Made by a program: the position numbers and the translations under genes
The notes under the pieces: model-generated
Seen by the model: only the letters and a program-made list of their open reading frames with translations
What the model was told of the DNA's origin: nothing
Database searches by the model: none
From: Rikenellaceae bacterium
Lineage (GTDB): Bacteria > Bacteroidota > Bacteroidia > Bacteroidales > Rikenellaceae
Assembly (NCBI GenBank): GCA_047171945.1
Contig: JBCQWR010000003.1
Location: forward strand, 10,170-74,169
Direction: 5' to 3'
DNA: 64,000 nucleotides
Part shown: positions 1-64,000 of the stretch, piece after piece
Position numbering within the stretch: position 1 is the first letter of the stretch
Layout of the letters: each line of letters begins with the position of its first letter

Positions 1-206
1 CGATGGTCAAAGCGATTGATATATTTATAGTCAAAAGCAACAACGACGAGCCAATTGAAGATTTTGTGCCAATGAATGACCAGAAACAGGCGGAGTTTAT
101 CCGCACCCAACAGTGCAAACTCTCGAAGAAACCACGTGCACGTCGCACAACGACAACCACAACAGCGGCTCCTACAACACGCAAACGCACTACTACAACT
201 AAGTAG
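1..206 (+). CDS. hemD: 3' end of a gene truncated by the window edge, probably uroporphyrinogen-III synthase, with a Thr-rich low-complexity tail
   Basis: Begins (S)MVKAIDIFIVKSN, resembling the C-terminus of Bacteroidota HemD; lies directly upstream of rnpA-yidD, the usual Bacteroidales order as I recall it. Confidence 0.45.
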   Translation, partial: MVKAIDIFIVKSNNDEPIEDFVPMNDQKQAEFIRTQQCKLSKKPRARRTTTTTTAAPTTRKRTTTTK

Positions 207-230
207 TAGAGACTATGGAGCAATAAAAAA

Positions 231-629
231 ATGGAGAGAGAGTACTCACTACCGCACCACCAGCGCTTGCGCTCCCGTGGTTCTATTCGCCGACTTTTCG
301 ACTCTGGCAAGAGTGGGTTCGTCTATCCATTGCGCTATATCTGGTTTGCCGAAGATAGCCCCGAGGGTGAAGCAAATCAAGCCGAGGTTCTCTTCACGGT
401 CCCAAAGAGGTTTCACAAACGGGCAAACCGACGCAACCTACTTCGCCGATATATCAAAGAGTCCTACCGACTCCAGAAATCAATAATCCTCGATCGAGAG
501 CTCCTCACCGAAGATAGGGCAAAAAGTATAGATATAGCGATCATCTACTCCACAAAGGAGCAGAAGAGTTATAAAAACATAAACAATGCAGTGCGCAAGA
601 TTCTCGAAAATATTGCAAAAGATCTATAG
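231..629 (+). CDS. rnpA: Ribonuclease P protein component
   Basis: [13 protein letters not shown]-terminus and the [26 protein letters not shown] motif. Confidence 0.93.
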
Positions 630-855
630 AGCAATTAGGTGGCTCCTTCTACAGCCACTTATTTTGCTTGTGCTCTTCTACCGACGCTGTATCTCACCAT
701 TTACACCACCCTCATGTCGCTTTACACCCACATGCTCGGAGTATGCCCTTCAAGCTCTAAGAAAGTATGGAGCTCTTAAAGGAAGTTGGCTCACTATCAA
801 GCGACTCTCGAGGTGTCATCCATGGGGTGGAAGTGGCTATGATCCACTCAAATAG
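586..855 (+). CDS. yidD: Membrane protein insertion efficiency factor (true start may be slightly downstream)
   Basis: [20 protein letters not shown]...[24 protein letters not shown] signature. Confidence 0.93.
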
Positions 856-866
856 TAGCTCAACAT

Positions 867-1814
867 CTACTCAATCGCTCGCCCCTGATAATCGAATGTA
901 AACCACCGTCCATCTCGCTTGGCACGGCTCAAACCTGTATTCGAGTCAAACTCCACAATCTCATATCGTGGCTCAATGATATAGGCTCCTGCGCTATCTA
1001 TAAGCCCCATACCATCCGATGTCTCCACCTCGGCACGTCCCTCTCGCATATTCGAGGCCCACAGATATCGAGGCGAGATGATCTCATCGCCCTCGGGAGT
1101 GATGTAGCCATACCCTGTGCTGCTCTCGGCAACACACATTCCTTCGAATGGATTACCCACAGAGCTATAACCATAGAGCGCATTGAGAGGTTCCGCCGCC
1201 TCGGTATAGCACCCATCGTCACAAGCAAGGTGCGAGGGTTCGCACCCAACAACAGCACATATCTCAGAGCGAAGCGTCTCAAACTCTGCATGACAATCCT
1301 CATCGAGTGCCACCGAGTGAAGTCGAACGGGATAGAGTAGAGAGTCGTCACCGACAATTATATTCTCACATTTGAGGTTTCCATGACGCATCACAAGGCG
1401 ACCAAACTCACACTCCAACTGCGCTATAGAGGATGCAAGCGACTCTATAGCTATTGTCGAGGCAACCTCACTCAACGCTCTACCACGAGGAATCTCCTCG
1501 AGAACCAAGTCGCACTGTTGAACCCTGCCGCATGAATCCACATAGGTCATCTCGGAGAGGAGGATACGACGCTCCAACAATATCTTAGAGCGTCGAGAGC
1601 GCAACTTCACTGCGGCATGCTTCGCCATCGAGAGCGCCGCATTATTGAGAGGCATTGAGAGCAGATATACCCTACCATGCCACTCTATCTCGACCTCGGC
1701 AAAGTGTGTCGTGCGACTCACCTCCACCTCAGCTATTACTGCATCTCGCAGAGTAGATAGACTTTCGCTCGCAGCCGAGAGTGCCGATATAAAATTATTT
1801 ATTGTTGCTGACAT
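867..1814 (-). CDS. Degenerate protein-kinase-like domain fused to C-terminal WG repeats (probable pseudokinase)
   Basis: HGNLKCENIIV catalytic-loop-like motif with Asp->Asn; C-terminal YGYITPEG, MGLIDSAG, WFTFDYQG WG-type repeats. Confidence 0.7.
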   Translation of the reverse strand: MSATINNFISALSAASESLSTLRDAVIAEVEVSRTTHFAEVEIEWHGRVYLLSMPLNNAALSMAKHAAVKLRSRRSKILLERRILLSEMTYVDSCGRVQQCDLVLEEIPRGRALSEVASTIAIESLASSIAQLECEFGRLVMRHGNLKCENIIVGDDSLLYPVRLHSVALDEDCHAEFETLRSEICAVVGCEPSHLACDDGCYTEAAEPLNALYGYSSVGNPFEGMCVAESSTGYGYITPEGDEIISPRYLWASNMREGRAEVETSDGMGLIDSAGAYIIEPRYEIVEFDSNTGLSRAKRDGRWFTFDYQGRAIE

Positions 1815-1816
1815 TA

Positions 1817-2683
1817 TTAACCTCTCTTCACGCTAATGGAACCAATATTAAGAATTGTGATCAACTCCGAGATGGAGCAGTTGTAGCTCATAGCTTTGAG
1901 TGCTACCCCCTGCTCTGAGCCTTTGATCTGCGACACAGCATCCATAAAGATCGGAGGCAACTCACTCGAGGAGTGAAAGAGCGACAGCGCCGCCAAAGAG
2001 CTCTCGCCACCCACAGCCATCTCGGCAAGCGAGGGGAATAGCATCGAGCGTGCCGCCGAGTCCGAGGCGATATGAACATTGATAAGTAGCGCTGCCCCAT
2101 CGTGGGTCGAGATAGCTTTGATACGTGATGCGATCTCGGCAATGTCGGAGTAATCACAGTCGGTCGATTCGCCATCGGTGACATTGAATATCATCGGTGG
2201 AAAGCTCTCCCTATTCTCACTCTTAGCGCACCACATCTCGGCAATCTCATGACTCGAAAGCAGCGCCTCATACATCGGTGTTGAGCCCACAGCCTTGGGT
2301 CGAATCCAACATCGACATCGATGGCTAAGAAACCTATGTTCTCCATTGGGCAGGATATACTCTCGCTCAAGGGTAACCTCATCGACACTTAACGAAGCTA
2401 TATCGACAATCGAACGCCAAGGAGTATCGCCAGCTCCAAGAAGCGGCGTGACACCCTCACCCGAGTATCCAACAATAGCGATATCGTAGTAGTCTCGCAC
2501 GCCGTCGCTACGACGTGAACGCTCCACAAGCTCCGAAATAAGGTCGTTGACAACCTCCGAAAGCATATCAGCTTTGGTAAACGTACGTCCCATCGACTTC
2601 ACCTCTCCTGCCATTGAGCATGATTGATCAATAGCGATGATTATCAGCGCTCTATTATTGCGTGTGATACTCCGACTATACAT
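1817..2683 (-). CDS. vWA-domain protein (TerY-like)
   Basis: MIDAS motif IAIDQSCSM, GSTPM Thr motif, NVTDGE acidic motif. Confidence 0.85.
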   Translation of the reverse strand: MYSRSITRNNRALIIIAIDQSCSMAGEVKSMGRTFTKADMLSEVVNDLISELVERSRRSDGVRDYYDIAIVGYSGEGVTPLLGAGDTPWRSIVDIASLSVDEVTLEREYILPNGEHRFLSHRCRCWIRPKAVGSTPMYEALLSSHEIAEMWCAKSENRESFPPMIFNVTDGESTDCDYSDIAEIASRIKAISTHDGAALLINVHIASDSAARSMLFPSLAEMAVGGESSLAALSLFHSSSELPPIFMDAVSQIKGSEQGVALKAMSYNCSISELITILNIGSISVKRG

Positions 2684-2685
2684 AT

Positions 2686-4413
2686 CTACAGACCTCTTAC
2701 AGCATTAAAATCTCTCATCCTAACCTCCTCCATATCGCTATCTATACCATAACTTATCGACATCTCTGCCGAAGAGTCTCGCTGTCGATCTCGCTCGGCC
2801 AACGCTCGAAGCTCTTGGTGCGACTTTGTGGCTGAGGCGACGATTGAGGTCACCTCCTCGGCACTTGGGGTGTGACCCAAAATTTCGGTCAAGAGACTAA
2901 ATGCCCAATCGAAGGCATAGGAAGTGTAGGAGGCACTAAACGCCCTAAACTTAGCATCGATAGCCTCGAATGAATCAATCTCGGAGCTCTCCACCCCATC
3001 GAGAATCTCCTCGACATAACTCTTGGTGAGGTATTGACCAGCCACATCAATCCAGCGGCAACGACCCTGGCCACAACGAGAATTATCGCCCGACGAGAGC
3101 ATATAACCCAATGAGGCAGCGATAGCTTTGTTATATAGGGAGAGGCCTCGGTGGAGGTTGTGTGAACTAATTATAATTTTATTGTGAATATAGCTTTGCG
3201 CATCGGGGCTCTTCTCGATGAGAATGTTGGTGCGATTCACCGCATCAAGCAACATTCTCGAGATGTAGGGGTTATACTCCTCAAAGTTAATCATATCTCG
3301 CTTCACTCTGCGCTTATCCCGCTTCACCCACTTCTCAACGTCTCGCTGATAGCCATAACTCGAGAGGTTGGCCGCAGGAATAAGCGTCGAACGCCCCTCT
3401 TTGTTTATAAGGTATGAGAAGGGAAACTCCGAAGTGTCGTGGTGCGAGCTATGGCTACCAATGACCGAGGTGTAGGCACCATTGATGGCAGGCAGCATGA
3501 CATAGGCCGAGCTGCCAAACTTGCAACCACGGAGGTGGATGGCTTGATGGACTGGGCCACACTTAAAAAGGTGGTTGCTCTGATTGGAGCCGCTACCAGC
3601 ATTGAAGAACGAAAACATACCTGCAATGAGCAGCGATGATTTATGGTGTGATACAGTGTAGGGGCCAGCAAAAACCGATGCCGCCTCACCATTTTCACAA
3701 TGCGACGAGGCGAAGAAGAGCGAGTCAACCGCCGTAAAACCATTTGAGATAATTACATTCTCACCAACAAAACAGCGCTCGATGGTGGCACCATTATCAA
3801 CCCTCGCCCCTTCGACAGCGATAAAGTCGTGCGCCTTAACATCAGCACCAAAGTATCCTCCTTCGAGGATCGTACCATTACTCAGAGCTGAGCACCCCTC
3901 CACTATAACCGAGTCCCCCACCCTAAGGTTGCGAATTATGCCCGCACCAAGAATCTTAGCACCACGCCCCACCGAGCCCATCGACGATGAGCGCTGAGCA
4001 CTATAGGCGTCAACCATCGCATCGAGACGCTCGATGAGTTTTGGACGATGGCGATAGAGTGTATAGATATATCCCACCTGTGCTGTGAGCGACTCATATA
4101 TCTTAATTGTTCTACCTCCGCACTCATTGAGCGAGGCAACCTCAACACCATTACCAAAGCTACTTTGCGAACAACACTCCAAACGAGTAACACTCTCTAT
4201 ACGAGATAGTTCACCAAGCGAATAATTAGCAACAGTGGAGTTATGCACTTGTGCACCAGCAGCAATAAAGACGTTGCCTTCAAATCGAGAAAGTGACAAC
4301 TGCGAGACATTAAAACACTCACTGACAAGCACCTTGCTCCAATCCTCAGCAAAACATGATCGAGCAGTTAGCTCCGATATCTCCTCTACTCTAAGTTCTC
4401 TTAATGTATCCAT
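2686..4413 (-). CDS. DUF4954-family protein with hexapeptide/beta-helix-like repeats
   Basis: 575 aa; FAGPYTVSHHKSSLLIAGMFSFFNAGSGSNQSNHLFKCGP..QAIHLRGCKFGS block recalled as typical of DUF4954. Confidence 0.75.
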   Translation of the reverse strand: MDTLRELRVEEISELTARSCFAEDWSKVLVSECFNVSQLSLSRFEGNVFIAAGAQVHNSTVANYSLGELSRIESVTRLECCSQSSFGNGVEVASLNECGGRTIKIYESLTAQVGYIYTLYRHRPKLIERLDAMVDAYSAQRSSSMGSVGRGAKILGAGIIRNLRVGDSVIVEGCSALSNGTILEGGYFGADVKAHDFIAVEGARVDNGATIERCFVGENVIISNGFTAVDSLFFASSHCENGEAASVFAGPYTVSHHKSSLLIAGMFSFFNAGSGSNQSNHLFKCGPVHQAIHLRGCKFGSSAYVMLPAINGAYTSVIGSHSSHHDTSEFPFSYLINKEGRSTLIPAANLSSYGYQRDVEKWVKRDKRRVKRDMINFEEYNPYISRMLLDAVNRTNILIEKSPDAQSYIHNKIIISSHNLHRGLSLYNKAIAASLGYMLSSGDNSRCGQGRCRWIDVAGQYLTKSYVEEILDGVESSEIDSFEAIDAKFRAFSASYTSYAFDWAFSLLTEILGHTPSAEEVTSIVASATKSHQELRALAERDRQRDSSAEMSISYGIDSDMEEVRMRDFNAVRGL

Positions 4414-4640
4414 AATTATATCTCTTCGATTTTTGCTATGTTAATCAACAAATATACATAATAATACCTTCATACACAAGCGCCTAAAAATGGAGGCATA
4501 AATAAAGAGCGCAACTTGCACTATCTTTATAGCGAGATTAGCACCTATGATGCACATCTCAATGATTTAGTAATCTTAATTTTAGCCCTCACTCCCGACA
4601 TCCGCCCTCTATTATTTGTGAGGTTGTGGTTTTGTTAAAA

Positions 4641-4677
4641 AAAAGGTTGAATAATCCTTAAGACTATTCAACCTTTT
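4641..4677 (-). terminator. Intrinsic terminator downstream of tRNA-Gly
   Basis: 13-bp stem aaaaggttgaata/tattcaacctttt followed by a T run on the minus strand. Confidence 0.8.
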
Positions 4678-4678
4678 G

Positions 4679-4751
4679 AGCAGAAAACGAGACTCGAACT
4701 CGCGACCCCAACCTTGGCAAGGTTGTGCTCTACCAACTGAGCTATTTCTGC
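4679..4751 (-). tRNA. tRNA-Gly(GCC)
   Basis: GCAGAAA/TTTCTGC acceptor stem, TAGCTCAGTTGGTAGAGC D arm, CAACC-TTGCCAA-GGTTG anticodon arm, GTTCGAGTC T loop; CCA not encoded. Confidence 0.97.
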
Positions 4752-4807
4752 AATATGTTTAGAACTTTCAAAACTTTGAGAGTTGTTATCCCGTTGTTTT
4801 GTGAGTG

Positions 4808-4838
4808 CAAATATAGAGGAAAAATCTATACCTGCAAA
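4808..4838 (-). promoter_or_regulatory. Bacteroidota primary-sigma promoter for tRNA-Gly
   Basis: TTTG-N19-TATATTTG, an exact match to the -33/-7 consensus. Confidence 0.85.
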
Positions 4839-4933
4839 ACTTTTGGGCATTTTTTTTAGACTTTTTTTAAACTTTTCTGGCAAAATGCTGATTTTCAATC
4901 GAGTTCAATTTTCTCTTTTTTGGTGCCTCAACG

Positions 4934-5830
4934 CTATAAATTGAGATATTTCTCGACAGTCTCCCGCAAACGCTCACCATTGAGGTGGGTGTAGATCTCG
5001 GTTGTCACAATATTTTCGTGCCCCAACATCTCCTGCACCTGCCTAATCGAGGCGCCCCCCTCGAGCAGATGAGTGGCGAATGAGTGGCGCAGGGTGTGTG
5101 GGCTCACCTTTTTTTGTACGCCAGCCAGAGCTGCGGCCTGCTTGAGCAGGGTGAAGATCATCACTCGAGTGAGCGGCTTGCCACGGTTGTTGAGGAAGAG
5201 CGCCTCTTGGTTGCCCCCTCGATCCTCTCGTTGCTCTAAATATAGGTGTATGCGCTCTCGTGCCAGTGGGCTTATGGGAATCAGACGCTGCTTGTCGCCC
5301 TTGCCAATCACACGTATATAGCCCTCGCCAAAGAAGAGGTCGCTCATACGTAGCTCGGTGGCCTCGCTCACACGTAGACCGCACGAGTAGAGCAGCTCAA
5401 TGATGGCTCTATCACGCAGCCCCTTGGTGGTGGAGGGGTCGATGGCCGAAATTATGCGGTCTATCTCCTCGAGCGAGAGCACATCGGGTAGTTTGCGAGA
5501 GAGGCGAGGCGACTCTACGAACTCCACGGGTGAGGTCTCAATCTGATCGAGGAGTTGGAGGTAGCCAAAGAATGAGCGCAGGGTGCTCAGCACTCGTGCT
5601 TGGGTGCTCTTCTTGCAGCCTCTGTCGTAGAGCCACGCCATATATTGCTCGATGGTCTGCTCCTCCACTTTGCGGGGCGGAATATCCTTCATGCGGAGTA
5701 TGTAGTGGGCAAATGCCGCCAAGTCTCGCATGTAGGAGTCGACGCTATTGTCGGAGAGTCGACGCTCCAACTTTATATAGGTTCGATATTTGCGTGCAAT
5801 ATCTTCCCATCTCTTCCTATTTTCTGCCAT
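4934..5830 (-). CDS. xerD: Chromosomal tyrosine recombinase XerD
   Basis: 298 aa; RDRAIIELLYSCGLRVSE, GKGDKQRLIP, SPHTLRHSFATHLLEGGA, LGHENIVTTEIYTH. Confidence 0.9.
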   Translation of the reverse strand: MAENRKRWEDIARKYRTYIKLERRLSDNSVDSYMRDLAAFAHYILRMKDIPPRKVEEQTIEQYMAWLYDRGCKKSTQARVLSTLRSFFGYLQLLDQIETSPVEFVESPRLSRKLPDVLSLEEIDRIISAIDPSTTKGLRDRAIIELLYSCGLRVSEATELRMSDLFFGEGYIRVIGKGDKQRLIPISPLARERIHLYLEQREDRGGNQEALFLNNRGKPLTRVMIFTLLKQAAALAGVQKKVSPHTLRHSFATHLLEGGASIRQVQEMLGHENIVTTEIYTHLNGERLRETVEKYLNL

Positions 5831-5838
5831 TCTTTTAC

Positions 5839-5877
5839 TACCTTTGCGTTGTGTGTGATAATAGTGTCACAAAGATA
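5839..5877. promoter_or_regulatory. Divergent -7 boxes for prmA (+, TACCTTTG 5839-5846) and xerD (-, TATCTTTG 5870-5877)
   Basis: Two TAnnTTTG motifs in the short divergent intergenic region; no clear -33 box for the + strand motif. Confidence 0.6.
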
Positions 5878-5894
5878 GTAAATTTAACATAATA

Positions 5895-6722
5895 ATGGAC
5901 TACGTAGAGTTAAATATTCCGCTTTCGGGCGATGAGATGGGTGAGATCCTAACAGCAGAGTTGGCCGACTACCCCTTCGAGAGCTTCACCGAGGAGCGTG
6001 GACAACTCAAAGCATATATCCCCCAAGATCGTCTGGCCGATTGCAAGGAGCAGGTCGACGAGCTCTTGGAGAGTTATTCGGTGGTGGGGGCTCGCTACAT
6101 CTCGATCGAGACCCAAAATTGGAATGCGCAGTGGGAGAGCAACTTTGAGGTGGTTGAGGTGGATCGTGAGATCCTCATTCGAGCGCCATTCCACTCACCC
6201 AATCCCGACTTCCGCACCGAGGTTGTCATCATGCCCAAGATGTCGTTCGGCACGGGTCACCACGCCACAACCTACCTTATGTCGCAGAAGATCAGCCAGA
6301 TAGATGTGAAGGGTAAGCGAGGTCTCGACATGGGAAGTGGCACAGGAGTGTTGGCCATCATAGCTGTGAAGTATGGTGCCGAGGCCGTTGACGCCATCGA
6401 CATCGACGAGTGGGCCGACGAGAATTGCCGAGAGAATATCGTGCAGAATGGCGTCGAGAGCTCTATCACCCCACTCTTGGGCGACGCCTCGCTTATCGAG
6501 GGGCGCCGCTACGACTTTGTCTTGGCCAACATCAACCGCAACATTCTGCTTGCCGACATGCACCGCTACGTAGCGACCCTCACCGAGGGTGGCACGCTGC
6601 TTATGAGTGGCTTCTTTGTCGACGACATCGAGACATTACGCCAAAAGGGCGAGTCGCTTGGTCTGAGCTATTGTGGCTTCAGTGAGCGAGATGGTTGGGC
6701 TGTGATGCACCTCACACTTTAG
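5895..6722 (+). CDS. prmA: Ribosomal protein L11 methyltransferase
   Basis: PKMSFGTGHHATT, LDMGSGTGVLAI, VLANINRNIL. Confidence 0.95.
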   Translation: MDYVELNIPLSGDEMGEILTAELADYPFESFTEERGQLKAYIPQDRLADCKEQVDELLESYSVVGARYISIETQNWNAQWESNFEVVEVDREILIRAPFHSPNPDFRTEVVIMPKMSFGTGHHATTYLMSQKISQIDVKGKRGLDMGSGTGVLAIIAVKYGAEAVDAIDIDEWADENCRENIVQNGVESSITPLLGDASLIEGRRYDFVLANINRNILLADMHRYVATLTEGGTLLMSGFFVDDIETLRQKGESLGLSYCGFSERDGWAVMHLTL

Positions 6723-6725
6723 AGG

Positions 6726-7454
6726 ATGCCAAAGAGTTACAAGGGGCGTGGGGTGGTCCTCAGCACGGTGAAGTATGGCGATAGCTCGATGGTGGCGCAG
6801 CTGCTCACCGATGTGGGCGGCCGCCAAAGCTTCATGGTACAGGGGGTGCGTAGCACTCGAGGGAGAGGCTCCAAGTTGGCACTCTTTCAACCGCTCTTTG
6901 CGCTCGAATTCGAGGGGGCGGAGCCAACTCGAGGTGAACTCCACCGCTTCCGTGAGGTGCATAGCGGCATCACGCTCCACAAGACACCATTCGACGTGCG
7001 CCGCTCCACCATTGCGCTATTTATTGCCGAGGTGCTCTACCGCCTCATTAAGGAGAGCGAAGCCAACGAGCGCCTCTTCGAATTTGTCTGGGGTTCGGTT
7101 GAGGCGCTCGATAATATTGAGGAGGGGGTGGCCAATTTTCATCTCTGGTTCCTCTCCAATTTGACACGTGTGATGGGGTTTTCGCCCACCAACAACTACT
7201 CCAAGGGGTGTTGGTTCGACATCAAGGAGGGGTGTTACACCTCCGAGAAGCCTCTCCACAACCTACTCCTCGATCCCGATATGGCGATGATCCTGCGAGA
7301 TATGATCGAGTGTGATGTGCGCCACTTAGGTGAGGTGGGTCTCAATCGGCACCAGCGAGTATCGTTCCTCGAGGCGCTAATGAGCTACTATGGCTACCAC
7401 CTTGAGTCGATACACTCGGTGCAGTCGATCTCGATCCTTATGGAGTTATTCTAA
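6726..7454 (+). CDS. recO: DNA repair protein RecO
   Basis: GVVLSTVKYGDSS N-terminal OB fold, LFQPL, Bacteroidota-type C-terminus (YYGYHL..SISIL.ELF). Confidence 0.9.
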   Translation: MPKSYKGRGVVLSTVKYGDSSMVAQLLTDVGGRQSFMVQGVRSTRGRGSKLALFQPLFALEFEGAEPTRGELHRFREVHSGITLHKTPFDVRRSTIALFIAEVLYRLIKESEANERLFEFVWGSVEALDNIEEGVANFHLWFLSNLTRVMGFSPTNNYSKGCWFDIKEGCYTSEKPLHNLLLDPDMAMILRDMIECDVRHLGEVGLNRHQRVSFLEALMSYYGYHLESIHSVQSISILMELF

Positions 7455-8044
7455 TACTTCTGGTAGTGAACCTTCTCAGGTTTCCACTTATCCTTTGGCT
7501 CCGACTCCGAGTCAGGGTAGCCAATGATGATAGCGTTGAGGGCATTGATGCCCTCGGGGAGGTTGAGCAGTGCCTTCATCTTAGATGTGCGGCCACTCTC
7601 ATTTTCGGGATAGGCACCACACCACACTGCGCCAAGACCCATTGCGTGGGCTGCCAAGAGTATATTTTGGGTTGCAGCGCTGCAATCCAAGGTCCACGAT
7701 CCCGAGATTGACTCATCGCCAAGAACCACAATTGCCAATGGGGCTCCTCCCGCCATGCGCATGCCACCAGCGATACTTGGTAGCTCGTTGAGGATCGCAC
7801 GATCGGTGATCACAACAAACTCCCAAGGTTGCTTGTTGCTGCCCGTTGGAGCAGCCATACCTGCTTTGAGAAGCTTGTCGATCTTATATTGCTCCACCGC
7901 CTGTGGAGTGTACGACCTGACACTCGCTCGAGTCATAATGTTGTTGAGTACAGCATCCTCCGCAGAGGGAGCCTCACCACAGCAAGAGGAGGTGACGCTT
8001 GCAGTGCAGATCGCTGCACAGAGTAGAAGTAGGATCTTTTTCAT
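7451..8044 (-). CDS. Nitroreductase-family protein with a predicted lipoprotein signal peptide
   Basis: IMTRASVRSY, AAPTGSNKQPWEF, ATQNILLAAHAMGLGAVW; N-terminal MKK-hydrophobic-SSC. Confidence 0.88.
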   Translation of the reverse strand: MKKILLLLCAAICTASVTSSCCGEAPSAEDAVLNNIMTRASVRSYTPQAVEQYKIDKLLKAGMAAPTGSNKQPWEFVVITDRAILNELPSIAGGMRMAGGAPLAIVVLGDESISGSWTLDCSAATQNILLAAHAMGLGAVWCGAYPENESGRTSKMKALLNLPEGINALNAIIIGYPDSESEPKDKWKPEKVHYQKY

Positions 8045-8324
8045 AATTGTATCGAAGTTAAATATAGTTTATATATTATGGCAAAGATAGTAAAATTTGC
8101 AATAAGATGACAGATACAAAGCTCTATTTTTGCCCCTCTCTTCGTTCACAAAGGTCCATTTCAATAGGTATAACTACCCAATTTTCACCATCTATCAGTA
8201 ATTTGTGGCTGTTAAAAGTATCTCGTTTATTATTTTTTTGTTACATTTGTCTACTCGTCGAAGTTGATAATCCCATCTCTTTGGCGAAATGTTAAGACTT
8301 TAAACACAACAAATTGATACTTTT

Positions 8325-9458
8325 ATGAAAAAAATTATTCTCTCTTGTTTAGCTCTCGTAGCTTTCGCAACTACATCATCTGCTCAGAGTGATCCATTCT
8401 TGTGGAGACTTGGCGACAACACCACTGTTAAATTGGGTGGTTACCTACGCTTTAATGTTAATGCCGACCTCGATGGAAGTGTGGGTGGTGCAAACGACTT
8501 CCAGCCATACAAGATCACCGAATCGTCGTGGACCAATGAAGATTATGTCAACTATGACCCAACAGCAACCCGTTTCTCGCTCGAGATAATCCAAAATTCT
8601 GAGAGTGTAGGCAAAGTAAAAGCCTTTGTTGAGGCTGACTTCCGTAACACCTCGAATGCCGCCCGCCTACGTCAAGCCTACGTTGAATTGTGTGGCATCA
8701 CTGCAGGTTACGCATGGAGCTTTATGAGTGATTTGGCATCTAATGCCCCAACAGTCGACATCACTGGTGTTAACTCACGTACCTTCTTGCGTACAATGAT
8801 GGTGGGTTATCGCTACTCATTTAGTGAGAAACTATCGGCTGGTATCGCAATCGAGATCCCTTCGCTCGCCACATCCTATATTGATGAGTACACTGCAGTA
8901 AACCAAACGATGCCTAACATCCCAGCATATGTGCAACTCAAGGGCTCGATGGGTCACATCAAGGCGGCGGTGGCTCTACGCACTCTTCAATATGGTGAAT
9001 CGGCATCGCAGGAGCGTGAGAGCAACCTCGGATGGGGTGGCCAACTATCGGGATCGCTCAATGTTGCATCGGGTGTGAAGCTATTTAGCCAAGCTATCTA
9101 TGGCCAGGGTATCAACAACTACATCAACGACCTCTCGGGTCAATCGATCAATATGATGTCGGAGGATGGCAAAACGATGGTTGCAACACCCATGGGTGGT
9201 GCCTCACTTGGTGTAAGTGCTAAACTCTCTAAAAAGTGGTCGGTAGCGGCAAGTGGCTCAATGGTTGAGAACTTCGGTGACGAGGATTATTTCGATGGCA
9301 ACTATAAGAGTAGCAGCTACATATCGACAACTATCTTCTACACCCCCGCACCACGTGTGACAGTTGGTGCTGAGTACCTCAATGGTAGCCGCACAAACTT
9401 CGGTGGCGATGCTACAGGAGCTCAACGACTTAGCCTATCTATAAAGTACGCACTCTAA
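8325..9458 (+). CDS. DcaP-like outer-membrane porin
   Basis: Signal peptide; VKLGGYLR, TRFSL, KAFVEADF, RLRQAY, GYAWSFMSD motifs; ends KYAL. Confidence 0.75.
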   Translation: MKKIILSCLALVAFATTSSAQSDPFLWRLGDNTTVKLGGYLRFNVNADLDGSVGGANDFQPYKITESSWTNEDYVNYDPTATRFSLEIIQNSESVGKVKAFVEADFRNTSNAARLRQAYVELCGITAGYAWSFMSDLASNAPTVDITGVNSRTFLRTMMVGYRYSFSEKLSAGIAIEIPSLATSYIDEYTAVNQTMPNIPAYVQLKGSMGHIKAAVALRTLQYGESASQERESNLGWGGQLSGSLNVASGVKLFSQAIYGQGINNYINDLSGQSINMMSEDGKTMVATPMGGASLGVSAKLSKKWSVAASGSMVENFGDEDYFDGNYKSSSYISTTIFYTPAPRVTVGAEYLNGSRTNFGGDATGAQRLSLSIKYAL

Positions 9459-9477
9459 TATTTTATAGAACAAAAAT

Positions 9478-10548
9478 ATGATAAATAGAGTAATAAAATT
9501 AGTTATACCACTACTCTCATTAACAGCTCTCTCAACCCCAATCTTAGCGCAAGAGGAGGCGGAGGTTGATCTCACTCCTGTTATATTTGGCTCCGTAAGA
9601 GCCAAATATGAACAGAGTACCGAGGCTGCCGATCTACACCGTTTCAATGTGCGCAACTCACGCCTCGGAGTCAAGGGATACACCTCCGAGAATATGCGCT
9701 ACGCAATCCAAATAGACTTCAACAATGAGGGTAAGGTCTCCATCTTGGACTCATATGTGGCATACATGGCAGGAGACTTCGAGTTCTCACTCGGACAACA
9801 GCACTACCACTTCAATGCCGACCTCGACCGTGGTCCCAGCAGCTCGCTATTCTCGAACCGCTCATTCCTCTCGAAGTACCTCACAACATACTACGACCCC
9901 ACTTCAAACGATGTGAGCACAATTGGCTCACGTGATATTGGAGCTGTGGCAAGCTACAAATTCCAAACAGAGATCCCCGTGACCATCACCGCTGGATTGA
10001 CGAATGGCTCGGGAGCAAACAACCCCGAGTGGAGCGAGAGGGTAAACTATGTGGGGCGTGTAGCTGTGGGTGACAAAATGGGTCTTCAAGTTGCTGGTAG
10101 CTACTACTATGGATATACTCCGCTCGATCAGGAGTTTGTAATGTATGGGGGTGAACTACGATATGCTGGCCCCAACTACCTAATCGAGGCTGCATGTGCC
10201 GAGCGTAAGCTACAACAAGATGGTACCCAGACTATAACTACAGCATACCTGCACGGATACCGCAAGTTCTATCTCAACGACAAGTGGGGCATTGACCACA
10301 TTGCACCACACCTACGCTGGGATATGGGTAACGGAATTGAGTTTGAGAATCAATTCGATGGCTTGATTGATCGCTACGACGCCTCTCGTATCACTGTAGC
10401 CCTCAATATCGGTCTGGCTCAAAAGTGGATCGGTGCCGAAGTGCGACTCTCCTATGAGGAGTATATGGTGGGTACAACACACACCGATGCTGCTATCAAC
10501 CCATTATTGCAGGATAAATTTACAATCGAATTTATTACCTCTTTCTAA
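9478..10548 (+). CDS. Outer-membrane porin (phosphate-selective porin O/P-like)
   Basis: Signal peptide; FNVRNSRLGVKG, ILDSYVAY, SRDIG motifs; C-terminal Phe. Confidence 0.7.
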   Translation: MINRVIKLVIPLLSLTALSTPILAQEEAEVDLTPVIFGSVRAKYEQSTEAADLHRFNVRNSRLGVKGYTSENMRYAIQIDFNNEGKVSILDSYVAYMAGDFEFSLGQQHYHFNADLDRGPSSSLFSNRSFLSKYLTTYYDPTSNDVSTIGSRDIGAVASYKFQTEIPVTITAGLTNGSGANNPEWSERVNYVGRVAVGDKMGLQVAGSYYYGYTPLDQEFVMYGGELRYAGPNYLIEAACAERKLQQDGTQTITTAYLHGYRKFYLNDKWGIDHIAPHLRWDMGNGIEFENQFDGLIDRYDASRITVALNIGLAQKWIGAEVRLSYEEYMVGTTHTDAAINPLLQDKFTIEFITSF

Positions 10549-10591
10549 AAAGAGGCTTTCATTGCTTGGTTTGCGCCTCATTCTCAACGAT

Positions 10592-10624
10592 AACGTCATC
10601 CCAGACTTGATCTGGGATGACGTT
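10592..10624. repeat. REP-like palindrome (CGTC-tagged family)
   Basis: aacgtcatcccaga-cttga-tctgggatgacgtt between convergent genes; same family at 16629, 18871 and 26137. Confidence 0.85.
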
Positions 10625-10688
10625 CTTTTTAAGTTTGATTTCAAAGCAGTATGTAGCTACACTCCTCAAAGCGCACCGAATCAGAGTT

Positions 10689-12491
10689 CTATATCTCGAT
10701 ACGATAAGGAGAGTACATCACCAATCCTTGCTCCGAGTATATTGGTTCTATTGCTGAGCGCACTGCCTCATACTCTTTTAGGAGTGGATTTTTTGCCATA
10801 GGATTCTTTGTGTTGATTGCATTGCTTATAGTAGCACGCACCTGTGCGAAGAGAGCAGCAAATCCTGTTGGCTCCTCTGTCATCTCCACAAGGCGGAACT
10901 CTTCGAGTCCAGCTTTATCTTGAGCCACAGCAATAGCGGCTTTCAATCCACCAATGGCATCGGCCAAGCCCAACTCTACGGCCTCATCACCGCTCCACAC
11001 TCTACCTTGAGCTATCTCGAGAACATCTTCGAGGGGGAGGTTGCGGCCTTCAGCTACGAGAGAGGTGAAGCGCTCATATACCTTGTCGACACTCTTTATC
11101 ATCACATTGTGCTCATAGCTGCTCAAGGCGCTTAGAGAGGTCATAAAGGCAGCCGATGAGTTTGTCTCGACACCATCGAAGGTGATGCCCAATTTATCTT
11201 CGCAAGCACTCTCCACGTTGGGGATCATTCCAAATACTCCGATAGAGCCAGTTAGAGTGAGTCTGTCTGCGAGGATCACATCGGCAGGAGCCGAGATGTA
11301 GTATCCGCCCGATGCAGCGTAGCTTCCCATAGATACAATAAGTGGTTTCTCAGAGCGGAGGAGGTCGAGTTCACGCCACATTATATCGGAGGCCAAGGCG
11401 CTACCACCAGGAGAGTTGACACGCAATACTACCGCCTTGATAGAGTCATCTTTGCGAGCCTTGCGAATTGTTGAAGCGGTGCTATTACCATAGATCTTGC
11501 CATCGGAGCCCTCGCCATCGACGATACTACCCTCGGCATATATAATAGCGATTTTATCGGCGCCAAAGCTACTGAGGGCTTCACCTTGCAAGGAGATGTA
11601 ATCCGAGAGTGAGATGTAGTTTACGCTCTGCTCCGTCTCGTCTACTTTGACTCCTGCCTCCTCTAAAATTGCGGTGAGCTGATCCTCGTAGATTAGGCCA
11701 TCGACCATGCGGCACTCGAGAGCGGTGTCGACATCCATACAATCTAAGTTGTCGGCAATGCGATTAACCTCCTCGAGAGTGAGTCCACGAGCCACGGCCA
11801 CATCGCTTGCGATAACCTCCCACATCGAGGATATGAGTTGCTCCATCTGAGTGCGATTTGCGCTCGACATCTTGTCGAGGATATAGGGTTCAACTGCCGA
11901 TTTGTATCTGCACACCGTGGGGCGGAACACCTGTACCTCGATACCCAATTTATCGAGTAAACCCTTATAGAACATTGTGTTGGAGGCCATACCTTGCCAA
12001 ATCAACATACCTTCGGGTTGTACATACACTTTATCGGCAACAGTCGAGAGATAGTATCCCTTTTGGCTATATGAAGTGTTGTAGGCGATGATGCTCTTGC
12101 CGCTGAGTTTAAACTCAGCTAAGGCCTCACGTATCTCCTCCAATGCTGCTGTAGGCACCATCGAAGAGGAGCTGATGTTGAGGTATATAGCCTCGATGTT
12201 GTCGTCGTCGGCTGCCGCCTCTATCGCCGAGAGAGTGTCGAATAGTGTGATCGACTGCCCCATCTCAAGGGTATTGAAGTTAAAGTTGGCCATAGGGTTG
12301 CTTTGAGGTGACTCTGTAAAGCTCTCACTTAGGTCGATCTTAAGAACCGAGTTTGGCTTCGCCACAACGGTCTCGCTCATCGCCAATGAACCAGCAAAGG
12401 CGAAGATTACGATCATCCATAGTATAAAGCCAAGAATACTACTGACGATGCAACCCAGAACGACTATCCAAAATAGTTTAAAAAAATTCAT
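10689..12491 (-). CDS. sppA: Signal peptide peptidase SppA (67K type)
   Basis: LRVNSPGGSALASD, SMGSYAASGGYYIS, TLTGSIGVFG, AQGRVWSG. Confidence 0.95.
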   Translation of the reverse strand: MNFFKLFWIVVLGCIVSSILGFILWMIVIFAFAGSLAMSETVVAKPNSVLKIDLSESFTESPQSNPMANFNFNTLEMGQSITLFDTLSAIEAAADDDNIEAIYLNISSSSMVPTAALEEIREALAEFKLSGKSIIAYNTSYSQKGYYLSTVADKVYVQPEGMLIWQGMASNTMFYKGLLDKLGIEVQVFRPTVCRYKSAVEPYILDKMSSANRTQMEQLISSMWEVIASDVAVARGLTLEEVNRIADNLDCMDVDTALECRMVDGLIYEDQLTAILEEAGVKVDETEQSVNYISLSDYISLQGEALSSFGADKIAIIYAEGSIVDGEGSDGKIYGNSTASTIRKARKDDSIKAVVLRVNSPGGSALASDIMWRELDLLRSEKPLIVSMGSYAASGGYYISAPADVILADRLTLTGSIGVFGMIPNVESACEDKLGITFDGVETNSSAAFMTSLSALSSYEHNVMIKSVDKVYERFTSLVAEGRNLPLEDVLEIAQGRVWSGDEAVELGLADAIGGLKAAIAVAQDKAGLEEFRLVEMTEEPTGFAALFAQVRATISNAINTKNPMAKNPLLKEYEAVRSAIEPIYSEQGLVMYSPYRIEI

Positions 12492-12569
12492 ATCTTCATT
12501 CGTTTTAAATTGTTAATAATCTGCTTGTGCTTTACAAAGGTAGTTAAAATTGTCGATAGATTACTGTTT

Positions 12570-13412
12570 TTACTTCACAAAACTACGCAAAAGCGCTATC
12601 TCCTCAGCCCAGCGATCTGTATCGGGGGTCTCCAATATTAGAGGCATGTTGTCGAAACGTTTGTCGCCCATGATATACTCGAAGCAGCGCATGCCGATAT
12701 GTCCATCACCAAGTGGTGCGTGGCGGTCGACACGGCTCGCCAAGGGTTTGAGGGCGTCGTTGAGGTGCATACCACGTAGATATTTGAAGCCCACGACCTC
12801 TTCGAATTCGGCAAATGTAGCCTCGAGAGTCTCGTCGGTGCGAAGGTCGTAACCTGCGGCAAAGGTGTGGCAGGTGTCGAGACATACCCCCACACGGCTC
12901 TTATCATCTACCCCGTCGATAATGCGGGCGAGGTGGTAAAAGCTAAAGCCCAAATTGGAGCCTTGGCCAGCAGTATTCTCGATGACGGCAGTAACCCCCT
13001 TGGTGGCCTCGAGAGCCAAGTTAATCGACTCGGCAACACGATCCAAGGAGTCCTCTATGGATATCTTCTTGAGGTGAGAACCTGGGTGGAAGTTGAGTAG
13101 CGTAAGCCCCAATTGCTCACAGCGTTGCATCTCGCCAAGGAATGCATCACGAGATTTGGTTAGCCCCTCCTGTTCGGGATGCCCCAAGTTTATTAGGTAA
13201 CTATCGTGAGGTAAGATTTGAGCGGGGGTGAGCGAAGCCTCGAGGCAAGCCTCCTTAAATTTGGCTATGTCGCTCTCGGTGAGTTGTGGTGCACTCCACT
13301 GTCGCTGATTCTTGGTGAATATTGCTATTGCGTTGGCTGCTATAGCTGCGCCATTCTTTGGGCCATTCTCCAATCCGCCCGAGACGCTTACGTGTGCTCC
13401 TATATATTTCAT
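12570..13412 (-). CDS. nfo: Endonuclease IV
   Basis: [53 protein letters not shown]. Confidence 0.96.
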
Positions 13413-13527
13413 ATGTCATAAAGTTTTTTTTGTTCTAATTCCTTGCATACAAGTAAAAAAAACACTCTTGTATTGTACAAAGGTAATAATTTTATTAAAT
13501 TTGCACCCTAAACATTGCTGATATAAG

Positions 13528-14724
13528 ATGATAAAATACATTAAAGGAGCAATTATGCTCTCTCTCTTTGTTGTGGCCCCATCAATTGCCGCAGCGCAGA
13601 TGACAATCGACAAGTTGGAGACAACCAAACAAGAGGATGTCCGTTTTAGAGATTCAGTCAAGGTATCTTCGATTGATAATAATGACTACTTCTCTTTGGC
13701 TCGCTACAAGGCTGAGAGAGCAGCATTGCGCAAGGAGCGCAATACTCTCGAGATAATCAGCTCATTACAGGGATCACTAACAGCCTATAATGACCCTTGG
13801 GTTGCTACTTCGGGTGGTGATAACACCACTGCGTTGGTGGGAAGTTTTGTGCTCAACCACAGCTATAAGCGAGAGAAATTTACACTCACCTCGAAGGTTA
13901 CAGCCAACTTTGGATATAACCGAATCAAAATCGATACGGGTACCGACGACGAGGGTAACACCATCTCGGAGGGTGTGTGGTTCAAGAATCAAGACCTCTT
14001 GTCTATCTCGGTGGCGCCAACCATCGCCATCTCCTCGATTTGGTCCTATGGTATGACCTTCTCGTTCCGCACCCAATTTGCCAACGGATATGTATCTCGC
14101 TCACAACAAGATAGCTATGAGCTCAAGAGTGGATTCATGGCACCAGGATATCTCGATATCTCGGGAGGTATGACCTACAAATCACCCAACAAGAAACTCC
14201 CATTTACGGTCGCTATAGCTCCTTTGGCGATGAGTGCTATATATGTTAGCAACGAGGCTGTACGAGATAACTTCCTCTATAATTTTGCCGACCATGAGAG
14301 TGGCACTTGGGCCTACGTTGAGCCCTATGGTATCAGCCCCTATGTCAGCTCTAAATATGAGGGTGGTTCATCCATCCAGATAGATTTTGACCGTACATTC
14401 GAGAAACTTTCGAAGATCCGTTACACCACCTCGATCTACTCCTTCTATGGTTGGATGACGCAACTATCGTACAAAAATATTGTGGGTGATTATGATGCTT
14501 ATCAAGAGGCTCTAACCGAATGGAATGGCTCTCAAGATGGCGTGAAACCGATGCTCGGAATTCGTCCAACGTTGCGTTGGGAGAATACAATCTCGATCCC
14601 TGCAACCGATATCCTTTCGACTACAATCAAGTTTCAACTCTACTACAACAAGGCGCAGAGCCTCGACATACAGACACAAACTTATTTGAGTGTAGGTCTT
14701 GCATATACCTTTAAAAATAAATAG
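13528..14724 (+). CDS. DUF3078-like outer-membrane beta-barrel protein
   Basis: Signal peptide; W..SGGDN, FRTQFANGY, SGFMAPGYL motifs; ends GLAYTFKNK. Confidence 0.7.
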   Translation: MIKYIKGAIMLSLFVVAPSIAAAQMTIDKLETTKQEDVRFRDSVKVSSIDNNDYFSLARYKAERAALRKERNTLEIISSLQGSLTAYNDPWVATSGGDNTTALVGSFVLNHSYKREKFTLTSKVTANFGYNRIKIDTGTDDEGNTISEGVWFKNQDLLSISVAPTIAISSIWSYGMTFSFRTQFANGYVSRSQQDSYELKSGFMAPGYLDISGGMTYKSPNKKLPFTVAIAPLAMSAIYVSNEAVRDNFLYNFADHESGTWAYVEPYGISPYVSSKYEGGSSIQIDFDRTFEKLSKIRYTTSIYSFYGWMTQLSYKNIVGDYDAYQEALTEWNGSQDGVKPMLGIRPTLRWENTISIPATDILSTTIKFQLYYNKAQSLDIQTQTYLSVGLAYTFKNK

Positions 14725-14727
14725 ATT

Positions 14728-16383
14728 ATGAGTTCATCATCTTCAAATCGCTGGAGAATAATCACCCCTCTCCTGCTACTACTTACAGCGCTTGCTGGAG
14801 TTATTGGTGGTCGACTCTTTGAGCAGAGGCGTCTAAACTCCAAGCTTGTGCAGATATCGGCAATGTTGGGTAATCTACCCTCCGATAATAAGATATCATC
14901 GACACTATCGTTTATCGAAAAATATTATGTCGATTCGATCTCTATTGACTCTTTATCCGAGAGCCTTATGCCACATATCTTTGAGGCTTTGGATCCCCAC
15001 TCCACCTATATCCCAGCTGAGGATATGCAGGGGGTCAACGAGTCGCTCGAGGGTGAGTTCGATGGTATTGGAGTGGTCTTTAATATGGCTACCGATACGG
15101 TTATCGTGATCAATGTAATACCCTCGGGACCCAGCGATAAGGCTGGTATGAGGGGTGGCGACCGCATCGTTATGATCAACGACTCGCTGGTAGCGGGTGT
15201 CAAATTCCCACAAAATGATGTGATGAAGCTCTTGCGTGGTAAACGAGGCACCACCGTCAAGTTGGGCGTGGAGCGCCAAGGTGCCGACGAGCTTTTGGAT
15301 GTTGAGGTGACTCGTGGGGTGATACCCATCAAGAGTATCCAATCTTCGATCATCTTGCGTGATTCGATCGGCTACATCAAGATGTTGCAGTTTGCTCGCA
15401 CCACCCACACCGAACTTGTGGAGGCTATAGCCAAGTTGCAGGGCGAGGGGCTCAAGTCGCTTATCCTCGACCTCCGTGGCAACTCGGGTGGATATCTCGA
15501 TCAAGCAATTTCGATTGCTAACGAGTTGCTTCCATCCAACAACCTTATAGTATATACCGAAGATAGAGATGGCAACCAGACCAAGGAGTATAGCAATGGA
15601 CGTGGTCGTATCACCGATCTCGATATTGCAATCTTGATTGATGAGGGTAGTGCCTCCTCGAGCGAGATCCTCTCTGGAGCAATACAAGATAATGACCGTG
15701 GTACAATCATCGGCCGCCGATCTTTTGGAAAGGGTCTTGTGCAGCAACAGGTACCCTATGGCGATGGCTCGGCTATGCGTCTCACCGTTGCTCGCTACTA
15801 CACCCCCACAGGTCGCTCAATCCAAAAGAGCTACACCAATGGCGATAACGAGAGTTACGAGGAGGATCTAATCAACCGCTATGCGATGGGTGAGCTCTTT
15901 GTGGCCGATAGCATCCACTTTGTCGATTCACTCAAGAGGGTGACTCCAAAGGGTAAGGTGGTCTATGGTGGCGGTGGCATCATGCCCGACATCTTTGTGC
16001 CTGCCGACACCACCGATGTCACCAAATATTATATCGAGATCTCGGCTCGCAACATCCTCTATAACTACACCACCAAGTATGCCGATGCGCACCGTGAGGC
16101 GATCAACTCAGTGAAGAGCCTCGAGGAGTTAGATACTCTCTTAGAGAGCGACAAGGATCTACTCAATGACTTCGTTGCATATGCTGCAAAGCAGGGCGTG
16201 AGAGCCTCTTGGAGCGAGATTCGACGTTCGCAAAGGATTATCGAGGCGCAGCTTAGGGCCTACATTGGTCGCAATACACCTCTCGACGACGACGCTTTCT
16301 ATCACAGCATATATCCCATCGACGTGGTTATCCTAAAGGCTATCGAGACGCTCGAGGCTGAGGAGAAGGAGGTGCAGCTATGA
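14728..16383 (+). CDS. S41 carboxy-terminal processing protease with PDZ domain
   Basis: LDPHS, ILDLRGNSGG, SASSSEILSGAIQDNDRG, GRRSFGKGLVQ, TVARYYTPTGRSIQ. Confidence 0.93.
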   Translation: MSSSSSNRWRIITPLLLLLTALAGVIGGRLFEQRRLNSKLVQISAMLGNLPSDNKISSTLSFIEKYYVDSISIDSLSESLMPHIFEALDPHSTYIPAEDMQGVNESLEGEFDGIGVVFNMATDTVIVINVIPSGPSDKAGMRGGDRIVMINDSLVAGVKFPQNDVMKLLRGKRGTTVKLGVERQGADELLDVEVTRGVIPIKSIQSSIILRDSIGYIKMLQFARTTHTELVEAIAKLQGEGLKSLILDLRGNSGGYLDQAISIANELLPSNNLIVYTEDRDGNQTKEYSNGRGRITDLDIAILIDEGSASSSEILSGAIQDNDRGTIIGRRSFGKGLVQQQVPYGDGSAMRLTVARYYTPTGRSIQKSYTNGDNESYEEDLINRYAMGELFVADSIHFVDSLKRVTPKGKVVYGGGGIMPDIFVPADTTDVTKYYIEISARNILYNYTTKYADAHREAINSVKSLEELDTLLESDKDLLNDFVAYAAKQGVRASWSEIRRSQRIIEAQLRAYIGRNTPLDDDAFYHSIYPIDVVILKAIETLEAEEKEVQL

Positions 16384-16640
16384 TCTCGAAATTGTTGAGG
16401 GTGCTACTCACCATTGCCATATTGGGGGTGGTTGCGTTGGTGGTGATCAACCACCGTAGCTATAACTCGATGATCCCCGCCGAGTATAACTTCATAGATA
16501 GACTCTTTGAGAAGTCGACCGAAGTGCCGCAGGAGCAGCCTACGGAGGCGGTAATTGAGGTTGACTCACTGGAGGTAGAGCAGGAGATAATCAACGTCGA
16601 TACACTAAACAACACTCAAACAGAGGCTGTAGATTCCTGA
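16380..16640 (+). CDS. Small hypothetical membrane protein (N-terminal TM helix, acidic tail)
   Basis: ATGA overlap with the upstream stop; hydrophobic residues ~5-22. Confidence 0.65.
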   Translation: MISKLLRVLLTIAILGVVALVVINHRSYNSMIPAEYNFIDRLFEKSTEVPQEQPTEAVIEVDSLEVEQEIINVDTLNNTQTEAVDS

Positions 16641-16702
16641 TCAAGTCTGGAATGACGTAATACAAAACTTAGTCGTCATCTCAGACTTGATCTGAGATCT
16701 AC
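16629..16702. repeat. Inverted pair of REP-like palindromes (BIME-like)
   Basis: gtagattcctgatcaagtctggaatgacg (16629-16657) and cgtcatctcagacttgatctgagatctac (16674-16702). Confidence 0.85.
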
Positions 16703-16712
16703 AAAAGAGAGG

Positions 16713-16763
16713 GGTGACAGTGAAGAAGAATAAAAAAAGGTGACAGAGAAGAAGAATAAAAAA
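16713..16763 (+). repeat. Two tandem ~26-bp direct repeats upstream of proS
   Basis: ggtgacagtgaagaagaataaaaaaa followed by ggtgacagagaagaagaataaaaaa. Confidence 0.75.
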
Positions 16764-16777
16764 TAGAATATACAACG

Positions 16778-18262
16778 ATGGCAAAAGAATTAAAAGACCT
16801 CACAAAGATTGAGGATAACTACTCACAGTGGTACAATGAATTGGTAGTAAAGGCAGGTTTGGCCGAGAACTCAGCGGTGCGTGGATGTATGGTAATCAAA
16901 CCCTATGGCTACGCTATTTGGGAGAAGATGCAGGCGGCACTCGACAAGATGTTTAAGGATACAGGCCACCAAAATGCCTACTTCCCTCTCTTTATCCCCA
17001 AATCGTTCTTCTCGAAGGAGGCTTCGCACGTCGAGGGCTTCGCTAAGGAGTGCGCTGTGGTTACCCACTACCGCCTAATGAACGACCCCAATGGCAAAGG
17101 CGTTGTGGTCGATCCCGATGCTCGTTTGGAGGAGGAGCTTATCGTTCGTCCAACATCGGAGACAATTATCTGGAATACCTACAAAAATTGGATTCAATCA
17201 TACCGTGACCTACCAATCCTCTGCAACCAGTGGGCAAATGTGGTTCGTTGGGAGATGCGCACACGCCTCTTCTTGCGTACTGCCGAGTTCTTGTGGCAGG
17301 AGGGTCACACCGCTCACGCCACTCGTGAGGAGGCGATCGAGGAGACTGAGCGCATGATCCACGTATACCAAAAGTTTGCGCAAGAGTGGATGGCATTGCC
17401 CGTTATCGTGGGTCACAAGTCACCCAACGAGCGCTTTGCTGGAGCCGAGGACACCCTCACAATTGAGGCGTTGATGCAGGATGGAAAGGCTCTACAGAGC
17501 GGTACATCGCACTTCTTGGCACAAAACTTCGCCAAGGCATTCGACGTTCAATTCACCAACAAGGAGGGTAAGAGCGACTACGTGTGGGCAACCTCGTGGG
17601 GTGTTTCGACACGCCTGATGGGTGCGCTTATCATGGCTCACTCCGACAACAATGGTTTGGTGTTGCCTCCAAAGTTGGCCCCTATCCACGTTGTGATGGT
17701 CCCTATCTTCAAGGGTGAGGAGCAGTTGGAGGTCATGCGCCAAAAGATGGAGGCTATCGCCGCACCTCTTCGTGCAGCAGGCCTTACGGTCAAGATCGAC
17801 GATCGTGACAACATCCGCTCGGGCTTCAAGTTTGCCGAGTATGAGCTCAAGGGAGTTCCCGTGCGCCTTGCAATCGGACCTCGTGACCTCGAGAACAACA
17901 CTATCGAGCTCGCTCGTCGTGATACCCTCACCAAGGAGAATGTCTCGCAAGATGGTCTTACGGAGCGTATCGTAGCGCTTATGGATGAGATCCAAGAGAA
18001 TATCTACTCTAAGTCGCTCACCTACCGTGACTCGATGATCACCAAGGTTGACTCATGGGAGGAGTTCATCGACGTTCTCGATAACAAGGGCGGTTTCGTG
18101 GCGGCTCACTGGGACGGAACACCCGAAACCGAGCAGGCGATCAAAGATGCTACCAAGGCGACAATTCGCTGTATCCCAATGGATGTAGAGGCCGAAGAGG
18201 GTAAGTGTATCTTCACTGGCAAGCCATCTCCATACCGTGTTCTCTTTGCTCGTAGCTACTAA
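16778..18262 (+). CDS. proS: Prolyl-tRNA synthetase (archaeal/eukaryotic-like type)
   Basis: [61 protein letters not shown]-terminal FARSY. Confidence 0.97.
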
Positions 18263-18265
18263 GCG

Positions 18266-18823
18266 ATGGATACCGCACAATCACTTCGCAGAGAAAATAT
18301 AGCCGAATATATCCTCTACCTATGGCAGTTAGAGGATATGTTCCGAGCTCTGCAATTCTCACCCGAGGCGATCTACTCGCAATTTGTGGCGCCTCGCACC
18401 ACGCTCGACGAGAAGAGTCAAGCGGCGCTGCTAACCTGGTATATGGAGCTGGTGCAGCTACTCCAAAAGGAGGGCAAGGAGGAGAAGGGTCACTTGGAGC
18501 ACACGCTGCATCTAATAGCCGACCTGCACAACCTCCACCTGCAACTGCTCGACCTACCTATCGGGGCTCGTTATCGCACACTTGTGGCACGTCTCGACGA
18601 GGTGATGCCCGACCTCAGGGCGCTATTTGGCAGCGAGATCACCGATACTGAATTGGCATTTAGGGCACTCTATGCCGCTATGCTATACCGCATTAAGGGT
18701 GACGGCACAAAGGGTGCTGTGGCCGACACTATCGAGTATATCTCGCCTGTTGTGGCCGAATTGGCCTCGATCTATGGCAAGGCGGAGCGAGGTGAGGTGG
18801 ATCTCTTTGAGCGCAAGGAGTAG
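18266..18823 (+). CDS. DUF4924-family protein
   Basis: RENIAEYILYLWQLED..RA and GHLEHT motifs recalled for this Bacteroidales family. Confidence 0.7.
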   Translation: MDTAQSLRRENIAEYILYLWQLEDMFRALQFSPEAIYSQFVAPRTTLDEKSQAALLTWYMELVQLLQKEGKEEKGHLEHTLHLIADLHNLHLQLLDLPIGARYRTLVARLDEVMPDLRALFGSEITDTELAFRALYAAMLYRIKGDGTKGAVADTIEYISPVVAELASIYGKAERGEVDLFERKE

Positions 18824-18870
18824 TTTTAGGCTGTGTAGTACAAAATATATCGTTATCTACACGCCACCTA

Positions 18871-19010
18871 CGTCACCCCAGACTTGATCTGGGGTCTACA
18901 AAAGAGAGTGATCTTCAGTGAATTAATAGTATATGTTGTAGATTCCCGATCGAGTCGGGAATGACGTAAAGGTTAGTCGGGAATGAGGTAAGTGTTAGTC
19001 GGGAATGACG
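18871..19010. repeat. REP cluster: two full palindromes in inverted orientation plus two tandem half-units
   Basis: cgtcaccccagacttgatctggggtctac (18871-18899), gtagattcccgatcgagtcgggaatgacg (18938-18966), gttagtcgggaatga x2 (18972-19010). Confidence 0.85.
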
Positions 19011-19116
19011 AGAATATGTTATCGCATCAGCAATCTGCATAAGTATAAATACTAATTTCGCTACCCTGCATTGATAAAATGTGGGGTGTGAGTGGAGGTA
19101 GTCTGCAGAATTTTTA

Positions 19117-19124
19117 TAACTTTG
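19117..19124 (+). promoter_or_regulatory. -7 box upstream of the sulA-like gene
   Basis: TAACTTTG 48 nt before the ATG. Confidence 0.55.
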
Positions 19125-19171
19125 TATGTTCGTGAGATCGAAATTTTAAATAAATAATAATAGATATAGCA

Positions 19172-20431
19172 ATGGTAGATATTTTTGAACGCCTCGAGAA
19201 AAATGTGGGCGGTCCTATTGGACAGTATATGGGTGCGGCACATGGTTACTTCGCCTTCCCTAAGTTGGAGGGTGAGTTGGGACCTCACATGATGTTCCGT
19301 GGTCAGATGATGCTTAACTGGTCGCTTAACAACTATCTTGGTTTGGCTAACCACCCCGAGGTGCGTGAGGCTGATGCTAAGGGAGCTGCTATTTTTGGTA
19401 TGGCTGCACCGATGGGTGCTCGCATGATGAGTGGTCAAACTAAGTACCACGAGCAGTTGGAGCGTGAGTTGGCTGAGTTTGTCGGCAAAGAGGATTCGTT
19501 CCTTCTCAACTTCGGCTACCAAGGTATGGTTTCGATCATCGATTGTCTACTTACAGCTCGTGACGTTGTTGTCTACGATGCTGAGGCTCACGCATGTATC
19601 ATCGACGGTTTGCGCATGCACAAGGGCAAGCGCTTTGTATATGGTCACAACGACCTCGAGTCGCTCAAATTGCAACTAAAGCACGCTTCGGAGCTTGCCG
19701 AGGAGCAACGTGGTGGTGTGTTGGTAATCACCGAGGGTGTATTCGGTATGAAGGGCGACTTGGGTTTCCTCGACAAAATCGTTGCTCTTAAGGGAGAGTT
19801 CAACTTCCGCCTGCTTGTTGACGATGCTCACGGATTTGGCACAATGGGTGCTACAGGTCGTGGTACTGGCGAGCACTTTGGTGTGACCGATCAGATCGAT
19901 GTTCTCTTCAACACCTTCGCTAAGTCGATGGCAGGTATCGGAGCATTTGTAGCTGGTCCTAAGTGGCTCGTTAACTTCTTCCGCTACAACATGCGTTCGC
20001 AACTCTACGCTAAATCGCTCCCAATGCCTATGGTTATAGGTGCTCTCAAGCGTCTCGAGCTTATCAAAGCTCACCCCGAGTATCTAACTAAATTGTGGGA
20101 GATCACCAACGCTTTGCAGAGTGCCCTCACTGAGAATGGTTTCGAGATTGGTGTAACTCAATCGCCTGTGACTCCAGTATATATGAAGGGTGGCGTAAAC
20201 GAGGCGACCAACTTGGTAGTTGACCTTCGTGAGAATCACAACCTCTTCTGCTCGATCGTGGTATATCCTGTGATACCTAAGGGCGAGATCATCCTTCGAG
20301 TGATCCCAACGGCAGTTCATACACTCGAGGATGTTAACTACACTATCGAGGCCTTTAAGTCTGTACGTAAGAAGTTGGAAGATGGTATATATGCTGCCAT
20401 GCCAATACCTGTTATGGGCGAAGGAATCTAA
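19172..20431 (+). CDS. sulA: Alpha-oxoamine synthase, most likely cysteate acyl-ACP transferase (sulfonolipid biosynthesis)
   Basis: PLP AOS motifs (NNYLGLANHP, DDAHGFG, NTFAKS); N-terminus MVDIFERLEKNVGGPIGQY..AHGYFAFPKLEGE matches my recollection of Alistipes finegoldii SulA rather than Bacteroides SPT. Confidence 0.8.
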   Translation: MVDIFERLEKNVGGPIGQYMGAAHGYFAFPKLEGELGPHMMFRGQMMLNWSLNNYLGLANHPEVREADAKGAAIFGMAAPMGARMMSGQTKYHEQLERELAEFVGKEDSFLLNFGYQGMVSIIDCLLTARDVVVYDAEAHACIIDGLRMHKGKRFVYGHNDLESLKLQLKHASELAEEQRGGVLVITEGVFGMKGDLGFLDKIVALKGEFNFRLLVDDAHGFGTMGATGRGTGEHFGVTDQIDVLFNTFAKSMAGIGAFVAGPKWLVNFFRYNMRSQLYAKSLPMPMVIGALKRLELIKAHPEYLTKLWEITNALQSALTENGFEIGVTQSPVTPVYMKGGVNEATNLVVDLRENHNLFCSIVVYPVIPKGEIILRVIPTAVHTLEDVNYTIEAFKSVRKKLEDGIYAAMPIPVMGEGI

Positions 20432-20442
20432 TAATTGAATTT

Positions 20443-20480
20443 ATAAATGGTGGATTATGAGAGTAATTCACCATTTATTT
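20443..20480 (+). terminator. Probable terminator after the sulA-like gene
   Basis: ataaatggtggatta/taattcaccatttat stem followed by a T-rich run. Confidence 0.6.
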
Positions 20481-20508
20481 TATATAAACACCCAACCAAA
20501 ATAAAACC

Positions 20509-21579
20509 ATGCGTCACCTAATCGACCCCACCGATCTATCAGTAGCTGAAACTCTCCAAATTATCGAGACCGCCGAGGATATCATAGCTAACCGATCAAA
20601 GTATAGCAATGTGTGCCAAGGCAAGAAGTTAGCTACGCTATTTTATGAACCAAGTACACGTACCCGATTGAGTTTCAATGCTGCAATGTTGGAGTTGGGA
20701 GGTACCGTATTGGGCTTTGCCGATGCCGCCTCATCATCGGCCTCGAAGGGTGAGACGGTGGCCGACACCACACGTGTGCTGGAGTGTTTCTGCGATATTA
20801 TCGCCATGCGCCACTTCAAGGAGGGAGCACCTCTTGTTGCCTCGCAATATGTCAAGATCCCTGTGATCAATGCAGGCGACGGCAGCCACTCGCACCCTAC
20901 GCAGACCCTCACCGATCTCTTGACAATCAAACATGAGCTGGGCCGCTTGGTGGAGCTAACTGTTGGATTCTGTGGTGATTTGAAGTACGGTCGCACGGTG
21001 CACTCGCTCATCAAGGCATTGGCTCGATTCTCGTCGATCAAGGTGATCTTGATTGCCCCTGAGGAGCTCAAGCTCCCTTCGTATGTCTACAAGGAGGTAG
21101 CCAACTCGTCGATTGAATTTGTTGAGGTGGCAACGCTCGAGGAGGCTATGCCGCAGCTCGATGTGCTCTACATGACTCGTGTGCAGGGTGAGCGCTTTGC
21201 CGATCGTGCAGAGTATGAGCGCCTCAAAGATAGCTTTATCCTATCGCCCGAAAAACTCGCAACAGCAAAGGAGAAGATGGCTATCCTTCACCCACTGCCT
21301 CGTGTCAACGAGATCACCCGCTCGGTAGATGCTGACCCTCGTGCCGCATACTTCCGTCAAGTGGAGAATGGTAAATTTGTTCGTATGGCATTGATATATA
21401 GCCTCCTAAAGTGGAATGAGGGGATATCCCCCAAAACAATACCCCACTACTCGCCCGAGCTTATTGAGGGTGATTATAAGTGTCTTAACCCCTCTTGTAT
21501 CACCGCAACAGAAGATGTCGACAGCCTTGCTAAACGTGCTGCCGACGGTGCTCTACACTGCGCATATTGCGATAAATAG
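20509..21579 (+). CDS. pyrB: Aspartate carbamoyltransferase catalytic subunit fused to a PyrI-like zinc-binding domain
   Basis: FYEPSTRTRLSF, HPTQTLTD, GDLKYGRTVHSL, HPLPR; C-terminal CLNPSC...CAYC. Confidence 0.93.
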   Translation: MRHLIDPTDLSVAETLQIIETAEDIIANRSKYSNVCQGKKLATLFYEPSTRTRLSFNAAMLELGGTVLGFADAASSSASKGETVADTTRVLECFCDIIAMRHFKEGAPLVASQYVKIPVINAGDGSHSHPTQTLTDLLTIKHELGRLVELTVGFCGDLKYGRTVHSLIKALARFSSIKVILIAPEELKLPSYVYKEVANSSIEFVEVATLEEAMPQLDVLYMTRVQGERFADRAEYERLKDSFILSPEKLATAKEKMAILHPLPRVNEITRSVDADPRAAYFRQVENGKFVRMALIYSLLKWNEGISPKTIPHYSPELIEGDYKCLNPSCITATEDVDSLAKRAADGALHCAYCDK

Positions 21580-21812
21580 ATAGACTATCTCTTTATCAAC
21601 TCCCCAAAACAACAGTCGAGATATAACAACTCAACATCATCCTGGTAAACCTCACTGAGCATTAAATCATGGTCAGTGGGCTCTGGAGTGCTGTTTTCAA
21701 TCTTGTTGTCGATGTTTTCCATAGGCCTTGTTACTTAATTCAATCTAACAACGTATACCCAAGAAACTTTATTGCTTTGTAATTGATTTTCTTTTTATGC
21801 GCTTTGTGCTTA

Positions 21813-21863
21813 TCGAGATTCAGCTCGCTGATGTGAGGTGGCAACCATAAGTTGACATAGATA
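21813..21863 (-). repeat. Isolated ~50-bp sub-module of the MITE-like element
   Basis: tcgagattcagctcgctgatgtgaggtggcaaccataagttgacatagata aligns with few mismatches to 54276-54326. Confidence 0.75.
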
Positions 21864-21912
21864 AACAGCTCTTCATTGTCTATATATTAGACCCACCAAG
21901 GCCAAAACAGCA

Positions 21913-24027
21913 TCACGAGATCATTGAGAAGTCGATCGACTCTTTTCCCGAGAATTGACTCTTTAGCTCTTTGAGCCCTTGGTGGAGATCACTCTCGAGG
22001 CGAGGATCCACCTCAATAATCGCTGCAGCCACCTCTCGAGTAAGGGTGAGCAGCTCCACGTCACGTGTGGGGTTTGCTATGCGTAGGCTTATCGCCTCGC
22101 CACTTTGGAGCGTTCCGTTGATGTCACCAGCGCCACGCAGCTCCAGGTCGAGCTCCGAGAGTCGAAAACCATCGTTGGTCTCGCACATCGCCTCGAGGCG
22201 CTTGCGAGATTCACGTGAGAGCTTGTCGCCCGACATCAAGATGCAGTACGACTGCTCGGCACCACGCCCCACACGACCACGCAGCTGGTGAAGTTGCGAA
22301 AGGCCAAAGCGCTCGGCCGACTCAATGACCATAATCGAGGCGTTGGGCACATCGACACCCACCTCGATTACCGAGGTGGCCACCATGATCTGCGCCTCGC
22401 CACTCTTGAAGCAGCGCATAGACTCCTCCTTATCCACGGGCTTCATCTTGCCGTGACAGATGGCGGTGTTGTATTGCGGAAGTGGAAAATCTCGTGAAAT
22501 AGACTCATATCCATCCTCTAAATCTTTGTAGTCCATCTTCTCGGACTCTCTAATCAGAGGGTAGACCACATATACTTGGCGCCCCTTGGCAATCTCCTCA
22601 CGCATAAAACCCTGCACTCGCAATCGAGCCGAGTCGGTGAAGTGCATCGTCTTGATAGGGCGCCTATTAGGTGGCAGTTCGTCGATCACCGAGACATCCA
22701 AGTCGCCATAGAGAGTCATTGCCAGAGTGCGAGGAATGGGGGTTGCGGTCATCACCAATATGTGGGGCGGCTGCTCATTCTTGTTCCAGAGCTTTGCTCG
22801 CTGCTCCACACCAAAGCGGTGCTGCTCGTCGATCACCACAAAGCCCAACGAGGCGAATTGAACCTTATCCTCGATAAGAGCGTGGGTCCCCACCAAGATA
22901 TTGACCGAGCCATCGGCCGCACCCGAGAGCGAGGCCTTGCGCTCCTTGGCTTTGGAGGCTCCCGTAAGGATAGCGATATTTATATCGAGCCCCTCGCACA
23001 TGCGACTAATGCTCGCAAAGTGCTGACGTGCAAGGATCTCCGTTGGAGCCATTATCGCCGCCTGGAATCCATTGTCGACAGCGAGCAGCATCGACATAAG
23101 AGCAACGATGGTCTTACCGCTACCCACATCACCTTGCAGCAGGCGATTCATCTGGAACCCCGAGACGCTATCTTGACGTATCTCCTTGATCACCCTCTTC
23201 TGCGCCCCAGTGAGTGAGAAGGGGAGTCGAGTGGTGAAGAACTCATTGAAGAGTGGCCCCACACGGCTAAATACAAATCCATTGTTTTTGCTCATTCGCA
23301 CCGTGCGACGAGATTGAATATTGAGCTGAACTCCGAGCAACTCATCGAATTTGAGTCGATAACGAGCACGCTCCATAAGCTCCACCGATTGCGGAAAGTG
23401 GATGTTGTAGAGGGCATCACGCAGCGAGAGTAGCGAGTAGCGCTCACGAATATATTGAGGGCAGCGATCGACAATATCACGCTCGACGAGTGGCCACAGA
23501 TTGCACATTATCGTATAGAACCCCTTGTTGCCGAGCGACTTGGAGAGCCTCTCGGTGGAGGAGTATATCCCCTGCATGCCACTCTCGGCCTTGCGGCTAA
23601 AGGCCTTCTCGATCGTCTCCACCTCGGGATGAACCATCGAGAGCGCCCCATTGAAGAGCGAGGGGCGACCAAAGATAAGGTACTCTCGCCCCACCTCGAT
23701 CTGCTTCTCGATCCACTTCACTCCGTGGAACCACAACAGCTCAGCTGTGCCACTCTTATCGGCGACACTCACCATAAAGCGACGCTTGGCACCCTCACCC
23801 ATGTAGCTCACCCCAATAACTCGCCCACGGATCTGCACCAAGCTCTGCTCGGAGGCTCCCACCTGTGCTATGGGGTAGATCTGTGTGCGGTCGATGTAGC
23901 GAAATGGAAAGTTGTAGAGCATATCGCCAAGGGTGTGGATTCCCAACTCCAAGGCGAGTAACTTCGCCCGAGCCTCACCCACACCTGCCACAAACTTAAT
24001 ATCGGAGTTTAGAGCCATGCGTTTCAA
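21913..24027 (-). CDS. recG: ATP-dependent DNA helicase RecG
   Basis: RLLQGDVGSGKT, IDEQHRFG, MTATPIPRT, LHQLRGRVGRG. Confidence 0.96.
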   Translation of the reverse strand: MKRMALNSDIKFVAGVGEARAKLLALELGIHTLGDMLYNFPFRYIDRTQIYPIAQVGASEQSLVQIRGRVIGVSYMGEGAKRRFMVSVADKSGTAELLWFHGVKWIEKQIEVGREYLIFGRPSLFNGALSMVHPEVETIEKAFSRKAESGMQGIYSSTERLSKSLGNKGFYTIMCNLWPLVERDIVDRCPQYIRERYSLLSLRDALYNIHFPQSVELMERARYRLKFDELLGVQLNIQSRRTVRMSKNNGFVFSRVGPLFNEFFTTRLPFSLTGAQKRVIKEIRQDSVSGFQMNRLLQGDVGSGKTIVALMSMLLAVDNGFQAAIMAPTEILARQHFASISRMCEGLDINIAILTGASKAKERKASLSGAADGSVNILVGTHALIEDKVQFASLGFVVIDEQHRFGVEQRAKLWNKNEQPPHILVMTATPIPRTLAMTLYGDLDVSVIDELPPNRRPIKTMHFTDSARLRVQGFMREEIAKGRQVYVVYPLIRESEKMDYKDLEDGYESISRDFPLPQYNTAICHGKMKPVDKEESMRCFKSGEAQIMVATSVIEVGVDVPNASIMVIESAERFGLSQLHQLRGRVGRGAEQSYCILMSGDKLSRESRKRLEAMCETNDGFRLSELDLELRGAGDINGTLQSGEAISLRIANPTRDVELLTLTREVAAAIIEVDPRLESDLHQGLKELKSQFSGKESIDFSMIS

Positions 24028-24040
24028 AAAAAATAATAGA

Positions 24041-25210
24041 CTAACCTTTAACGAGTCGATTCACAACCAGTGCAATGGCGCCATCGCCCGTAACATTACC
24101 CGCCGTGCCGAAGCTATCCATAGCTATATAGAGCGCTATCATAAGACCCAACTGCGTCTCATCGAAGCCCAAGAGCGATGTTAGCAGCGCCAAAGCGGCC
24201 ATAATTGCACCTCCTGGGACACCTGGTGCGGCAACCATCGTTATACCCAACATAAGGATATAGGAGGTGTAGAGCTCAATATCTATCGCCATACCCGTAG
24301 TCCAGGCAATGGCCAGTGTGCAAGCGACAATCTTAAGGATACTTCCCGAGAGGTGTATAGTAGCGCAGAGTGGTACAACGAACTCTGCGATGTCGTCACG
24401 CACCCCATTGAGTTTAGTCTGCTCGAGTGTGATTGGGATAGTGGCGGCCGAAGATTGAGTACCAAGTGCCGTGAGATAGGCTGGTATCATAGTGACGAGA
24501 GCCTTCAGTGGGTTCTTCTTGGCCACAACACCCGCTATAGAGAATTGGATCAGGAGCAGACCGATGTGCATTGCAAAGATCAATGCGATAACCTTGATGA
24601 AGAGCCCCAAGACGGTGGCAACCTCACCCTCGACACCCAATTTGAGGAAGATTCCAAAGATGTAGATGGGGAGCAGCGGCACGATAGATTTCTCAATGAT
24701 AATCATCACAAGATCCTTAAACTCCTTGATCGTTGCGGCGATAGTCTCGCCACGCCCCTTGCAGTTGGCCAGCGTAAGTCCCAAAACAAAGGCCAAGACC
24801 AGCGCCGAGGTTACCGAGAGTAGCGGAGGCATCTCAACGGTGAAGTAGGGTGCAACGGCTGTTTTGCCTGCCACATCGAGCGAGGCCATACTCTCGCCAG
24901 CCAAGATATAGGGAAAAGAGGAGGTAGAGATAAAGTAGGAGAGGTAGCCCGAGAAGATTGTGCTACCGTAGGCGATCAGGGTCGTTATGATAAGTAACCG
25001 ACCAGCTCTGCTGCCTAAATCACCAATACTTGGAGCCACAAGACCCAAGATAATGAGCGGAATCACAAAACCCAAATAGTTGCTAAAGAGCGAATTGAGG
25101 GTCTCGAAGATTCGAGCAATGGGGATAGGCAAAAAGAGTGAGCATACCACACCCAAGAAGATCGCAAGGATAATCTTGGGGAGTAGCCCTATTTTCTTAC
25201 TGCCAAACAT
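24041..25210 (-). CDS. Dicarboxylate/amino acid:cation symporter
   Basis: Multiple TM helices; GTQSSAATIP, PLCATIHLSGS, APGVPGG, DSFGTAGNVTGDG. Confidence 0.9.
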   Translation of the reverse strand: MFGSKKIGLLPKIILAIFLGVVCSLFLPIPIARIFETLNSLFSNYLGFVIPLIILGLVAPSIGDLGSRAGRLLIITTLIAYGSTIFSGYLSYFISTSSFPYILAGESMASLDVAGKTAVAPYFTVEMPPLLSVTSALVLAFVLGLTLANCKGRGETIAATIKEFKDLVMIIIEKSIVPLLPIYIFGIFLKLGVEGEVATVLGLFIKVIALIFAMHIGLLLIQFSIAGVVAKKNPLKALVTMIPAYLTALGTQSSAATIPITLEQTKLNGVRDDIAEFVVPLCATIHLSGSILKIVACTLAIAWTTGMAIDIELYTSYILMLGITMVAAPGVPGGAIMAALALLTSLLGFDETQLGLMIALYIAMDSFGTAGNVTGDGAIALVVNRLVKG

Positions 25211-25218
25211 CGTATTGA

Positions 25219-25776
25219 CTATTTAGCTGTTACGATCCAGTCACCATACTCAGCCTTGAAATCCTCGAAGAGGGGGCTGCATGCAGGAACCAAAATTTGG
25301 ATTCCATCCTCGCAATTCGAGAAAATATCCTTGCCGATAGTTGTAACTGAGCTTGGGATGGCGATCTTCATTAGGCTCTCGCAACCATGGAATGCGTTGA
25401 ACTCGATGGTGGTAACTGAACTTGGGATGCGCACATTGGTCAAACCATCGCAGCCGTAGAAGCAGTTGTCGGGGATTGTGGCGATTCCTTGTGGGATAAT
25501 CACCTCGGTGATGCCATCGCAGCTATAGAAGGCCTTCGAGCCAATCGAAGTGACGGTAGAGGGGATCACGACAGAGATCATATCGTCGCAATTCTCGAAG
25601 GTGTTGGCCGCAATTGCGGTGTACCCCTCGGGGATAACAACCTCTGCTGGAGAGCCCATCTTGATGTAGGTGTCGTTCGAGAAGATCTTCTCTTGTGGCT
25701 CCGACGAGCAGCTAAAGCCCATTGCAAAGAGTGCAACGGCCATAAATCCTTTTAGTGCTGGGTTAAATTTTTTCAT
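25219..25776 (-). CDS. BspA-type leucine-rich-repeat lipoprotein
   Basis: Lipobox GFSC; repeats of the form IPSSVTxIGxxAFYxCxxL/I. Confidence 0.85.
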   Translation of the reverse strand: MKKFNPALKGFMAVALFAMGFSCSSEPQEKIFSNDTYIKMGSPAEVVIPEGYTAIAANTFENCDDMISVVIPSTVTSIGSKAFYSCDGITEVIIPQGIATIPDNCFYGCDGLTNVRIPSSVTTIEFNAFHGCESLMKIAIPSSVTTIGKDIFSNCEDGIQILVPACSPLFEDFKAEYGDWIVTAK

Positions 25777-25871
25777 GTTGGTCTGCTGATTTTATTGGTT
25801 TTAAAAAAAGGTTATATATGCGAAGATACGATTTATTTTTTGATATATCAAATTGTGGCTTCTTCTTGGCA

Positions 25872-26118
25872 GGCAAACGCACTAAAAATAGAGCTTTATA
25901 CTACTCTCTTACTGCCCTTGCAGTGAACTGCCGCCAAGCTTAGCTTGGATCCAAAAACTTACATTTTTGATCTTTATTGCACTGAGTGTGTGGGGCTTTG
26001 CCCTACGATATATCTCTTACTAATGATCTTTTGAAAGTCTCCTTTCAACGCTCATTAGTAAGAGATATATCTATGTCAACCTTACGGTTGCCACCACACA
26101 TCAGTGAGGTGAACCTCG
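25872..26118 (+). mobile_element. MITE-like hairpin-rich repeat, copy 1 (right end missing)
   Basis: Starts ggcaaacgcac; ~250 bp nearly identical to 52250-52496 and to the reverse complement of 54275-54521. Confidence 0.8.
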
Positions 26119-26136
26119 CTTTATATGAACCTATTT

Positions 26137-26165
26137 CGTCATTCCCGATCAAGTCGGGAATGACG
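26137..26165. repeat. REP-like palindrome abutting MITE copy 1
   Basis: cgtcattcccgatcaagtcgggaatgacg. Confidence 0.85.
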
Positions 26166-26330
26166 CACATGGAAAAGTCGGGAACAAAAAAACACAACAA
26201 AAGATACTCTCTTTGGTGCTATTCAAAACATTTTAGCGCCACGCCTTCTATTTTGTTGGGGAGTTTAACACCACTTTAACAAATATTAATTATCTTTGAG
26301 AAATTAATATAAAGGTTTGGATAGATAGAC

Positions 26331-27110
26331 ATGTCAACAAGCAATGAACCAAAAAGATACAAGAGTATAGTTATCTCCGATGTTCACTTAGGATCGAAGT
26401 GGTCGGCAGCCAAAGAGGCTACACGATTCATCAAGGAGAATAGTTGCGAGCAGCTTATACTTTGTGGCGATATAATAGATGGATGGGCAATTATGCGAGG
26501 CAGCCAAGAGAGGTGGAAACGCAGACATACTGCCTTCATTAAAGCTGTGCTCGACATATCGCTCAACACCGATGTGATATATATCAAAGGAAATCATGAT
26601 GATTTCTTAGATCGGATCGTGCCCATAAAATTTGCAAACATCACCATTGTAACAGATTATATACTCAAGAGTGGCAATCGCAGCTACTTTGTGCTCCATG
26701 GCGACATTTTTGATAATGTCACCACGTCGGCTAAGTGGCTCTCTAAATTGGGCGACATTGGATACTCGATGTTGCTGATGTTGAATAGATTTTTCAACTT
26801 TGTGCGCACCAAAAGCGGCAAGCCCTATGTCTCGTTTGCTTCGAGAATCAAGCAGCGTGTAAAGAGTTCGGTCTCTAAACTTAGCAACTTTGAGGAGAAC
26901 CTCGCCGAATTGGCTCGAGCAAAGAGGTGTCAAGGGGTGATATGTGGACATATCCACCGCCCCGAAATCAAGGATATTGGAGGTGTCGAGTATCTCAACT
27001 CGGGCGATTGGATTGAATCACTCTCGGCCTTGGTCGAAGATTTCGATGGCAACTGGTCTCTACAATATGTTCAACCTAAAGAGTCAAAAAAGGAGGATAA
27101 AGAGTCATGA
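26331..27110 (+). CDS. Calcineurin-like metallophosphoesterase (UDP-2,3-diacylglucosamine diphosphatase-like)
   Basis: SDVHLG, GDIID, KGNHD, HGD, CGHIH, NSGDW. Confidence 0.85.
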   Translation: MSTSNEPKRYKSIVISDVHLGSKWSAAKEATRFIKENSCEQLILCGDIIDGWAIMRGSQERWKRRHTAFIKAVLDISLNTDVIYIKGNHDDFLDRIVPIKFANITIVTDYILKSGNRSYFVLHGDIFDNVTTSAKWLSKLGDIGYSMLLMLNRFFNFVRTKSGKPYVSFASRIKQRVKSSVSKLSNFEENLAELARAKRCQGVICGHIHRPEIKDIGGVEYLNSGDWIESLSALVEDFDGNWSLQYVQPKESKKEDKES

Positions 27111-28198
27111 AATACCTATTTGTAATCCAAGGAGAGGGTCGTGGCCACATGACTCAATCTATAACTTTGGCAGGAATACTGCGTCGCAACGGCCACCAAG
27201 TGGTAGAGGTGCTGGTTGGCAAGTGCTCCAACCGTGAACTGCCTCAATTTTTCATCGACAAGATCGAGGCACCCATCACACGCTACTCCTCGCCAGCTCT
27301 CGACTATGGAAATGGGGGCAAGCATGGGCGCATGTGGCGTAGCATCATCAATAACTCACAACCAACACACAATGTAAGGTGGCTCAAAAGCATGAACCTG
27401 ATCGCCTCACGCATCCGTGCCACCAAGCCCGATGTGGTGGTCAACTTCTATGAGCTATTGATGGGCGTTACAACAATCTTCCACCGTATAAAGACTCCTG
27501 TTGTGAGCATAGCCCACCAATTTATGTTGGAACACCCTCAATATCAGCATAGAGCCGAGAACTCGCAGGCGCAGTGGATGATGTCGACGATGAATAACTT
27601 CTGTTCGCATGGCTCCAAGAAGATCTTGGCGCTCTCGCTCTACGACCTACCTCGACGACGGGTGCGCACATTCCGCAAGAATGTGGTGGTGGTACCACCC
27701 CTACTTCGTCCCGAGATCTTTGAATTGGAACCCACCTCGGGCGACTACATTTTGGGATATATACTAAACCCAGCATTCCTCGGCGAGATTCTCGAGTGGA
27801 AACGCTCACACCCCGAGATCAAAATTCACCTATTTTGGGATAAGGCAGGCGAGCCCGAGGAGCAGGAGGTGGTCGAGGGGTTGTGGCTACATCGCATCAA
27901 CGACCGCAAATTTATTGAGTATATGGCAGGCTCAGCAGGATATATAACCACAGCAGGATTTGAGTCGGTCTGCGAGGCATTCTACCTGGGTAAGGCGGTG
28001 ATGATGATCCCTGCGCACATCGAGCAACATATAAATGCTCGTGATGCCGCTGCCGCAGGTGTGGGTATCACATCAAAATATTTTGATTTGGCTCGATTGG
28101 CCAACTACATACCCAAACACAACAGCAATAATGAAGAGTTTCACGCTTGGGTGAGCTCTGCTGAGAAGATATTTATAGAGGAACTTACTAAAATATAA
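27107..28198 (+). CDS. GT-B glycosyltransferase (MJ1255/GT28-like)
   Basis: QGEGRGHMTQ N-terminal motif; TTAGFESVCEAFYLGK, EQHINA. Confidence 0.8.
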   Translation: MKYLFVIQGEGRGHMTQSITLAGILRRNGHQVVEVLVGKCSNRELPQFFIDKIEAPITRYSSPALDYGNGGKHGRMWRSIINNSQPTHNVRWLKSMNLIASRIRATKPDVVVNFYELLMGVTTIFHRIKTPVVSIAHQFMLEHPQYQHRAENSQAQWMMSTMNNFCSHGSKKILALSLYDLPRRRVRTFRKNVVVVPPLLRPEIFELEPTSGDYILGYILNPAFLGEILEWKRSHPEIKIHLFWDKAGEPEEQEVVEGLWLHRINDRKFIEYMAGSAGYITTAGFESVCEAFYLGKAVMMIPAHIEQHINARDAAAAGVGITSKYFDLARLANYIPKHNSNNEEFHAWVSSAEKIFIEELTKI

Positions 28199-28204
28199 GT
28201 CGCT

Positions 28205-30247
28205 ATGGGATCAATCTACAATCGAGAGATAAGCTGGCTGGAGTTCAACGAGCGAGTATTACAAGAGGCTCAAGATGAGAGTGTACCTCTCTTGCAGCGT
28301 CTACGATTTTTGGGAATATTCTCCAACAACCAAGATGAGTTCATCAAGGTGAGGATAGGTAATTTGATGCGCTACAGCGCCATGCGTCTTCGTGAGCAGC
28401 CCACAATGAGTGGCGGCTATCGCCCCGAGGAGCTGCTCTCGCTGCTCAACGAGAAGATGAGCACCTCGCAAGATAAATTCCGAAAGACATACCGCAAAAT
28501 AATTGAGGAGGCCGAGGGTGAGGGGATCTACGTAATCAACCAAGATCAACTCTCCGAGGAGCAGGCCGAGTTCTGTCGAGAGTACTTCTTCTCGGTACTC
28601 TCGTTGCGCTTGGGCCCTGTGATCATGCGCAAGAGCAGCAAGCTCCCATTTTTACCCGATGGCAAGATATATTTGGCCGTCAAGATGAGCAGCAAGCATA
28701 CCACACGCTATGCCGTAATCGAGATCCCCGTGAGCGACGCCTCACCTCGATTTGTGGTTCTACCATCGGTTGAGGGTCGTACCGACATCATCTTTGTGGA
28801 TGATATCATTCGCCTCTTTTTGGACGATATCTTCTTTATGTTTAGCTACGACACTATTTCGGCTCACACCTTCAAGGTGATCCGTGACGCCAAGTTGGCT
28901 CTCGACGACGATGTCTCGAAGAGCATCGCCGAGAAGATGTTTAAGGGTCTATCACGCCGTGAGCGAGGTCGTGTCGTGCGACTCATCTACGACAAGGAGA
29001 TGCCACTCGATCTGCGAGACACCATAATCCGCAAGTTTGGACTCAACTCATCGGCTCAAGTCGAGGCTGGTGGTCGCTACCACCTTATGCGAGACTTGAT
29101 GAAGTTCCCAAAGGTGCGCCCCACACTCGAGAGCCGCAGTCCACGACCCTTGATCCATCCCGATATAGATCCAAGCGATAGCATCCTCAAGGTAATCAAG
29201 CGCAAAGATATACTACTGAGCTATCCCTATCACACCTTCAACCACTTTATCGATCTGCTACGTGAGGCGGCAATCGACCCAATGGTTCACTCAATATATA
29301 TAACGTTATACCGCACAGCCTCACGCTCCAAAGTGATTAGTGCACTGCTCAACGCTGCGGCCAATGGCAAGCAGGTGACAGCCTTAGTGGAGCTCAAAGC
29401 TCGATTCGACGAGGAGCAGAATATCGACAATACCGATATCTTGCAGCGTGGTGGAGTGAAGGTGATCACAAGTCAGGAGATGCTCAAGGTACATAGTAAG
29501 TTGGTACTCATCGAGCGTCGTGAGGGCAACACTATGCGTGGATATGCCTACGTTGGCACAGGTAACTTTAATGAGAATACAAGTAGCATATATAGCGACT
29601 TCGGATTGTTGACGGCAAACGAGAATATCGCTGCCGATGCGCTCAAGGTATTTGACTTCTTGGAGAATACCCACAAACACCCTCTATGTAAATATCTTAT
29701 CGTCTCGCCATACTACATGCGTGACAAGATCGAAGAGATATTGAAGCGAGAGATAGATCAGGCCGAGAGTGGCAAGAAGGCATATTTCTACGGTAAATTC
29801 AACTCGCTCACCGATATCGAGATGATCAAGCTCCTCTACAAAGCTTCACGCAAAGGGGTGAAGATAAAGCTCTTGATACGTGGTGCCTGCTGCCTCGAGG
29901 CGGGGGTAAAGGGGCAAAGCGAAAATATCGAGGTGCGTAGCATCGTCGACAAATACCTCGAGCACGCACGTATGATAATCTGCCACAATGGAGGTAAGCC
30001 TCAAAGCTATATCCTCAGTGCCGATCTGATGACCCGCAACCTCAATCGACGGGTGGAGGTGGGAGTACCGATACTCTCCAAGGATATTCACGCCACCTTA
30101 GTCGACTACTTCAAAATAGAGTGGCACGATAATGTGAAATCCCGAGAGGTGGCTCCCCCCTACCTCAACGACTACATCTCAAACAAGAGGGAGCCCCTCA
30201 GAAGCCAAGATGAACTATACTCATTTTTTGAAAATATGAACCCATGA
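28205..30247 (+). CDS. ppk1: Polyphosphate kinase 1
   Basis: NREISWLEFNERVLQEA, YPYH, ELKARFDE, LKVHSK, GTGNFNE, VDKYLEHAR, SADLMTRNL. Confidence 0.96.
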   Translation: MGSIYNREISWLEFNERVLQEAQDESVPLLQRLRFLGIFSNNQDEFIKVRIGNLMRYSAMRLREQPTMSGGYRPEELLSLLNEKMSTSQDKFRKTYRKIIEEAEGEGIYVINQDQLSEEQAEFCREYFFSVLSLRLGPVIMRKSSKLPFLPDGKIYLAVKMSSKHTTRYAVIEIPVSDASPRFVVLPSVEGRTDIIFVDDIIRLFLDDIFFMFSYDTISAHTFKVIRDAKLALDDDVSKSIAEKMFKGLSRRERGRVVRLIYDKEMPLDLRDTIIRKFGLNSSAQVEAGGRYHLMRDLMKFPKVRPTLESRSPRPLIHPDIDPSDSILKVIKRKDILLSYPYHTFNHFIDLLREAAIDPMVHSIYITLYRTASRSKVISALLNAAANGKQVTALVELKARFDEEQNIDNTDILQRGGVKVITSQEMLKVHSKLVLIERREGNTMRGYAYVGTGNFNENTSSIYSDFGLLTANENIAADALKVFDFLENTHKHPLCKYLIVSPYYMRDKIEEILKREIDQAESGKKAYFYGKFNSLTDIEMIKLLYKASRKGVKIKLLIRGACCLEAGVKGQSENIEVRSIVDKYLEHARMIICHNGGKPQSYILSADLMTRNLNRRVEVGVPILSKDIHATLVDYFKIEWHDNVKSREVAPPYLNDYISNKREPLRSQDELYSFFENMNP

Positions 30248-31134
30248 AAGAGACTTTAGCTGCAATTGATATAGGATCCAACGCCATAAGGTTGGTTATA
30301 AATTATGTCGACAATAGCGATAAGGTTGCCTTCAAAAAGGCAGCCTTCTTGCGTGTTCCCATCCGTTTGGGTGAGGATGTTTTTACGAAGGGGGAGATTG
30401 GTGCCAACAAGCGCCAACGTCTTTGCGAGGCGATGGAGGCCTTTAGCCACGTGATGCGCACCTACAAAGTCTCTAAATTTAGAGCCTGTGCCACCAGCGC
30501 TATGCGAGAAGCCTCCAACGGTGCCGAGGTAGTAGATTACATCGCCAAGGTGAGCGGAATCTCGATCGAGATAATCTCGGGGCAGGAGGAGGCCAAGACG
30601 ATATTCGAGGCTGGCGACGTGGCTGGACTTATGGATCGTCGTGAGAGCTATCTCTATGTCGATGTGGGTGGCGGCAGCACCGAGGTGACTATCTATAGCA
30701 ACAACAAACGTGCTACCTCCGAATCTTTTAGATTGGGTACGGTACGTACGATCAGCGATGCGGTCGACAAAAATGAGCACAAACGATTCAAAAGATGGTT
30801 GGAGGAGGTGGCATTACCCTACCACCCAGTAGCGATTATCGGTTCGGGTGGCAACATCAACAAGGTGCACAAACTCCTCTCAAAGAAGGATAGAGAGTCT
30901 ATCCGCTACATCGAACTCAAGCTGCTCTACAACCAGATCAACGAGATGAGCTACGAGGAGCGATTGCGCAATATGGGGCTCAACACCTACCGTGCCGATG
31001 TAATCACCCCAGCGATGAAGATATTCTTGACGGTGGCCAAGGCGTGCAAGATCGATGAGATTGTGGTACCCAAGGTGGGTCTTGCCGATGGTATCATCCA
31101 CCACCTATACATCAAGGAGCTTGCAAAAAAATAG
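30244..31134 (+). CDS. ppx: Exopolyphosphatase (Ppx/GppA family)
   Basis: IDIGSNAIR, ATSAMREA, ISGQEEA, DVGGGSTE, RADVI. Confidence 0.93.
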   Translation: MKETLAAIDIGSNAIRLVINYVDNSDKVAFKKAAFLRVPIRLGEDVFTKGEIGANKRQRLCEAMEAFSHVMRTYKVSKFRACATSAMREASNGAEVVDYIAKVSGISIEIISGQEEAKTIFEAGDVAGLMDRRESYLYVDVGGGSTEVTIYSNNKRATSESFRLGTVRTISDAVDKNEHKRFKRWLEEVALPYHPVAIIGSGGNINKVHKLLSKKDRESIRYIELKLLYNQINEMSYEERLRNMGLNTYRADVITPAMKIFLTVAKACKIDEIVVPKVGLADGIIHHLYIKELAKK

Positions 31135-31145
31135 AAGATAAAACC

Positions 31146-31982
31146 ATGAAACAGATACTCCTACTACTCACAGTACTCTCGATGGCCACCCTCTCGATGG
31201 CACAAACAACTGTCATGAGCTACAACATACGCCTCAACACCAATAGCGATGGTCAATATCGCTGGGACGAGCGCAAAGATCGAATGATCACAAAGCTGGA
31301 GATAGATGGGGCCGACATCATCGGATTCCAGGAGGCGCTCTCATCGCAAGTGCGCTACTTGAGCTCTCACCTCAAAGATTACGACTGGGTTGGAGTGGGT
31401 CGAGACAATGGCAAACGAGGCGGAGAGTACACCCCCATCTTCTACAAAAAGGATCGCTTCATCCTCTCTTCGTGGGGTACCTACTGGCTCTCCGAAACCC
31501 CTTCGGTGCCCTCATTGGGGTGGGATGCTGCGTGTCACAGAACCGCCACATGGGCTCTATTGGAGAGTCGCACCGATGGTCAGCCACTCCTATTTATCAA
31601 CACCCACTTCGACCATGTGGGGGTGGAGGCACGTGTAAACAGCTCCAAAGCTATTGCCGAACTTGCCGACTCTCTCTGTGAGGAGTTTGGCGTGAGTCGA
31701 GTTCTCTTGGTGGGTGACTTCAACGTTCCTGTTTACAATAGCTCACTGAGCCCAATTCTCGAGTCGTTTGACTATGCGCTACTCTCGAGCAGCTCATATT
31801 GGGTGGCAGCGGCCGAGCCATCATACATTGGATTTCCTCACCACAATACCAAAGCAATGGCAATCGACCACATATTTACTCGAGGCCTCAAGGCTCAAAC
31901 ATATGTAGTCGATAGCCACAACTATGGTTTAGGATCTCTCTCCGACCACCTCTCGGTGAAATCTACCGTGGTGGAGAGGTAG
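31146..31982 (+). CDS. Secreted endonuclease/exonuclease/phosphatase-family protein
   Basis: Signal peptide; MSYNIR, GFQE, NTHFDH, GDFN, IDHIF, SDH. Confidence 0.9.
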   Translation: MKQILLLLTVLSMATLSMAQTTVMSYNIRLNTNSDGQYRWDERKDRMITKLEIDGADIIGFQEALSSQVRYLSSHLKDYDWVGVGRDNGKRGGEYTPIFYKKDRFILSSWGTYWLSETPSVPSLGWDAACHRTATWALLESRTDGQPLLFINTHFDHVGVEARVNSSKAIAELADSLCEEFGVSRVLLVGDFNVPVYNSSLSPILESFDYALLSSSSYWVAAAEPSYIGFPHHNTKAMAIDHIFTRGLKAQTYVVDSHNYGLGSLSDHLSVKSTVVER

Positions 31983-32469
31983 ACCTACCACCGTCGTGAG
32001 CCGAAATTCGAAGTACTGTGCGGCACTCCCGAAGAGCCTCTTCCAAGATATAATTCTCTTCCAATGAGGGTTCTCTTTGGTACAAGATCACGGCAGAGGA
32101 GCGAACGATAACATACTCTTCTATAGATGAGGGAATCCCTCTCACGCACTCATAAGCGGCATAAAGTATGTCGTCTGCCTTGTTGCATATGTAGCTATTC
32201 TGCTCGACAAGAGATTGAGCAAATAGCTCATTGCGATAATACTCAAATACCACCACTAATTTAATTTGTGGATTATTCATCTTTAGTCGCACAACCAACT
32301 CAGCAACTGTACGCCCCACACTCTGTTCGATGGGACATATAAATGTATCAAACCCCTCAGCTAACATATAGGTTAGCGCTTTTCGAACTCTCTCTCGAAG
32401 TGATAATGGGGTTGGTCGCTTCACCTTCGAGGATAATACTGTTGCTGTTTTGCTCTTGTCTTGGGTCAT
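31963..32469 (-). CDS. Divergent SLOG/DUF1273(YspA)-like protein
   Basis: RKALTYMLAEGFDTFIC..VAELVVRLK..P.IKLVVV..KADDI pattern; start moved to ATG 32469 (MTQDK). Confidence 0.5.
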   Translation of the reverse strand: MTQDKSKTATVLSSKVKRPTPLSLRERVRKALTYMLAEGFDTFICPIEQSVGRTVAELVVRLKMNNPQIKLVVVFEYYRNELFAQSLVEQNSYICNKADDILYAAYECVRGIPSSIEEYVIVRSSAVILYQREPSLEENYILEEALRECRTVLRISAHDGGRSTSPPR

Positions 32470-32745
32470 CAGATACTCTTTTTTTGGGTAATAAACACTT
32501 CGAGTAGCGACAAATATGGCATGAAACTCGAATGTTTCACACTCAGGTACGACCAAGCACCCACGACGCAAACAGACGAGTCCATGCCATAGGTGTATAC
32601 AGCAAAGACTTCGTCTATCTATTCTGCGTCAATTTTTTGGTCGTTTTGAGTGTGCGAATAAATAGCTAAATCTTATTTTATCTTATTTCTATATCTCTCT
32701 TATTTTTATTAAAACTATGTTATTATCTCTATACCATTCAATATG

Positions 32746-33906
32746 TTATCTATACGACTCGGCATAGATTGCCACACACTCCTCTTGAGTAAGGTCGCAG
32801 CGATCTGCCATAAAGAGTCCACCCATCGTGGAGCGTGCATTGCGTGCAAGAGTCTCAAATTCGGCTGGCTCAACGCCCCACTCCGAGAGTGCAATTTGAT
32901 CTACGCCACACGCCCTTTGGAGCTCCTCGAGTGCCTCGATAAAGTCAGTAGGTTTATCGCACTTCTCGCCTCGCATAGCCGAAGCCATCGCCACAAGGCG
33001 CTCGGGGCAGACCTCAATAAAGCGCTTGAAGTAGGCAACCGAAAGGGCGATAAGACCCGCACCGTGAGGCAACTCAGGGTGATAGGCGCTTAGTGCGTGC
33101 TCCAACGAGTGCTCCGAGGTGCAGCTCGAGGTCGACTCCACCATCCCTGCCAAGGTGTTGGCCAAGGCTACATCGGCACGAGCCTCAACATTGGAGCCAT
33201 CGGCCACAGCCGTAGGCAACGACTTGAATATCAGCTCAATGCTCTTGAGCGAGTAGAGCTCACTGATGGGAGTTGCGCACGAGGCGATATACCCCTCGGC
33301 AGAGTGGAAGAAGGCATCGAAGCCTTGGTATGCGGTGAGCTTCGATGGCACCGAGAGCATCATCTCGGGATCGACAATACTTATCACGGGGAAGGTTGCC
33401 TCGATTCCATATCCCACCTTCTCGCAGTTGTGGGTGATCACCGTCCATGGGTCAATCTCGGTACCTGTACCAGCCGTGGTGGTGATCGCTACCACAGGCA
33501 GAGCGCCACCTATTGGAGCCTTACCTAAGCCTGAGCCACCGCCCACATAGTCCCAATAGTCGCCCTCGTTGCATGCCATTATGGCGATTGATTTAGCCGA
33601 GTCGATTGACGAGCCGCCGCCCAATCCAACGATAAAGTCGCAACCCTCTCGGCGACAGAGAGCCGAGGCCTCCATCACATGGTCCTTGATGGGGTTGGGC
33701 AGAATCTTATCAAATAGAACCGTCTCGACACCACGCCCATTGAGCAGCGAGGTCACCTTGTCGAGGTATCCAAACCTACGCATTGAGGTGCCTGCCGAGA
33801 TTACGATTAGAGCTTTGCGGCCAGGGAGCTCCACTCGGCCGAGTTGATTGACCTCACCCGAGCCAAAGTAGAGGCGAGTGGGTATAAATTGTTTAAATGG
33901 TCTCAT
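32746..33906 (-). CDS. Iron-containing alcohol dehydrogenase
   Basis: GLGGGSSIDSAK, TTAGTGTE, GFDAFFHSAE, HSLEHALSA, PHGAG. Confidence 0.93.
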   Translation of the reverse strand: MRPFKQFIPTRLYFGSGEVNQLGRVELPGRKALIVISAGTSMRRFGYLDKVTSLLNGRGVETVLFDKILPNPIKDHVMEASALCRREGCDFIVGLGGGSSIDSAKSIAIMACNEGDYWDYVGGGSGLGKAPIGGALPVVAITTTAGTGTEIDPWTVITHNCEKVGYGIEATFPVISIVDPEMMLSVPSKLTAYQGFDAFFHSAEGYIASCATPISELYSLKSIELIFKSLPTAVADGSNVEARADVALANTLAGMVESTSSCTSEHSLEHALSAYHPELPHGAGLIALSVAYFKRFIEVCPERLVAMASAMRGEKCDKPTDFIEALEELQRACGVDQIALSEWGVEPAEFETLARNARSTMGGLFMADRCDLTQEECVAIYAESYR

Positions 33907-33921
33907 TTTTATCTATTGTGT

Positions 33922-36327
33922 TTAATAAAATATTCCTTTAGGTGCAAATATTGGGATACCGAAGCCAAAAGTAAAGTAGAGGTTATCCCAATTGTCAAAA
34001 TCATACTTGGTAAGCGATAGGCTTATAGCCCCCAAAGTGGTGTTGTAGACCAGCGTTGTCTCACCAATGTAGTGGTAGGGCTTATTACTGAGTAGCAGGT
34101 CGTCGACGCCCTCAATTTTGTAGGTGTTGCGATACATGCCGTAGGCTCCCAAGCGAAAGAGCATATTGGGCATAAGGTTGAATATCGGCACCACACCCAC
34201 GCCCACATAGGCATCGGAGGAGTAGTCGGGCATAAAAATCATTTGAGAGTGCACCACGGGTTGATACGAAGGCATCATAAGCATCGTCGCCGTGGGGTTT
34301 CCAAATTGGTGGAGATTGGTATATACAGCATCGACACTTAGCCCCAACGAGAACCACGTATCGCTCGGTGGTGTGAAATACTTCTCATATTTGAGGCGTG
34401 CACCCAACCACCGTTGAGAGTACTCGTCGGATGCAACCGAGCTGCCATAGACAGTTTTATAATTGCGCTCAGAACCATTTACCGCTACTGCCGAAAGCTC
34501 CAATTTAGAGCCACTTTGAGGATAGGCCAAACGATCCAAAGTACTGCGTTGGTACTCCAATTTGGAGGCTAAGTAGCGCAATCGAGTACGGTCATAGTAT
34601 TGATTCTCGCTCAGCTCGCCCGATATATTCTCATCGGTTGGGGTATCGTAGTAGTAGTTACTCAAACCGCCATTGAGTCGTAGTGTGAGCAGGCTACGAC
34701 GAGAGATGGGGATTCCTGCCGCCACCGAAAGGTGGTTATCACGAGTCTTAACACTCTCACTATTGGTCACCGAGGTGAGGTTACCGAGGTTGGTATATTG
34801 GAGGTTGAGCGACGAGAATGAGTAGTAGTAATCGAAAAATAGTGGCGTCTTGATATAGAAGTCGGTGCGACCTCCAATCATAGCACTTGTGGCCAAGGTT
34901 CCCAAGTAGAGATCGGCGTAGTAGGATTGAGCCACACGCTTCACCTCTTGGTAGTTGAGCGAGAGGAAGAGTTGGTTGAAGGCGGTCGACGAGAGGTGGC
35001 CACCCATCGTCAATTTGAGTTGCGGCTTGGTATCGAGATTGATAAAGAACTTATAGCGCTCCGAGATCTCGTTGTACTTTATGGTGGGATACTCGGTCGA
35101 GAAGTCGCCACTCGATAATATTTGATAGAGATTCTCTTGCAACTCCTCGAATGGCATCTCACGCTGGAGAATGTTGCGACGACGCTTCGAAGTGTGGAGG
35201 AAATCTCGCACGTAGAGGTTCTGTTCGGTAGTGAGTCCATTGACCTCATACTCCTCGAAGATCAGAGGTTTAACCCCCTCGAGGTAGTCGGCACGACGAG
35301 CATCGTAGTACTCTGCGGCACGACGCTCCTTGATTCGCCCCTTGATCTCATCTATCTGTGCCATTGTATCATCATAGCCCATATCAATCACCGCTCCACC
35401 ATTAGCAAAGTCGAGCATTCCCACAGGGACATCTCGTTGCATGGTGATATTGCCCTCGGGCAGCGAGTAGTCACTCTTCTGTGTTGAGATGGCAAAGACC
35501 TGATCTATTAGCGAGCTCGACGGAGTGAGCATAGTGTTGCCGCCCGTACAGATAGAACCTATTAAAATGTCGGGCGAGTGTCGCTCGAGCAGAGGGCGCC
35601 ACGGAAAGTTATCGTAGATGCCACCATCGAAGAGCACCATCGAGTCACGCTTGATGGGGTTGAATGCCACTGGGATCGCCATCGAGGCACGAATTGATTC
35701 ACCCAAGTCACCTTTGGTGAGCACTACCGCTTGATGATTACGCATATCACTGGCCACACACAAGAAGGGGATCATAAGGTTGTCGAAATCCCCCTTAGCA
35801 CTCTCGGAGGCTGCCGCAAAGAGACGGCTCAAAGTCAGATCGACGTGGGTCGACGAGATGAGGCTATTGGGTAAGTAGAGCGATGGTCGAAAGTGGGGGC
35901 TCTGCACATCTACCATATCGGTGTTGATACTATTTTTTGTAACCTCCTCTTCGACAGGGACAAAGCTCTTAGTATCGAGGCGCAAACTAAATAGCGATGG
36001 GATGTTGCGATATTGGCGATAGTAGGCGCCATAGCTACTGTCGATACGCCCCGAGAGCCAACCTTCGATCTCACCCGAGGTGACTATCTCACGCATCTGG
36101 GCGGGAGAGTATCCTGCGGCATAGAGGCCTGCAACGATGGAGCCCATCGATGTGCCAGCGACATAATCGATAGGAATACCACTCTCCTCGAGTGCCTCGA
36201 GCACTCCGATATGGTAAAGACCCTTAGCACCACCACCACTTAAGACCACTCCTACACTTTGAGCAGAGGCGTTTATTGATGACGATAGTAAAAACAGAGT
36301 AAGAAAAAATGTCAAACATCTCAACAT
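33922..36327 (-). CDS. Patatin-like phospholipase with a C-terminal beta-barrel (PlpD-like)
   Basis: GGGAKG, GTSMG nucleophile, DGG motif; long C-terminal barrel-like region. Confidence 0.88.
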   Translation of the reverse strand: MLRCLTFFLTLFLLSSSINASAQSVGVVLSGGGAKGLYHIGVLEALEESGIPIDYVAGTSMGSIVAGLYAAGYSPAQMREIVTSGEIEGWLSGRIDSSYGAYYRQYRNIPSLFSLRLDTKSFVPVEEEVTKNSINTDMVDVQSPHFRPSLYLPNSLISSTHVDLTLSRLFAAASESAKGDFDNLMIPFLCVASDMRNHQAVVLTKGDLGESIRASMAIPVAFNPIKRDSMVLFDGGIYDNFPWRPLLERHSPDILIGSICTGGNTMLTPSSSLIDQVFAISTQKSDYSLPEGNITMQRDVPVGMLDFANGGAVIDMGYDDTMAQIDEIKGRIKERRAAEYYDARRADYLEGVKPLIFEEYEVNGLTTEQNLYVRDFLHTSKRRRNILQREMPFEELQENLYQILSSGDFSTEYPTIKYNEISERYKFFINLDTKPQLKLTMGGHLSSTAFNQLFLSLNYQEVKRVAQSYYADLYLGTLATSAMIGGRTDFYIKTPLFFDYYYSFSSLNLQYTNLGNLTSVTNSESVKTRDNHLSVAAGIPISRRSLLTLRLNGGLSNYYYDTPTDENISGELSENQYYDRTRLRYLASKLEYQRSTLDRLAYPQSGSKLELSAVAVNGSERNYKTVYGSSVASDEYSQRWLGARLKYEKYFTPPSDTWFSLGLSVDAVYTNLHQFGNPTATMLMMPSYQPVVHSQMIFMPDYSSDAYVGVGVVPIFNLMPNMLFRLGAYGMYRNTYKIEGVDDLLLSNKPYHYIGETTLVYNTTLGAISLSLTKYDFDNWDNLYFTFGFGIPIFAPKGIFY

Positions 36328-36421
36328 ATCGCAACTTTTTTATAACTTTGCATTGGTAAAATATGATTAACTCATTATTCACGCTTGAAAAGTAGTGAAA
36401 AAATAGACAATAACCAAAGTT

Positions 36422-37450
36422 ATGATCGAAAAAATAGACAATCTTCTAAAGCAATTAGAGGATTTCAAACCAAAGACAGCCGCCGAAGTTGAAGATATGC
36501 GCATCAAGGTGCTTGGCAAAAAGGGCGAATTAAACGCTCTAATGGATGAGTTCAAGAGAATTGCACCCGAACTAAAGCGTGAGTTGGGGCAGCGTCTCAA
36601 TGCTCTCAAAAATATTGCCACAGAGAAGATCAACACAGCACGTGAGGCTATCGAGGGTAGCGGCAACGACTCGTCGGTGACATCAATCGAGGATATGAGC
36701 CGCCCAGGTAGCGCCGAGTCGCTTGGCTCTCGCCACCCCATCTCATTGGTGCGTAACCGCATCGTCGAGACATTTGCTCGATTGGGTTACACGGTGGCCG
36801 ATGGTCCCGAGATCGAGGATGATTGGCACGTATTCTCGGCGCTCAACTTTCCGCCCGAGCACCCTGCACGTGATATGCAAGATACATTCTTCATTCAGCA
36901 GAATCCCGATATCCTTCTTCGCACCCACACCTCGTCGATCCAGGTGAGAGTGATGGAGCAGCAGAAACCACCTATTCGTGTAATCTGCCCAGGACGAGTA
37001 TTCCGCAACGAGGCGATCTCATACCGTGCACACTGCATCTTCCACCAGATCGAGGGTCTCTACATCGACGAGGGGGTTTCGTTTGCCGACATGAAGCAGT
37101 CGATCCTCTACTTCGCTAAGGAGATATTTGGCGAGAGCGCTACGATCCGCATGCGTCCATCCTACTTCCCATTCACCGAACCTTCGGCCGAGGTCGACGT
37201 TTCGTGTGTGTTGTGTGGCGGCAAGGGTTGCAACGTCTGCAAGGGCAGCGGCTGGTTGGAGATTATGGGTTGTGGCATGGTAGACCCCAATGTATTGGAG
37301 TCCAACGGCATAGACTCAACTAAATATAGCGGTTTCGCTTTTGGTATGGGAGTTGAACGTATCGCCATGTTGCTCTATGGAGTGCGTGACCTACGTCTCT
37401 ACTTCGAGAACGACGTCCGCTTCCTTGGTCAATTCGACAAGGCACTTTAG
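36422..37450 (+). CDS. pheS: Phenylalanyl-tRNA synthetase alpha subunit
   Basis: HPARDMQDTF, LLRTHTS, PGRVFRNE, FHQIEG, YFPFTEPS, GFAFGMGVER. Confidence 0.97.
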   Translation: MIEKIDNLLKQLEDFKPKTAAEVEDMRIKVLGKKGELNALMDEFKRIAPELKRELGQRLNALKNIATEKINTAREAIEGSGNDSSVTSIEDMSRPGSAESLGSRHPISLVRNRIVETFARLGYTVADGPEIEDDWHVFSALNFPPEHPARDMQDTFFIQQNPDILLRTHTSSIQVRVMEQQKPPIRVICPGRVFRNEAISYRAHCIFHQIEGLYIDEGVSFADMKQSILYFAKEIFGESATIRMRPSYFPFTEPSAEVDVSCVLCGGKGCNVCKGSGWLEIMGCGMVDPNVLESNGIDSTKYSGFAFGMGVERIAMLLYGVRDLRLYFENDVRFLGQFDKAL

Positions 37451-37505
37451 GAGGCCTCACCCAATAAGTTGGGATGAGACTACGTTGTAACTAAAAAAAA
37501 ATAGA

Positions 37506-39269
37506 ATGAGACGACTCTCAGCAATATTATCACTTATGATGCTCTTCTTAGTGGGTTTTTTACCCTCTAAGGGGGCATCTTACGTTTCTGGGGTGAAGGA
37601 GAGCGAGCAGGACTCCCTGCCACTTCGGCGTGGCGTGGAGCTCACCACCGATGGCCAAAAGCGTGTTCAAATCTACAACGATTGGCAGGGTGCCGATAGT
37701 CTCTATCGACTCTCGATTGCCGAGGATTCCACCTATGCACCAGCATATTACCTACTCTCGCAGCTACTCGCCTCACGTCGTTCCTCGAGAGATTCGGTGC
37801 TCCACTACGCCCAAAAGGCCTATCTTTTGGACTCGCTCAACAAGTGGTATAGCGACTCCTATGCCCAGATATTGGCCATCAATGGCAACTACTCGAGAGC
37901 AATCGAGCTCTATCGAGAAGCAATCGAGCGAGAGCCACAAAATCTAAATCCCTATATAGTGGTAGCGATGCTCTACAACCAGACATCGGAGCCCTACAAA
38001 GCGCTCTCGGTGCTCGACTCGGCCGAGATGCGGACAGGAAAAAGCAGCAACCTAAGCTCCATGCGTCGTGAGTTGCTGCTCGCCACCGATCAGCGTGACA
38101 AAGCGATAGAGGAGGCTCGTGAGCTCACCATAATAGAGCCCCACGTAGCCGAAAATAGGATGGTCTTGGCGCAACTCTACCTCACCACTCAGCAAGATTC
38201 GTTGGCTATGGTGGAGTTCGAGAGGGCACTTGCCATAGATCCAACCTCACCTGCGATATTGGGAACTTTAGCTCAATACTATGCCGAGAAGGAGAATTTT
38301 GTCTCCTACTTCTCGATCATGCAACGAATATTTGCACTCGAAAACGAAAGCCTTGAGAGCAAAATAGCAACATTCACACGACTCACATCGGACAGAACTT
38401 TTTATGGTCGCAATCTATTTTTCATCAATGAGTTAGCTACTCAACTCTACTCACTATACCCCACCGAGAAGAGAGTGATAGATCTCTACGCCAACCACCT
38501 TATCGCCTCGGGCGAGTTGGACAAGGCGCTCGATCTCTACAAAAAACATACGGCCGACACCCCACCTCAATACGACTACTACGCAACGATAATCGACATC
38601 GAGAGCTACAAGCAGCGAATAGATTCAGTGGAGCTCTACGCCACACGTGCCATCGAGCTCTTTCCCGAACAACACAAAGTACGCCTCTCGATGGCCAACC
38701 TCTACGCCTACACCAAGCGCTTCGATGAGGCGATAGCGAGCTACAAAGAGGTGCTAAATATGGTACCCACCGACTCCCTCAGAGGCTCTATTTGGGGCTC
38801 CATTGGTGACATATACCACCAAAAGAGTCTCCTCGAAAACCCAAATAGCTCGAAGGCAAAGCGCCAAATGAAACGAGCCTACAGCGCCTACGACAAGGCG
38901 CTCGAGATATACCCCAACAATGCATTAGTGCTCAACAACTACGCCTACTTCCTCTCGCTCGAGCAGCGTGATTTGGGGCGTGCATTGGATATGGCAGGGC
39001 GTGCCATCGCCTTGGTGGAGGGTAACTCCACCTACTTAGATACATACGCCTGGGTACTCTACGAGTTGGGGCGCTACGACGAGGCCAAAAAGATAATGCG
39101 CCAAGTGATTGCTCTCGACACCACGCAGAGTGCCGAGATCCAGTTTCACTATGGTGAGATATTAGCCGCCCTCGAGGAGAATTTCATGGCCGAAGTATAC
39201 TACGATAAAGCTCTCAAGTTGGGTTACGATGCCACAATAATCGAAGAGCGAAAACAGCGGCTCAAATAG
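37506..39269 (+). CDS. Tetratricopeptide-repeat protein (exported)
   Basis: Signal peptide; multiple TPRs; LNNYAYFLS..NSTYLDTYAWVLY. Confidence 0.85.
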   Translation: MRRLSAILSLMMLFLVGFLPSKGASYVSGVKESEQDSLPLRRGVELTTDGQKRVQIYNDWQGADSLYRLSIAEDSTYAPAYYLLSQLLASRRSSRDSVLHYAQKAYLLDSLNKWYSDSYAQILAINGNYSRAIELYREAIEREPQNLNPYIVVAMLYNQTSEPYKALSVLDSAEMRTGKSSNLSSMRRELLLATDQRDKAIEEARELTIIEPHVAENRMVLAQLYLTTQQDSLAMVEFERALAIDPTSPAILGTLAQYYAEKENFVSYFSIMQRIFALENESLESKIATFTRLTSDRTFYGRNLFFINELATQLYSLYPTEKRVIDLYANHLIASGELDKALDLYKKHTADTPPQYDYYATIIDIESYKQRIDSVELYATRAIELFPEQHKVRLSMANLYAYTKRFDEAIASYKEVLNMVPTDSLRGSIWGSIGDIYHQKSLLENPNSSKAKRQMKRAYSAYDKALEIYPNNALVLNNYAYFLSLEQRDLGRALDMAGRAIALVEGNSTYLDTYAWVLYELGRYDEAKKIMRQVIALDTTQSAEIQFHYGEILAALEENFMAEVYYDKALKLGYDATIIEERKQRLK

Positions 39270-39283
39270 AGAATAGAAGATTA

Positions 39284-40408
39284 ATGAATAGACCCTTAGC
39301 CATACTACTAACCCTTACCACACTACTCTTAGCCCTCAATCTATCGGCTCAGAGTAGCCATGTGGATACCCAAAAGAGGGTTATAGAGGCTCTCAAAAGA
39401 GAGATTGCCGAGGGCGAAAAGAGCATCTCGACACTCCGCAAGAGCCGCAGCACAACCGAGAGCAAGGTGCAAAAGTTGGCCACACAGGTGGAGCAACGCA
39501 ATAGACTCTTGGAGGCTCAAAGGGTGCAGGTAGATCTCCTTGAGAAGGAGATAGTGATGGTGGACAGTTGTAGCATATCGCTCACAGAGAAGCTCACGGA
39601 TGAGCAAGAGGCCTATGCTCAAATGGTGCGTGAGGCCTACCGCAACTATCACCACAACAACTTCTTAACCTACATCTTCTCTTCGAAAGATTTCAGCGAT
39701 GTCGCTCGTCGCATAACCAATATTCGGCGAGTGGCTCAGCTACGTGAACAACGCATAGCCTCGATCGACTCACTCTCACTACAGGTAGACTCCACTCGAG
39801 CGATACTCCTCGATCGCAAAGCCTCGCTCGACTCCACAATCAATGATATATCGCAACAACGATCTCGACTACAACAAGATATATACTCGGCACGTGAAAG
39901 CATCAAAACGATGACGGCAAAAGAGAAGAGAACCCTACAAGAGAACAACCTACAACAACAGAAGCTCTCGACAGCTCTCGAAGAGCTGCGACGCCTCTCA
40001 AAGGGAAACTCCGAGGGTAGCAGTTTCAGCTCCTCGACATCGAACCTCACTTTACCAGTCTCGGGAGGTCGTGTGAAACGCTATATGGACAATATGGCCG
40101 AGGTTGTGGGTAGTGCAGGGGCCTCCGTAGTGGCGATATATGAGGGTAAAGTGGTCGACGTCAAGCAGAATAGGATCACAGGAAAGTATGATATATATGT
40201 GGCTCATGGAGAGTATATCACCTCCTATGCTGGTTTGCGCAGCGTCTGCGTGGCCAAAAATAGCTCTGTAAAGAAGAATCAAACAATAGGAGAGGTTGGC
40301 GCTTCGGTCGATATAATCTCTCTCGAGAGTGAATACAAAATAATATTTGGAATCTACCCACCATCACCATCGCAAAAGATGAAGGCTTCGGATTGCTTCA
40401 AAAAATAG
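39284..40408 (+). CDS. Murein hydrolase activator EnvC-like (coiled coil plus degenerate M23 domain)
   Basis: Long coiled coil; M23-like C-terminus lacking the catalytic His (YAGL). Confidence 0.8.
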   Translation: MNRPLAILLTLTTLLLALNLSAQSSHVDTQKRVIEALKREIAEGEKSISTLRKSRSTTESKVQKLATQVEQRNRLLEAQRVQVDLLEKEIVMVDSCSISLTEKLTDEQEAYAQMVREAYRNYHHNNFLTYIFSSKDFSDVARRITNIRRVAQLREQRIASIDSLSLQVDSTRAILLDRKASLDSTINDISQQRSRLQQDIYSARESIKTMTAKEKRTLQENNLQQQKLSTALEELRRLSKGNSEGSSFSSSTSNLTLPVSGGRVKRYMDNMAEVVGSAGASVVAIYEGKVVDVKQNRITGKYDIYVAHGEYITSYAGLRSVCVAKNSSVKKNQTIGEVGASVDIISLESEYKIIFGIYPPSPSQKMKASDCFKK

Positions 40409-40416
40409 TTAATGAT

Positions 40417-40848
40417 ATGATAAGATACAATTTTGATAGCTGTAGCTATCGCTTTACAGAGCGTCGTAAGATCAGCAGATGGCTCAAGGAATCAGCTAAG
40501 GCAGAGGGATTTGACTTAGGTGAGATCAACGTAATATTCTGCTCCGCCGAGCGACTACTCCAGATCAATCGTGAGTTCCTCCAACATGACTACTTCACCG
40601 ATATCATCACATTCGACTACAGCGATTTGGTGGATGCCAAGATGATCTCGGGGGAGCTCTTCATCGACATCGAGACTGTGGCCGACAACGCCTCGCTCTA
40701 TGGTGCCACACCCCTCGAGGAGATGCACCGAGTATTGGTACACGGGGTGATGCACCTCTGCGGCCAGGGTGACAAAAGCGAGGAGGATGCCGCTGCGATG
40801 CGCTCCAAGGAGAATCTCTACCTATCACGACTCCACCAAATGGAGTAA
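40417..40848 (+). CDS. ybeY: rRNA maturation RNase YbeY
   Basis: INREFLQHDYFTDIITF, GELFI, HRVLVHGVMHLCG; start set at ATG 40417. Confidence 0.93.
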   Translation: MIRYNFDSCSYRFTERRKISRWLKESAKAEGFDLGEINVIFCSAERLLQINREFLQHDYFTDIITFDYSDLVDAKMISGELFIDIETVADNASLYGATPLEEMHRVLVHGVMHLCGQGDKSEEDAAAMRSKENLYLSRLHQME

Positions 40849-40879
40849 AAAAGAACCAAACCAAACCAAATAAAAAATT

Positions 40880-42325
40880 ATGAATCTTAACACCAAAGTA
40901 ACCTACTTAATTGGTGCAAATGCATTGGCCTTTGCTCCATTTATGGGAGCTCATGCCGAGAGCACCAACAGATCGGAACGCCCCAACATCATCATCTTCT
41001 TGGCCGACGACATGGGCTATGCCGACGCTGGATTTACTGGCGCCACCGACATCAAAACACCTAACCTCGACGCCTTAGCTGCCTCGGGAGTGGTATTCAC
41101 CCAGGGCTATGCCACACACCCCTTCTCGGGACCAAGCCGTGCAGGAATCTTATCGGGTCGCCACCAACAACGCTTCGGATTTGAAGAGAATCCAGCCTAT
41201 GACCCAGCAAACTACGAACTCGGAATTAGTGTCGACGAGACCCTTTTCCCTGCTCGACTACAGGAGGTTGGCTACACCACAGGCGGTGTGGGCAAGTGGC
41301 ACCTCGGTGCTGCGCTCCCATTCCACCCCAACAACCGTGGATTTGACTACTTCTATGGATTCCTCGGTGGTGGCCACGACTACTTCAAGATCGACTTAAG
41401 CATCCCTGTGGGTGAGGCCTACTATCAACCTCTAATCGAGAACAACAAACCTGCAACATTCGATGGATATATCACCGACGCCCTAAGCGAGAAGGCTGCC
41501 GAGTTTATCGACAACAATGCCGACGACCCCTTCTTCCTATATGTGGCATACAACGCCCCTCACGCCCCTCTTCAAGCACCCGAGGAAGATATAGCGAGAT
41601 ACTCTCATATCGAGGATAATAAGCGTCGAGTATATGCAGCAATGGTCGACGTGATGGATCGTGGCATCGGAACAGTGGTCGAGAGCCTCAAGCGCAATGG
41701 CCTCTACGAGAATACCATAATCTTCTTCATGAGCGACAATGGAGGCCCTCAAGGTCAAGGTTATAGCGCCCACAATGGATCCGACAATGGCGACTTCAGA
41801 GGTGGCAAAGGTCAATACTACGAGGGAGGTATCCACATCCCATTTATGGCGTGCTGGCCCTCGAAGATCAAGGGTGGTGTGACATACGACAACCCCGTAA
41901 TCACCATCGACGTATCTCGCACTGCTGTAGAGCTCGCTGGCGCAGATGCAACATCGGGTAACGCAATGGAGGGAGTCAACCTCATCCCATTTATCTCGGG
42001 CGAGGAGAGTGGAGCTCCACACGAGACACTATGTTGGCGTGGTGCCAATGGTGCTAAATGGGCTGTGCTATCTTCAGATAGAGTGAAATATGTACAATCG
42101 AAGCCACAAGATACTCCTCAACTATACAACCTCACAGAGGATGTCTCGGAGGCTAACGACATAGTGGAGAGCAACTCCGAACTCGCAGCAGAGCTCAAAG
42201 AGCGCTGGAATGAATGGAATCAAAATAACGTCGAAAGCGAGATCCTACTCTACACCGAATACCACGAACTACTCCAAGAGTTCCATAAAGGAGCTACAAT
42301 GTCTAAGGTGCACTCTAAAAGGTAG
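40880..42325 (+). CDS. Exported Ser-type sulfatase (S1 family)
   Basis: [20 protein letters not shown] (S-x-P-x-R), GKWHLG, SDNG, GKG..YEGG. Confidence 0.92.
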
Positions 42326-42390
42326 TGTCTGCTGCATCCACTCTCTTTTTCTTAAGAGGTGTTACAACACGGTGCGGCAGTAGCAGAGCT

Positions 42391-43530
42391 TTACTTTATA
42401 TCTATCTCTTGCCACTGACCGCTCTTCGTTTGCGCCCTGCCTCTACCTTGGCTGACACTCTTGAGTGAGATGTAGTCGCTGCAATTGACCACTACTCGAG
42501 CTCTCGAATCGATATAGTGCCACCACGAGGATATCCTCACCGCAGCCAGAGATTCACTAAAGTCGAGTGCAAAATCGAAAAGCGGTGGGATCACCTCTCG
42601 TCCAAATTGGTTGAGATAGCCCCAGAGTCCATCACGACAGAAGATGGTGGTGGGTGTCGCCGATAGGTGTGCGCCCTCAACTTTGTAGCGAAGAAGGCGG
42701 GGGAGTGTAGGTAAGGTGACCTCCTGAGAGCGAAGCAGTTTGGCGATATTGTACGAAATGGGCTCTCCTCGTTTAGCGAGGAGTTGTAGCGCTTCGGTGT
42801 AGATTGCCGATCGTTCTTGCATGATTTCGAGGGGCTCGAGGAGTAATCCATCGAGCCCTTGTTGATAATCATAGAGTTGAGGCTCAATGGCAAGAAGCGA
42901 GAGTGATGTCGAGATTAGCGCAAGCGAATAATCGTCGATCGAGCGGTCGAAGTGGCTCACACTACGTAGAGGATGTTGATAGGCTGCCGTACCCAACTCG
43001 TGACTCTCCAGCCCCTCGAATTGAGGTATATAGTTAGCATCGTGGTCGATTAGGTGGAGCTCCCCCTCATTATCGACAATGATATTTTCGCAGGTGATAT
43101 CGCCATGAGCCCACTCCTGCGAGAGTAGATCGAGAGCCAAAGCATCGAAGCGCTTCGAGAGCGACAAGAGTTCATCCCTTGCGCAGTTTGTAGCGTGCTG
43201 CTCGATACATTGAGTAAGGGTGGCACCCTCTATCCATGGTTCAAGTAGAATATCTATCCACTCACCCCTCTCCCCCTCGTGAGGAACATAGAGTTCGTCG
43301 ACAAGGAGCTTTGAACCATATATGAGAGTGCGACGAGAGCTCTTCGAGGTGTAGCACTTTAGCCTATACCGCCTCTGATGATACCAAAACGAGAAGAGGA
43401 TAGCGCTATTTCCGACACTATAGATCACCTCCCCACTACTATCACAAAGCAACTCCACCTCTCCGAGAGTTCGAAGAGGGACTCTTCCATTGATTATAGA
43501 GCGTAGTATCTGAATTATTGAGCAGGCCAC
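42391..43530 (-). CDS. Ser/Thr protein-kinase-like domain plus WG repeat (apparently active)
   Basis: GNSAILF loop, LKCY lysine, HGDITCENIIV, IDHD, ELGT..YQHP; C-terminal GLWGYLN..G.EVIPP.FD. Confidence 0.8.
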   Translation of the reverse strand: MACSIIQILRSIINGRVPLRTLGEVELLCDSSGEVIYSVGNSAILFSFWYHQRRYRLKCYTSKSSRRTLIYGSKLLVDELYVPHEGERGEWIDILLEPWIEGATLTQCIEQHATNCARDELLSLSKRFDALALDLLSQEWAHGDITCENIIVDNEGELHLIDHDANYIPQFEGLESHELGTAAYQHPLRSVSHFDRSIDDYSLALISTSLSLLAIEPQLYDYQQGLDGLLLEPLEIMQERSAIYTEALQLLAKRGEPISYNIAKLLRSQEVTLPTLPRLLRYKVEGAHLSATPTTIFCRDGLWGYLNQFGREVIPPLFDFALDFSESLAAVRISSWWHYIDSRARVVVNCSDYISLKSVSQGRGRAQTKSGQWQEIDIK

Positions 43531-43547
43531 CTAAATAAAAGCTGTTA

Positions 43548-45002
43548 CTACTGAGGTTCAATACTCTGCAAAACCTGCTCATTGGGTGTGATCACCCCCA
43601 ACTTTTTGATATGCTCTTCGAGAGTGGTTGTGATTAGAGTCTCGGTGATGCCTCCTTTACTATAGTTGAGCGACGAGTAGGTCTTAAAGATGTAATCACC
43701 CATCGCCACCACGTAGCGCTTCTCGGGATCGAGCTCGGGGAAGATGACATCGACGGCGTCGCCATCGGCACCCGTTAGAACCACATATGGGGTCGTTGCG
43801 ATGATGTCGATATAGTGCGACTCACCCACATTGAGCTTATCATTAAATTTAGCCATAATGAGACTCTTGAGCTCATCACAACTCATTGTCGCTGTAGCGA
43901 TGTAGGAGTTGAATGGCTCGGCATTGAGGACCGTTGCCATGCTGATCTCACCCTCGGGAATAGTGTCGATGCGCACACCACCTGCGTGATAGATTCCAAC
44001 ATCGGCCGCAACACGCTTGCGTATAGTCTCAGCGAAGAGGTTGCGCACACCACTCTCCATAAATGTTTGCGAGGCGCTACCGATTGGTGCATTGAGCGTA
44101 GGATTATGGTAATAATTGTCGACAATCTGCGCAATGGCAGCATCGGGCGCATAGTCCGCCAAGGGCACATTGCAGTGAGAGAGTTTTATCTCGCCACGCT
44201 TGGTAATTGTAACCGTTGTGGCACCAATATTTTTGAGTCGGCTACCTGTTTGTGAGATCAATTTGCCTCCAATGGTCTCTATTGCTGTGTCGTGGCTATG
44301 GGCGCTGATGATGTGGTCGTAACCCTCCGAAAGGGGGCTTTGAGCAAACTCCACATCACGCTCCAATCCGCAGTGGCTAACCAATACAAGCATGTCGCAC
44401 TCCTCGGCCAGGTAACTATATTGAGCCGCCGTAGTGTGAGGATCGCTAAAGGTGAGCCCCTCATAACTCTCATCTTTACCCGAGGGGTGCCCATTAGCCT
44501 CGTAGTTACCCACAACACCCACGAAGGCGATTTTTTTGCCCTCGACCTCTACGATGTAGTGAGGTGCAGGTTGCGGAAATGTGGTGGTGTCGCTGAGGAT
44601 GTTGGCCCCAATAATTGGGAACTGAGCTTGACGATTAGAGGTAGCAAGGTAGGCTTGCCCCTTATCGAATTCGTGGTTGCCATATATCGTAACGTCGTAG
44701 TCGAGATGATTCATAAGCTCGTAGATGGGTGTGTAGTGCTCCACCAAGTCTACATAGGCGTTGCCTGTCCAGCGGTCACCAGCGTCGACCAAGATCACAT
44801 CGACCGTGTCACGACATAGCTCGATGGCGGTAGCCAACGCAGGAAACTTGTCGATTTGGGCATGCATATCGTTGGTCGATAGGATCACAAATGTTTTATC
44901 TCGAGAGCCAAAGTGGCAACTTTGAGAGAGAAATACAAATGCGAATAGTGCTAAAAGTAGTCCGAGTTTAAAAAGTAGTCCGAGTTTAATTAATCTGTAC
45001 AT
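43548..45002 (-). CDS. Bifunctional metallophosphatase / 5'-nucleotidase (probable lipoprotein)
   Basis: STNDMH, DAGD, GNHEFD, SHCG, SAHSH, AGGVR; LSQSC lipobox-like. Confidence 0.9.
   Translation of the reverse strand: MYRLIKLGLLFKLGLLLALFAFVFLSQSCHFGSRDKTFVILSTNDMHAQIDKFPALATAIELCRDTVDVILVDAGDRWTGNAYVDLVEHYTPIYELMNHLDYDVTIYGNHEFDKGQAYLATSNRQAQFPIIGANILSDTTTFPQPAPHYIVEVEGKKIAFVGVVGNYEANGHPSGKDESYEGLTFSDPHTTAAQYSYLAEECDMLVLVSHCGLERDVEFAQSPLSEGYDHIISAHSHDTAIETIGGKLISQTGSRLKNIGATTVTITKRGEIKLSHCNVPLADYAPDAAIAQIVDNYYHNPTLNAPIGSASQTFMESGVRNLFAETIRKRVAADVGIYHAGGVRIDTIPEGEISMATVLNAEPFNSYIATATMSCDELKSLIMAKFNDKLNVGESHYIDIIATTPYVVLTGADGDAVDVIFPELDPEKRYVVAMGDYIFKTYSSLNYSKGGITETLITTTLEEHIKKLGVITPNEQVLQSIEPQ
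44953..44988. repeat. In-frame 18-bp tandem duplication in the signal peptide of the 5'-nucleotidase
   Basis: aaaagtagtccgagttta x2, encoding KLGLLF/KLGLLL. Confidence 0.8.
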
Positions 45003-45124
45003 AACTTTATATTTTAATCTATTTGTGGCAAAGATACGATAATTAATTGAAAAAAAAGTTGGTGATTCTTAGATATAATCATCAAAAAATATATACCTTT
45101 ACATAGATAAAGCGTTATAAGAAT

Positions 45125-46795
45125 ATGGTTAACAAAATTACAGTTATATGCGGCAATAGCTCGAGGAGCTATCAGGTTGATGCAGGGAGCACTATAGGCG
45201 AAGTGGCCTCGATAATAGGCATCAAAAATCAATACCCTGTTATCGCTGGATATGTCAACAATCGACTCCGAGAGCTCAACACACGACTCTTCGAGAGCGC
45301 CACCGTAAAGTTTGTTGATCGCAGCTCCTTTAGTGGGGCTCGAGTCTATGAGCGCACCCTATCCTTTATTATGCAGAAGGCCGTCGAGGATCTCTTCCCC
45401 GAGTGCCACCTAAGAATACGCCACTCGTTGGGTCACAACAGCTTCTACTGCGAGGTGGACGGCATGGAGCATCTCACCACAGCCACGATCGAGGCTATCG
45501 AGAGCCGCATGCGTGAGATCATAGCTCTCGACCTGCCTATCATCCGCTCCAAGCGCCCCACCGACGAGGTGCGCCAAATATATCTCGAAAGGGGCTACAA
45601 CGACAAGGTGGAGCTGCTCGATACTCGACCACGCCTCTATAGCGTACTCTACCAAATTGGTAAGACCTATGGCTACTTCTATGGTTCGCTGGCCCCCTCG
45701 AGTGGCTACATCGACCTATTCGATATTAGCCCCTACTACAAAGGTGTACTATTGGTTCTACCTCAGCGCAACAACCCCTCGACAATTAGCTCGGTGATTC
45801 GCCAAGAGAAGCTCTTTGACATCTTCCGAGAGTACCAGTCGTGGGTCAATATAATGGGTGTCCCAACAGTGGGAAAGCTCAACGGCAAGGTGTTGGGAGG
45901 CGACAGCAGCGAACTCATCAAGATCGCCGAGGCGTTCCACGAGAAGAAGCTCTCGACGGTGGCCGATGCCATCGCTGCCGACGTTAAGACGGGAGGTCGC
46001 ATGGTGCTGATCTCGGGACCCTCGTCGAGTGGCAAGACCACCACGGCAAAGCGACTTGGTATCCATCTCCAGGTATTGGGACTCAACCCCGTCTTGATCT
46101 CGCTCGACGACTACTTTGTCAATAGGAGCGACACCCCAAAAGATGAGAATGGAGAGTACGACTTCGAGGCGTTGGAGGCGATCGACATTGCACAATTCAA
46201 CGACCACCTCAAACGACTCTTTGCAGGAGAGAGCGTAGCAATACCTCGCTACGACTTTATTAGCGGCACCCGTAAGTGGCACGAGAACCCACTTACGCTC
46301 ACACCCGAGTCGATACTTATCGTCGAGGGAATCCATGCACTCAACCCCGCATTGACTCCCGTAATTGGCGATGAGCTCAAGTATAAGATCTACGTTTCGT
46401 GCATCACCTCGGTGGCGATGGACAACCTCTCACGCATATCGACCTCCGACAACAGGCTCCTACGTCGTCTCACTCGAGACTACACCCAACGAGGCAAGAG
46501 CGCCATAGATACACTTTCGGGATGGGGCAGCGTGCGTCGAGGCGAGGAGCGTCACATATTCCCATACCAGGAGGAGGCCGATGTGATTATCAACTCGTCG
46601 CTCTTCTACGAGATCTCGGTGATACGCTCCTTTGCCGAACCAATCTTGCACGAGGTGCCCAACACTGTGCCCGAGTATGATCAGGCACGCAGACTACTGC
46701 GCTTCCTCGATAACTTTGCACCGATCTGCCCTACGGAGATTCCGCCCACCTCGATTCTGCGTGAATTTATTGGTGGCAGCAGCTTTAAATACTAA
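45125..46795 (+). CDS. Nucleoside (uridine) kinase with an N-terminal TGS/ThrRS-like domain
   Basis: ISGPSSSGKTT P-loop, LDDYF, VEGIHALN, NRLLRR; N-terminal ThrRS-like region. Confidence 0.88.
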   Translation: MVNKITVICGNSSRSYQVDAGSTIGEVASIIGIKNQYPVIAGYVNNRLRELNTRLFESATVKFVDRSSFSGARVYERTLSFIMQKAVEDLFPECHLRIRHSLGHNSFYCEVDGMEHLTTATIEAIESRMREIIALDLPIIRSKRPTDEVRQIYLERGYNDKVELLDTRPRLYSVLYQIGKTYGYFYGSLAPSSGYIDLFDISPYYKGVLLVLPQRNNPSTISSVIRQEKLFDIFREYQSWVNIMGVPTVGKLNGKVLGGDSSELIKIAEAFHEKKLSTVADAIAADVKTGGRMVLISGPSSSGKTTTAKRLGIHLQVLGLNPVLISLDDYFVNRSDTPKDENGEYDFEALEAIDIAQFNDHLKRLFAGESVAIPRYDFISGTRKWHENPLTLTPESILIVEGIHALNPALTPVIGDELKYKIYVSCITSVAMDNLSRISTSDNRLLRRLTRDYTQRGKSAIDTLSGWGSVRRGEERHIFPYQEEADVIINSSLFYEISVIRSFAEPILHEVPNTVPEYDQARRLLRFLDNFAPICPTEIPPTSILREFIGGSSFKY

Positions 46796-46821
46796 TACAA
46801 CTAAAAATAAAAACAGAATTT

Positions 46822-49644
46822 ATGTTTGACAAATTTTCGTCACGACACATTGGTGTCAATCGTAGCGAAGAGATCGAGCAGATGCTCTCGGCAATTGGAG
46901 TAGAGTCTCTCGAGAGGTTAATTAGCGAGGTTATACCCTCCAACATCCGACTCAAGCACCCCTTGGCGCTCGATGCTGAAGGGATGAGCGAGTACCAATT
47001 TGCAGCCCACATTGGCGCATTGGCCCAAAGCAACCAGCAGTATCGCTCATTTATCGGCATGGGTTACTACCCCTCGGCAGTGCCAGCTGTAGTTAGCCGC
47101 AACGTCTTGGAGAATCCTACATGGTACACCTCCTACACCCCCTACCAAGCTGAGATCTCGCAGGGTAGATTGGAGGCTCTTTTGAACTTTCAAACCGCAA
47201 TCATCTCGCTCACGGGGCTCGAGATAGCCTCCTGTTCGCTTCTCGACGAGGCTACCGCTGCTGCCGAGGCGATGTTGATGCTCTTCGCTCTTCGCTCTCG
47301 TGCCGCTGTCAAGGAGGGTCACAACCTCCTCTTTGTCGATGAGAATATATTTCCTCAAACCCTCGATCTACTGCTCACTCGTAGCGAGCCTTATGGAATC
47401 GAACTTATCATCGACTCCTTCGAGAGTTACGAATTCTCGGGCAAGGAGTTTGGTGCAATTGTGCAATATCCTGCCGCCAATGGTGCAGTGCACAACTACG
47501 CCGCCTTCACCGAGCGTGCCCATGCAGCAGGGGCATTGGTCACAGCTGTGGCCGACCCTCTCTCTCTTGCGCTACTCAAGGCGCCAGGCGAGTGGGGTGC
47601 CGACGTTGCTGTTGGTTCAACTCAGCGCTTGGGTCTCCCAATGGGCTTTGGTGGCCCCTCGGCAGGCTATATGGCTACTCGTGAGGCCTACAAACGCAAC
47701 ATTCCAGGCCGCATAATTGGAGTCTCGGTCGACCGCTGCGGCAACAAGGCGCTCCGCATGGCACTCCAGATGCGTGAGCAGCATATCAAGCGTGAACGTG
47801 CAACATCCAACATATGTACCGCCTCGGCTCTTATGGCCTCGATGGTGGGCTTCTACTGCGTCTACAACGGCGCCGAGGGGTTGCGTCGTGCTGCCACCAC
47901 GGCCCACACTGCGGCACTCAGCGTAGCTGCGGCACTCAAGGCCTTGGGCTACAACCTAACCACAGAGTCTATCTTCGACACGATCGAGGTGGAGGCCGAG
48001 GTAGCTGTAGTGCAGTCGCTCGCCTTGGAGCGTGAGATAAATCTATTCTACCCTTCGGAGAGTCGTGTGCGCCTCTCGTTCGACGAGGTGACTACACCCG
48101 AGGAGATCGAAGAGGTGGTCGAGATATTTACCCTGGCGAAGGGTCGTAAGCCAAAAAAGGTGAAGATGGCAACAGAGGTGTCACTCGACGAGACTCTTCT
48201 ACGCACCTCGGAGTATCTCACCGAGGAGGTCTTCAACAGCTACCGCTCCGAGAGCGAGATGATGCGCTACATCAAGCGTCTCGAGCTGCGTGACATATCA
48301 CTTGCCAACTCTATGATTCCACTCGGCTCCTGCACGATGAAGCTCAATGCAGCCTCAATCATGCAGCCCATATCGCTCTCAGGATTCCAGAATATCCACC
48401 CATTTGCCCCCGAGGAGCAGGCGAGTGGCTACTTGGCGATGATCGGAGAGATGGAGCGTGATTTGGCAACCATCACTGGCTTTACAGCCTGCTCGCTCCA
48501 GCCCAATTCGGGTGCTGCGGGCGAGTATGCAGGGTTGATGGTTATTCGTGCCTACCACCAGAGTCGTGGCCAAGGCTACCGCAATATTGTGCTCATTCCC
48601 GACTCAGCGCATGGCACCAACCCAGCATCGGCGGCAATGGCAGGGATGAAGATCGTGGGGGTTAAGTGCGACGCTCAGGGCAACATCGATGTGGAGGATC
48701 TCAAAGCTAAGGCAGAGGCTAACTCTTCGGAGCTGAGTTGTTTGATGGTCACCTACCCATCGACCCATGGAGTATTCGAGAGCCGCATACGTGAGATCGT
48801 CGACGCTGTGCATGATGCTGGCGGACAGGTATATATGGATGGTGCCAATATGAATGCTCAGGTGGGACTCACCTCGCCAGGCTACATCGGTGCCGACGTA
48901 TGTCACCTCAATCTCCACAAGACCTTCGCCATGCCACACGGTGGTGGTGGCCCTGGTGTGGGTCCAATATGCTGCGCTGAGCACTTGGCTGAGTTCCTCC
49001 CATCGCACTCGGTGGTTCAAACGGGAGGCGAGAGTGGCATCACAGCCGTTTCGTCGTCGCCTTGGGGTTCGGCACTATTGTTGCCAATCACCTACGGCTA
49101 CATCAAGATGTTGGGCGAGGAGGGATTACGCCGCTCAACCGAGATGGCTATACTCAACGCCAACTACATATCGGCAGTGCTCAAAGATGATTTCAGAACA
49201 TATTATAGTGGCGAGAGTGGCTTTGTGGGTCACGAATTAATCCTCGACCTGACAAACTTCAAGCGTGACTACGGCTGCGACTGTGGCGATGTAGCTCGTC
49301 GCTTGATGGATTATGGATTCCACGCACCTACCCTCTCGTTCCCAGTTCACGAAACGTTGATGATAGAGCCCACCGAGAGTGAGAGCAAGGAGGAGATGGA
49401 TCGCTTCATCGAGGCCATCCGCTCGATCAAGGCCGAGTGTGAGGCGATTGGAGGCGAGGCGGACAACGTCGTGGTAAATGCTCCCCACACCTCATTTGAG
49501 ATCTGTGGCGAGTGGAGTCACCCCTACTCTCGTGAGGCGGCAGCATTCCCATTGGAGTGGGTGCGTCGCTCGAAGTTCTTCCCCTACGTCTCGAAGATCG
49601 ACGGAGGATATGGCGACAGGAACTTATGTTGTCGTTGTCAATAA
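46822..49644 (+). CDS. gcvP: Glycine dehydrogenase (decarboxylating), P protein
   Basis: YTPYQAEISQGRLEALLNFQ, REQHIKRERATSNICT, PLGSCTMKLN, HLNLHKTF, HGGGGPG. Confidence 0.97.
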   Translation: MFDKFSSRHIGVNRSEEIEQMLSAIGVESLERLISEVIPSNIRLKHPLALDAEGMSEYQFAAHIGALAQSNQQYRSFIGMGYYPSAVPAVVSRNVLENPTWYTSYTPYQAEISQGRLEALLNFQTAIISLTGLEIASCSLLDEATAAAEAMLMLFALRSRAAVKEGHNLLFVDENIFPQTLDLLLTRSEPYGIELIIDSFESYEFSGKEFGAIVQYPAANGAVHNYAAFTERAHAAGALVTAVADPLSLALLKAPGEWGADVAVGSTQRLGLPMGFGGPSAGYMATREAYKRNIPGRIIGVSVDRCGNKALRMALQMREQHIKRERATSNICTASALMASMVGFYCVYNGAEGLRRAATTAHTAALSVAAALKALGYNLTTESIFDTIEVEAEVAVVQSLALEREINLFYPSESRVRLSFDEVTTPEEIEEVVEIFTLAKGRKPKKVKMATEVSLDETLLRTSEYLTEEVFNSYRSESEMMRYIKRLELRDISLANSMIPLGSCTMKLNAASIMQPISLSGFQNIHPFAPEEQASGYLAMIGEMERDLATITGFTACSLQPNSGAAGEYAGLMVIRAYHQSRGQGYRNIVLIPDSAHGTNPASAAMAGMKIVGVKCDAQGNIDVEDLKAKAEANSSELSCLMVTYPSTHGVFESRIREIVDAVHDAGGQVYMDGANMNAQVGLTSPGYIGADVCHLNLHKTFAMPHGGGGPGVGPICCAEHLAEFLPSHSVVQTGGESGITAVSSSPWGSALLLPITYGYIKMLGEEGLRRSTEMAILNANYISAVLKDDFRTYYSGESGFVGHELILDLTNFKRDYGCDCGDVARRLMDYGFHAPTLSFPVHETLMIEPTESESKEEMDRFIEAIRSIKAECEAIGGEADNVVVNAPHTSFEICGEWSHPYSREAAAFPLEWVRRSKFFPYVSKIDGGYGDRNLCCRCQ

Positions 49645-49651
49645 ATTATCG

Positions 49652-49659
49652 TACCTTTG
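49652..49659 (+). promoter_or_regulatory. -7 box for slyD
   Basis: TACCTTTG 31 nt before the ATG. Confidence 0.6.
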
Positions 49660-49689
49660 CAAAAATTTTTCAAATAAAAAATAATAAAG

Positions 49690-50235
49690 ATGAAAGTAGA
49701 AATGAACAAGATGGTTGCTGTAAACTATACGCTAACCGTTGACGGAGCAGTAGCTGACCAATCAAAAGAGGGAGCACCATTGGAGTTTATCACAGGCTCA
49801 GGCATGATCCTTCCTAAGTTCGAGGAGGCTATCATGGAGAAGGAGGCTGGCGACAAGGTGGCCTTCACAATCGAGGCTGGCGAGGGCTATGGCGAGATCC
49901 ACCCAGAGGCTATCGTAGATCTTCCACGCTCGATCTTCTGTGACGAGAGCGGCCAAATTGCCGATATGGTAGTTGTTGGCAACGTATTGCCTATGTCTTC
50001 GGCTGATGGCCAACAGATGTACGGAATGGTTAAAGAGATCGGTGAGGAGACCGTTAAGATGGACTTCAACCACCCAATGGCTGGCAAGACTCTCAACTTC
50101 GAGGTTGAGGTAGTTTCAGTTCGTGACGTAACTCCAGAGGATTTGGCTCCAAAGGGCGGTTGCGGATGTGGCTGCGGCGAAGGTGGCGGATGTAGCGACG
50201 GCGATTGCGGTTGCGACGAGGGTTGCTGCAACTAA
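49690..50235 (+). CDS. slyD: FKBP-type peptidyl-prolyl isomerase SlyD with a Cys/Gly-rich tail
   Basis: PLEFITGSG, GYGE, MDFNHPMAGKTLNFEVEV. Confidence 0.9.
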   Translation: MKVEMNKMVAVNYTLTVDGAVADQSKEGAPLEFITGSGMILPKFEEAIMEKEAGDKVAFTIEAGEGYGEIHPEAIVDLPRSIFCDESGQIADMVVVGNVLPMSSADGQQMYGMVKEIGEETVKMDFNHPMAGKTLNFEVEVVSVRDVTPEDLAPKGGCGCGCGEGGGCSDGDCGCDEGCCN

Positions 50236-50260
50236 TAAGTAGTAGAGATTTTCCTATTAA

Positions 50261-50308
50261 TAGGACGACAAATTGTGCTTGAGCTCGATTTGTCGTCTTA
50301 TTTTTTTA
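50261..50308 (+). terminator. Terminator after slyD
   Basis: taggacgacaaatt/gatttgtcgtctta stem followed by a T run. Confidence 0.7.
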
Positions 50309-50539
50309 TTGAACTACATCATCCCCATAAATATAGCTCACAGACCTATTTCATAAGGATTTATTAAAAAAATTATACATCATTTCCCTTCAAACAAAAT
50401 GCACACCCCGATTTAATGTTGCAAAAAGTTGCATTAATAGATTTTTTAATATATATATGCGATGTCATTTGGTACAAAATAGATGGTAATCAGTTACAAA
50501 AAAGTATAAAACTTTTTATTAATTTAAACAAATAAACAG

Positions 50540-51064
50540 ATGAAAAAAATTTTTCTTTTAGCTGCCGCAGTACTATGTATGGCATCAGCTGCATCAGCTC
50601 AAACATTCTCTAAGGGTGATCAAAACATCTCTGCAACTGTCGGTCTTGGTGGTGGTTACGGCATTCCAATCGGTGTATCTTACGAGAAGGGTATGTGGGA
50701 TATAGGTAGCGACAACAACATGGCTATCGGTCTTGGTGGTTTCGTAGGTTTCTCTTCTTATGCCGAAGATTTTGGAACATACAAGTACACCTACTCAAAT
50801 ATCTACCTTGCAGCTGAGGGTAACTTCCACTTCACTGAGTTCAGCAAATGGGATCTTTATGCTGGTCTTCGCCTTGGTTACAACGTAGCAAGCGGAAGCT
50901 GGGATGACGACTCTGTATCTGACCTATATTCAGTTTCTACAGGTGGTCTTATCTACACTACTCACATTGGTGCCAACTACTTCCTTAACGACACTTGGGC
51001 TATCAACGCTGAGCTTGGTTACGGTATCGCATCTCTTTCTGCTGGTGTAACTTACAAATTCTAA
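50540..51064 (+). CDS. Small outer-membrane beta-barrel protein
   Basis: Signal peptide; alternating aromatic strands; ends GVTYKF. Confidence 0.85.
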   Translation: MKKIFLLAAAVLCMASAASAQTFSKGDQNISATVGLGGGYGIPIGVSYEKGMWDIGSDNNMAIGLGGFVGFSSYAEDFGTYKYTYSNIYLAAEGNFHFTEFSKWDLYAGLRLGYNVASGSWDDDSVSDLYSVSTGGLIYTTHIGANYFLNDTWAINAELGYGIASLSAGVTYKF

Positions 51065-51086
51065 GAGACTCCAACTTTAGAGTTAT

Positions 51087-51131
51087 AAAAAATGAGGATG
51101 GCTTTTTTTTGAAAGCCATCCTCATTTTTTT
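51087..51131. terminator. Bidirectional intrinsic terminator between convergent genes
   Basis: aaaaaatgaggatggcttt/aaagccatcctcatttttt perfect stem with A and T tails. Confidence 0.88.
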
Positions 51132-51140
51132 CGCTACGAC

Positions 51141-52211
51141 CTAATCGTCGAGACCTCCATCCCGTGCAAACTCATCTATAGAGCGCAGGAAGTGCGCTAT
51201 GGTCTGCTCCATCGTGCGATATGATTTTCCTCCTGCGGCATTCTTGTGTCCACCACCATCGAAATATTTACGAGCAAAAAGGTTAACATCAATATGAGGA
51301 CGTGAACGGAACGAGATACGTATAAATTTGCGGTGCTCGATAAATATCACCGAGAATTTCATCTTCTGTATTGATAACGGATAGTTCACAAAACCCTCAC
51401 TATCGCCCTGCTGGAAGTTGAAACGGCGCATCTCACGCTCAGTGAGAGCCATGTAGGCCACTGTGCCACCCTTAATTATCGACATCTTGCGAGCGATGGT
51501 ATAGCCAAAGAGACGAGCACGGTCTTCGCTAAAAGAGTTGTATACCTGCGAGTTAATCTTAGGAATATCGATCCCCTTCTCGACCAACACAGCCAAAGCT
51601 CGATAGAGAGCAGGGGTAAGAAACGAAAATGAGAAGTTCCCCGTATCGGTCATCATACCGACATAGAGAAGCTCACCGATACTCTTATCTATAAGCTCCA
51701 CTCCCCACATCAACTCAATTATGGAGTAGACCACAAAGCAGGTACTCGAGGCATCGGGGTGCGAGAAGAGGAGGTCGTAACCCTCCTCGGGCGAGAGGTG
51801 GTGGTCGATCAAAATTCGCTTAGCTCCACTATTAGCACCAATAACATCACCCAACCCCTCCAATCGAGAGAGAGCATTGAAGTCGAGACAGAAGATGATC
51901 TCGGCACTATTAACAATCTGCGAGACCCTCTCGGGGTTATCCTTATAGATTATCAACTCCTCGACGCCCTCCATCCATCCCAAGAAATATGGATATTTGT
52001 TAGGGACTATGCAACTCACTGAGTGTCCAAATTTGCGCAATACACGAGCCCACGAGAGCGACGAACCAATGGCATCACCATCAGGATTGGTGTGCGACAC
52101 AATTACAATCTCTCGCCCCTGAGGTGACGAAAGTAGCTCTTTGAGCATCGATATACTATTCTCTGATATAACCATCTTCCCTAAATTATCTAATTTTACA
52201 AAAATAGTCAA
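51141..52211 (-). CDS. DHH-family phosphoesterase (NrnA-like)
   Basis: SHTNPDGDAIGS, LDFN, IDHH, TDTG, SFRS, GGGHKNAAG. Confidence 0.92.
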   Translation of the reverse strand: MTIFVKLDNLGKMVISENSISMLKELLSSPQGREIVIVSHTNPDGDAIGSSLSWARVLRKFGHSVSCIVPNKYPYFLGWMEGVEELIIYKDNPERVSQIVNSAEIIFCLDFNALSRLEGLGDVIGANSGAKRILIDHHLSPEEGYDLLFSHPDASSTCFVVYSIIELMWGVELIDKSIGELLYVGMMTDTGNFSFSFLTPALYRALAVLVEKGIDIPKINSQVYNSFSEDRARLFGYTIARKMSIIKGGTVAYMALTEREMRRFNFQQGDSEGFVNYPLSIQKMKFSVIFIEHRKFIRISFRSRPHIDVNLFARKYFDGGGHKNAAGGKSYRTMEQTIAHFLRSIDEFARDGGLDD

Positions 52212-52249
52212 TTATTTTTAGATATCAAAATAGTACTGGGGCGTTGTCA

Positions 52250-52603
52250 GGCAAACGCACGAAAGATAGAGTTCTACACTACTCTCTTACTGCCCTAACA
52301 GCGGGCGGCTGCCAAGCTTAGCTTGGATCCAAAAACTTGCGTTTTTGATCTTTATTGCACTGAGTGTGTGGGGCTTTGCCCTATGATATATCTCTTATAA
52401 TGATCTTTTGAAAGTCTCCTTTCAACGCTCATTATAAGAGATATATCTATGTCAACCTTACGGTTGCCACCACACATCAGTGAGGTGAACCTCGAGAAGG
52501 GTTGAAGTCTCTAAGCCCTTATCGCAAGATAGTATACACCAGCGGAGGTGTTTTTTTTCGCCCGACGGAGTCAGTAGTAAACTCTAATTTTTCGAGCGCT
52601 TGT
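52250..52603 (+). mobile_element. MITE-like repeat, copy 2 (both ends present, right end degenerate)
   Basis: Left ggcaaacgcacgaaagatagag, right aactctaatttttcgagcgcttg; internal hairpins; homologous to copies 1 and 3. Confidence 0.82.
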
Positions 52604-52630
52604 GTATTAAGATTTTATTATGTACATTTG
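52599..52630 (+). promoter_or_regulatory. Putative hybrid promoter for the hemerythrin-LuxR pair
   Basis: CTTG (within the MITE right end)-N20-TACATTTG. Confidence 0.55.
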
Positions 52631-52712
52631 TATCAAATTCAACCTCTTGACCATCACCATTTCGGCCAAGAGGGGCAAATTGCAACACCTTCAAAAGATT
52701 TAATTTTAGAGT

Positions 52713-53414
52713 ATGATTATGTATAAAGTAGGGGTCTACCACTCTGGCGACTCGATGAGCGATCTTATCTGCGACAACTACCCAATGCTTCTGGTGATGA
52801 GCCGATTTGGCATTGACTTAGGCGTTGGTGACCAAACTATTGGCGAGGCATGCCTCAAAAGTGGAGTCGATATTGATACTTTTTTGGCTGTGGTCAATGT
52901 ATTGGTGGCGGGTGTCGAAAGAGGCGCTACACCTAATATAGATTACCAAAAGGTATCTCTCTCGTCACTAACCGAATACCTCCACAACTCACACTCCTAC
53001 TTCCTCGAGTATCGCCTACCAGCAATTAGGCAAGAGCTTGTCGAGGCGTTGAACAATAGCGGCGACGTTGCAGTGGTGATATTGAACTACTACGACGAAT
53101 ACGTAGCCGAGGTAAACAACCATATGAGCTACGAGGAGCAGACCCTATTCCCCTACATCAACTCAATGCTAAACGGATCAACCGACAACGAATACAGCAT
53201 TGACGATTATAGCCGTCACCACGACAAAATAGAGTCTAAGCTCTCGGAGTTGAAGGGAATATTAATCAAGTACTACCCCGCAAAGACAACCAATGCACTC
53301 AACACGGTACTCTACGACATCTTCTCATGCGAGCGTGATTTAGCGTCACATAACTCTATTGAGAACCACCTCCTGGTTCCCACAATGAGAATATTGGAGT
53401 CTCAAAAAAGATAA
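52713..53414 (+). CDS. Hemerythrin-domain protein (ScdA/RIC-like)
   Basis: ScdA-like N-terminus (SRFGIDLG..TIGEAC); H/E iron-ligand motifs HNSH, HMSYEE, HDKIE, HNSIE. Confidence 0.85.
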   Translation: MIMYKVGVYHSGDSMSDLICDNYPMLLVMSRFGIDLGVGDQTIGEACLKSGVDIDTFLAVVNVLVAGVERGATPNIDYQKVSLSSLTEYLHNSHSYFLEYRLPAIRQELVEALNNSGDVAVVILNYYDEYVAEVNNHMSYEEQTLFPYINSMLNGSTDNEYSIDDYSRHHDKIESKLSELKGILIKYYPAKTTNALNTVLYDIFSCERDLASHNSIENHLLVPTMRILESQKR

Positions 53415-53418
53415 GACA

Positions 53419-54039
53419 ATGGCCAAACCTCTACATATAGTTATAGCTGAACCATCTGCAATAATTCGCTATGGTTTGGTCTCGCTTCTTCAGCAATCGA
53501 CATCGTTGAGTGCCGACATAGTTGAGTTGAACGACATCACCACGCTTTCGACCACCACATTTAGGGTAACACCAGACCTACTTATAATCAACCCTCTACA
53601 CTTAGGGATATACCTCCCATCGCAACTCAAAGTCGAAATGGGTAACGAGAATCTCAAGATTGTAGCTCTACATAGCGTCTTGACCGATCCCAATACAATC
53701 AAGAGCTACGACGCCTCATTCTCGATCTACGATGGTGTGGGGTCAATAGTCGACACCCTACTCGAGGTGACCAGAGGTAACCAAGAGCAGGAGGGACGCA
53801 AGGAGCTCAGCCAGCGTGAAAAGGAGATTATAGTGTGCGTGGTGAAAGGCATGACAAACAAACAGATTGCCGACTCGCTCTGCCTCTCGACCCACACGGT
53901 GATAGCCCACCGCCGCAACATCGCTGGAAAGCTACAGATACATAGCCCCTCGGGACTCACCATCTATGCCATTGTCAACAAGTTGATAGACCTTGCAGAT
54001 GTCAAAAATAGCATCTCGCAGAGCCGTGACGAGGAGTAA
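53419..54039 (+). CDS. LuxR-family transcriptional regulator with an atypical receiver domain
   Basis: LSQREKEII..VVKGMTNKQIADSLCLSTHTVIAHRRNI HTH; receiver has N in place of the phospho-Asp (DLLIINP). Confidence 0.9.
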   Translation: MAKPLHIVIAEPSAIIRYGLVSLLQQSTSLSADIVELNDITTLSTTTFRVTPDLLIINPLHLGIYLPSQLKVEMGNENLKIVALHSVLTDPNTIKSYDASFSIYDGVGSIVDTLLEVTRGNQEQEGRKELSQREKEIIVCVVKGMTNKQIADSLCLSTHTVIAHRRNIAGKLQIHSPSGLTIYAIVNKLIDLADVKNSISQSRDEE

Positions 54040-54074
54040 ACTATAATTTTTATTGCGTTTGCCCAGGGCAAATA

Positions 54075-54521
54075 GGGCAAACGCACGAAAAATTATAGTT
54101 TATTACTGACTCCGTCGGGCGGAAAAAAACACCTCCGCTGGTGTATACTATCTTGCGATAAGGGCTTAGAGACTTCATCTCTAAGATTGTATAGGTTAGC
54201 GAGTTGTGCAAATTTATTTGCCTCAACTCGCTAACCTATACATTTTTTAAATGTCTAACGACATTTAAACCCTTCTCGAGGTTCACCTCACTGATGTGTG
54301 GTGGCAACCATAGGTTGACATAGATATATCTCTTATAATGAGCGTTGAAAGGAGACTTTCAAAAGATCATTATAAGAGATATATCGTAGGGCAAAGCCCC
54401 ACACGCTCAGTGCAATAAAGATCAAAAACGTAAGTTTTTGGATCCAAGCTAAGCTTGGCGGCCGCCCGCTGCAAGGGCTGTAAGAGAGTAGTGTAGAACT
54501 CTATTTTTATTGCGTTTGCCC
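54075..54521 (-). mobile_element. MITE-like repeat, copy 3 (longest, inverted, both terminal inverted repeats intact)
   Basis: Ends gggcaaacgcacgaaaaattatagtt and aactctatttttattgcgtttgccc; extra 91-bp hairpin block at 54178-54268 absent from copy 2. Confidence 0.85.
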
Positions 54522-54561
54522 AGGGCAAACGCAATGGGCAAACGCAATAGGCATTAATTCA

Positions 54562-57102
54562 TCAACCACACTTAGAGTATCCGCAGCTCATGCAGGTGAG
54601 GCAGCCATTTTGGTATGCCATCTCCTCTTGGCCGCAACTTGGGCAGCTTCCTTTGCACTTTGTGCCGTCGGCAATATACTGCTTTAGGGCACGCTCAACG
54701 CCATTTTTCCAGGTATTGATGCTTTCCGAGTCGAGGTGAAGTGAGTCGATAAGTGTCACGACGCTCTCGATAGGCATACCTTGGCGCAATACGCCCGATA
54801 TAAGTTTGGCGTAGTTCCAGAACTCTTCGGAGAAGAGGCGAGAGATGCCACCGATGGTGTTGGTGTAGCCATATCTATCTTTGTATTGGAAGTCGTAGCG
54901 CTTGCTGCCATCATCCTCACGCACCTTTATTATAAAGCCGTTGGTGATCTTTGGTGGAATGTAGAGAGCATCCTCCTCGATTTTACCTGTGAAGATCTCA
55001 TATGGGCGGTCGTGCTGAATACCCACGAAGGCGATCCAATCCTCCTTACCATTCTTAAATCGCACTACGTCGGCAGGGATCGAGAGTGGTCTCTTGGTGA
55101 TGTTGGGGGCATTCTCAGCAGCTTTGCTTCCCTTCTCGATCAACACTCCGTCACGGCATCCATCACGGTAGACTGTGATTCCCTTACATCCGCACTCCCA
55201 CGCTGTACGATATACGTCGGCCACAAGCTCTTGGCTCACGTCGTTGGGGAGGTTTACAGTGACCGAGATTGAGTGGTCTACCCACTTTTGGATTGCACCT
55301 TGCATCTTCACCTTAGCCACCCAATCGATATCGTTGGCTGTAGCCTTGTGGTAGGGCGATGCAGCGACCATTGCGTCGAGCTCATCATCCGAGATTGAGG
55401 CGAGCTTCGATGTGTCGTAGCCAGCTGCGGCGGCCCACTTCACGAAGTTGTGGTGGTATACGTAGTACTCCTCGAACTTCTCGCCAGTCTCGTCGACAAA
55501 TGTAGCGACCTTATCTTTGTCCGAAGGGTTGATCTTGCGACGACGTTTGTATACGGGGCGGAAAACGGGCTCGATTCCCGATGTTGTTTGCGACATTAGC
55601 GATGTAGTACCTGTTGGGGCGATGGTGAGCATTGCGATGTTGCGACGACCATACTTAAGCATCTCCTCGTAGAGAGCTCCATCGGCCTCCTTGATGCGCT
55701 CGATCATGGGGTTACCCACCTCCTTAGCGGCATCGAACACCTCAAATGCACCACGCTCCGAGGCCATTACAACAGATGTGCGGTATGCCTCAATGGCCAA
55801 AGTCTTTTGGATCTCCACAGCAAAAGCGGTAGCCTCGTCCGAACCGTAGCGAAGTCCCAATGCGGCCAACATATCGCCCTCGGCGGTGATTCCCAAACCT
55901 GTGCGACGACCCTTGAGAGCCATCTCACGGATCTTCTGCCACAAAGAGAGCTCTACACGGCGCACGTCGTCATCCTCGGGGTCGGTGGCGATCTTCTCGA
56001 TGATCTGCTCCACCTTCTCTAATTCGAGGTCGATTATATCGTCCATCATGCGCATAGCACGATTGATGTGACCCTTGAAGAGGTCGAAGTTGAACGACGA
56101 CTCAGCTGTGAATGGATTCTCAACATAGCTCAATAGGTTGATAGCCAAGAGACGGCACGAGTCGTAGGGGCACAATGGGATCTCACCACATGGGTTTGTC
56201 GAGACCGTTGTGAAACCCTCATCGGCATAGCAGTCGGGGATACTCTCACGGATGATGGTGTCCCAGAAGAGTACACCTGGCTCAGCCGATTTCCAAGCGT
56301 TGTGGATGATCTTATCCCACAATTTTTTGGCATCTATATCCTTCTCATACTTAGGATTTTCGGCCTTGATTGGAAATTGTTGACGGTAGGGAGTGTTGCC
56401 AATTGCGGCACGCATAAATTCATCGTCGAGCTTCACCGAGACGTTGGCACCAGTCACCTTGCCCATGTCAGTCTTAGCATCGATAAATGACTCAGCATCG
56501 GGGTGCTTCACCGAGATTGATAGCATGAGTGCACCACGGCGACCATCTTGAGCCACCTCACGAGTAGAGTTCGAGTAGCGCTCCATGAATGGTACGATAC
56601 CAGTCGAGGTGAGCGCCGAGTTAAAGACGGGACTTCCCGAAGGGCGGATGTGCGAGAGGTCGTGACCCACGCCACCACGGCGTTTCATAAGTTGCACCTG
56701 CTCCTCGTCGATGCGGAAGATTCCACCATAGGAGTCAGCAGGGTTCTTGTGACCGATCACAAAGCAGTTGGAGAGCGACGCCACTTGGAGCGTGTTACCG
56801 ATTCCTGTCATGGGACCTCCTTGAGGGATCACATAGCGGAAGTGGTCGAGCAGCTCGAAGATCGAGTCGTAGCTCATGGGGTTGGGGTACTTCTGCTCAA
56901 TGCGCTCGATCTCCGATGCGATACGGTTGTGCATATCCTTTGGCGAGGTCTCATAGATCTTTCCAAATGAATCTTTAAGGGCATATTTACTCACCCAAAC
57001 TGTTGCTGCGAGGTCATCGCCTACGAAGTACTCTTTGGAGGCTGCAACAGCGTCATTGTAGCTTACTTCGGCCTGTGTTACTGATGTAACTTTTTTACTC
57101 AT
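54562..57102 (-). CDS. nrdJ: Adenosylcobalamin-dependent (class II) ribonucleotide reductase
   Basis: SLSNCFV, RRGGVG, TNPCGEI, TIAPTGT, KGITVYRDG, C-terminal CPSC...CMSCGYSKC. Confidence 0.94.
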   Translation of the reverse strand: MSKKVTSVTQAEVSYNDAVAASKEYFVGDDLAATVWVSKYALKDSFGKIYETSPKDMHNRIASEIERIEQKYPNPMSYDSIFELLDHFRYVIPQGGPMTGIGNTLQVASLSNCFVIGHKNPADSYGGIFRIDEEQVQLMKRRGGVGHDLSHIRPSGSPVFNSALTSTGIVPFMERYSNSTREVAQDGRRGALMLSISVKHPDAESFIDAKTDMGKVTGANVSVKLDDEFMRAAIGNTPYRQQFPIKAENPKYEKDIDAKKLWDKIIHNAWKSAEPGVLFWDTIIRESIPDCYADEGFTTVSTNPCGEIPLCPYDSCRLLAINLLSYVENPFTAESSFNFDLFKGHINRAMRMMDDIIDLELEKVEQIIEKIATDPEDDDVRRVELSLWQKIREMALKGRRTGLGITAEGDMLAALGLRYGSDEATAFAVEIQKTLAIEAYRTSVVMASERGAFEVFDAAKEVGNPMIERIKEADGALYEEMLKYGRRNIAMLTIAPTGTTSLMSQTTSGIEPVFRPVYKRRRKINPSDKDKVATFVDETGEKFEEYYVYHHNFVKWAAAAGYDTSKLASISDDELDAMVAASPYHKATANDIDWVAKVKMQGAIQKWVDHSISVTVNLPNDVSQELVADVYRTAWECGCKGITVYRDGCRDGVLIEKGSKAAENAPNITKRPLSIPADVVRFKNGKEDWIAFVGIQHDRPYEIFTGKIEEDALYIPPKITNGFIIKVREDDGSKRYDFQYKDRYGYTNTIGGISRLFSEEFWNYAKLISGVLRQGMPIESVVTLIDSLHLDSESINTWKNGVERALKQYIADGTKCKGSCPSCGQEEMAYQNGCLTCMSCGYSKCG

Positions 57103-57183
57103 AGTGTTTTATATTCTTTATTATTATTATTTATATCAAAAGCAATGTCACAAAATTCGTATTTTTTTTACTAAAAGTCAACA

Positions 57184-57206
57184 TTATCCACAAATAGTTA
57201 TCCACA
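57184..57206 (+). promoter_or_regulatory. Two perfect DnaA boxes upstream of nrdJ
   Basis: TTATCCACA at 57184-57192 and 57198-57206. Confidence 0.75.
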
Positions 57207-57220
57207 ATTAATTGACAATT

Positions 57221-58438
57221 TTATAACTTGCTCTCCTCCTCACATTTGGCGCTAATGCTGAGCATCAACATAAATGCCATGTAGGTGCAAAATAGAGCCG
57301 ATCCTCCACGTGAGACAAGTGGCAATATCTGCCCCGTCTCGGGAAGGAAGTTTACCGACACCATAACATGGAGCAGTGCCTGTAGAAGTATCAGCGAGGC
57401 TAAACTCAAGACAAGCAGCTCTCGGAATGGGTCGTTGCAACGCTCAAATATCCACATCGCTCTAAAAAATATCCAGATGTAGAGTAGCAGCAGCAGTATC
57501 GAGAGTATCAAACCATACTCCTCGACAAAGAATGCAAAGGCGTAGTCACTCTCGGGGTGTATCATCTCCACTCGCATCGAACTTTGACCAGCGCCAACAC
57601 CACCAAACCCGCCATTTTGAATAGCCACCATCGAGCGTTCTGTATCGGAGATGTCATCAACTCGAATCTCCATTCTATTTGAGGTCCATGTATCCACCCA
57701 TGTATCCAAACGGCCGCCAGCCGTACCACTGCGTCCCAATCCCAAAAACGAGAAGAGGGCAGCAAAGAGAGCTGCATAGCCCACCACCTTCAATATCTCT
57801 TTGAATCTGACCCCCGCAAGGTAGAGAATCACCAAGGAGACACCAAAGAGAACCATTGCCGAGGAGGTGTGAGCCATCAAAATAACCAGAGTTGAAGCAA
57901 ATATCGGGATCGTAATGGGGATCATGCCCTCGTTGAGTATTCTCTTATTGAGAGCTTTGCTGCCTTTCTTGAGCGCTGGCACAAGCCTTAGGTTCTTGAT
58001 CTGCTTGGGGTTGCGAGTAAGCATCACCGAGAGGTGCAACACAATGGCCACTTTGAGCGCCTCGGATGGTTGGATGTTGATTGGCCCCAGTGGAATCCAT
58101 CGTGCAGCGCCATTGATGGCACTACCCCTGAAGTAGGCATAGAGGGTGAGAAGTATGCATATTATCAAGATATGCCACGAGTAGGTGCTATAAAGTTTGA
58201 CACTAAAGCGGTGCATGACAGCCATCACAGCCAGTGAAAAGATAAGAAAGGCGAGCTGCAAGAAGAGATACTTGAAGGGTGAGGCCGACTCGGTAACATC
58301 GTAGGCCATCTTAGCTGTAGATGAGAATACGAGCAACACTGAGACGATCGAAAGAATCGCTACAATAACCCACAGCACTCTATCTCCAAAGATCAAACGA
58401 GGCAAGCGTGAACCTCCTTCACTATTAGCTATTGCCAT
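57221..58438 (-). CDS. ftsW: SEDS-family peptidoglycan polymerase FtsW
   Basis: NGAARWI, QPSE, GAGQS, ESDYAF..FVEEYG, TGQILPLVSRGGS; directly downstream of murD. Confidence 0.88.
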   Translation of the reverse strand: MAIANSEGGSRLPRLIFGDRVLWVIVAILSIVSVLLVFSSTAKMAYDVTESASPFKYLFLQLAFLIFSLAVMAVMHRFSVKLYSTYSWHILIICILLTLYAYFRGSAINGAARWIPLGPINIQPSEALKVAIVLHLSVMLTRNPKQIKNLRLVPALKKGSKALNKRILNEGMIPITIPIFASTLVILMAHTSSAMVLFGVSLVILYLAGVRFKEILKVVGYAALFAALFSFLGLGRSGTAGGRLDTWVDTWTSNRMEIRVDDISDTERSMVAIQNGGFGGVGAGQSSMRVEMIHPESDYAFAFFVEEYGLILSILLLLLYIWIFFRAMWIFERCNDPFRELLVLSLASLILLQALLHVMVSVNFLPETGQILPLVSRGGSALFCTYMAFMLMLSISAKCEEESKL

Positions 58439-59765
58439 CGCTCATCCTCCCATCTTTAAGTTTATTGACCCACGCCGAGAAGCACTCACCACGGTGGATG
58501 TAGCTTTTGAAGAGATCGAATGAGGCACACGCAGGTGACAAAAGAACAACATCTCCACCATGAACCGCACCATGGGCTGCTGTCATAGCCTCCTCAAACG
58601 AAGAGCATGAGACGATCGAGGGGACAACCCCCGCAAACTCTCGCTCCAAGGCAGCATTATCGAGCCCCATGCAGACCAAAGTGTGCACCTTGGCTGCGGC
58701 AAACTCCTTGAGCGGAGTGTAGTCGTTACCCTTGTCGGTGCCACCTGCGATCCAGACCACAGGGCGAGTCATCGCCTCGAGAGCATACCACACCGAGTCG
58801 ACGTTGGTGGCCTTCGAGTCGTTGATGTAGAGCACCCCACCGATCTCGGCAAGCGGCTGTAGGCGGTGCTCCACCGCTCCAAATGAGCAGATTGCACGCT
58901 CCACCACCTCTGGAGCTACTCCAGCGGCCAAGGTAGCCAAAGCTGCCGCCTCGGCGTTATAAATATTATGCTGACCCGTAATCTGCATCTTCGAAGCCTC
59001 GAAGCTTACCCTCGCCTCGCCCACTTGCGCCTCCACCATTTGACTCTTCGTGTTGCCAAAGCTCAAGCAGTGCTGAGGTAGCGGCAACCCCTCCATCTGC
59101 GAGGTGATCGCCTTGTCGGCACCAAAGTATATGAAGTAATCTTCGGCGCCTTGATTCTGCACAATGCGCATCTTGGAGGCTGCATAGTTCTCGAAGCGGT
59201 AGTCGTAGCGGTCGAGGTGGTCGGGTGTAATGTTGAGCAACACCCCGATGTCGGCCCTAAAGTCATACATGCCATCGAGTTGGAACGAGCTAAGTTCCAA
59301 GACATACCAATCGTAGGCGGCAGTGGCCACCGAGTAGGCGAAGCTCTCGCCAATATTACCACCAACGGCCACCGAGTAACCAGCCTCACGCAGGATGTGG
59401 TAGATGAGCGAGGTGGTGGTGGTCTTGCCATTGGAGCCCGTAATGCAGATCATCTTGGAGCGATCGGCATAGCGCCCAGCAAACTCGATCTCGGAGATCA
59501 CGGGGATCCCCGCCTCTATGATCTTCTGCACCAAAGGCACTTTGTCGGGAATACCAGGCGACTTAATCACAATGTCGGCCGAGAGGATAAGCTCCTCACT
59601 ATGAGCCTCCTGCTCGTAGGAAACCCCCCACTGCTCGAGCCTCTCAACAACATCACCCGAAAGGGCACCACGATCCGAAAGGAGAACCTCAAACCCCTCC
59701 TTCTTGGCCAATATCGCAGAGCCATAACCACTTACGCCTCCACCTAATACTACTACTCGTTTCAT
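58425..59765 (-). CDS. murD: UDP-MurNAc-L-Ala:D-Glu ligase
   Basis: KSPGIP, TGSNGKTTT, ELSSFQL, NITPDHLDRY, DSKATN, SPACASFD. Confidence 0.96.
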   Translation of the reverse strand: MKRVVVLGGGVSGYGSAILAKKEGFEVLLSDRGALSGDVVERLEQWGVSYEQEAHSEELILSADIVIKSPGIPDKVPLVQKIIEAGIPVISEIEFAGRYADRSKMICITGSNGKTTTTSLIYHILREAGYSVAVGGNIGESFAYSVATAAYDWYVLELSSFQLDGMYDFRADIGVLLNITPDHLDRYDYRFENYAASKMRIVQNQGAEDYFIYFGADKAITSQMEGLPLPQHCLSFGNTKSQMVEAQVGEARVSFEASKMQITGQHNIYNAEAAALATLAAGVAPEVVERAICSFGAVEHRLQPLAEIGGVLYINDSKATNVDSVWYALEAMTRPVVWIAGGTDKGNDYTPLKEFAAAKVHTLVCMGLDNAALEREFAGVVPSIVSCSSFEEAMTAAHGAVHGGDVVLLSPACASFDLFKSYIHRGECFSAWVNKLKDGRMSDGNS

Positions 59766-59823
59766 ATATCTTTAATTATCATCTTAAACAACTCTCTTTG
59801 CTACAAAAAATTAATATTTTAGA

Positions 59824-61782
59824 TTACTTAAATCTAAGCTGCATATTTAATTTAAAGTAGAGACCCTCCTTCTCCATATAGATTCTTCCAAATCTATGAC
59901 GTGTAGAAGATGGTGTATCAAATTTAATATTCTCAAATAGATACTCTTTGAACTCTTTTTGATCTATTATATGGAAAGCAACACTCTCCCCACTCTCTTT
60001 GACAACAACAGTTCCATTGGCAGCATACTCTCCATTCCACCTTTTACCAGGAAAAAAGCCTAATAGTATATCCAACAACAACCGTTTTATCTTCATCTCG
60101 ACTAACAATAATTCATCATTATTAACATCCTTACAGATATACTCCACAATCTGTTTTACGGCAGATATTCTCTCCTTATAATAGCACATTAACATCTTAC
60201 CTACAAGATCTGGCATATCTCCATCAACTGTTCGCAAATTGAGATTTAGATTCTTATTTTCTGCTCCGATATATTCAAAACGGCCACCATTTTCCTCAAT
60301 GGCGCACATTCTATCTACTATCTTAGTTCGGGTCTTAATATTATTTATTTCGTCTACTTTGGTCTCATCTAATCCATTAATTTTAAATATAAAATTAGTA
60401 GAGCCTGATGCATTAAATAGTGTAGGATTGCTACCAAGATATGATTTTATACCGTAACCCTCATCTATCGCCTCATATTTGTCAGTTTTAACATCAAATA
60501 GTATATCGGCTTTTTGACTACTTGAACCTCCCTTCACAATAGATAAACCTAAAGCATCTTGAATCACCTCAAAATCTTCTATCTCAAAAGTGCCTCTACC
60601 CTCTTTAATTTTATCTCTGAGCGTCTCTAATACTTCTGGTGTTATTAAATCAGTCATATCAACTTTATTTACCTCAATATTGGACTCCTTATCTTTAATA
60701 ATTACCTCAGAAGAGTCATTAACGAAGTACGATTTTGTGTTGTTGAGTGTCGTAACCTTAGCTATTTTAATTGTGTCATCTTTTGCAGACAGATCTTTAT
60801 TTGCAAGATGTATCTCTCTATTAAGCAATGTCTGCACAAAAACATACAGTTCGCTCCATTCACCTTTATTCTTTGTCTCTTTCATAACATCTACCTTATT
60901 TGTATCTATCTGCATTATATGATTAATTAAGCTTCGTCCAACAGCTTCAACAGCATCAATAGCCACACTATTACCGAGCTGCTTCATTGCATGCACAATA
61001 CTTGATGGAAGCCAAAAATCATCAGGAAATCCCTGCATCTTCTTACCTTCAATCGGAGATAATCGCCTAACCTCGCCATCCACCAAATAACTATCCCAGT
61101 TCCGACGATCATCAATGTTACTACCACGACCACCTACCCTTAATGTAAATCCAATATCACGAGAACATTTACCACCCCAAACATCACTCATAGTATATTT
61201 AAGTTTCGTTGGAGCTGGAAAATCAAACGATTTAAGAAATCCCTCATCTCTAAAGCCGACAATAAATACACGAGGTCTACGCTGAGGTAGTCCATAATCT
61301 GATGCATTTACAATTTTAAGATATACCGAGTAACCTAATTCATTTTCAAGAATGTTACGTATAACTTTTATTGTATTACCATTATCGTGGGCAACTAAAC
61401 CTCTAACATTCTCAAGAAAAAATGCTTTTGGTCTTTTAATATCAATTATCTCCGCAATATTAAAAAAAAGATTTCCTCTCTCTGACCTGTGATTATCCTC
61501 AAATCCTCTTTTTTGACCTGCTTGGCTGAAAGGTTGACAAGGAAACCCTGCACACAAAACATCAAAATCAGGTATCTCTTCTGGTGATATATTTCGTATA
61601 TCATCATTAAACAGACCAGAATCAAACAACACAGGGCTAATACTTCTAAAATTAGTCTCATATGTTACCCTTGCACTACTATCTACCTCCGATGCAAAAA
61701 CGCACTCACCACCAAGCCTATGCATAGCAATATGGAAACCGCCAATACCAGCAAAAAGATCTATAAATTTAAATTTTGACAT
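59824..61782 (-). CDS. Fused C5-cytosine DNA methyltransferase (aa ~1-299) and HpaII-family restriction endonuclease (aa ~300-652)
   Basis: MTase motifs FAGIGG, PCQ, ENV, QRRPR, LGNS; then NKGEWSELY, KADI..GIKSYLG...FDTPSSTRH; visibly more AT-rich than its neighbours. Confidence 0.88.
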   Translation of the reverse strand: MSKFKFIDLFAGIGGFHIAMHRLGGECVFASEVDSSARVTYETNFRSISPVLFDSGLFNDDIRNISPEEIPDFDVLCAGFPCQPFSQAGQKRGFEDNHRSERGNLFFNIAEIIDIKRPKAFFLENVRGLVAHDNGNTIKVIRNILENELGYSVYLKIVNASDYGLPQRRPRVFIVGFRDEGFLKSFDFPAPTKLKYTMSDVWGGKCSRDIGFTLRVGGRGSNIDDRRNWDSYLVDGEVRRLSPIEGKKMQGFPDDFWLPSSIVHAMKQLGNSVAIDAVEAVGRSLINHIMQIDTNKVDVMKETKNKGEWSELYVFVQTLLNREIHLANKDLSAKDDTIKIAKVTTLNNTKSYFVNDSSEVIIKDKESNIEVNKVDMTDLITPEVLETLRDKIKEGRGTFEIEDFEVIQDALGLSIVKGGSSSQKADILFDVKTDKYEAIDEGYGIKSYLGSNPTLFNASGSTNFIFKINGLDETKVDEINNIKTRTKIVDRMCAIEENGGRFEYIGAENKNLNLNLRTVDGDMPDLVGKMLMCYYKERISAVKQIVEYICKDVNNDELLLVEMKIKRLLLDILLGFFPGKRWNGEYAANGTVVVKESGESVAFHIIDQKEFKEYLFENIKFDTPSSTRHRFGRIYMEKEGLYFKLNMQLRFK

Positions 61783-61814
61783 ATAAGTTCTAATTAATTC
61801 ACCATTTTTACTAT

Positions 61815-63359
61815 CTACATTATCCTACCCCACTGCTCCCTGTCGAGGCTCCTGTAGGAGATTGCCTCCGAGATGTGGGCTGCCGTGATACTCTCTTCGC
61901 CTGCCAAGTCGGCTATCGTGCGGGCCACTTTGATTATGCGGTCGTAGGCTCTTGCCGAGAGGTGCAGTCGCTCCATTGCCATCTCTAACATGCGGCGTGC
62001 AGCAGAGTCAAGGGGGCAAAACTCTCTTATCATTTTGCTGTTGATCATTGAGTTGGTATAAACTCCTTCGATATCTCGATAACGCTTAGCTTGCACCTCA
62101 CGAGCCTTTATGACTCTCTCTCGCACCTCAGCACTCGACTCCTCGACCCTCTCACGGCTAATTTCGCTGATCGACACGGGGGTCACCTCAATGTGGAGAT
62201 CTATGCGATCCAATAGAGGCCCCGATATGCGGTTGAGATAGCGGTGAACAGCACCTGGTGAGCAGCTACACTCACGGTCAGGGTGGTTGTAGTAGCCACA
62301 TGGGCAGGGGTTCATCGAGGCCACCAAGGTGAAGTTGGCGGGGTACTCGACACTATATCGAGCCCTCGAGATTGTTATGCGCTTCTCCTCGAGTGGCTGT
62401 CGCAGCACCTCCAAGACGTTGCGCCCAAATTCGGGCAGCTCGTCGAGAAAGAGCACCCCGTTGTGTGAGAGCGACACCTCGCCTGGCTGAGGTGATTGCC
62501 CACCTCCGATGAGTGCCACTTGCGAGGTGAGGTGGTGCGGCGAGCGGAATGGTCGTGAGTGCATCAACCCTTTAGTGATGCCGAGCTTACCCGCCACCGA
62601 GTGTATCTTGGTGGTCTCCAAAGCCTCCTCAGTGCTTAGTGGTGGCATAATCGAAGGGAGCCTACGTGCCAACATTGTCTTACCCGAGCCTGGCGAGCCG
62701 ATCATCACAGCGTTGTGACCTCCTGCGGCCAATATCTCCATCGCACGCTTAACCTGCGCTTGACCCTTGACATCGGCAAAATCCTCGGCAAAGAGCGATT
62801 CACTCACCTCCTCGGCTACCATCTCTACTTGAGCTACTTCGAGGGGTTGATAACCGTTGAGCATATCAACAATATGGCGCAGGGAGTCGACCCCAACCAC
62901 ATCGATACCATCGACAACAGCCGCCTCAGCGAGATTCTCACGAGGCAAGAATATCCGTTTACGCCCTCTATTGCGAGCCTCAACGGCCAATGGCAGGGCT
63001 CCTTTGATCCCTTTGACCGATCCATCGAGCGAGAGCTCGCCCAAAATCATCGACCCCTCCAACATCTCATCGCTGATCTGTGAGGTGGCCGCCAAGATAG
63101 CAACAGCTATCGGCAGGTCAAAGGCCGAACCCTCCTTTCGAAGATCGGCTGGCGCCAAGTTGACCACCAATTTCTTGGAGGTAAACCGCAGTGAGGAGTT
63201 CTCGAACGAAGATCGAATACGCTCCTGCGACTCCTTGACGGCATTATCGGGTAATCCCACCAAGAATAGACCCAATCCACCCTCGGCCAAATTCACCTCG
63301 ACGGTAACCTCGACAGCATCGATACCTACAATCGCACCAGCATAACTCTTTACAAACAT
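61815..63359 (-). CDS. comM: YifB/ComM Mg-chelatase-like AAA+ ATPase
   Basis: VGLPDNAVKES, NLAPADLRKEG, GSPGSGKTMLARR, LFLDELPEF, NPCPCG, LSARAYDR. Confidence 0.92.
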   Translation of the reverse strand: MFVKSYAGAIVGIDAVEVTVEVNLAEGGLGLFLVGLPDNAVKESQERIRSSFENSSLRFTSKKLVVNLAPADLRKEGSAFDLPIAVAILAATSQISDEMLEGSMILGELSLDGSVKGIKGALPLAVEARNRGRKRIFLPRENLAEAAVVDGIDVVGVDSLRHIVDMLNGYQPLEVAQVEMVAEEVSESLFAEDFADVKGQAQVKRAMEILAAGGHNAVMIGSPGSGKTMLARRLPSIMPPLSTEEALETTKIHSVAGKLGITKGLMHSRPFRSPHHLTSQVALIGGGQSPQPGEVSLSHNGVLFLDELPEFGRNVLEVLRQPLEEKRITISRARYSVEYPANFTLVASMNPCPCGYYNHPDRECSCSPGAVHRYLNRISGPLLDRIDLHIEVTPVSISEISRERVEESSAEVRERVIKAREVQAKRYRDIEGVYTNSMINSKMIREFCPLDSAARRMLEMAMERLHLSARAYDRIIKVARTIADLAGEESITAAHISEAISYRSLDREQWGRIM

Positions 63360-63383
63360 CGCATCCTCCCTCTTTCGTTTAAT

Positions 63384-64000
63384 TTAGAATGGCGCCTCGT
63401 CATTACCCTTGACAGGGGAGATATCAAACTCGTTGCTTTGAAGTGGCACAGCTGGTGCTGGCGCCTCGAAGCTATTTGAGCTACTGGCGAAATCCTCATA
63501 TTGGGTTGCACCACCAAAACTTGCGCTTGGCGGAATATCTAATTGGTTGATGTCGACAAATTTGGCCTGCTCCTTAATGAAGCGCAACGGCACGTCGCAC
63601 ACCTCTCCATTACGATGCTTTGCCAAGATGATCTCGGCCATACCTGCGGTGGGCACTCCATCCTCGGTTTGGTGAATTCCATAATATTCGGGACGGTGGA
63701 TAAATGCCACAATATCGGCATCCTGCTCAATTGCACCCGACTCACGGAGGTCACTTAGCTGAGGTCGCTTCGAGCCACCACGCATCTCGGCAGCACGACT
63801 TAGCTGCGAGAGGGCGATGATCGGTACGTTGAGCTCCTTGGCGATAGCCTTGAGTGTACGTGAGATGAACGAAACCTCCTGCTCACGGTTGCCTTTGTTG
63901 TCGCCACCACCCGTCATAAGTTGGAGGTAGTCGATAATTATTATCTTAATGTCGTGGTGAATCTTCAAACGTCGAGCCTTCGAGCGAAACTCAAAGACCG
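63384..64000 (-). CDS. dnaB: Replicative DNA helicase, C-terminal part (5' end beyond the window)
   Basis: [50 protein letters not shown]. Confidence 0.96.

Follow-up and report, generated by a model that had tools for sequence, protein, structure and literature searches.

Silent and near-complete loss of CCGG, CTAG and CGCG from a chromosomal segment carrying an HpaII-family restriction-modification fusion

The 64,000-base stretch of DNA analysed here (the window) contains no CCGG, no CTAG and a single CGCG, and the chromosome to which it belongs has probably been cleared of such 4-bp Type II recognition sites by selection acting on individual sites. Recurrent or long-resident 4-bp restriction-modification (R-M) systems are the best reading of what drove this clearance, and the case is an extreme example of a phenomenon that is already known, restriction-site avoidance. 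An earlier note on this DNA had proposed site avoidance and/or 5-methylcytosine (5mC) deamination; of the two, avoidance has emerged as the best explanation, whereas the footprints of deamination were not found.

The window comes from the chromosome of a Rikenellaceae/Alistipes-like bacterium of the fish gut. Housekeeping genes along it include gcvP, recG, ppk, proS, pheS, murD, ftsW, class II RNR and dnaB, the closest GcvP homologues are those of Alistipes/Rikenellaceae MAGs (74-80% identity), and the window sequence is present in fish-gut metagenomes. The paper on Kyphosus Alistipes MAGs (PMC11748540) makes no mention of restriction or word usage. Features of the window that are relevant to the argument are collected in Table 1.

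Table 1. Features of the window (positions from the first base of the window)
Feature	Position	Strand	Remarks
Whole window, chromosomal, lacking CCGG and CTAG and with a single CGCG	1..64000	.	From word counts and housekeeping genes
tRNA-Gly(GCC) gene	4678..4751	-	Contains the single CGCG, at 4701
C/T polymorphism, third codon position, RNR gene	55152..55155	-	CGT in the window (CACG on the + strand); CGC in conspecific MAG L003, creating CGCG
murD	58425..59765	-	Next gene downstream of the R-M gene; ftsW comes after it (57221-58438)
Single-polypeptide R-M gene, 652 aa	59824..61782	-	C5 cytosine methyltransferase N-terminal (~residues 1-300), HpaII-family endonuclease C-terminal (~305-651)
comM/yifB-like Mg-chelatase-family ATPase gene	61815..63359	-	Upstream neighbour of the R-M gene

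Word counts

On the two strands of the window CCGG has no match, against 94-231 expected across null models, and the earlier claim that the word is wholly absent was thereby borne out. Base composition leads to an expectation of 231, an order-1 Markov model to 189, a maximal-order Markov model to 94 and dinucleotide-preserving shuffles of the window to 185.6 ± 12.1, so that CCGG is significantly under-represented relative to composition-aware expectation; non-coding DNA also has none, where 7.4 were expected. The survey of words in the earlier note was nevertheless incomplete, as equally strong absences had been overlooked: CTAG has no match, against 249, 239 and 167 expected from base composition, order-1 and maximal-order models, respectively, and CGCG has one, against 231, 231 and 185. 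Among the words that had been described as common, GGCC (187), GCGC (221), TCGA (661) and TCGG plus CCGA (633) are so, but CCWGG is not, with only 39 occurrences against an order-1 expectation of 111. When a further 9.1 kb to the left and 7.8 kb to the right on this contig are included (80.9 kb in all), CCGG again numbers 0 against 234 (order-1) or 118 (maximal order) expected, and the overall purge pattern persists.

Since CTAG and CGCG are purged as fully as CCGG, a single R-M gene cannot account for the pattern. For CCGG, a cognate system is at hand in the fusion gene of the window and its diverged copies in sister species; for CGCG and CTAG, Pfam scans of all 49 window genes found no second R-M, methyltransferase or vsr gene by way of explanation. 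That two of the three purges are without visible cause, with no matching R-M system in the window, counts against a restriction-based reading.

Silent and word-specific removal

The removal of the three words is synonymous and word-specific. Codon-pair contexts able to spell CCGG, CGCG or CTAG are all empty while the amino acids are mostly unchanged; for CCGG the counts are 0 vs 14.7 expected for CCG-Gnn, 0 vs 91.9 for nCC-GGn and 0 vs 8.1 for nnC-CGG (the hyphen marking the codon boundary). Codon bias was considered as a cause and discarded, because a synonymous-codon shuffle within the 49 genes still predicts 87 ± 7 CCGG (z = -11.8) and 221 ± 11 CGCG in coding DNA, as well as 100 ± 8 CTAG, and because CCG, CGC and CTA codons are freely used ahead of codons that start with A.

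Comparison of orthologous positions gave a similar result. None of the 71 CGCG positions of the relatives L180 and L181 is kept in the window, with amino acids identical at 57 of them, whereas GCGC, TCGA, AGCT and GATC, taken as controls, are kept at 158 of 408 positions (Fisher p = 3e-14). Likewise, the CCGG positions of relatives are kept in 0 of 118 cases, versus 35 of 297 for controls (p = 6e-6); control words are kept at 12-39% of orthologous positions. The sole CGCG to survive lies in a tRNA gene, a place with no silent alternative. The polymorphism in the RNR gene, by which a conspecific MAG has a CGCG that the window lacks, shows that single sites are tolerated and suggests that selection per site is weak.

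The HpaII-family fusion gene

The window does encode an HpaII-family R-M fusion, as the earlier note had it. The gene is one continuous ORF and thus departs from the orthodox Type IIP layout of separate R and M genes. Its endonuclease domain matches Pfam PF09561 RE_HpaII (E = 1.5e-94, residues 305-651, profile positions 1-359/359), and its methyltransferase domain matches PF00145 DNA_methylase (2.4e-77) and TIGR00675 dcm (1.1e-79) and has catalytic motifs I (FAGIGG), IV (PCQ), VI (ENV), VIII (QxRxR) and X (GNSV); the stretches DLFAGIGG, GFPCQPFS, ENV, QxRxR and GNSV are invariant across 24 homologues. Judged from its sequence, the fusion appears intact, with all C5-methyltransferase motifs present, and membership of the HpaII family points to a CCGG-type R-M enzyme. 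The DNA of its host presents no CCGG at which methylation by the fusion would show. The best PDB match of the fusion is M.HhaI (3.6e-62), and a sequence search of the PDB returned no solved structure for the HpaII endonuclease domain. The architecture is common in Bacteroidota databases, with both domains in all of the at least 120 best-scoring homologues listed and full-length members of 648-672 aa; no biochemical characterisation of an M-R single-polypeptide fusion was found in the literature searched. For the copies in sister species dN/dS can be bounded only from above, at about 0.1 in each domain, because synonymous sites are saturated.

In its full-profile HpaII-family endonuclease domain and C5 methyltransferase partner, the fusion is similar to HpaII of Haemophilus parainfluenzae (CCGG) and to FpsJI. 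The latter, from another Bacteroidota species, Flavobacterium psychrophilum, is a two-gene HpaII-like system experimentally shown to provide a CCGG restriction barrier (PMC11837570), whereas in the window M (N-terminal) and R (C-terminal) form one 652-aa polypeptide whose specificity is predicted. The fusion gene had also been called compositionally foreign, and with 35.1% GC vs 48.4% in its flanks it is; foreign does not mean recent, however, as the gene has already lost CTAG (0 vs 5.8 expected).

Insertion between comM and murD

In three relatives, L179, L180 and L181, comM abuts murD directly (spacers of 222, 34 and 13 bp), which identifies the R-M gene of the window as an insertion. R-M genes are said, from work of the Kobayashi laboratory, to be mobile units inserted in operon-like clusters, sometimes with long target duplications. 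The window gene resembles such insertions in being a lone R-M ORF between housekeeping genes, in the same orientation and with very short spacers. The R-M ORF of L183 is in addition flanked by a 21-bp direct repeat; the window copy differs in this respect, as it has no flanking repeat of more than 8 bp and the one 8-bp match is at chance level.

The resident fusion might itself be the cause, having entered a CCGG-containing genome at the comM-murD junction with the purge following afterwards. The gene is intact and conserved, it has had long enough to lose CTAG, and a contig from a metatranscriptome run spans comM, the R-M gene and murD, although this last point is weak because of possible DNA carry-over. 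However, the closest relative, L179, whose flanking genes have ~87% nucleotide identity to those of the window, has an empty junction and is already depleted (observed/expected CCGG 1/22, CGCG 0/28, CTAG 2/19), L181 combines an empty junction with CCGG 0/78, and neither CGCG nor CTAG would be explained by these events, which makes this course unlikely. The purge and empty junction of L179, together with the diverged copies of the same R-M gene at other loci in sister species, fit the earlier suggestion that depletion may predate the R-M gene and that CCGG-specific systems were present repeatedly or for long. The state of L179 and L181, CCGG-free or nearly so with no gene at comM-murD, is at the same time a point against selection by restriction. 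RNA-run contigs cover the locus uniformly, but this says nothing on transcription, since assembler depth is flat and DNA may have been carried over.

Replacement spectra and deamination

It is quite unlikely that the sites were C5-methylated over the long term and lost mainly through C-to-T deamination of 5mC, selection having had a minor part or none. In favour of this, the fusion includes a C5 methyltransferase, the window showed no vsr-like gene, and at orthologous CGCG positions CACG/CGTG is the commonest replacement (33 of 50 single changes), with a transition to transversion ratio of 34:16 vs about 75:77 for control words; the within-species polymorphism is likewise CGC/CGT. Replacement spectra are, however, confounded by where the third codon position falls within the word. 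At CCGG positions, moreover, transversion products (CAGG/CCTG 21, CCCG/CGGG 11) outnumber the transition product (CCAG/CTGG 22), and CTAG is purged as well, with CGAG/CTCG as its replacements.

Word frequencies also argue against deamination. The product expected from decay of the inner C, CTGG/CCAG, is itself depleted (0.47x), and CpG overall is not depleted (0.97). TCGG plus CCGA, which had been put forward as a possible footprint of outer-C decay, stands at 1.30x in the window, at 1.31x in L011, where CCGG is normal, and at 1.20-1.31x in other relatives, so that the excess is a feature of lineage composition, and TCGG/CCGA replaces CCGG in only 4 of 118 cases. There is thus no excess of C-to-T products over relatives that keep the site. 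By an estimate made here, raising the C-to-T rate 10-40-fold at two of the eight site bases would bring the equilibrium count down by no more than several-fold and would leave it above zero.

Purged words among relatives and carriers

Each related lineage lacks a different set of 4-bp palindromes, from among CCGG, CGCG, GGCC, CATG, GATC and ACGT. In observed/expected counts, L181 lacks CCGG but has CGCG (101/135), L180 lacks GGCC (0/51) but has CGCG (44/51), and L094 is purged of CATG (0/108), CGCG (0/83) and nearly so of GGCC (4/54). The sets are CCGG (0/40) and CGCG (1/52) in L091, CCGG (0/37), CGCG (0/55) and CTAG (0/30) in L183, GATC (0/78) in L012 and ACGT (1/91) in L014. The relatives L011, L013 and L015 show ordinary CCGG counts, and both CCGG and CGCG are normal or over-represented in the majority of Bacteroidota loci (median CCGG observed/expected 1.16). 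Depletion therefore tracks R-M history rather than composition, with the caveat that several distant carriers of the fusion are not depleted. The notion that purging is exclusive to this clade was softened, as Riemerella anatipestifer (L185) also lacks several palindromes.

Among carriers of close homologues of the fusion (identity of at least 58%, expectation of at least 5), 7 of 10 are CCGG-depleted; examples among the seven, in observed/expected counts, are F. branchiophilum (2/26), R. anatipestifer (2/25) and Bernardetia (1/9). The proposition that every fusion carrier is CCGG-depleted was abandoned, as the median CCGG observed/expected is 1.15 in 17 carriers from metagenomes with full-length homologues, among them L118 (60% identity) with 8/10 and L169 with 93/40. 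Carriage of the fusion is accordingly no general predictor of CCGG depletion, which is another point against the restriction-based reading, as is the strong depletion of CTAG across the majority of Bacteroidales loci, whatever R-M systems are known for them.

CTAG avoidance occurs in many bacteria, and structural, regulatory or repair reasons have been proposed for it. That the purge as a whole has such reasons, or a sequencing or assembly artefact, and no link with restriction is very improbable: the majority of Bacteroidales loci have almost no CTAG, whatever the lineage, and 55% of prokaryotic genomes without a matching R-M system avoid it (PMC4687349), but CTAG depletion varies too, being merely mild (0.4-0.5x) in the sister lineages L181, L091 and L094, CCGG and CGCG are normal or high elsewhere, including close relatives (CGCG in L180 and L181), the purged set differs by lineage yet always consists of 4-bp palindromes, which are classical Type II sites, and the same sequence was recovered in independent assemblies that agree (three NCBI MAGs and several Logan assemblies).

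Probable selection against restriction sites

Under selection against restriction sites, the preferred reading, an unmethylated or briefly unprotected site would carry a small risk of self-cleavage, e.g., after replication, under stress, or upon gain, movement or loss of an R-M gene. A scaled selection coefficient of ~3.5-4 per site would then suffice, in a large population, to leave zero sites in 64-81 kb. Avoidance of CCGG would be tied to HpaII-type systems that were long or repeatedly present in the clade, and avoidance of CGCG and CTAG to other systems, outside the window or already lost, with a general Bacteroidales-wide avoidance probably also contributing to that of CTAG. The window copy of the R-M gene may have entered the comM-murD junction after the purge existed, or may have moved there from elsewhere in the genome.

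Palindrome (restriction-site) avoidance in prokaryotic chromosomes was reportedly described by Gelfand and Koonin in 1997. Complete restriction-site loss in phage and promiscuous-plasmid genomes is a form of anti-restriction by site avoidance. The window resembles these genomes, from which particular 4-6-bp sites have wholly or almost wholly disappeared through silent changes, but it is part of a bacterial chromosome full of housekeeping genes and not of a mobile element that enters hosts. In prokaryotes at large, Rusinov et al. (2015, PMC4687349) found orthodox Type II sites to be avoided in 48% of site-genome pairs. As in the window and its relatives, Type II palindromes are scarce where the matching R-M system is or recently was encoded, avoidance grows with residence time or system lifespan, close relatives share patterns whatever their current R-M content, with avoidance lingering as a trace of lost systems, and CTAG is generally avoided (PMC4687349). 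The window differs in degree, its three words numbering 0, 0 and 1 where roughly 90-300 of each would be expected, which is far under the published observed/expected threshold of 0.78; it also differs in that a candidate system is visible for just one of these words, and in that the R-M gene itself shows the word avoidance of its host.

Implications

A more doubtful proposal is that a lack of targets, rather than methylation, shields the chromosome from three 4-bp restriction enzymes, and that each of the many co-resident species has its private set of forbidden words, an ongoing and fast-acting trait that re-shapes incoming genes. If this were true, HpaII-type and similar R-M genes could, in this Alistipes-like clade, be freely gained, moved and lost without self-killing, which would amount to a genome-level immunity to R-M 'addiction'. 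The window is in any case a very clean natural example of the reach of word-level selection, with three tetranucleotides silently removed and an exception where silent change is impossible. Lineage-specific forbidden words in metagenomes could predict past and present restriction specificities, could link phages and mobile elements with their hosts, and could guide the design of DNA for uncultured or intractable gut Bacteroidota.

The window also tells apart two signals that tend to be run together, in that the GC content of the R-M gene still looks foreign while its forbidden-word pattern is already that of the host. As a clock of residence, word avoidance can thus run faster than GC amelioration and be more specific. 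Copies of the R-M gene follow the word avoidance of their own hosts: the window copy is without CTAG, as is its host, and the copy in L094 has no CATG (0 vs 8.9 expected) yet retains CTAG (7 vs 5.6).

Words missing from the window

The absence of CCGG, claimed by eye in an earlier note, was borne out by pattern search: no site occurs on either strand of the 64,000 bases, against 185.6 ± 12.1 expected from 100 dinucleotide-preserving shuffles (minimum among shuffles about 150) and 231, 189 or 94 from base composition (GC 49.0%), order-1 and maximal-order Markov models of the full 4-mer table. The same table revealed two losses that reading by eye had missed, CTAG (0, against 249, 239 and 167 in the same order of models) and CGCG (1, against 231, 231 and 185). 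The absence of CCGG is real, and it is stronger and broader than the earlier note described. No other 4-mer in the window was near such depletion; the next lowest, GGAC (53) and GTCC (57), still reach roughly half of the maximal-order expectation; all 12 of the 6-bp palindromes holding CCGG, CTAG or CGCG are missing as a necessary consequence, and no further purged 5-bp interrupted palindromes were found in the window. CCWGG, described as common, is actually low (39 against 111, order-1). When contig JBCQWO010000001.1 was used to extend the window by 9.1 kb leftwards and 7.8 kb rightwards, the resulting 80.9 kb held no CCGG (234 expected at order-1, 118 at maximal order), one CGCG (285, 222) and no CTAG (299, 213).

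Pfam scans of all genes showed the gene content usual for a bacterial chromosome (gcvP, recG, ppk, ppx, proS, pheS, pyrB, recO, prmA, ybeY, murD, ftsW, class II ribonucleotide reductase, dnaB, a XerC/D-type recombinase, sulfatases and outer-membrane proteins), and GcvP is 74-80% identical to that of Alistipes/Rikenellaceae MAGs and about 57% to that of other Bacteroidota. Several NCBI MAG assemblies contain the sequence, and so do Logan assemblies made independently from fish-gut metagenome runs, which excludes a single-assembler artefact. Such a habitat is in keeping with the numerous Alistipes species, of small genome and lower GC, reported in hindgut samples of the herbivorous fish Kyphosus sydneyanus (PMC11748540) by a study in which restriction and word usage are not mentioned.

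Coding context and the manner of loss

Forty-nine genes without mutual overlap, which make up 90% of the window, were subjected to 200 synonymous-codon shuffles among same-amino-acid positions, with protein sequences and codon usage preserved; coding DNA was expected to hold 221 ± 11 CGCG, 100 ± 8 CTAG and 87 ± 7 CCGG, and holds none. All codon-pair contexts able to spell the three words are empty, including nCC-GGn (92 expected), CCG-Gnn (15), nnC-CGG (8), CGC-Gnn (113), nCG-CGn (43), nnC-GCG (71), CTA-Gnn (73) and nCT-AGn (36), and the same codons are unrestricted ahead of A-starting codons (CGC-Ann 144, CTA-Ann 61, CCG-Ann 16). Codon bias is ruled out as the cause, since the shuffle with codon usage kept still expects 87-221 sites. 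In the 6.7 kb of non-coding DNA, CCGG was observed 0 times against 7.4 expected, CTAG 0 against 21 and CGCG once against 8.3; within tRNA-Gly(GCC), no silent alternative to CGCG exists. Nothing beyond the XerC/XerD-type genes and the tRNA gene pointed to an integrated element nearby.

Codon alignments of orthologous genes, in which each position with the word in a relative was inspected, showed how sites were replaced. None of 71 CGCG positions of the relatives L180 and L181 is kept in the window, against 158 of 408 for the GCGC, TCGA, AGCT and GATC controls (p = 3e-14), and at 57 of the 71 the amino acids encoded across the word are unchanged; CACG/CGTG (33) and CGAG/CTCG (13) lead the replacements, with others making up the rest. 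Of 118 CCGG positions of L180, L011, L013 and L015, none is kept, whereas GGCC and GCGC persist at 35 of 297 (p = 6e-6); the replacements include CCAG/CTGG (22), CAGG/CCTG (21), CCCG/CGGG (11) and TCGG/CCGA (4). Most changes fall on the third codon position of the word's reading frame, so that the replacement spectrum mostly mirrors the available silent alternatives. A CGCG created in the conspecific MAG L003 indicates that single sites arise and are tolerated.

Locations of features in the window and in related loci
Feature	Position	Strand	Remark
tRNA-Gly(GCC)	4678-4751	-	Window's only tRNA gene; holds its sole CGCG, at 4701
XerC/XerD-type tyrosine recombinase gene	4934-5830	-	Adjoins the CGCG-bearing tRNA-Gly
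Second XerC/XerD-type gene	L187 19044-19958		Beyond the window's left end, ~14 kb from the first
CGCG difference in RNR gene	55152		CGT in window, CGC in L003
dnaB-comM-murD-ftsW-RNR	57221-63359		Gene order of this clade (compared: window, L179, L180, L181, L183)
R-M fusion ORF	59824-61782	-	652 aa
R-M copy of L183	6590-8600 (GCA_028748545.1, JAMHJD010001420.1)		79% identical; spacers of 3 bp and 11 bp to mraY/murG
Defence island of L184	1600-7550 (CAYJBL010000085.1)		HTH, R-M fusion, ThsB-like TIR, TPR-S, second TIR protein, Schlafen/AlbA_2-HATPase
~150-bp element of L179	2907-3056		In comM-murD spacer; 77% identical to window intergenic 18870-19021

Selection or deamination

Restriction-site purging is already known, and long-term selection against 4-bp Type II restriction targets in this clade is the most likely cause here. 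Under the alternative of deamination, sites would be lost through C-to-T change and an excess of C-to-T products is predicted, which was not seen: CTGG/CCAG stands at 0.47x expectation and overall CpG at 0.97. The earlier note's suggestion that TCGG/CCGA is a footprint of outer-C decay fails similarly, as its 1.30x is equalled by 1.31x in L011, where CCGG is normal (1.20-1.31x in L012, L014 and L015), and it accounts for just 4 of 118 replacements. A raised deamination rate at two of the eight bases would, by our reckoning, lower the equilibrium only several-fold. Among CGCG replacements, transitions are moderately in excess (34:16, against about 1:1 in controls), which is confounded by codon preference and is compatible with some mutational help. 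For selection, a simple mutation-selection argument of our own takes zero observed sites as a true mean below about 3, giving a reduction of at least 29-74-fold and a scaled coefficient of about 3.4-4.3 per site; weak per-site selection in a large population would therefore suffice, with no lethal site required. What stands out is the completeness of the purge, the tRNA exception, the mosaic among lineages and the host-specific reshaping of the R-M gene.

A mosaic among relatives

Words in related loci and MAGs, as observed/order-1 expected counts (5-22 kb per relative; 81 kb of the window's genome), with R-M context
Relative	CCGG	CGCG	CTAG	Other words	Context
L179 (window's word set)	1/22	0/28	2/19		comM-murD, no R-M; MurD 93% aa, flanking genes 85-90% nucleotide identity; spacer 222 bp
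L180	12/38	44/51	1/56	GGCC 0/51	comM-murD, no R-M; MurD 80% aa; spacer 34 bp
L181	0/78	101/135	31/60		comM-murD, no R-M; MurD 73% aa; spacer 13 bp
L183	0/37	0/55	0/30	GGCC 3/39	mraY-RM-murG
L091	0/40	1/52	26/61		prfA-RM-surE
L094	8/49	0/83		CATG 0/108, GGCC 4/54	HAD-RM-histidine kinase
L184					R-M in TIR/Thoeris-like defence island
L012	5/44		3/98	GATC 0/78, ACGT 5/62
L014	5/87		1/111	ACGT 1/91
L011, L013, L015 (GC-rich)			alone missing

Requiring an expectation of at least 30 left 1,323 palindrome-locus pairs, of which 23 fell below 5% of expectation; 12 were CTAG, and 10 of the other 11 belong to this Rikenellaceae group. For GC-rich words, power is small in low-GC loci. Around the fusion copy of Riemerella anatipestifer (L185, GCA_034096575.1; 20 kb), many 4-bp palindromes are lacking together, namely ACGT (0/36), TCGA (2/46), GCGC (2/24), CCGG (2/25), GGCC (4/37), CATG (4/47) and GATC (8/48), so multi-word purging is not limited to Rikenellaceae.

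Comparison of relatives with and without the R-M locus, as the earlier note had proposed, gave a divided answer: CCGG is normal in L011, L013 and L015, and L179 is depleted with no R-M gene at the site; 7 of 10 carriers of close homologues (identity at least 58%, expectation at least 5) are depleted, the others being L118 (8/10), L100 (4/6) and L109 (6/5). Distant full-length homologues (36-44% identity) lie in CCGG-rich DNA. The mixture of carriers matches a survey in which about half of orthodox site-genome pairs were avoided, more with long-resident systems, and traces of lost systems persisted in relatives (PMC4687349).

The R-M fusion and its probable movement

Residues 4-300 of the fusion form a C5 DNA methyltransferase (PF00145, 2.4e-77; TIGR00675, 1.1e-79; best solved relative M.HhaI, 3.6e-62) and residues 305-651 span the entire HpaII endonuclease profile (PF09561, 1.5e-94). 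Across 24 homologues of 59-80% identity, motifs FAGIGG, GFPCQPFS, ENV, QxRxR and GNSV are invariant, and the endonuclease half also has long invariant stretches. Fusion of this kind is common: both domains occur in 120 of the 120 best-scoring homologues listed, from Flavobacterium branchiophilum, Riemerella anatipestifer, Bernardetia, Aureispira, Runella and many MAGs, and an 8.8-kb plasmid of Francisella philomiragia carries a fused copy (54% identity). The HpaII-like system of Flavobacterium psychrophilum, for which experiments showed protection against HpaII and a block to conjugation (PMC11837570), comprises two genes, whereas that of the window is one polypeptide. Given the profile match and these homologues, the fusion is very probably specific for CCGG, and would pair naturally with the CCGG purge; no partner systems for CGCG or CTAG turned up when every gene of the window was scanned with Pfam.

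Relatives with comM directly beside murD were found via MurD, and the window gene is an insertion. The earlier note had called it compositionally foreign; its GC is indeed low (35.1% against 48.4% in the flanks, an offset seen in every host examined), but recency is not obvious. Copies 72-80% identical occupy other loci in other Rikenellaceae MAGs, with synonymous saturation between them (pS 0.72-0.86) and pN of 0.11-0.21, indicating strong purifying selection on both domains, and their divergence is about that of housekeeping genes of the same species. The copies also share the word avoidance of their own hosts: CTAG is absent from those of the window (5.8 expected, P = 0.003) and L183 (4.7 expected), whereas the L094 copy has seven CTAG and no CATG (8.9 expected, P = 1.4e-4) in a host that tolerates CTAG (20/64) and lacks CATG (0/98). 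Avoidance was thus imposed on the gene following its arrival, with GC staying low. That the depletion is older than the window's R-M copy, as the earlier note suggested, gains support from purged L179; the insertion would then be younger than the CCGG purge, or the gene may instead have been relocated within the genome. The clade's R-M systems would persist for long, move both within genomes and from one to another, and vary by lineage.

A perfect direct repeat of 21 bp, AATGCGATAGAGTATGAAAAA, start codon included, borders the L183 copy and looks like a target duplication from insertion; the copy holds one CCGG and the surrounding 9 kb none. In this clade murD-ftsW lies outside the dcw cluster, after comM, and the L183 copy sits exactly at the usual murD-ftsW place, so that R-M copies mark both junctions of an old relocation; the arrangement may be fortuitous or may be tied to the rearrangement. 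The ~150-bp element of L179, followed by ~25-bp tandem repeats (AGTCGGGAATGACGCAAA...), points to a small repeat element dispersed through these genomes.

Other words in the window

GAAGAC is absent (expected 18.7 at order-1, 9.0 at maximal order) and its reverse complement GTCTTC occurs six times, a strand-asymmetric gap. The non-palindromic GGAC/GTCC is strongly avoided in coding DNA (106 in both orientations, where synonymous-codon shuffling gives 270 ± 12), with all eight 5-mer extensions low (extremes AGGAC, 13 against 117, and CGGAC, 15 against 103) and milder avoidance in L179 (9/45) and L181 (42/138); a Type IIS- or III-like system may recognise it. Over-represented against order-1 are TCGA (661 against 312), CTCG/CGAG (1149 against 555) and CTCGAG (75 against 21); the TCGA excess is common to relatives (1.4-2.0x in L011, L013, L014 and L181) and partly persists after codon shuffling (616 against 487).

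Follow-up and report, generated by a model that had tools for sequence, protein, structure and literature searches.

Small intergenic repeats that are modular and structured when transcribed are familiar from several bacterial groups, including the pneumococcal BOX elements, which are built of A-B(n)-C units, the Correia elements of Neisseria and the enterobacterial ERIC sequences; all three are often co-transcribed and affect termination or mRNA stability. The BIMEs and REPINs of proteobacteria, which are moved by RAYTs, are extragenic assemblies in which short hairpin units are combined with optional modules, the stems covarying and the tips being conserved. Insertion sequences of the ISAs1 family have CAGGG... 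ends and produce 8-10-bp duplications (ISfinder tables, with which one published example agrees). For ISArsp11 of this family, ends of CAGGGCTGATGC... and a 10-bp duplication have been reported (PMC6305408, Table 3). The BrickBuilt elements (MITE239, MITE464 and MITE700) of Porphyromonas gingivalis are non-coding MITEs with modular internal repeats, 10-20+ copies and inconsistent duplications (PMC4596501). Little has been described of MITEs and REP-like mosaics in Bacteroidota, and the literature searched contained none for the Rikenellaceae.

The repeats described here most likely form a new family of an unremarkable type, similar to MITEs and BIMEs; we consider it probably a non-autonomous, non-coding mosaic MITE, mobilised by a DDE transposase and carried by uncultured Rikenellaceae of the fish gut that make up a small clade. 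With the DDE-derived bacterial MITEs it shares a length of 230-450 bp, the absence of an ORF, imperfect terminal inverted repeats (TIRs), AT-rich intergenic sites and tens of copies, and its likeness to ISAs1 elements such as ISArsp11 lies in its CAGGGC ends and, at one copy, a 10-bp flanking repeat. It departs from such MITEs in that the parent insertion sequence is not known here, the interior is a hairpin mosaic instead of a deleted transposase gene, some subfamilies (L033) have other termini and duplications are unseen at most copies. The hairpin units, optional modules and covarying stems recall BIMEs and REPINs, which, however, have no long TIRs or target duplication; the Rikenellaceae element also lacks a conserved GTAG head. 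No sequence relationship exists to BOX, Correia or ERIC, which belong to another host phylum; Correia elements duplicate TA, and BOX lacks a terminus of the Rikenellaceae type. BrickBuilt elements likewise have a Bacteroidales host, a modular non-coding MITE structure and inconsistent target duplications, but their IS5-type ends (GAGACCTTTGCA) and 23-nt tandem minisatellite contrast with the CAGGGCAAACGCA ends and hairpin modules found here, and membership in that family was rejected on account of the differing ends, interior and fish-gut Rikenellaceae host.

Copies 1-3 and an isolated fragment were clear homologues (nhmmer E-values of 4e-125, 2.5e-124, 3.9e-89 and 5.6e-13) within the window, the whole 64-kb stretch of DNA that was analysed (Table 1), in agreement with a sequence-only reading that had proposed three long copies and a ~50-bp sub-module. 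The motif GGGCAAACGCA (≤1 mismatch) occurred seven times in the window against 0.9 expected, a number reached in 0 of 100 shuffles, and the REP-like motif GTAGGGCAAAGCCCCAC that had been reported was present in the element. A fourth copy, terminating in ...TGCGTTTGCCCTG, was located on the same contig 9.5 kb beyond the window, giving four copies within ~85 kb of the genome. Every copy was intergenic, and the claimed lack of coding capacity held: there was no conserved ORF, those within the copies (≤74 aa) differed from copy to copy, the protein collection contained none of them, and searching for homologues gave no match. Copy 1 ends after module C and the long-range stem, and its right part is absent. 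A second, REP-like repeat family, passed over by the sequence-only reading, abuts copy 1 at 26119-26192, hence copy 1 is more than a truncation.

Table 1. Positions in the window of the repeat copies, their modules and the neighbouring genes
Feature	Position	Strand	Comment
Isolated fragment, 55 nt	21809-21865	-	module C and 3' arm of long-range stem
Copy 1	25870-26118	+	left terminus CAGGCAAACGCA... and core
Main hairpin, copy 1	26007-26071		equivalent of copy 2 main hairpin
Copy 2, full length	52248-52605	+	
Left terminus, copy 2	52248-52282	+	
Hairpin a, copy 2	52312-52326	+	
Hairpin b, copy 2	52330-52347	+	
Domain closed by long-range stem, copy 2	52358-52482	+	
Long-range stem, 5' arm, copy 2	52358-52370		CACTGAGTGTGTG
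Long-range stem, pairing partner of 5' arm, copy 2	52471-52482		CACACATCAGTG
REP-like hairpin, copy 2	52369-52383	+	
Main hairpin, copy 2	52385-52447	+	19-bp lower stem, conserved apical TTGAAAG/CTTTCAA
Module C hairpin, copy 2	52453-52466	+	
Terminator-like hairpin, copy 2 right module	52536-52558	+	ACACC/GGTGT, then T8
Conserved right motif, copy 2	52559-52574	+	CGCCCGACGGAGTCAG
Right terminus, copy 2	52575-52605	+	last bases degenerate
Hemerythrin-domain gene	52719-53414	+	context, outside element
GerE/LuxR-type regulator gene	53419-54039	+	context, outside element
Solo right-terminus fragment	54036-54066	+	GTAAACTATAATTTTTATTGCGTTTGCCCAG; begins at LuxR stop codon, faces copy 3 right terminus
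Copy 3, full length, both termini intact	54074-54523	-	inverted relative to copy 2
Mirror of terminator-like hairpin	54123-54144	-	
Optional block H, copy 3	54178-54268	-	91 nt, two hairpins
Main hairpin, copy 3	54323-54385		equivalent of copy 2 main hairpin
Two tandem 13-nt terminus fragments	54523-54548	+	GGGCAAACGCAAT x2; abut copy 3 left terminus head to head

Full copies measured 350-450 bp and were modular, as had been claimed, with modules that come and go between copies and between species. Inside the inverted ends are hairpins a and b, the domain of the long-range stem, block H where present, and a right module that carries CGCCCGACGGAGTCAG. The long-range stem encloses a small GC REP-like hairpin, the main hairpin, with a stem of 19-23 bp across the family, and the module C hairpin, and in each hairpin module the tip is conserved and the lower stem variable but paired. 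The alignment bore out the paired extra C/G reported for the main hairpin of copy 1 (columns 158/196), and nearly all of the other metagenome copies lack both bases (deletions at 26020 and 26058). Block H of copy 3 was of exactly the claimed length; its relatives in L013 and L033 retain the apical GAGTTG..GCAAAT..ATTTGC..CAACTC, with lower stems that are entirely different, yet still paired.

Copies beyond those of the sequence-only reading were abundant, the depth of the left module being 45-92x that of single-copy flanks in contigs of four DNA metagenomes from the source samples, and same-species assemblies break at the copies. The distribution among relatives was patchy: diverged copies occurred in three other Rikenellaceae MAGs, with full or partial members in L002, L013, L033 and L001, whilst no copies were present in L009-L012 and L014-L016 (~110 kb in total), which include closer and more distant relatives. 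The L013 variant, of 230 bp, has the shared ends CAGGGTAAACGC...GCGTTTACCCTG and other internal modules. Exact-pattern scans gave two matches in GTDB species genomes and none in JGI metagenomes or IMG/VR. The view that the element fits no known family was upheld, in that neither blastn searches of plasmids and phages nor the literature gave a match, a gathering-threshold Rfam scan of the window returned tRNA-Gly alone, and a permissive Rfam scan of 52150-54650 returned chance-level microRNA-like hairpin matches only.

The termini are sharp, with similarity breaking off at 25872, 52250 and 54074 and varied, A/T-rich sequence lying beyond in the metagenome contigs, where loose ends past the termini showed low agreement (0.46-0.63). 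From such loose ends the terminus consensus CAGGGCAAACGCA was rebuilt at both ends; the shared C adjoining the flanks belongs to CAGGG at either end. The imperfect TIRs, put at ~25 bp by the sequence-only reading, were seen in copy 3 as 19 nt with 89% ungapped complementarity, or ~33 nt with one indel, and in relatives as 19 nt at 89% (L013) and 20 nt plus 15 nt (L002). The intact L002 copy is directly flanked by TAGATTTTTT and TAGATTTATT, a 10-bp direct repeat matching at 9/10 positions, and the L013 copy has no target duplication at its ends, so that only one of the two intact copies in relatives carries one. The ends of the window copies are truncated, degenerate or compound, those of copies 2 and 3 being rearranged or degenerate. 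No contig in the source population skips a copy, i.e. no within-species empty site was seen; related species without the element were found, with gene order disrupted at the sites concerned and so no exact empty site.

Among the three mechanisms raised by the sequence-only reading, mobilisation by a DDE transposase is best supported relative to a RAYT-type element and a structured RNA, on the basis of the CAGGGC inverted ends and the one near-perfect 10-bp flanking repeat. We infer that a DDE transposase, most likely an ISAs1-family enzyme with its gene at another place in the genome, would bind both ends and move or copy the element into AT-rich intergenic DNA, with a duplication of target DNA that the one case puts at ~10 bp. 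The hairpins may be kept up because propagation is limited to copies that keep the fold, or because one palindrome arm serves to correct the other in the DNA itself; such arm-to-arm correction would account well for the mirrored C/G insertion of copy 1. Read-through from neighbouring transcription would lead the element to fold in RNA, and in the window species the hairpin and T8 could terminate the nrdJ transcript. The two L033 cores without recognisable CAGGG ends, together with a third L033 variant bounded by different 52-nt inverted repeats, mean that a single transposase and a single terminus cannot explain the whole family.

The strictness of hairpin upkeep across species is the only unusual trait of the family. 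The compensatory changes and structure-level maintenance noticed in the sequence alone were borne out, with 10 of 57 base pairs changed on both sides and 96.8% of cells paired, compared with 33-40% when partners were slid, and the observed score was matched in 0 of 500 shuffles. Fold z-scores were approximately -9 in two species, entire stems were replaced yet perfect in L033 and L013, and hairpins were perfect even in the L033 cores lacking CAGGG ends. With copy 2 as the reference, the fold was better on the bottom strand in six of seven cores, and mismatches comprised ~10 A.C on the top strand (equivalent to G.U on the bottom) versus ~3 of the opposite kind, a bias that rests on ~13 events (one-sided p ~0.05, an estimate). 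A simple selfish DDE element would need neither structure conserved so strictly nor such an excess of G.U-type mismatches. Both speak for a family of genes, present in many copies, whose product is a structured RNA read from the bottom strand, selection acting on its fold and not on its sequence; we nonetheless regard this as unlikely. Such an RNA could serve in cis, stabilising, terminating or insulating transcripts from within a UTR, or in trans, for example with a recombinase or nuclease as its partner, and the inverted ends would be its closing stem. The element sequence was found in metatranscriptomes of the source samples, but the element/flank ratio in RNA (~89) was close to that in DNA (~94) in contig data, which are blind to strand and transcript ends, hence there was no sign of strong expression of its own. 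Neither an Rfam match nor a conserved promoter was seen, the latter with a sigma-70 scan that is uninformative for Bacteroidota, and the truncated, nested, mosaic state of the copies is usual for mobile DNA. The orientation of copies relative to neighbouring genes was uninformative.

Also improbable is a proposal in which the conserved ~190-nt core (hairpins a and b plus the long-range-stem domain) would be a functional structured RNA or ssDNA, produced from the bottom strand and spreading as a mobile gene, the fold of which would be needed by a protein partner such as a recombinase, nuclease or HUH enzyme; the CAGGG-type ends could then be one vehicle among several.

The Y1/RAYT mechanism fared poorly, and we find it hard to credit that the element is a REP-like hairpin mosaic (BIME- or REPIN-like) moved as ssDNA by a Y1 HUH transposase of RAYT or IS200/IS605 type. 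Conserved tips over variable, paired lower stems are as in REPs, and an enzyme of this kind reads hairpin shape on one strand, in keeping with the strand-specific mismatch bias; GTAGGGCAAAGCCC is also carried by the window subfamily and L002. The same genome harbours a GTAG-headed REP/REPIN family, at ~17x flank depth, nested in copies 1 and 4. However, HUH elements have neither the long inverted ends nor the 10-bp flanking repeat; copies 1-3 and L002 have the GTAG head, but copy 4 reads GCAG and L033 lacks it, and no transposase, RAYT or TnpA gene was found in the 64-kb window. Membership in a RAYT-associated REP/REPIN family was rejected for the same unconserved GTAG, long inverted ends and lack of a RAYT gene in the window. 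A PATE derived from IS200/IS605, which would have no TIR, no duplication, subterminal hairpins and a fixed 4-5-nt one-sided target, was rejected owing to the TIRs and the 10-bp repeat in L002.

It is most improbable that the repeats are old, immobile cis-acting intergenic elements (terminators, insulators or protein-binding arrays) spread by recombination and selected by the host, since the terminator-like hairpin with T8 of the window subfamily, the lack of observed within-species insertion polymorphism and the occurrence of family modules directly 3' of nrdJ in three species are set against copies that number in the dozens, end in sharp inverted termini and have unrelated flanks, a T run missing from copies in other species, an orientation at nrdJ that differs between species, and the lack of the element in most relatives.

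Copies 2 and 3 bracket a hemerythrin-LuxR two-gene operon in inverted orientation, an arrangement that the sequence-only reading had missed. The idea that the operon is cargo of a composite transposon was weakened, as it is a conserved Rikenellaceae operon with orthologues that are 57-79% identical, and in L033 the pair lies at a different locus, where LuxR has the same native C-terminus; the unit spanning 52248-54523 is not flanked by a duplication. The "opposite strands" joints that might suggest inversion of the operon are explained by mosaic third copies, on contigs too short to span the 350-bp repeats.

The abundance of the probable DDE-mobilised MITE breaks every assembly of the host species at the same places, and hence matters for MAG quality and binning. 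The element is located at synteny breakpoints, for instance 3' of nrdJ, and it surrounds a redox/NO-type sensor operon with 350-bp inverted repeats through which the operon could be inverted or moved. The family also provides a good natural case in which hairpins kept by selection on RNA or ssDNA can be set against palindrome correction at the DNA level, and, if the structured-RNA explanation were true, it would represent a new class of mobile RNA.

The repeat family in the window comprised three long copies and one short fragment, as the sequence-only reading had described, and a profile built from the copies recovered all four with no further match anywhere in the window. Each copy is assembled from modules, namely hairpins a and b, a long-range stem enclosing a small GC (REP-like) hairpin, the main hairpin and module C, an optional block H, and a right module. 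The terminal motif occurred seven times in the window, against 0.9 expected. Both ends of copy 3 were intact, the last 13 nt of the right end of copy 2 were degenerate, and copy 1 terminated past module C and the long-range stem, where a different repeat starts. Closer comparison also bore out the extra block of copy 3 and, in copy 1, the additional C and G that face each other in the main stem; this pair was private to copy 1, both bases being missing from nearly all other metagenome contigs, and arm-to-arm templating at the DNA level explains such a mirrored insertion more easily than two independent mutations. Coding capacity was lacking, as first proposed: ORFs within the copies were short and not alike between copies. 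None occurred in a collection of 15 billion proteins, and the longest shared frame, used as query in a homology search, gave no match.

Coordinates of the repeat copies and associated features (window positions unless a locus is named)
Feature	Position (strand)	Remarks
Copy 1	25870-26118 (+)	profile match 25867-26120, E = 3.9e-89
Copy 2	52248-52605 (+)	profile match 52245-52609, E = 4e-125
Copy 3	54074-54523 (-)	profile match 54070-54524, E = 2.5e-124
Fragment	21809-21865 (-)	profile match 21808-21865, E = 5.6e-13
Extra block of copy 3	54178-54268	91 nt
Right-terminus fragment	54036-54066	31 nt; begins at LuxR stop codon
Two tandem 13-nt GGGCAAACGCAAT units	54523-54548	other end of copy 3
Head-to-head termini	54053-54072; 54510-54548	
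Common 43-nt sequence	52589-52631 (+); 4448-4490 (-)	84% identity
GTAG-headed palindromes (TGTAGATTCCCGATCAAGTCGGGAATGACG)	16628-16711; 18869-18969; 26119-26192; L017:215-335	inverted pairs like REPINs
Methylase/restriction enzyme gene	59824-61782 (-)	PF00145 + PF09561
Copy 4	L017:1-471	9.5 kb past window end
Full-length copy, MAG386	L002:7000-7347	~350 nt
Copy with other termini, JAWXTG	L033:7936-8382	
Solo hairpin(GCACC..GGTGC)-CGCCCGACGGAGTCAG motif or near variants	L009:7990-8030; L001:3880-3945; L012:7780-7838	intergenic

The window comes from the chromosome of a fish-gut Rikenellaceae species not yet in culture; the window's proteins and locus were also found in MAG contigs JBCQWO010000001.1, JBCQWN, JBCQWQ, JBCQWP and JAWXTE, and its sequence in fish-gut metagenome runs. 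Neighbours of the copies were housekeeping genes, including recG, an lpxH-like gene, ppk, proS, pheS, murD, ftsW, nrdJ and dnaB. Separately, the window encodes a fused cytosine DNA methylase and HpaII-type restriction enzyme, of low GC content (37%) and strong skew, located between a Mg-chelatase-like gene and murD; this gene looks like a recent insertion, since its two flanking genes are adjacent in four relatives (L009-L012).

Depth was measured at the loci with contigs from four DNA metagenomes of the source study. In copy 1 the left module stood at 45-92 times its flanks (3898-4430 against 71-78 in run X1, the other runs being comparable); for the middle of the element the ratio was ~17-40, for the right module ~24 (copies 2 and 3 summed) and for block H ~5. 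All of these are upper bounds per genome, since the family also occurs in related species present in the same samples. The matches broke off sharply at 25872, 52250 and 54074; the sequence outside was A/T-rich and varied by contig (agreement 0.46-0.63), and the last flank letters together with the element gave CAGGGCAAACGCA at each end. Assemblies of the species break at the copies, with contig ends located within copy 3 or ~188 nt upstream of the lpxH-like gene. The more diverged copy 4 of the same species ended in ...TGCGTTTGCCCTG.

Additional terminus fragments, which the sequence-only reading had not noticed, flanked both ends of copy 3, and each formed a head-to-head junction with it (TTGCGTTTGCCC-N-GGGCAAA), the termini lying 1 base (A or T) apart and the 13-nt terminus unit being tandemly repeated. 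Such junctions could record an insertion that hit an existing end, an abortive transposition event or a junction of joined ends. In a further observation, the degenerate right end of copy 2 and the 30 nt past it were shared with a site upstream of a DUF4954 gene, and both carried a Bacteroidota-type -7 box (TAnnTTTG); instead of a decayed terminus, copy 2 may have at its right end a junction to a promoter module.

Copies 2 and 3 were found to be mutually inverted (209 nt at 95% complementarity, plus 105 nt and 53 nt), which the sequence-only reading had missed, and the genes for a hemerythrin-domain protein and a GerE/LuxR regulator lie between them. The possibility that this operon is cargo of the element was rejected: orthologues of the hemerythrin-domain protein exist across Rikenellaceae and Alistipes (57-79% identity), and in L033, from another Rikenellaceae MAG, the two-gene operon is found at a different locus with a similar LuxR end (...SQGREE* against ...SQSRDEE* in the window), hence the operon is native. 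Its position between them reflects either insertion of the copies next to it or its relocation by recombination between copies. Downstream of nrdJ (from 54562 in the window), gene order differed in every related genome examined (L009-L016), so that the element marks a synteny breakpoint; the upstream order (ftsW, murD) was kept in the closer relatives, L009-L012, and differed in L014-L016.

Amongst relatives the distribution was patchy. An exact-pattern scan for the module C motif, with one genome per GTDB species, retrieved only two other Rikenellaceae MAGs: MAG386, with a full-length copy of ~70% identity to the window copies and the same fold, and that of L001, with two fragments. No copy was present at the nrdJ loci of L009-L012 (86-91% protein identity), where L009 retained a short relic with CGCCCGACGGAGTCAGT, or at those of L014-L016 (83%, same study). 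In L013 (89%), a 230-bp variant lay directly downstream of nrdJ, with the same ends as the element (CAGGGTAAACGCATG...CGCGCGTTTACCCTG) and an interior of two right modules and an H-type hairpin. L033 harboured three copies within 15 kb, two of them cores without recognisable CAGGG ends, and the third flanked by 52-nt inverted repeats, 96% complementary, each formed by the right module (GGCCTGGGTCTGACTCCGTCGGGCGG...); in its interior another perfect hairpin, of 21 bp, takes the place of the main hairpin, alongside module C and an H-type hairpin. This third copy shows that family modules move about with termini of more than one kind. No other piece of the family was as widely conserved as the solo motif, which stood in intergenic DNA of further relatives, in several instances directly downstream of nrdJ. 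JGI metagenome contigs, IMG/VR, PLSDB plasmids and GenBank phages yielded no match.

The folds were markedly more stable than those of shuffled sequences (z = -8.9 and -8.6 for the two strands of copy 2, -8.9 for the MAG386 copy). A six-helix structure was named and then scored on five cores from three lineages, giving 96.8% of cells paired against 33-40% with partners slid by 1-3 columns, a control that flatters the structure because it was derived from the same sequences. Double changes are free of that bias: both sides had changed in 10 of 57 pairs and one side alone in none, and none of 500 column shuffles reached the observed covariation. With L033 added, entire stems were found to be swapped with pairing kept, the main stem reading GATATATCTCTTATAATGA in the window, GATATATTTATTAAAATGA in copy 4, GATAGATGCATTACAAAGA in MAG386 and GATATATAATAATAGCTGAGAG in L033-A (23/23 pairs), with the apical TGAAA..TTTCAAC kept in all. 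Similarly, hairpin a changed from CCAAGC/GCTTGG to CCAGGC/GCCTGG, the small GC hairpin was replaced by GCGCTT/AAGCGC, the inner long-range stem changed from TGTGTG/CACACA to TTTGC/GCAAA, and block H conserved its tip with a lower stem that differed in three species. Six of seven cores folded better on the bottom strand (relative to copy 2), by up to 18 kcal/mol, and single-transition mismatches comprised ~10 A.C on the top strand (G.U on the bottom) against ~3 opposite, a modest hint of strand bias (binomial ~0.05 by our own estimate).

A second repeat family, a true GTAG-headed REPIN family also missed in the sequence-only reading, adjoins copy 1. Its stems covary between units (TTCCTGA/TCTGGAA, TCTCAGA/TCTGAGA, CCCCAGA/TCTGGGG), its metagenome depth was ~17 times that of the flanks, and both copy 1 and copy 4 contain it, nested at an identical internal position. 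This GTAG family suggests that the genome has a RAYT-type system.

The element is probably a MITE mobilised in trans, because it is small, lacks an ORF, has inverted ends, occurs in many copies with unrelated flanks at intergenic AT-rich sites, includes truncated and nested copies, and is patchy among close relatives. A putative partner transposase encoded elsewhere would move it; no transposase, mobile-type integrase or RAYT gene was found within the 64-kb window. By its ends, which begin CAGGGC, the element is closest to ISAs1-type MITEs. ISAs1-family elements in ISfinder have CAGGG ends and 8-10-bp duplications. The MAG386 copy is flanked directly at its two ends by TAGATTTTTT and TAGATTTATT, a 9/10 match at fixed positions for which we estimate a chance of ~5e-4 in AT-rich DNA; the L013 variant had no target duplication at its ends. 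For one ISAs1-family IS, the published ends read CAGGGCTGATGC... and the duplication is 10 bp long (PMC6305408, Table 3). By its interior, in which the tip of each module is conserved and its stem varies freely but stays paired, the element is closest to BIME/REPIN arrays, its mosaic build resembling these more than a deleted IS, and by behaviour it is closest to BOX, Correia and ERIC elements. BrickBuilt of P. gingivalis differs in its ends and its minisatellite core. The initial failure to assign a family still stands, no Rfam match to the element being obtained, and the literature search turned up nothing on MITEs in Rikenellaceae. In the window subfamily, an ACACC/GGTGT hairpin followed by T8 is oriented in copy 3 towards transcription arriving from nrdJ, the T run being missing in other species; host-level effects through this hairpin are possible.

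That the element is instead a functional structured RNA appears unlikely. It was present in four metatranscriptomes of the same study, with a left-module to flank depth ratio of ~89 in RNA against ~94 in DNA (copies 2 and 3 summed); these ratios, from contigs without strand or end information, gave no evidence of a dedicated transcript, and the RNA is most simply explained by read-through.

Mobilisation as a single strand by an HUH mechanism is more doubtful still. The proposed trans-mobilised MITE is of an ordinary kind, its sole unusual parts being the depth of structure-preserving change and the hint of strand bias.
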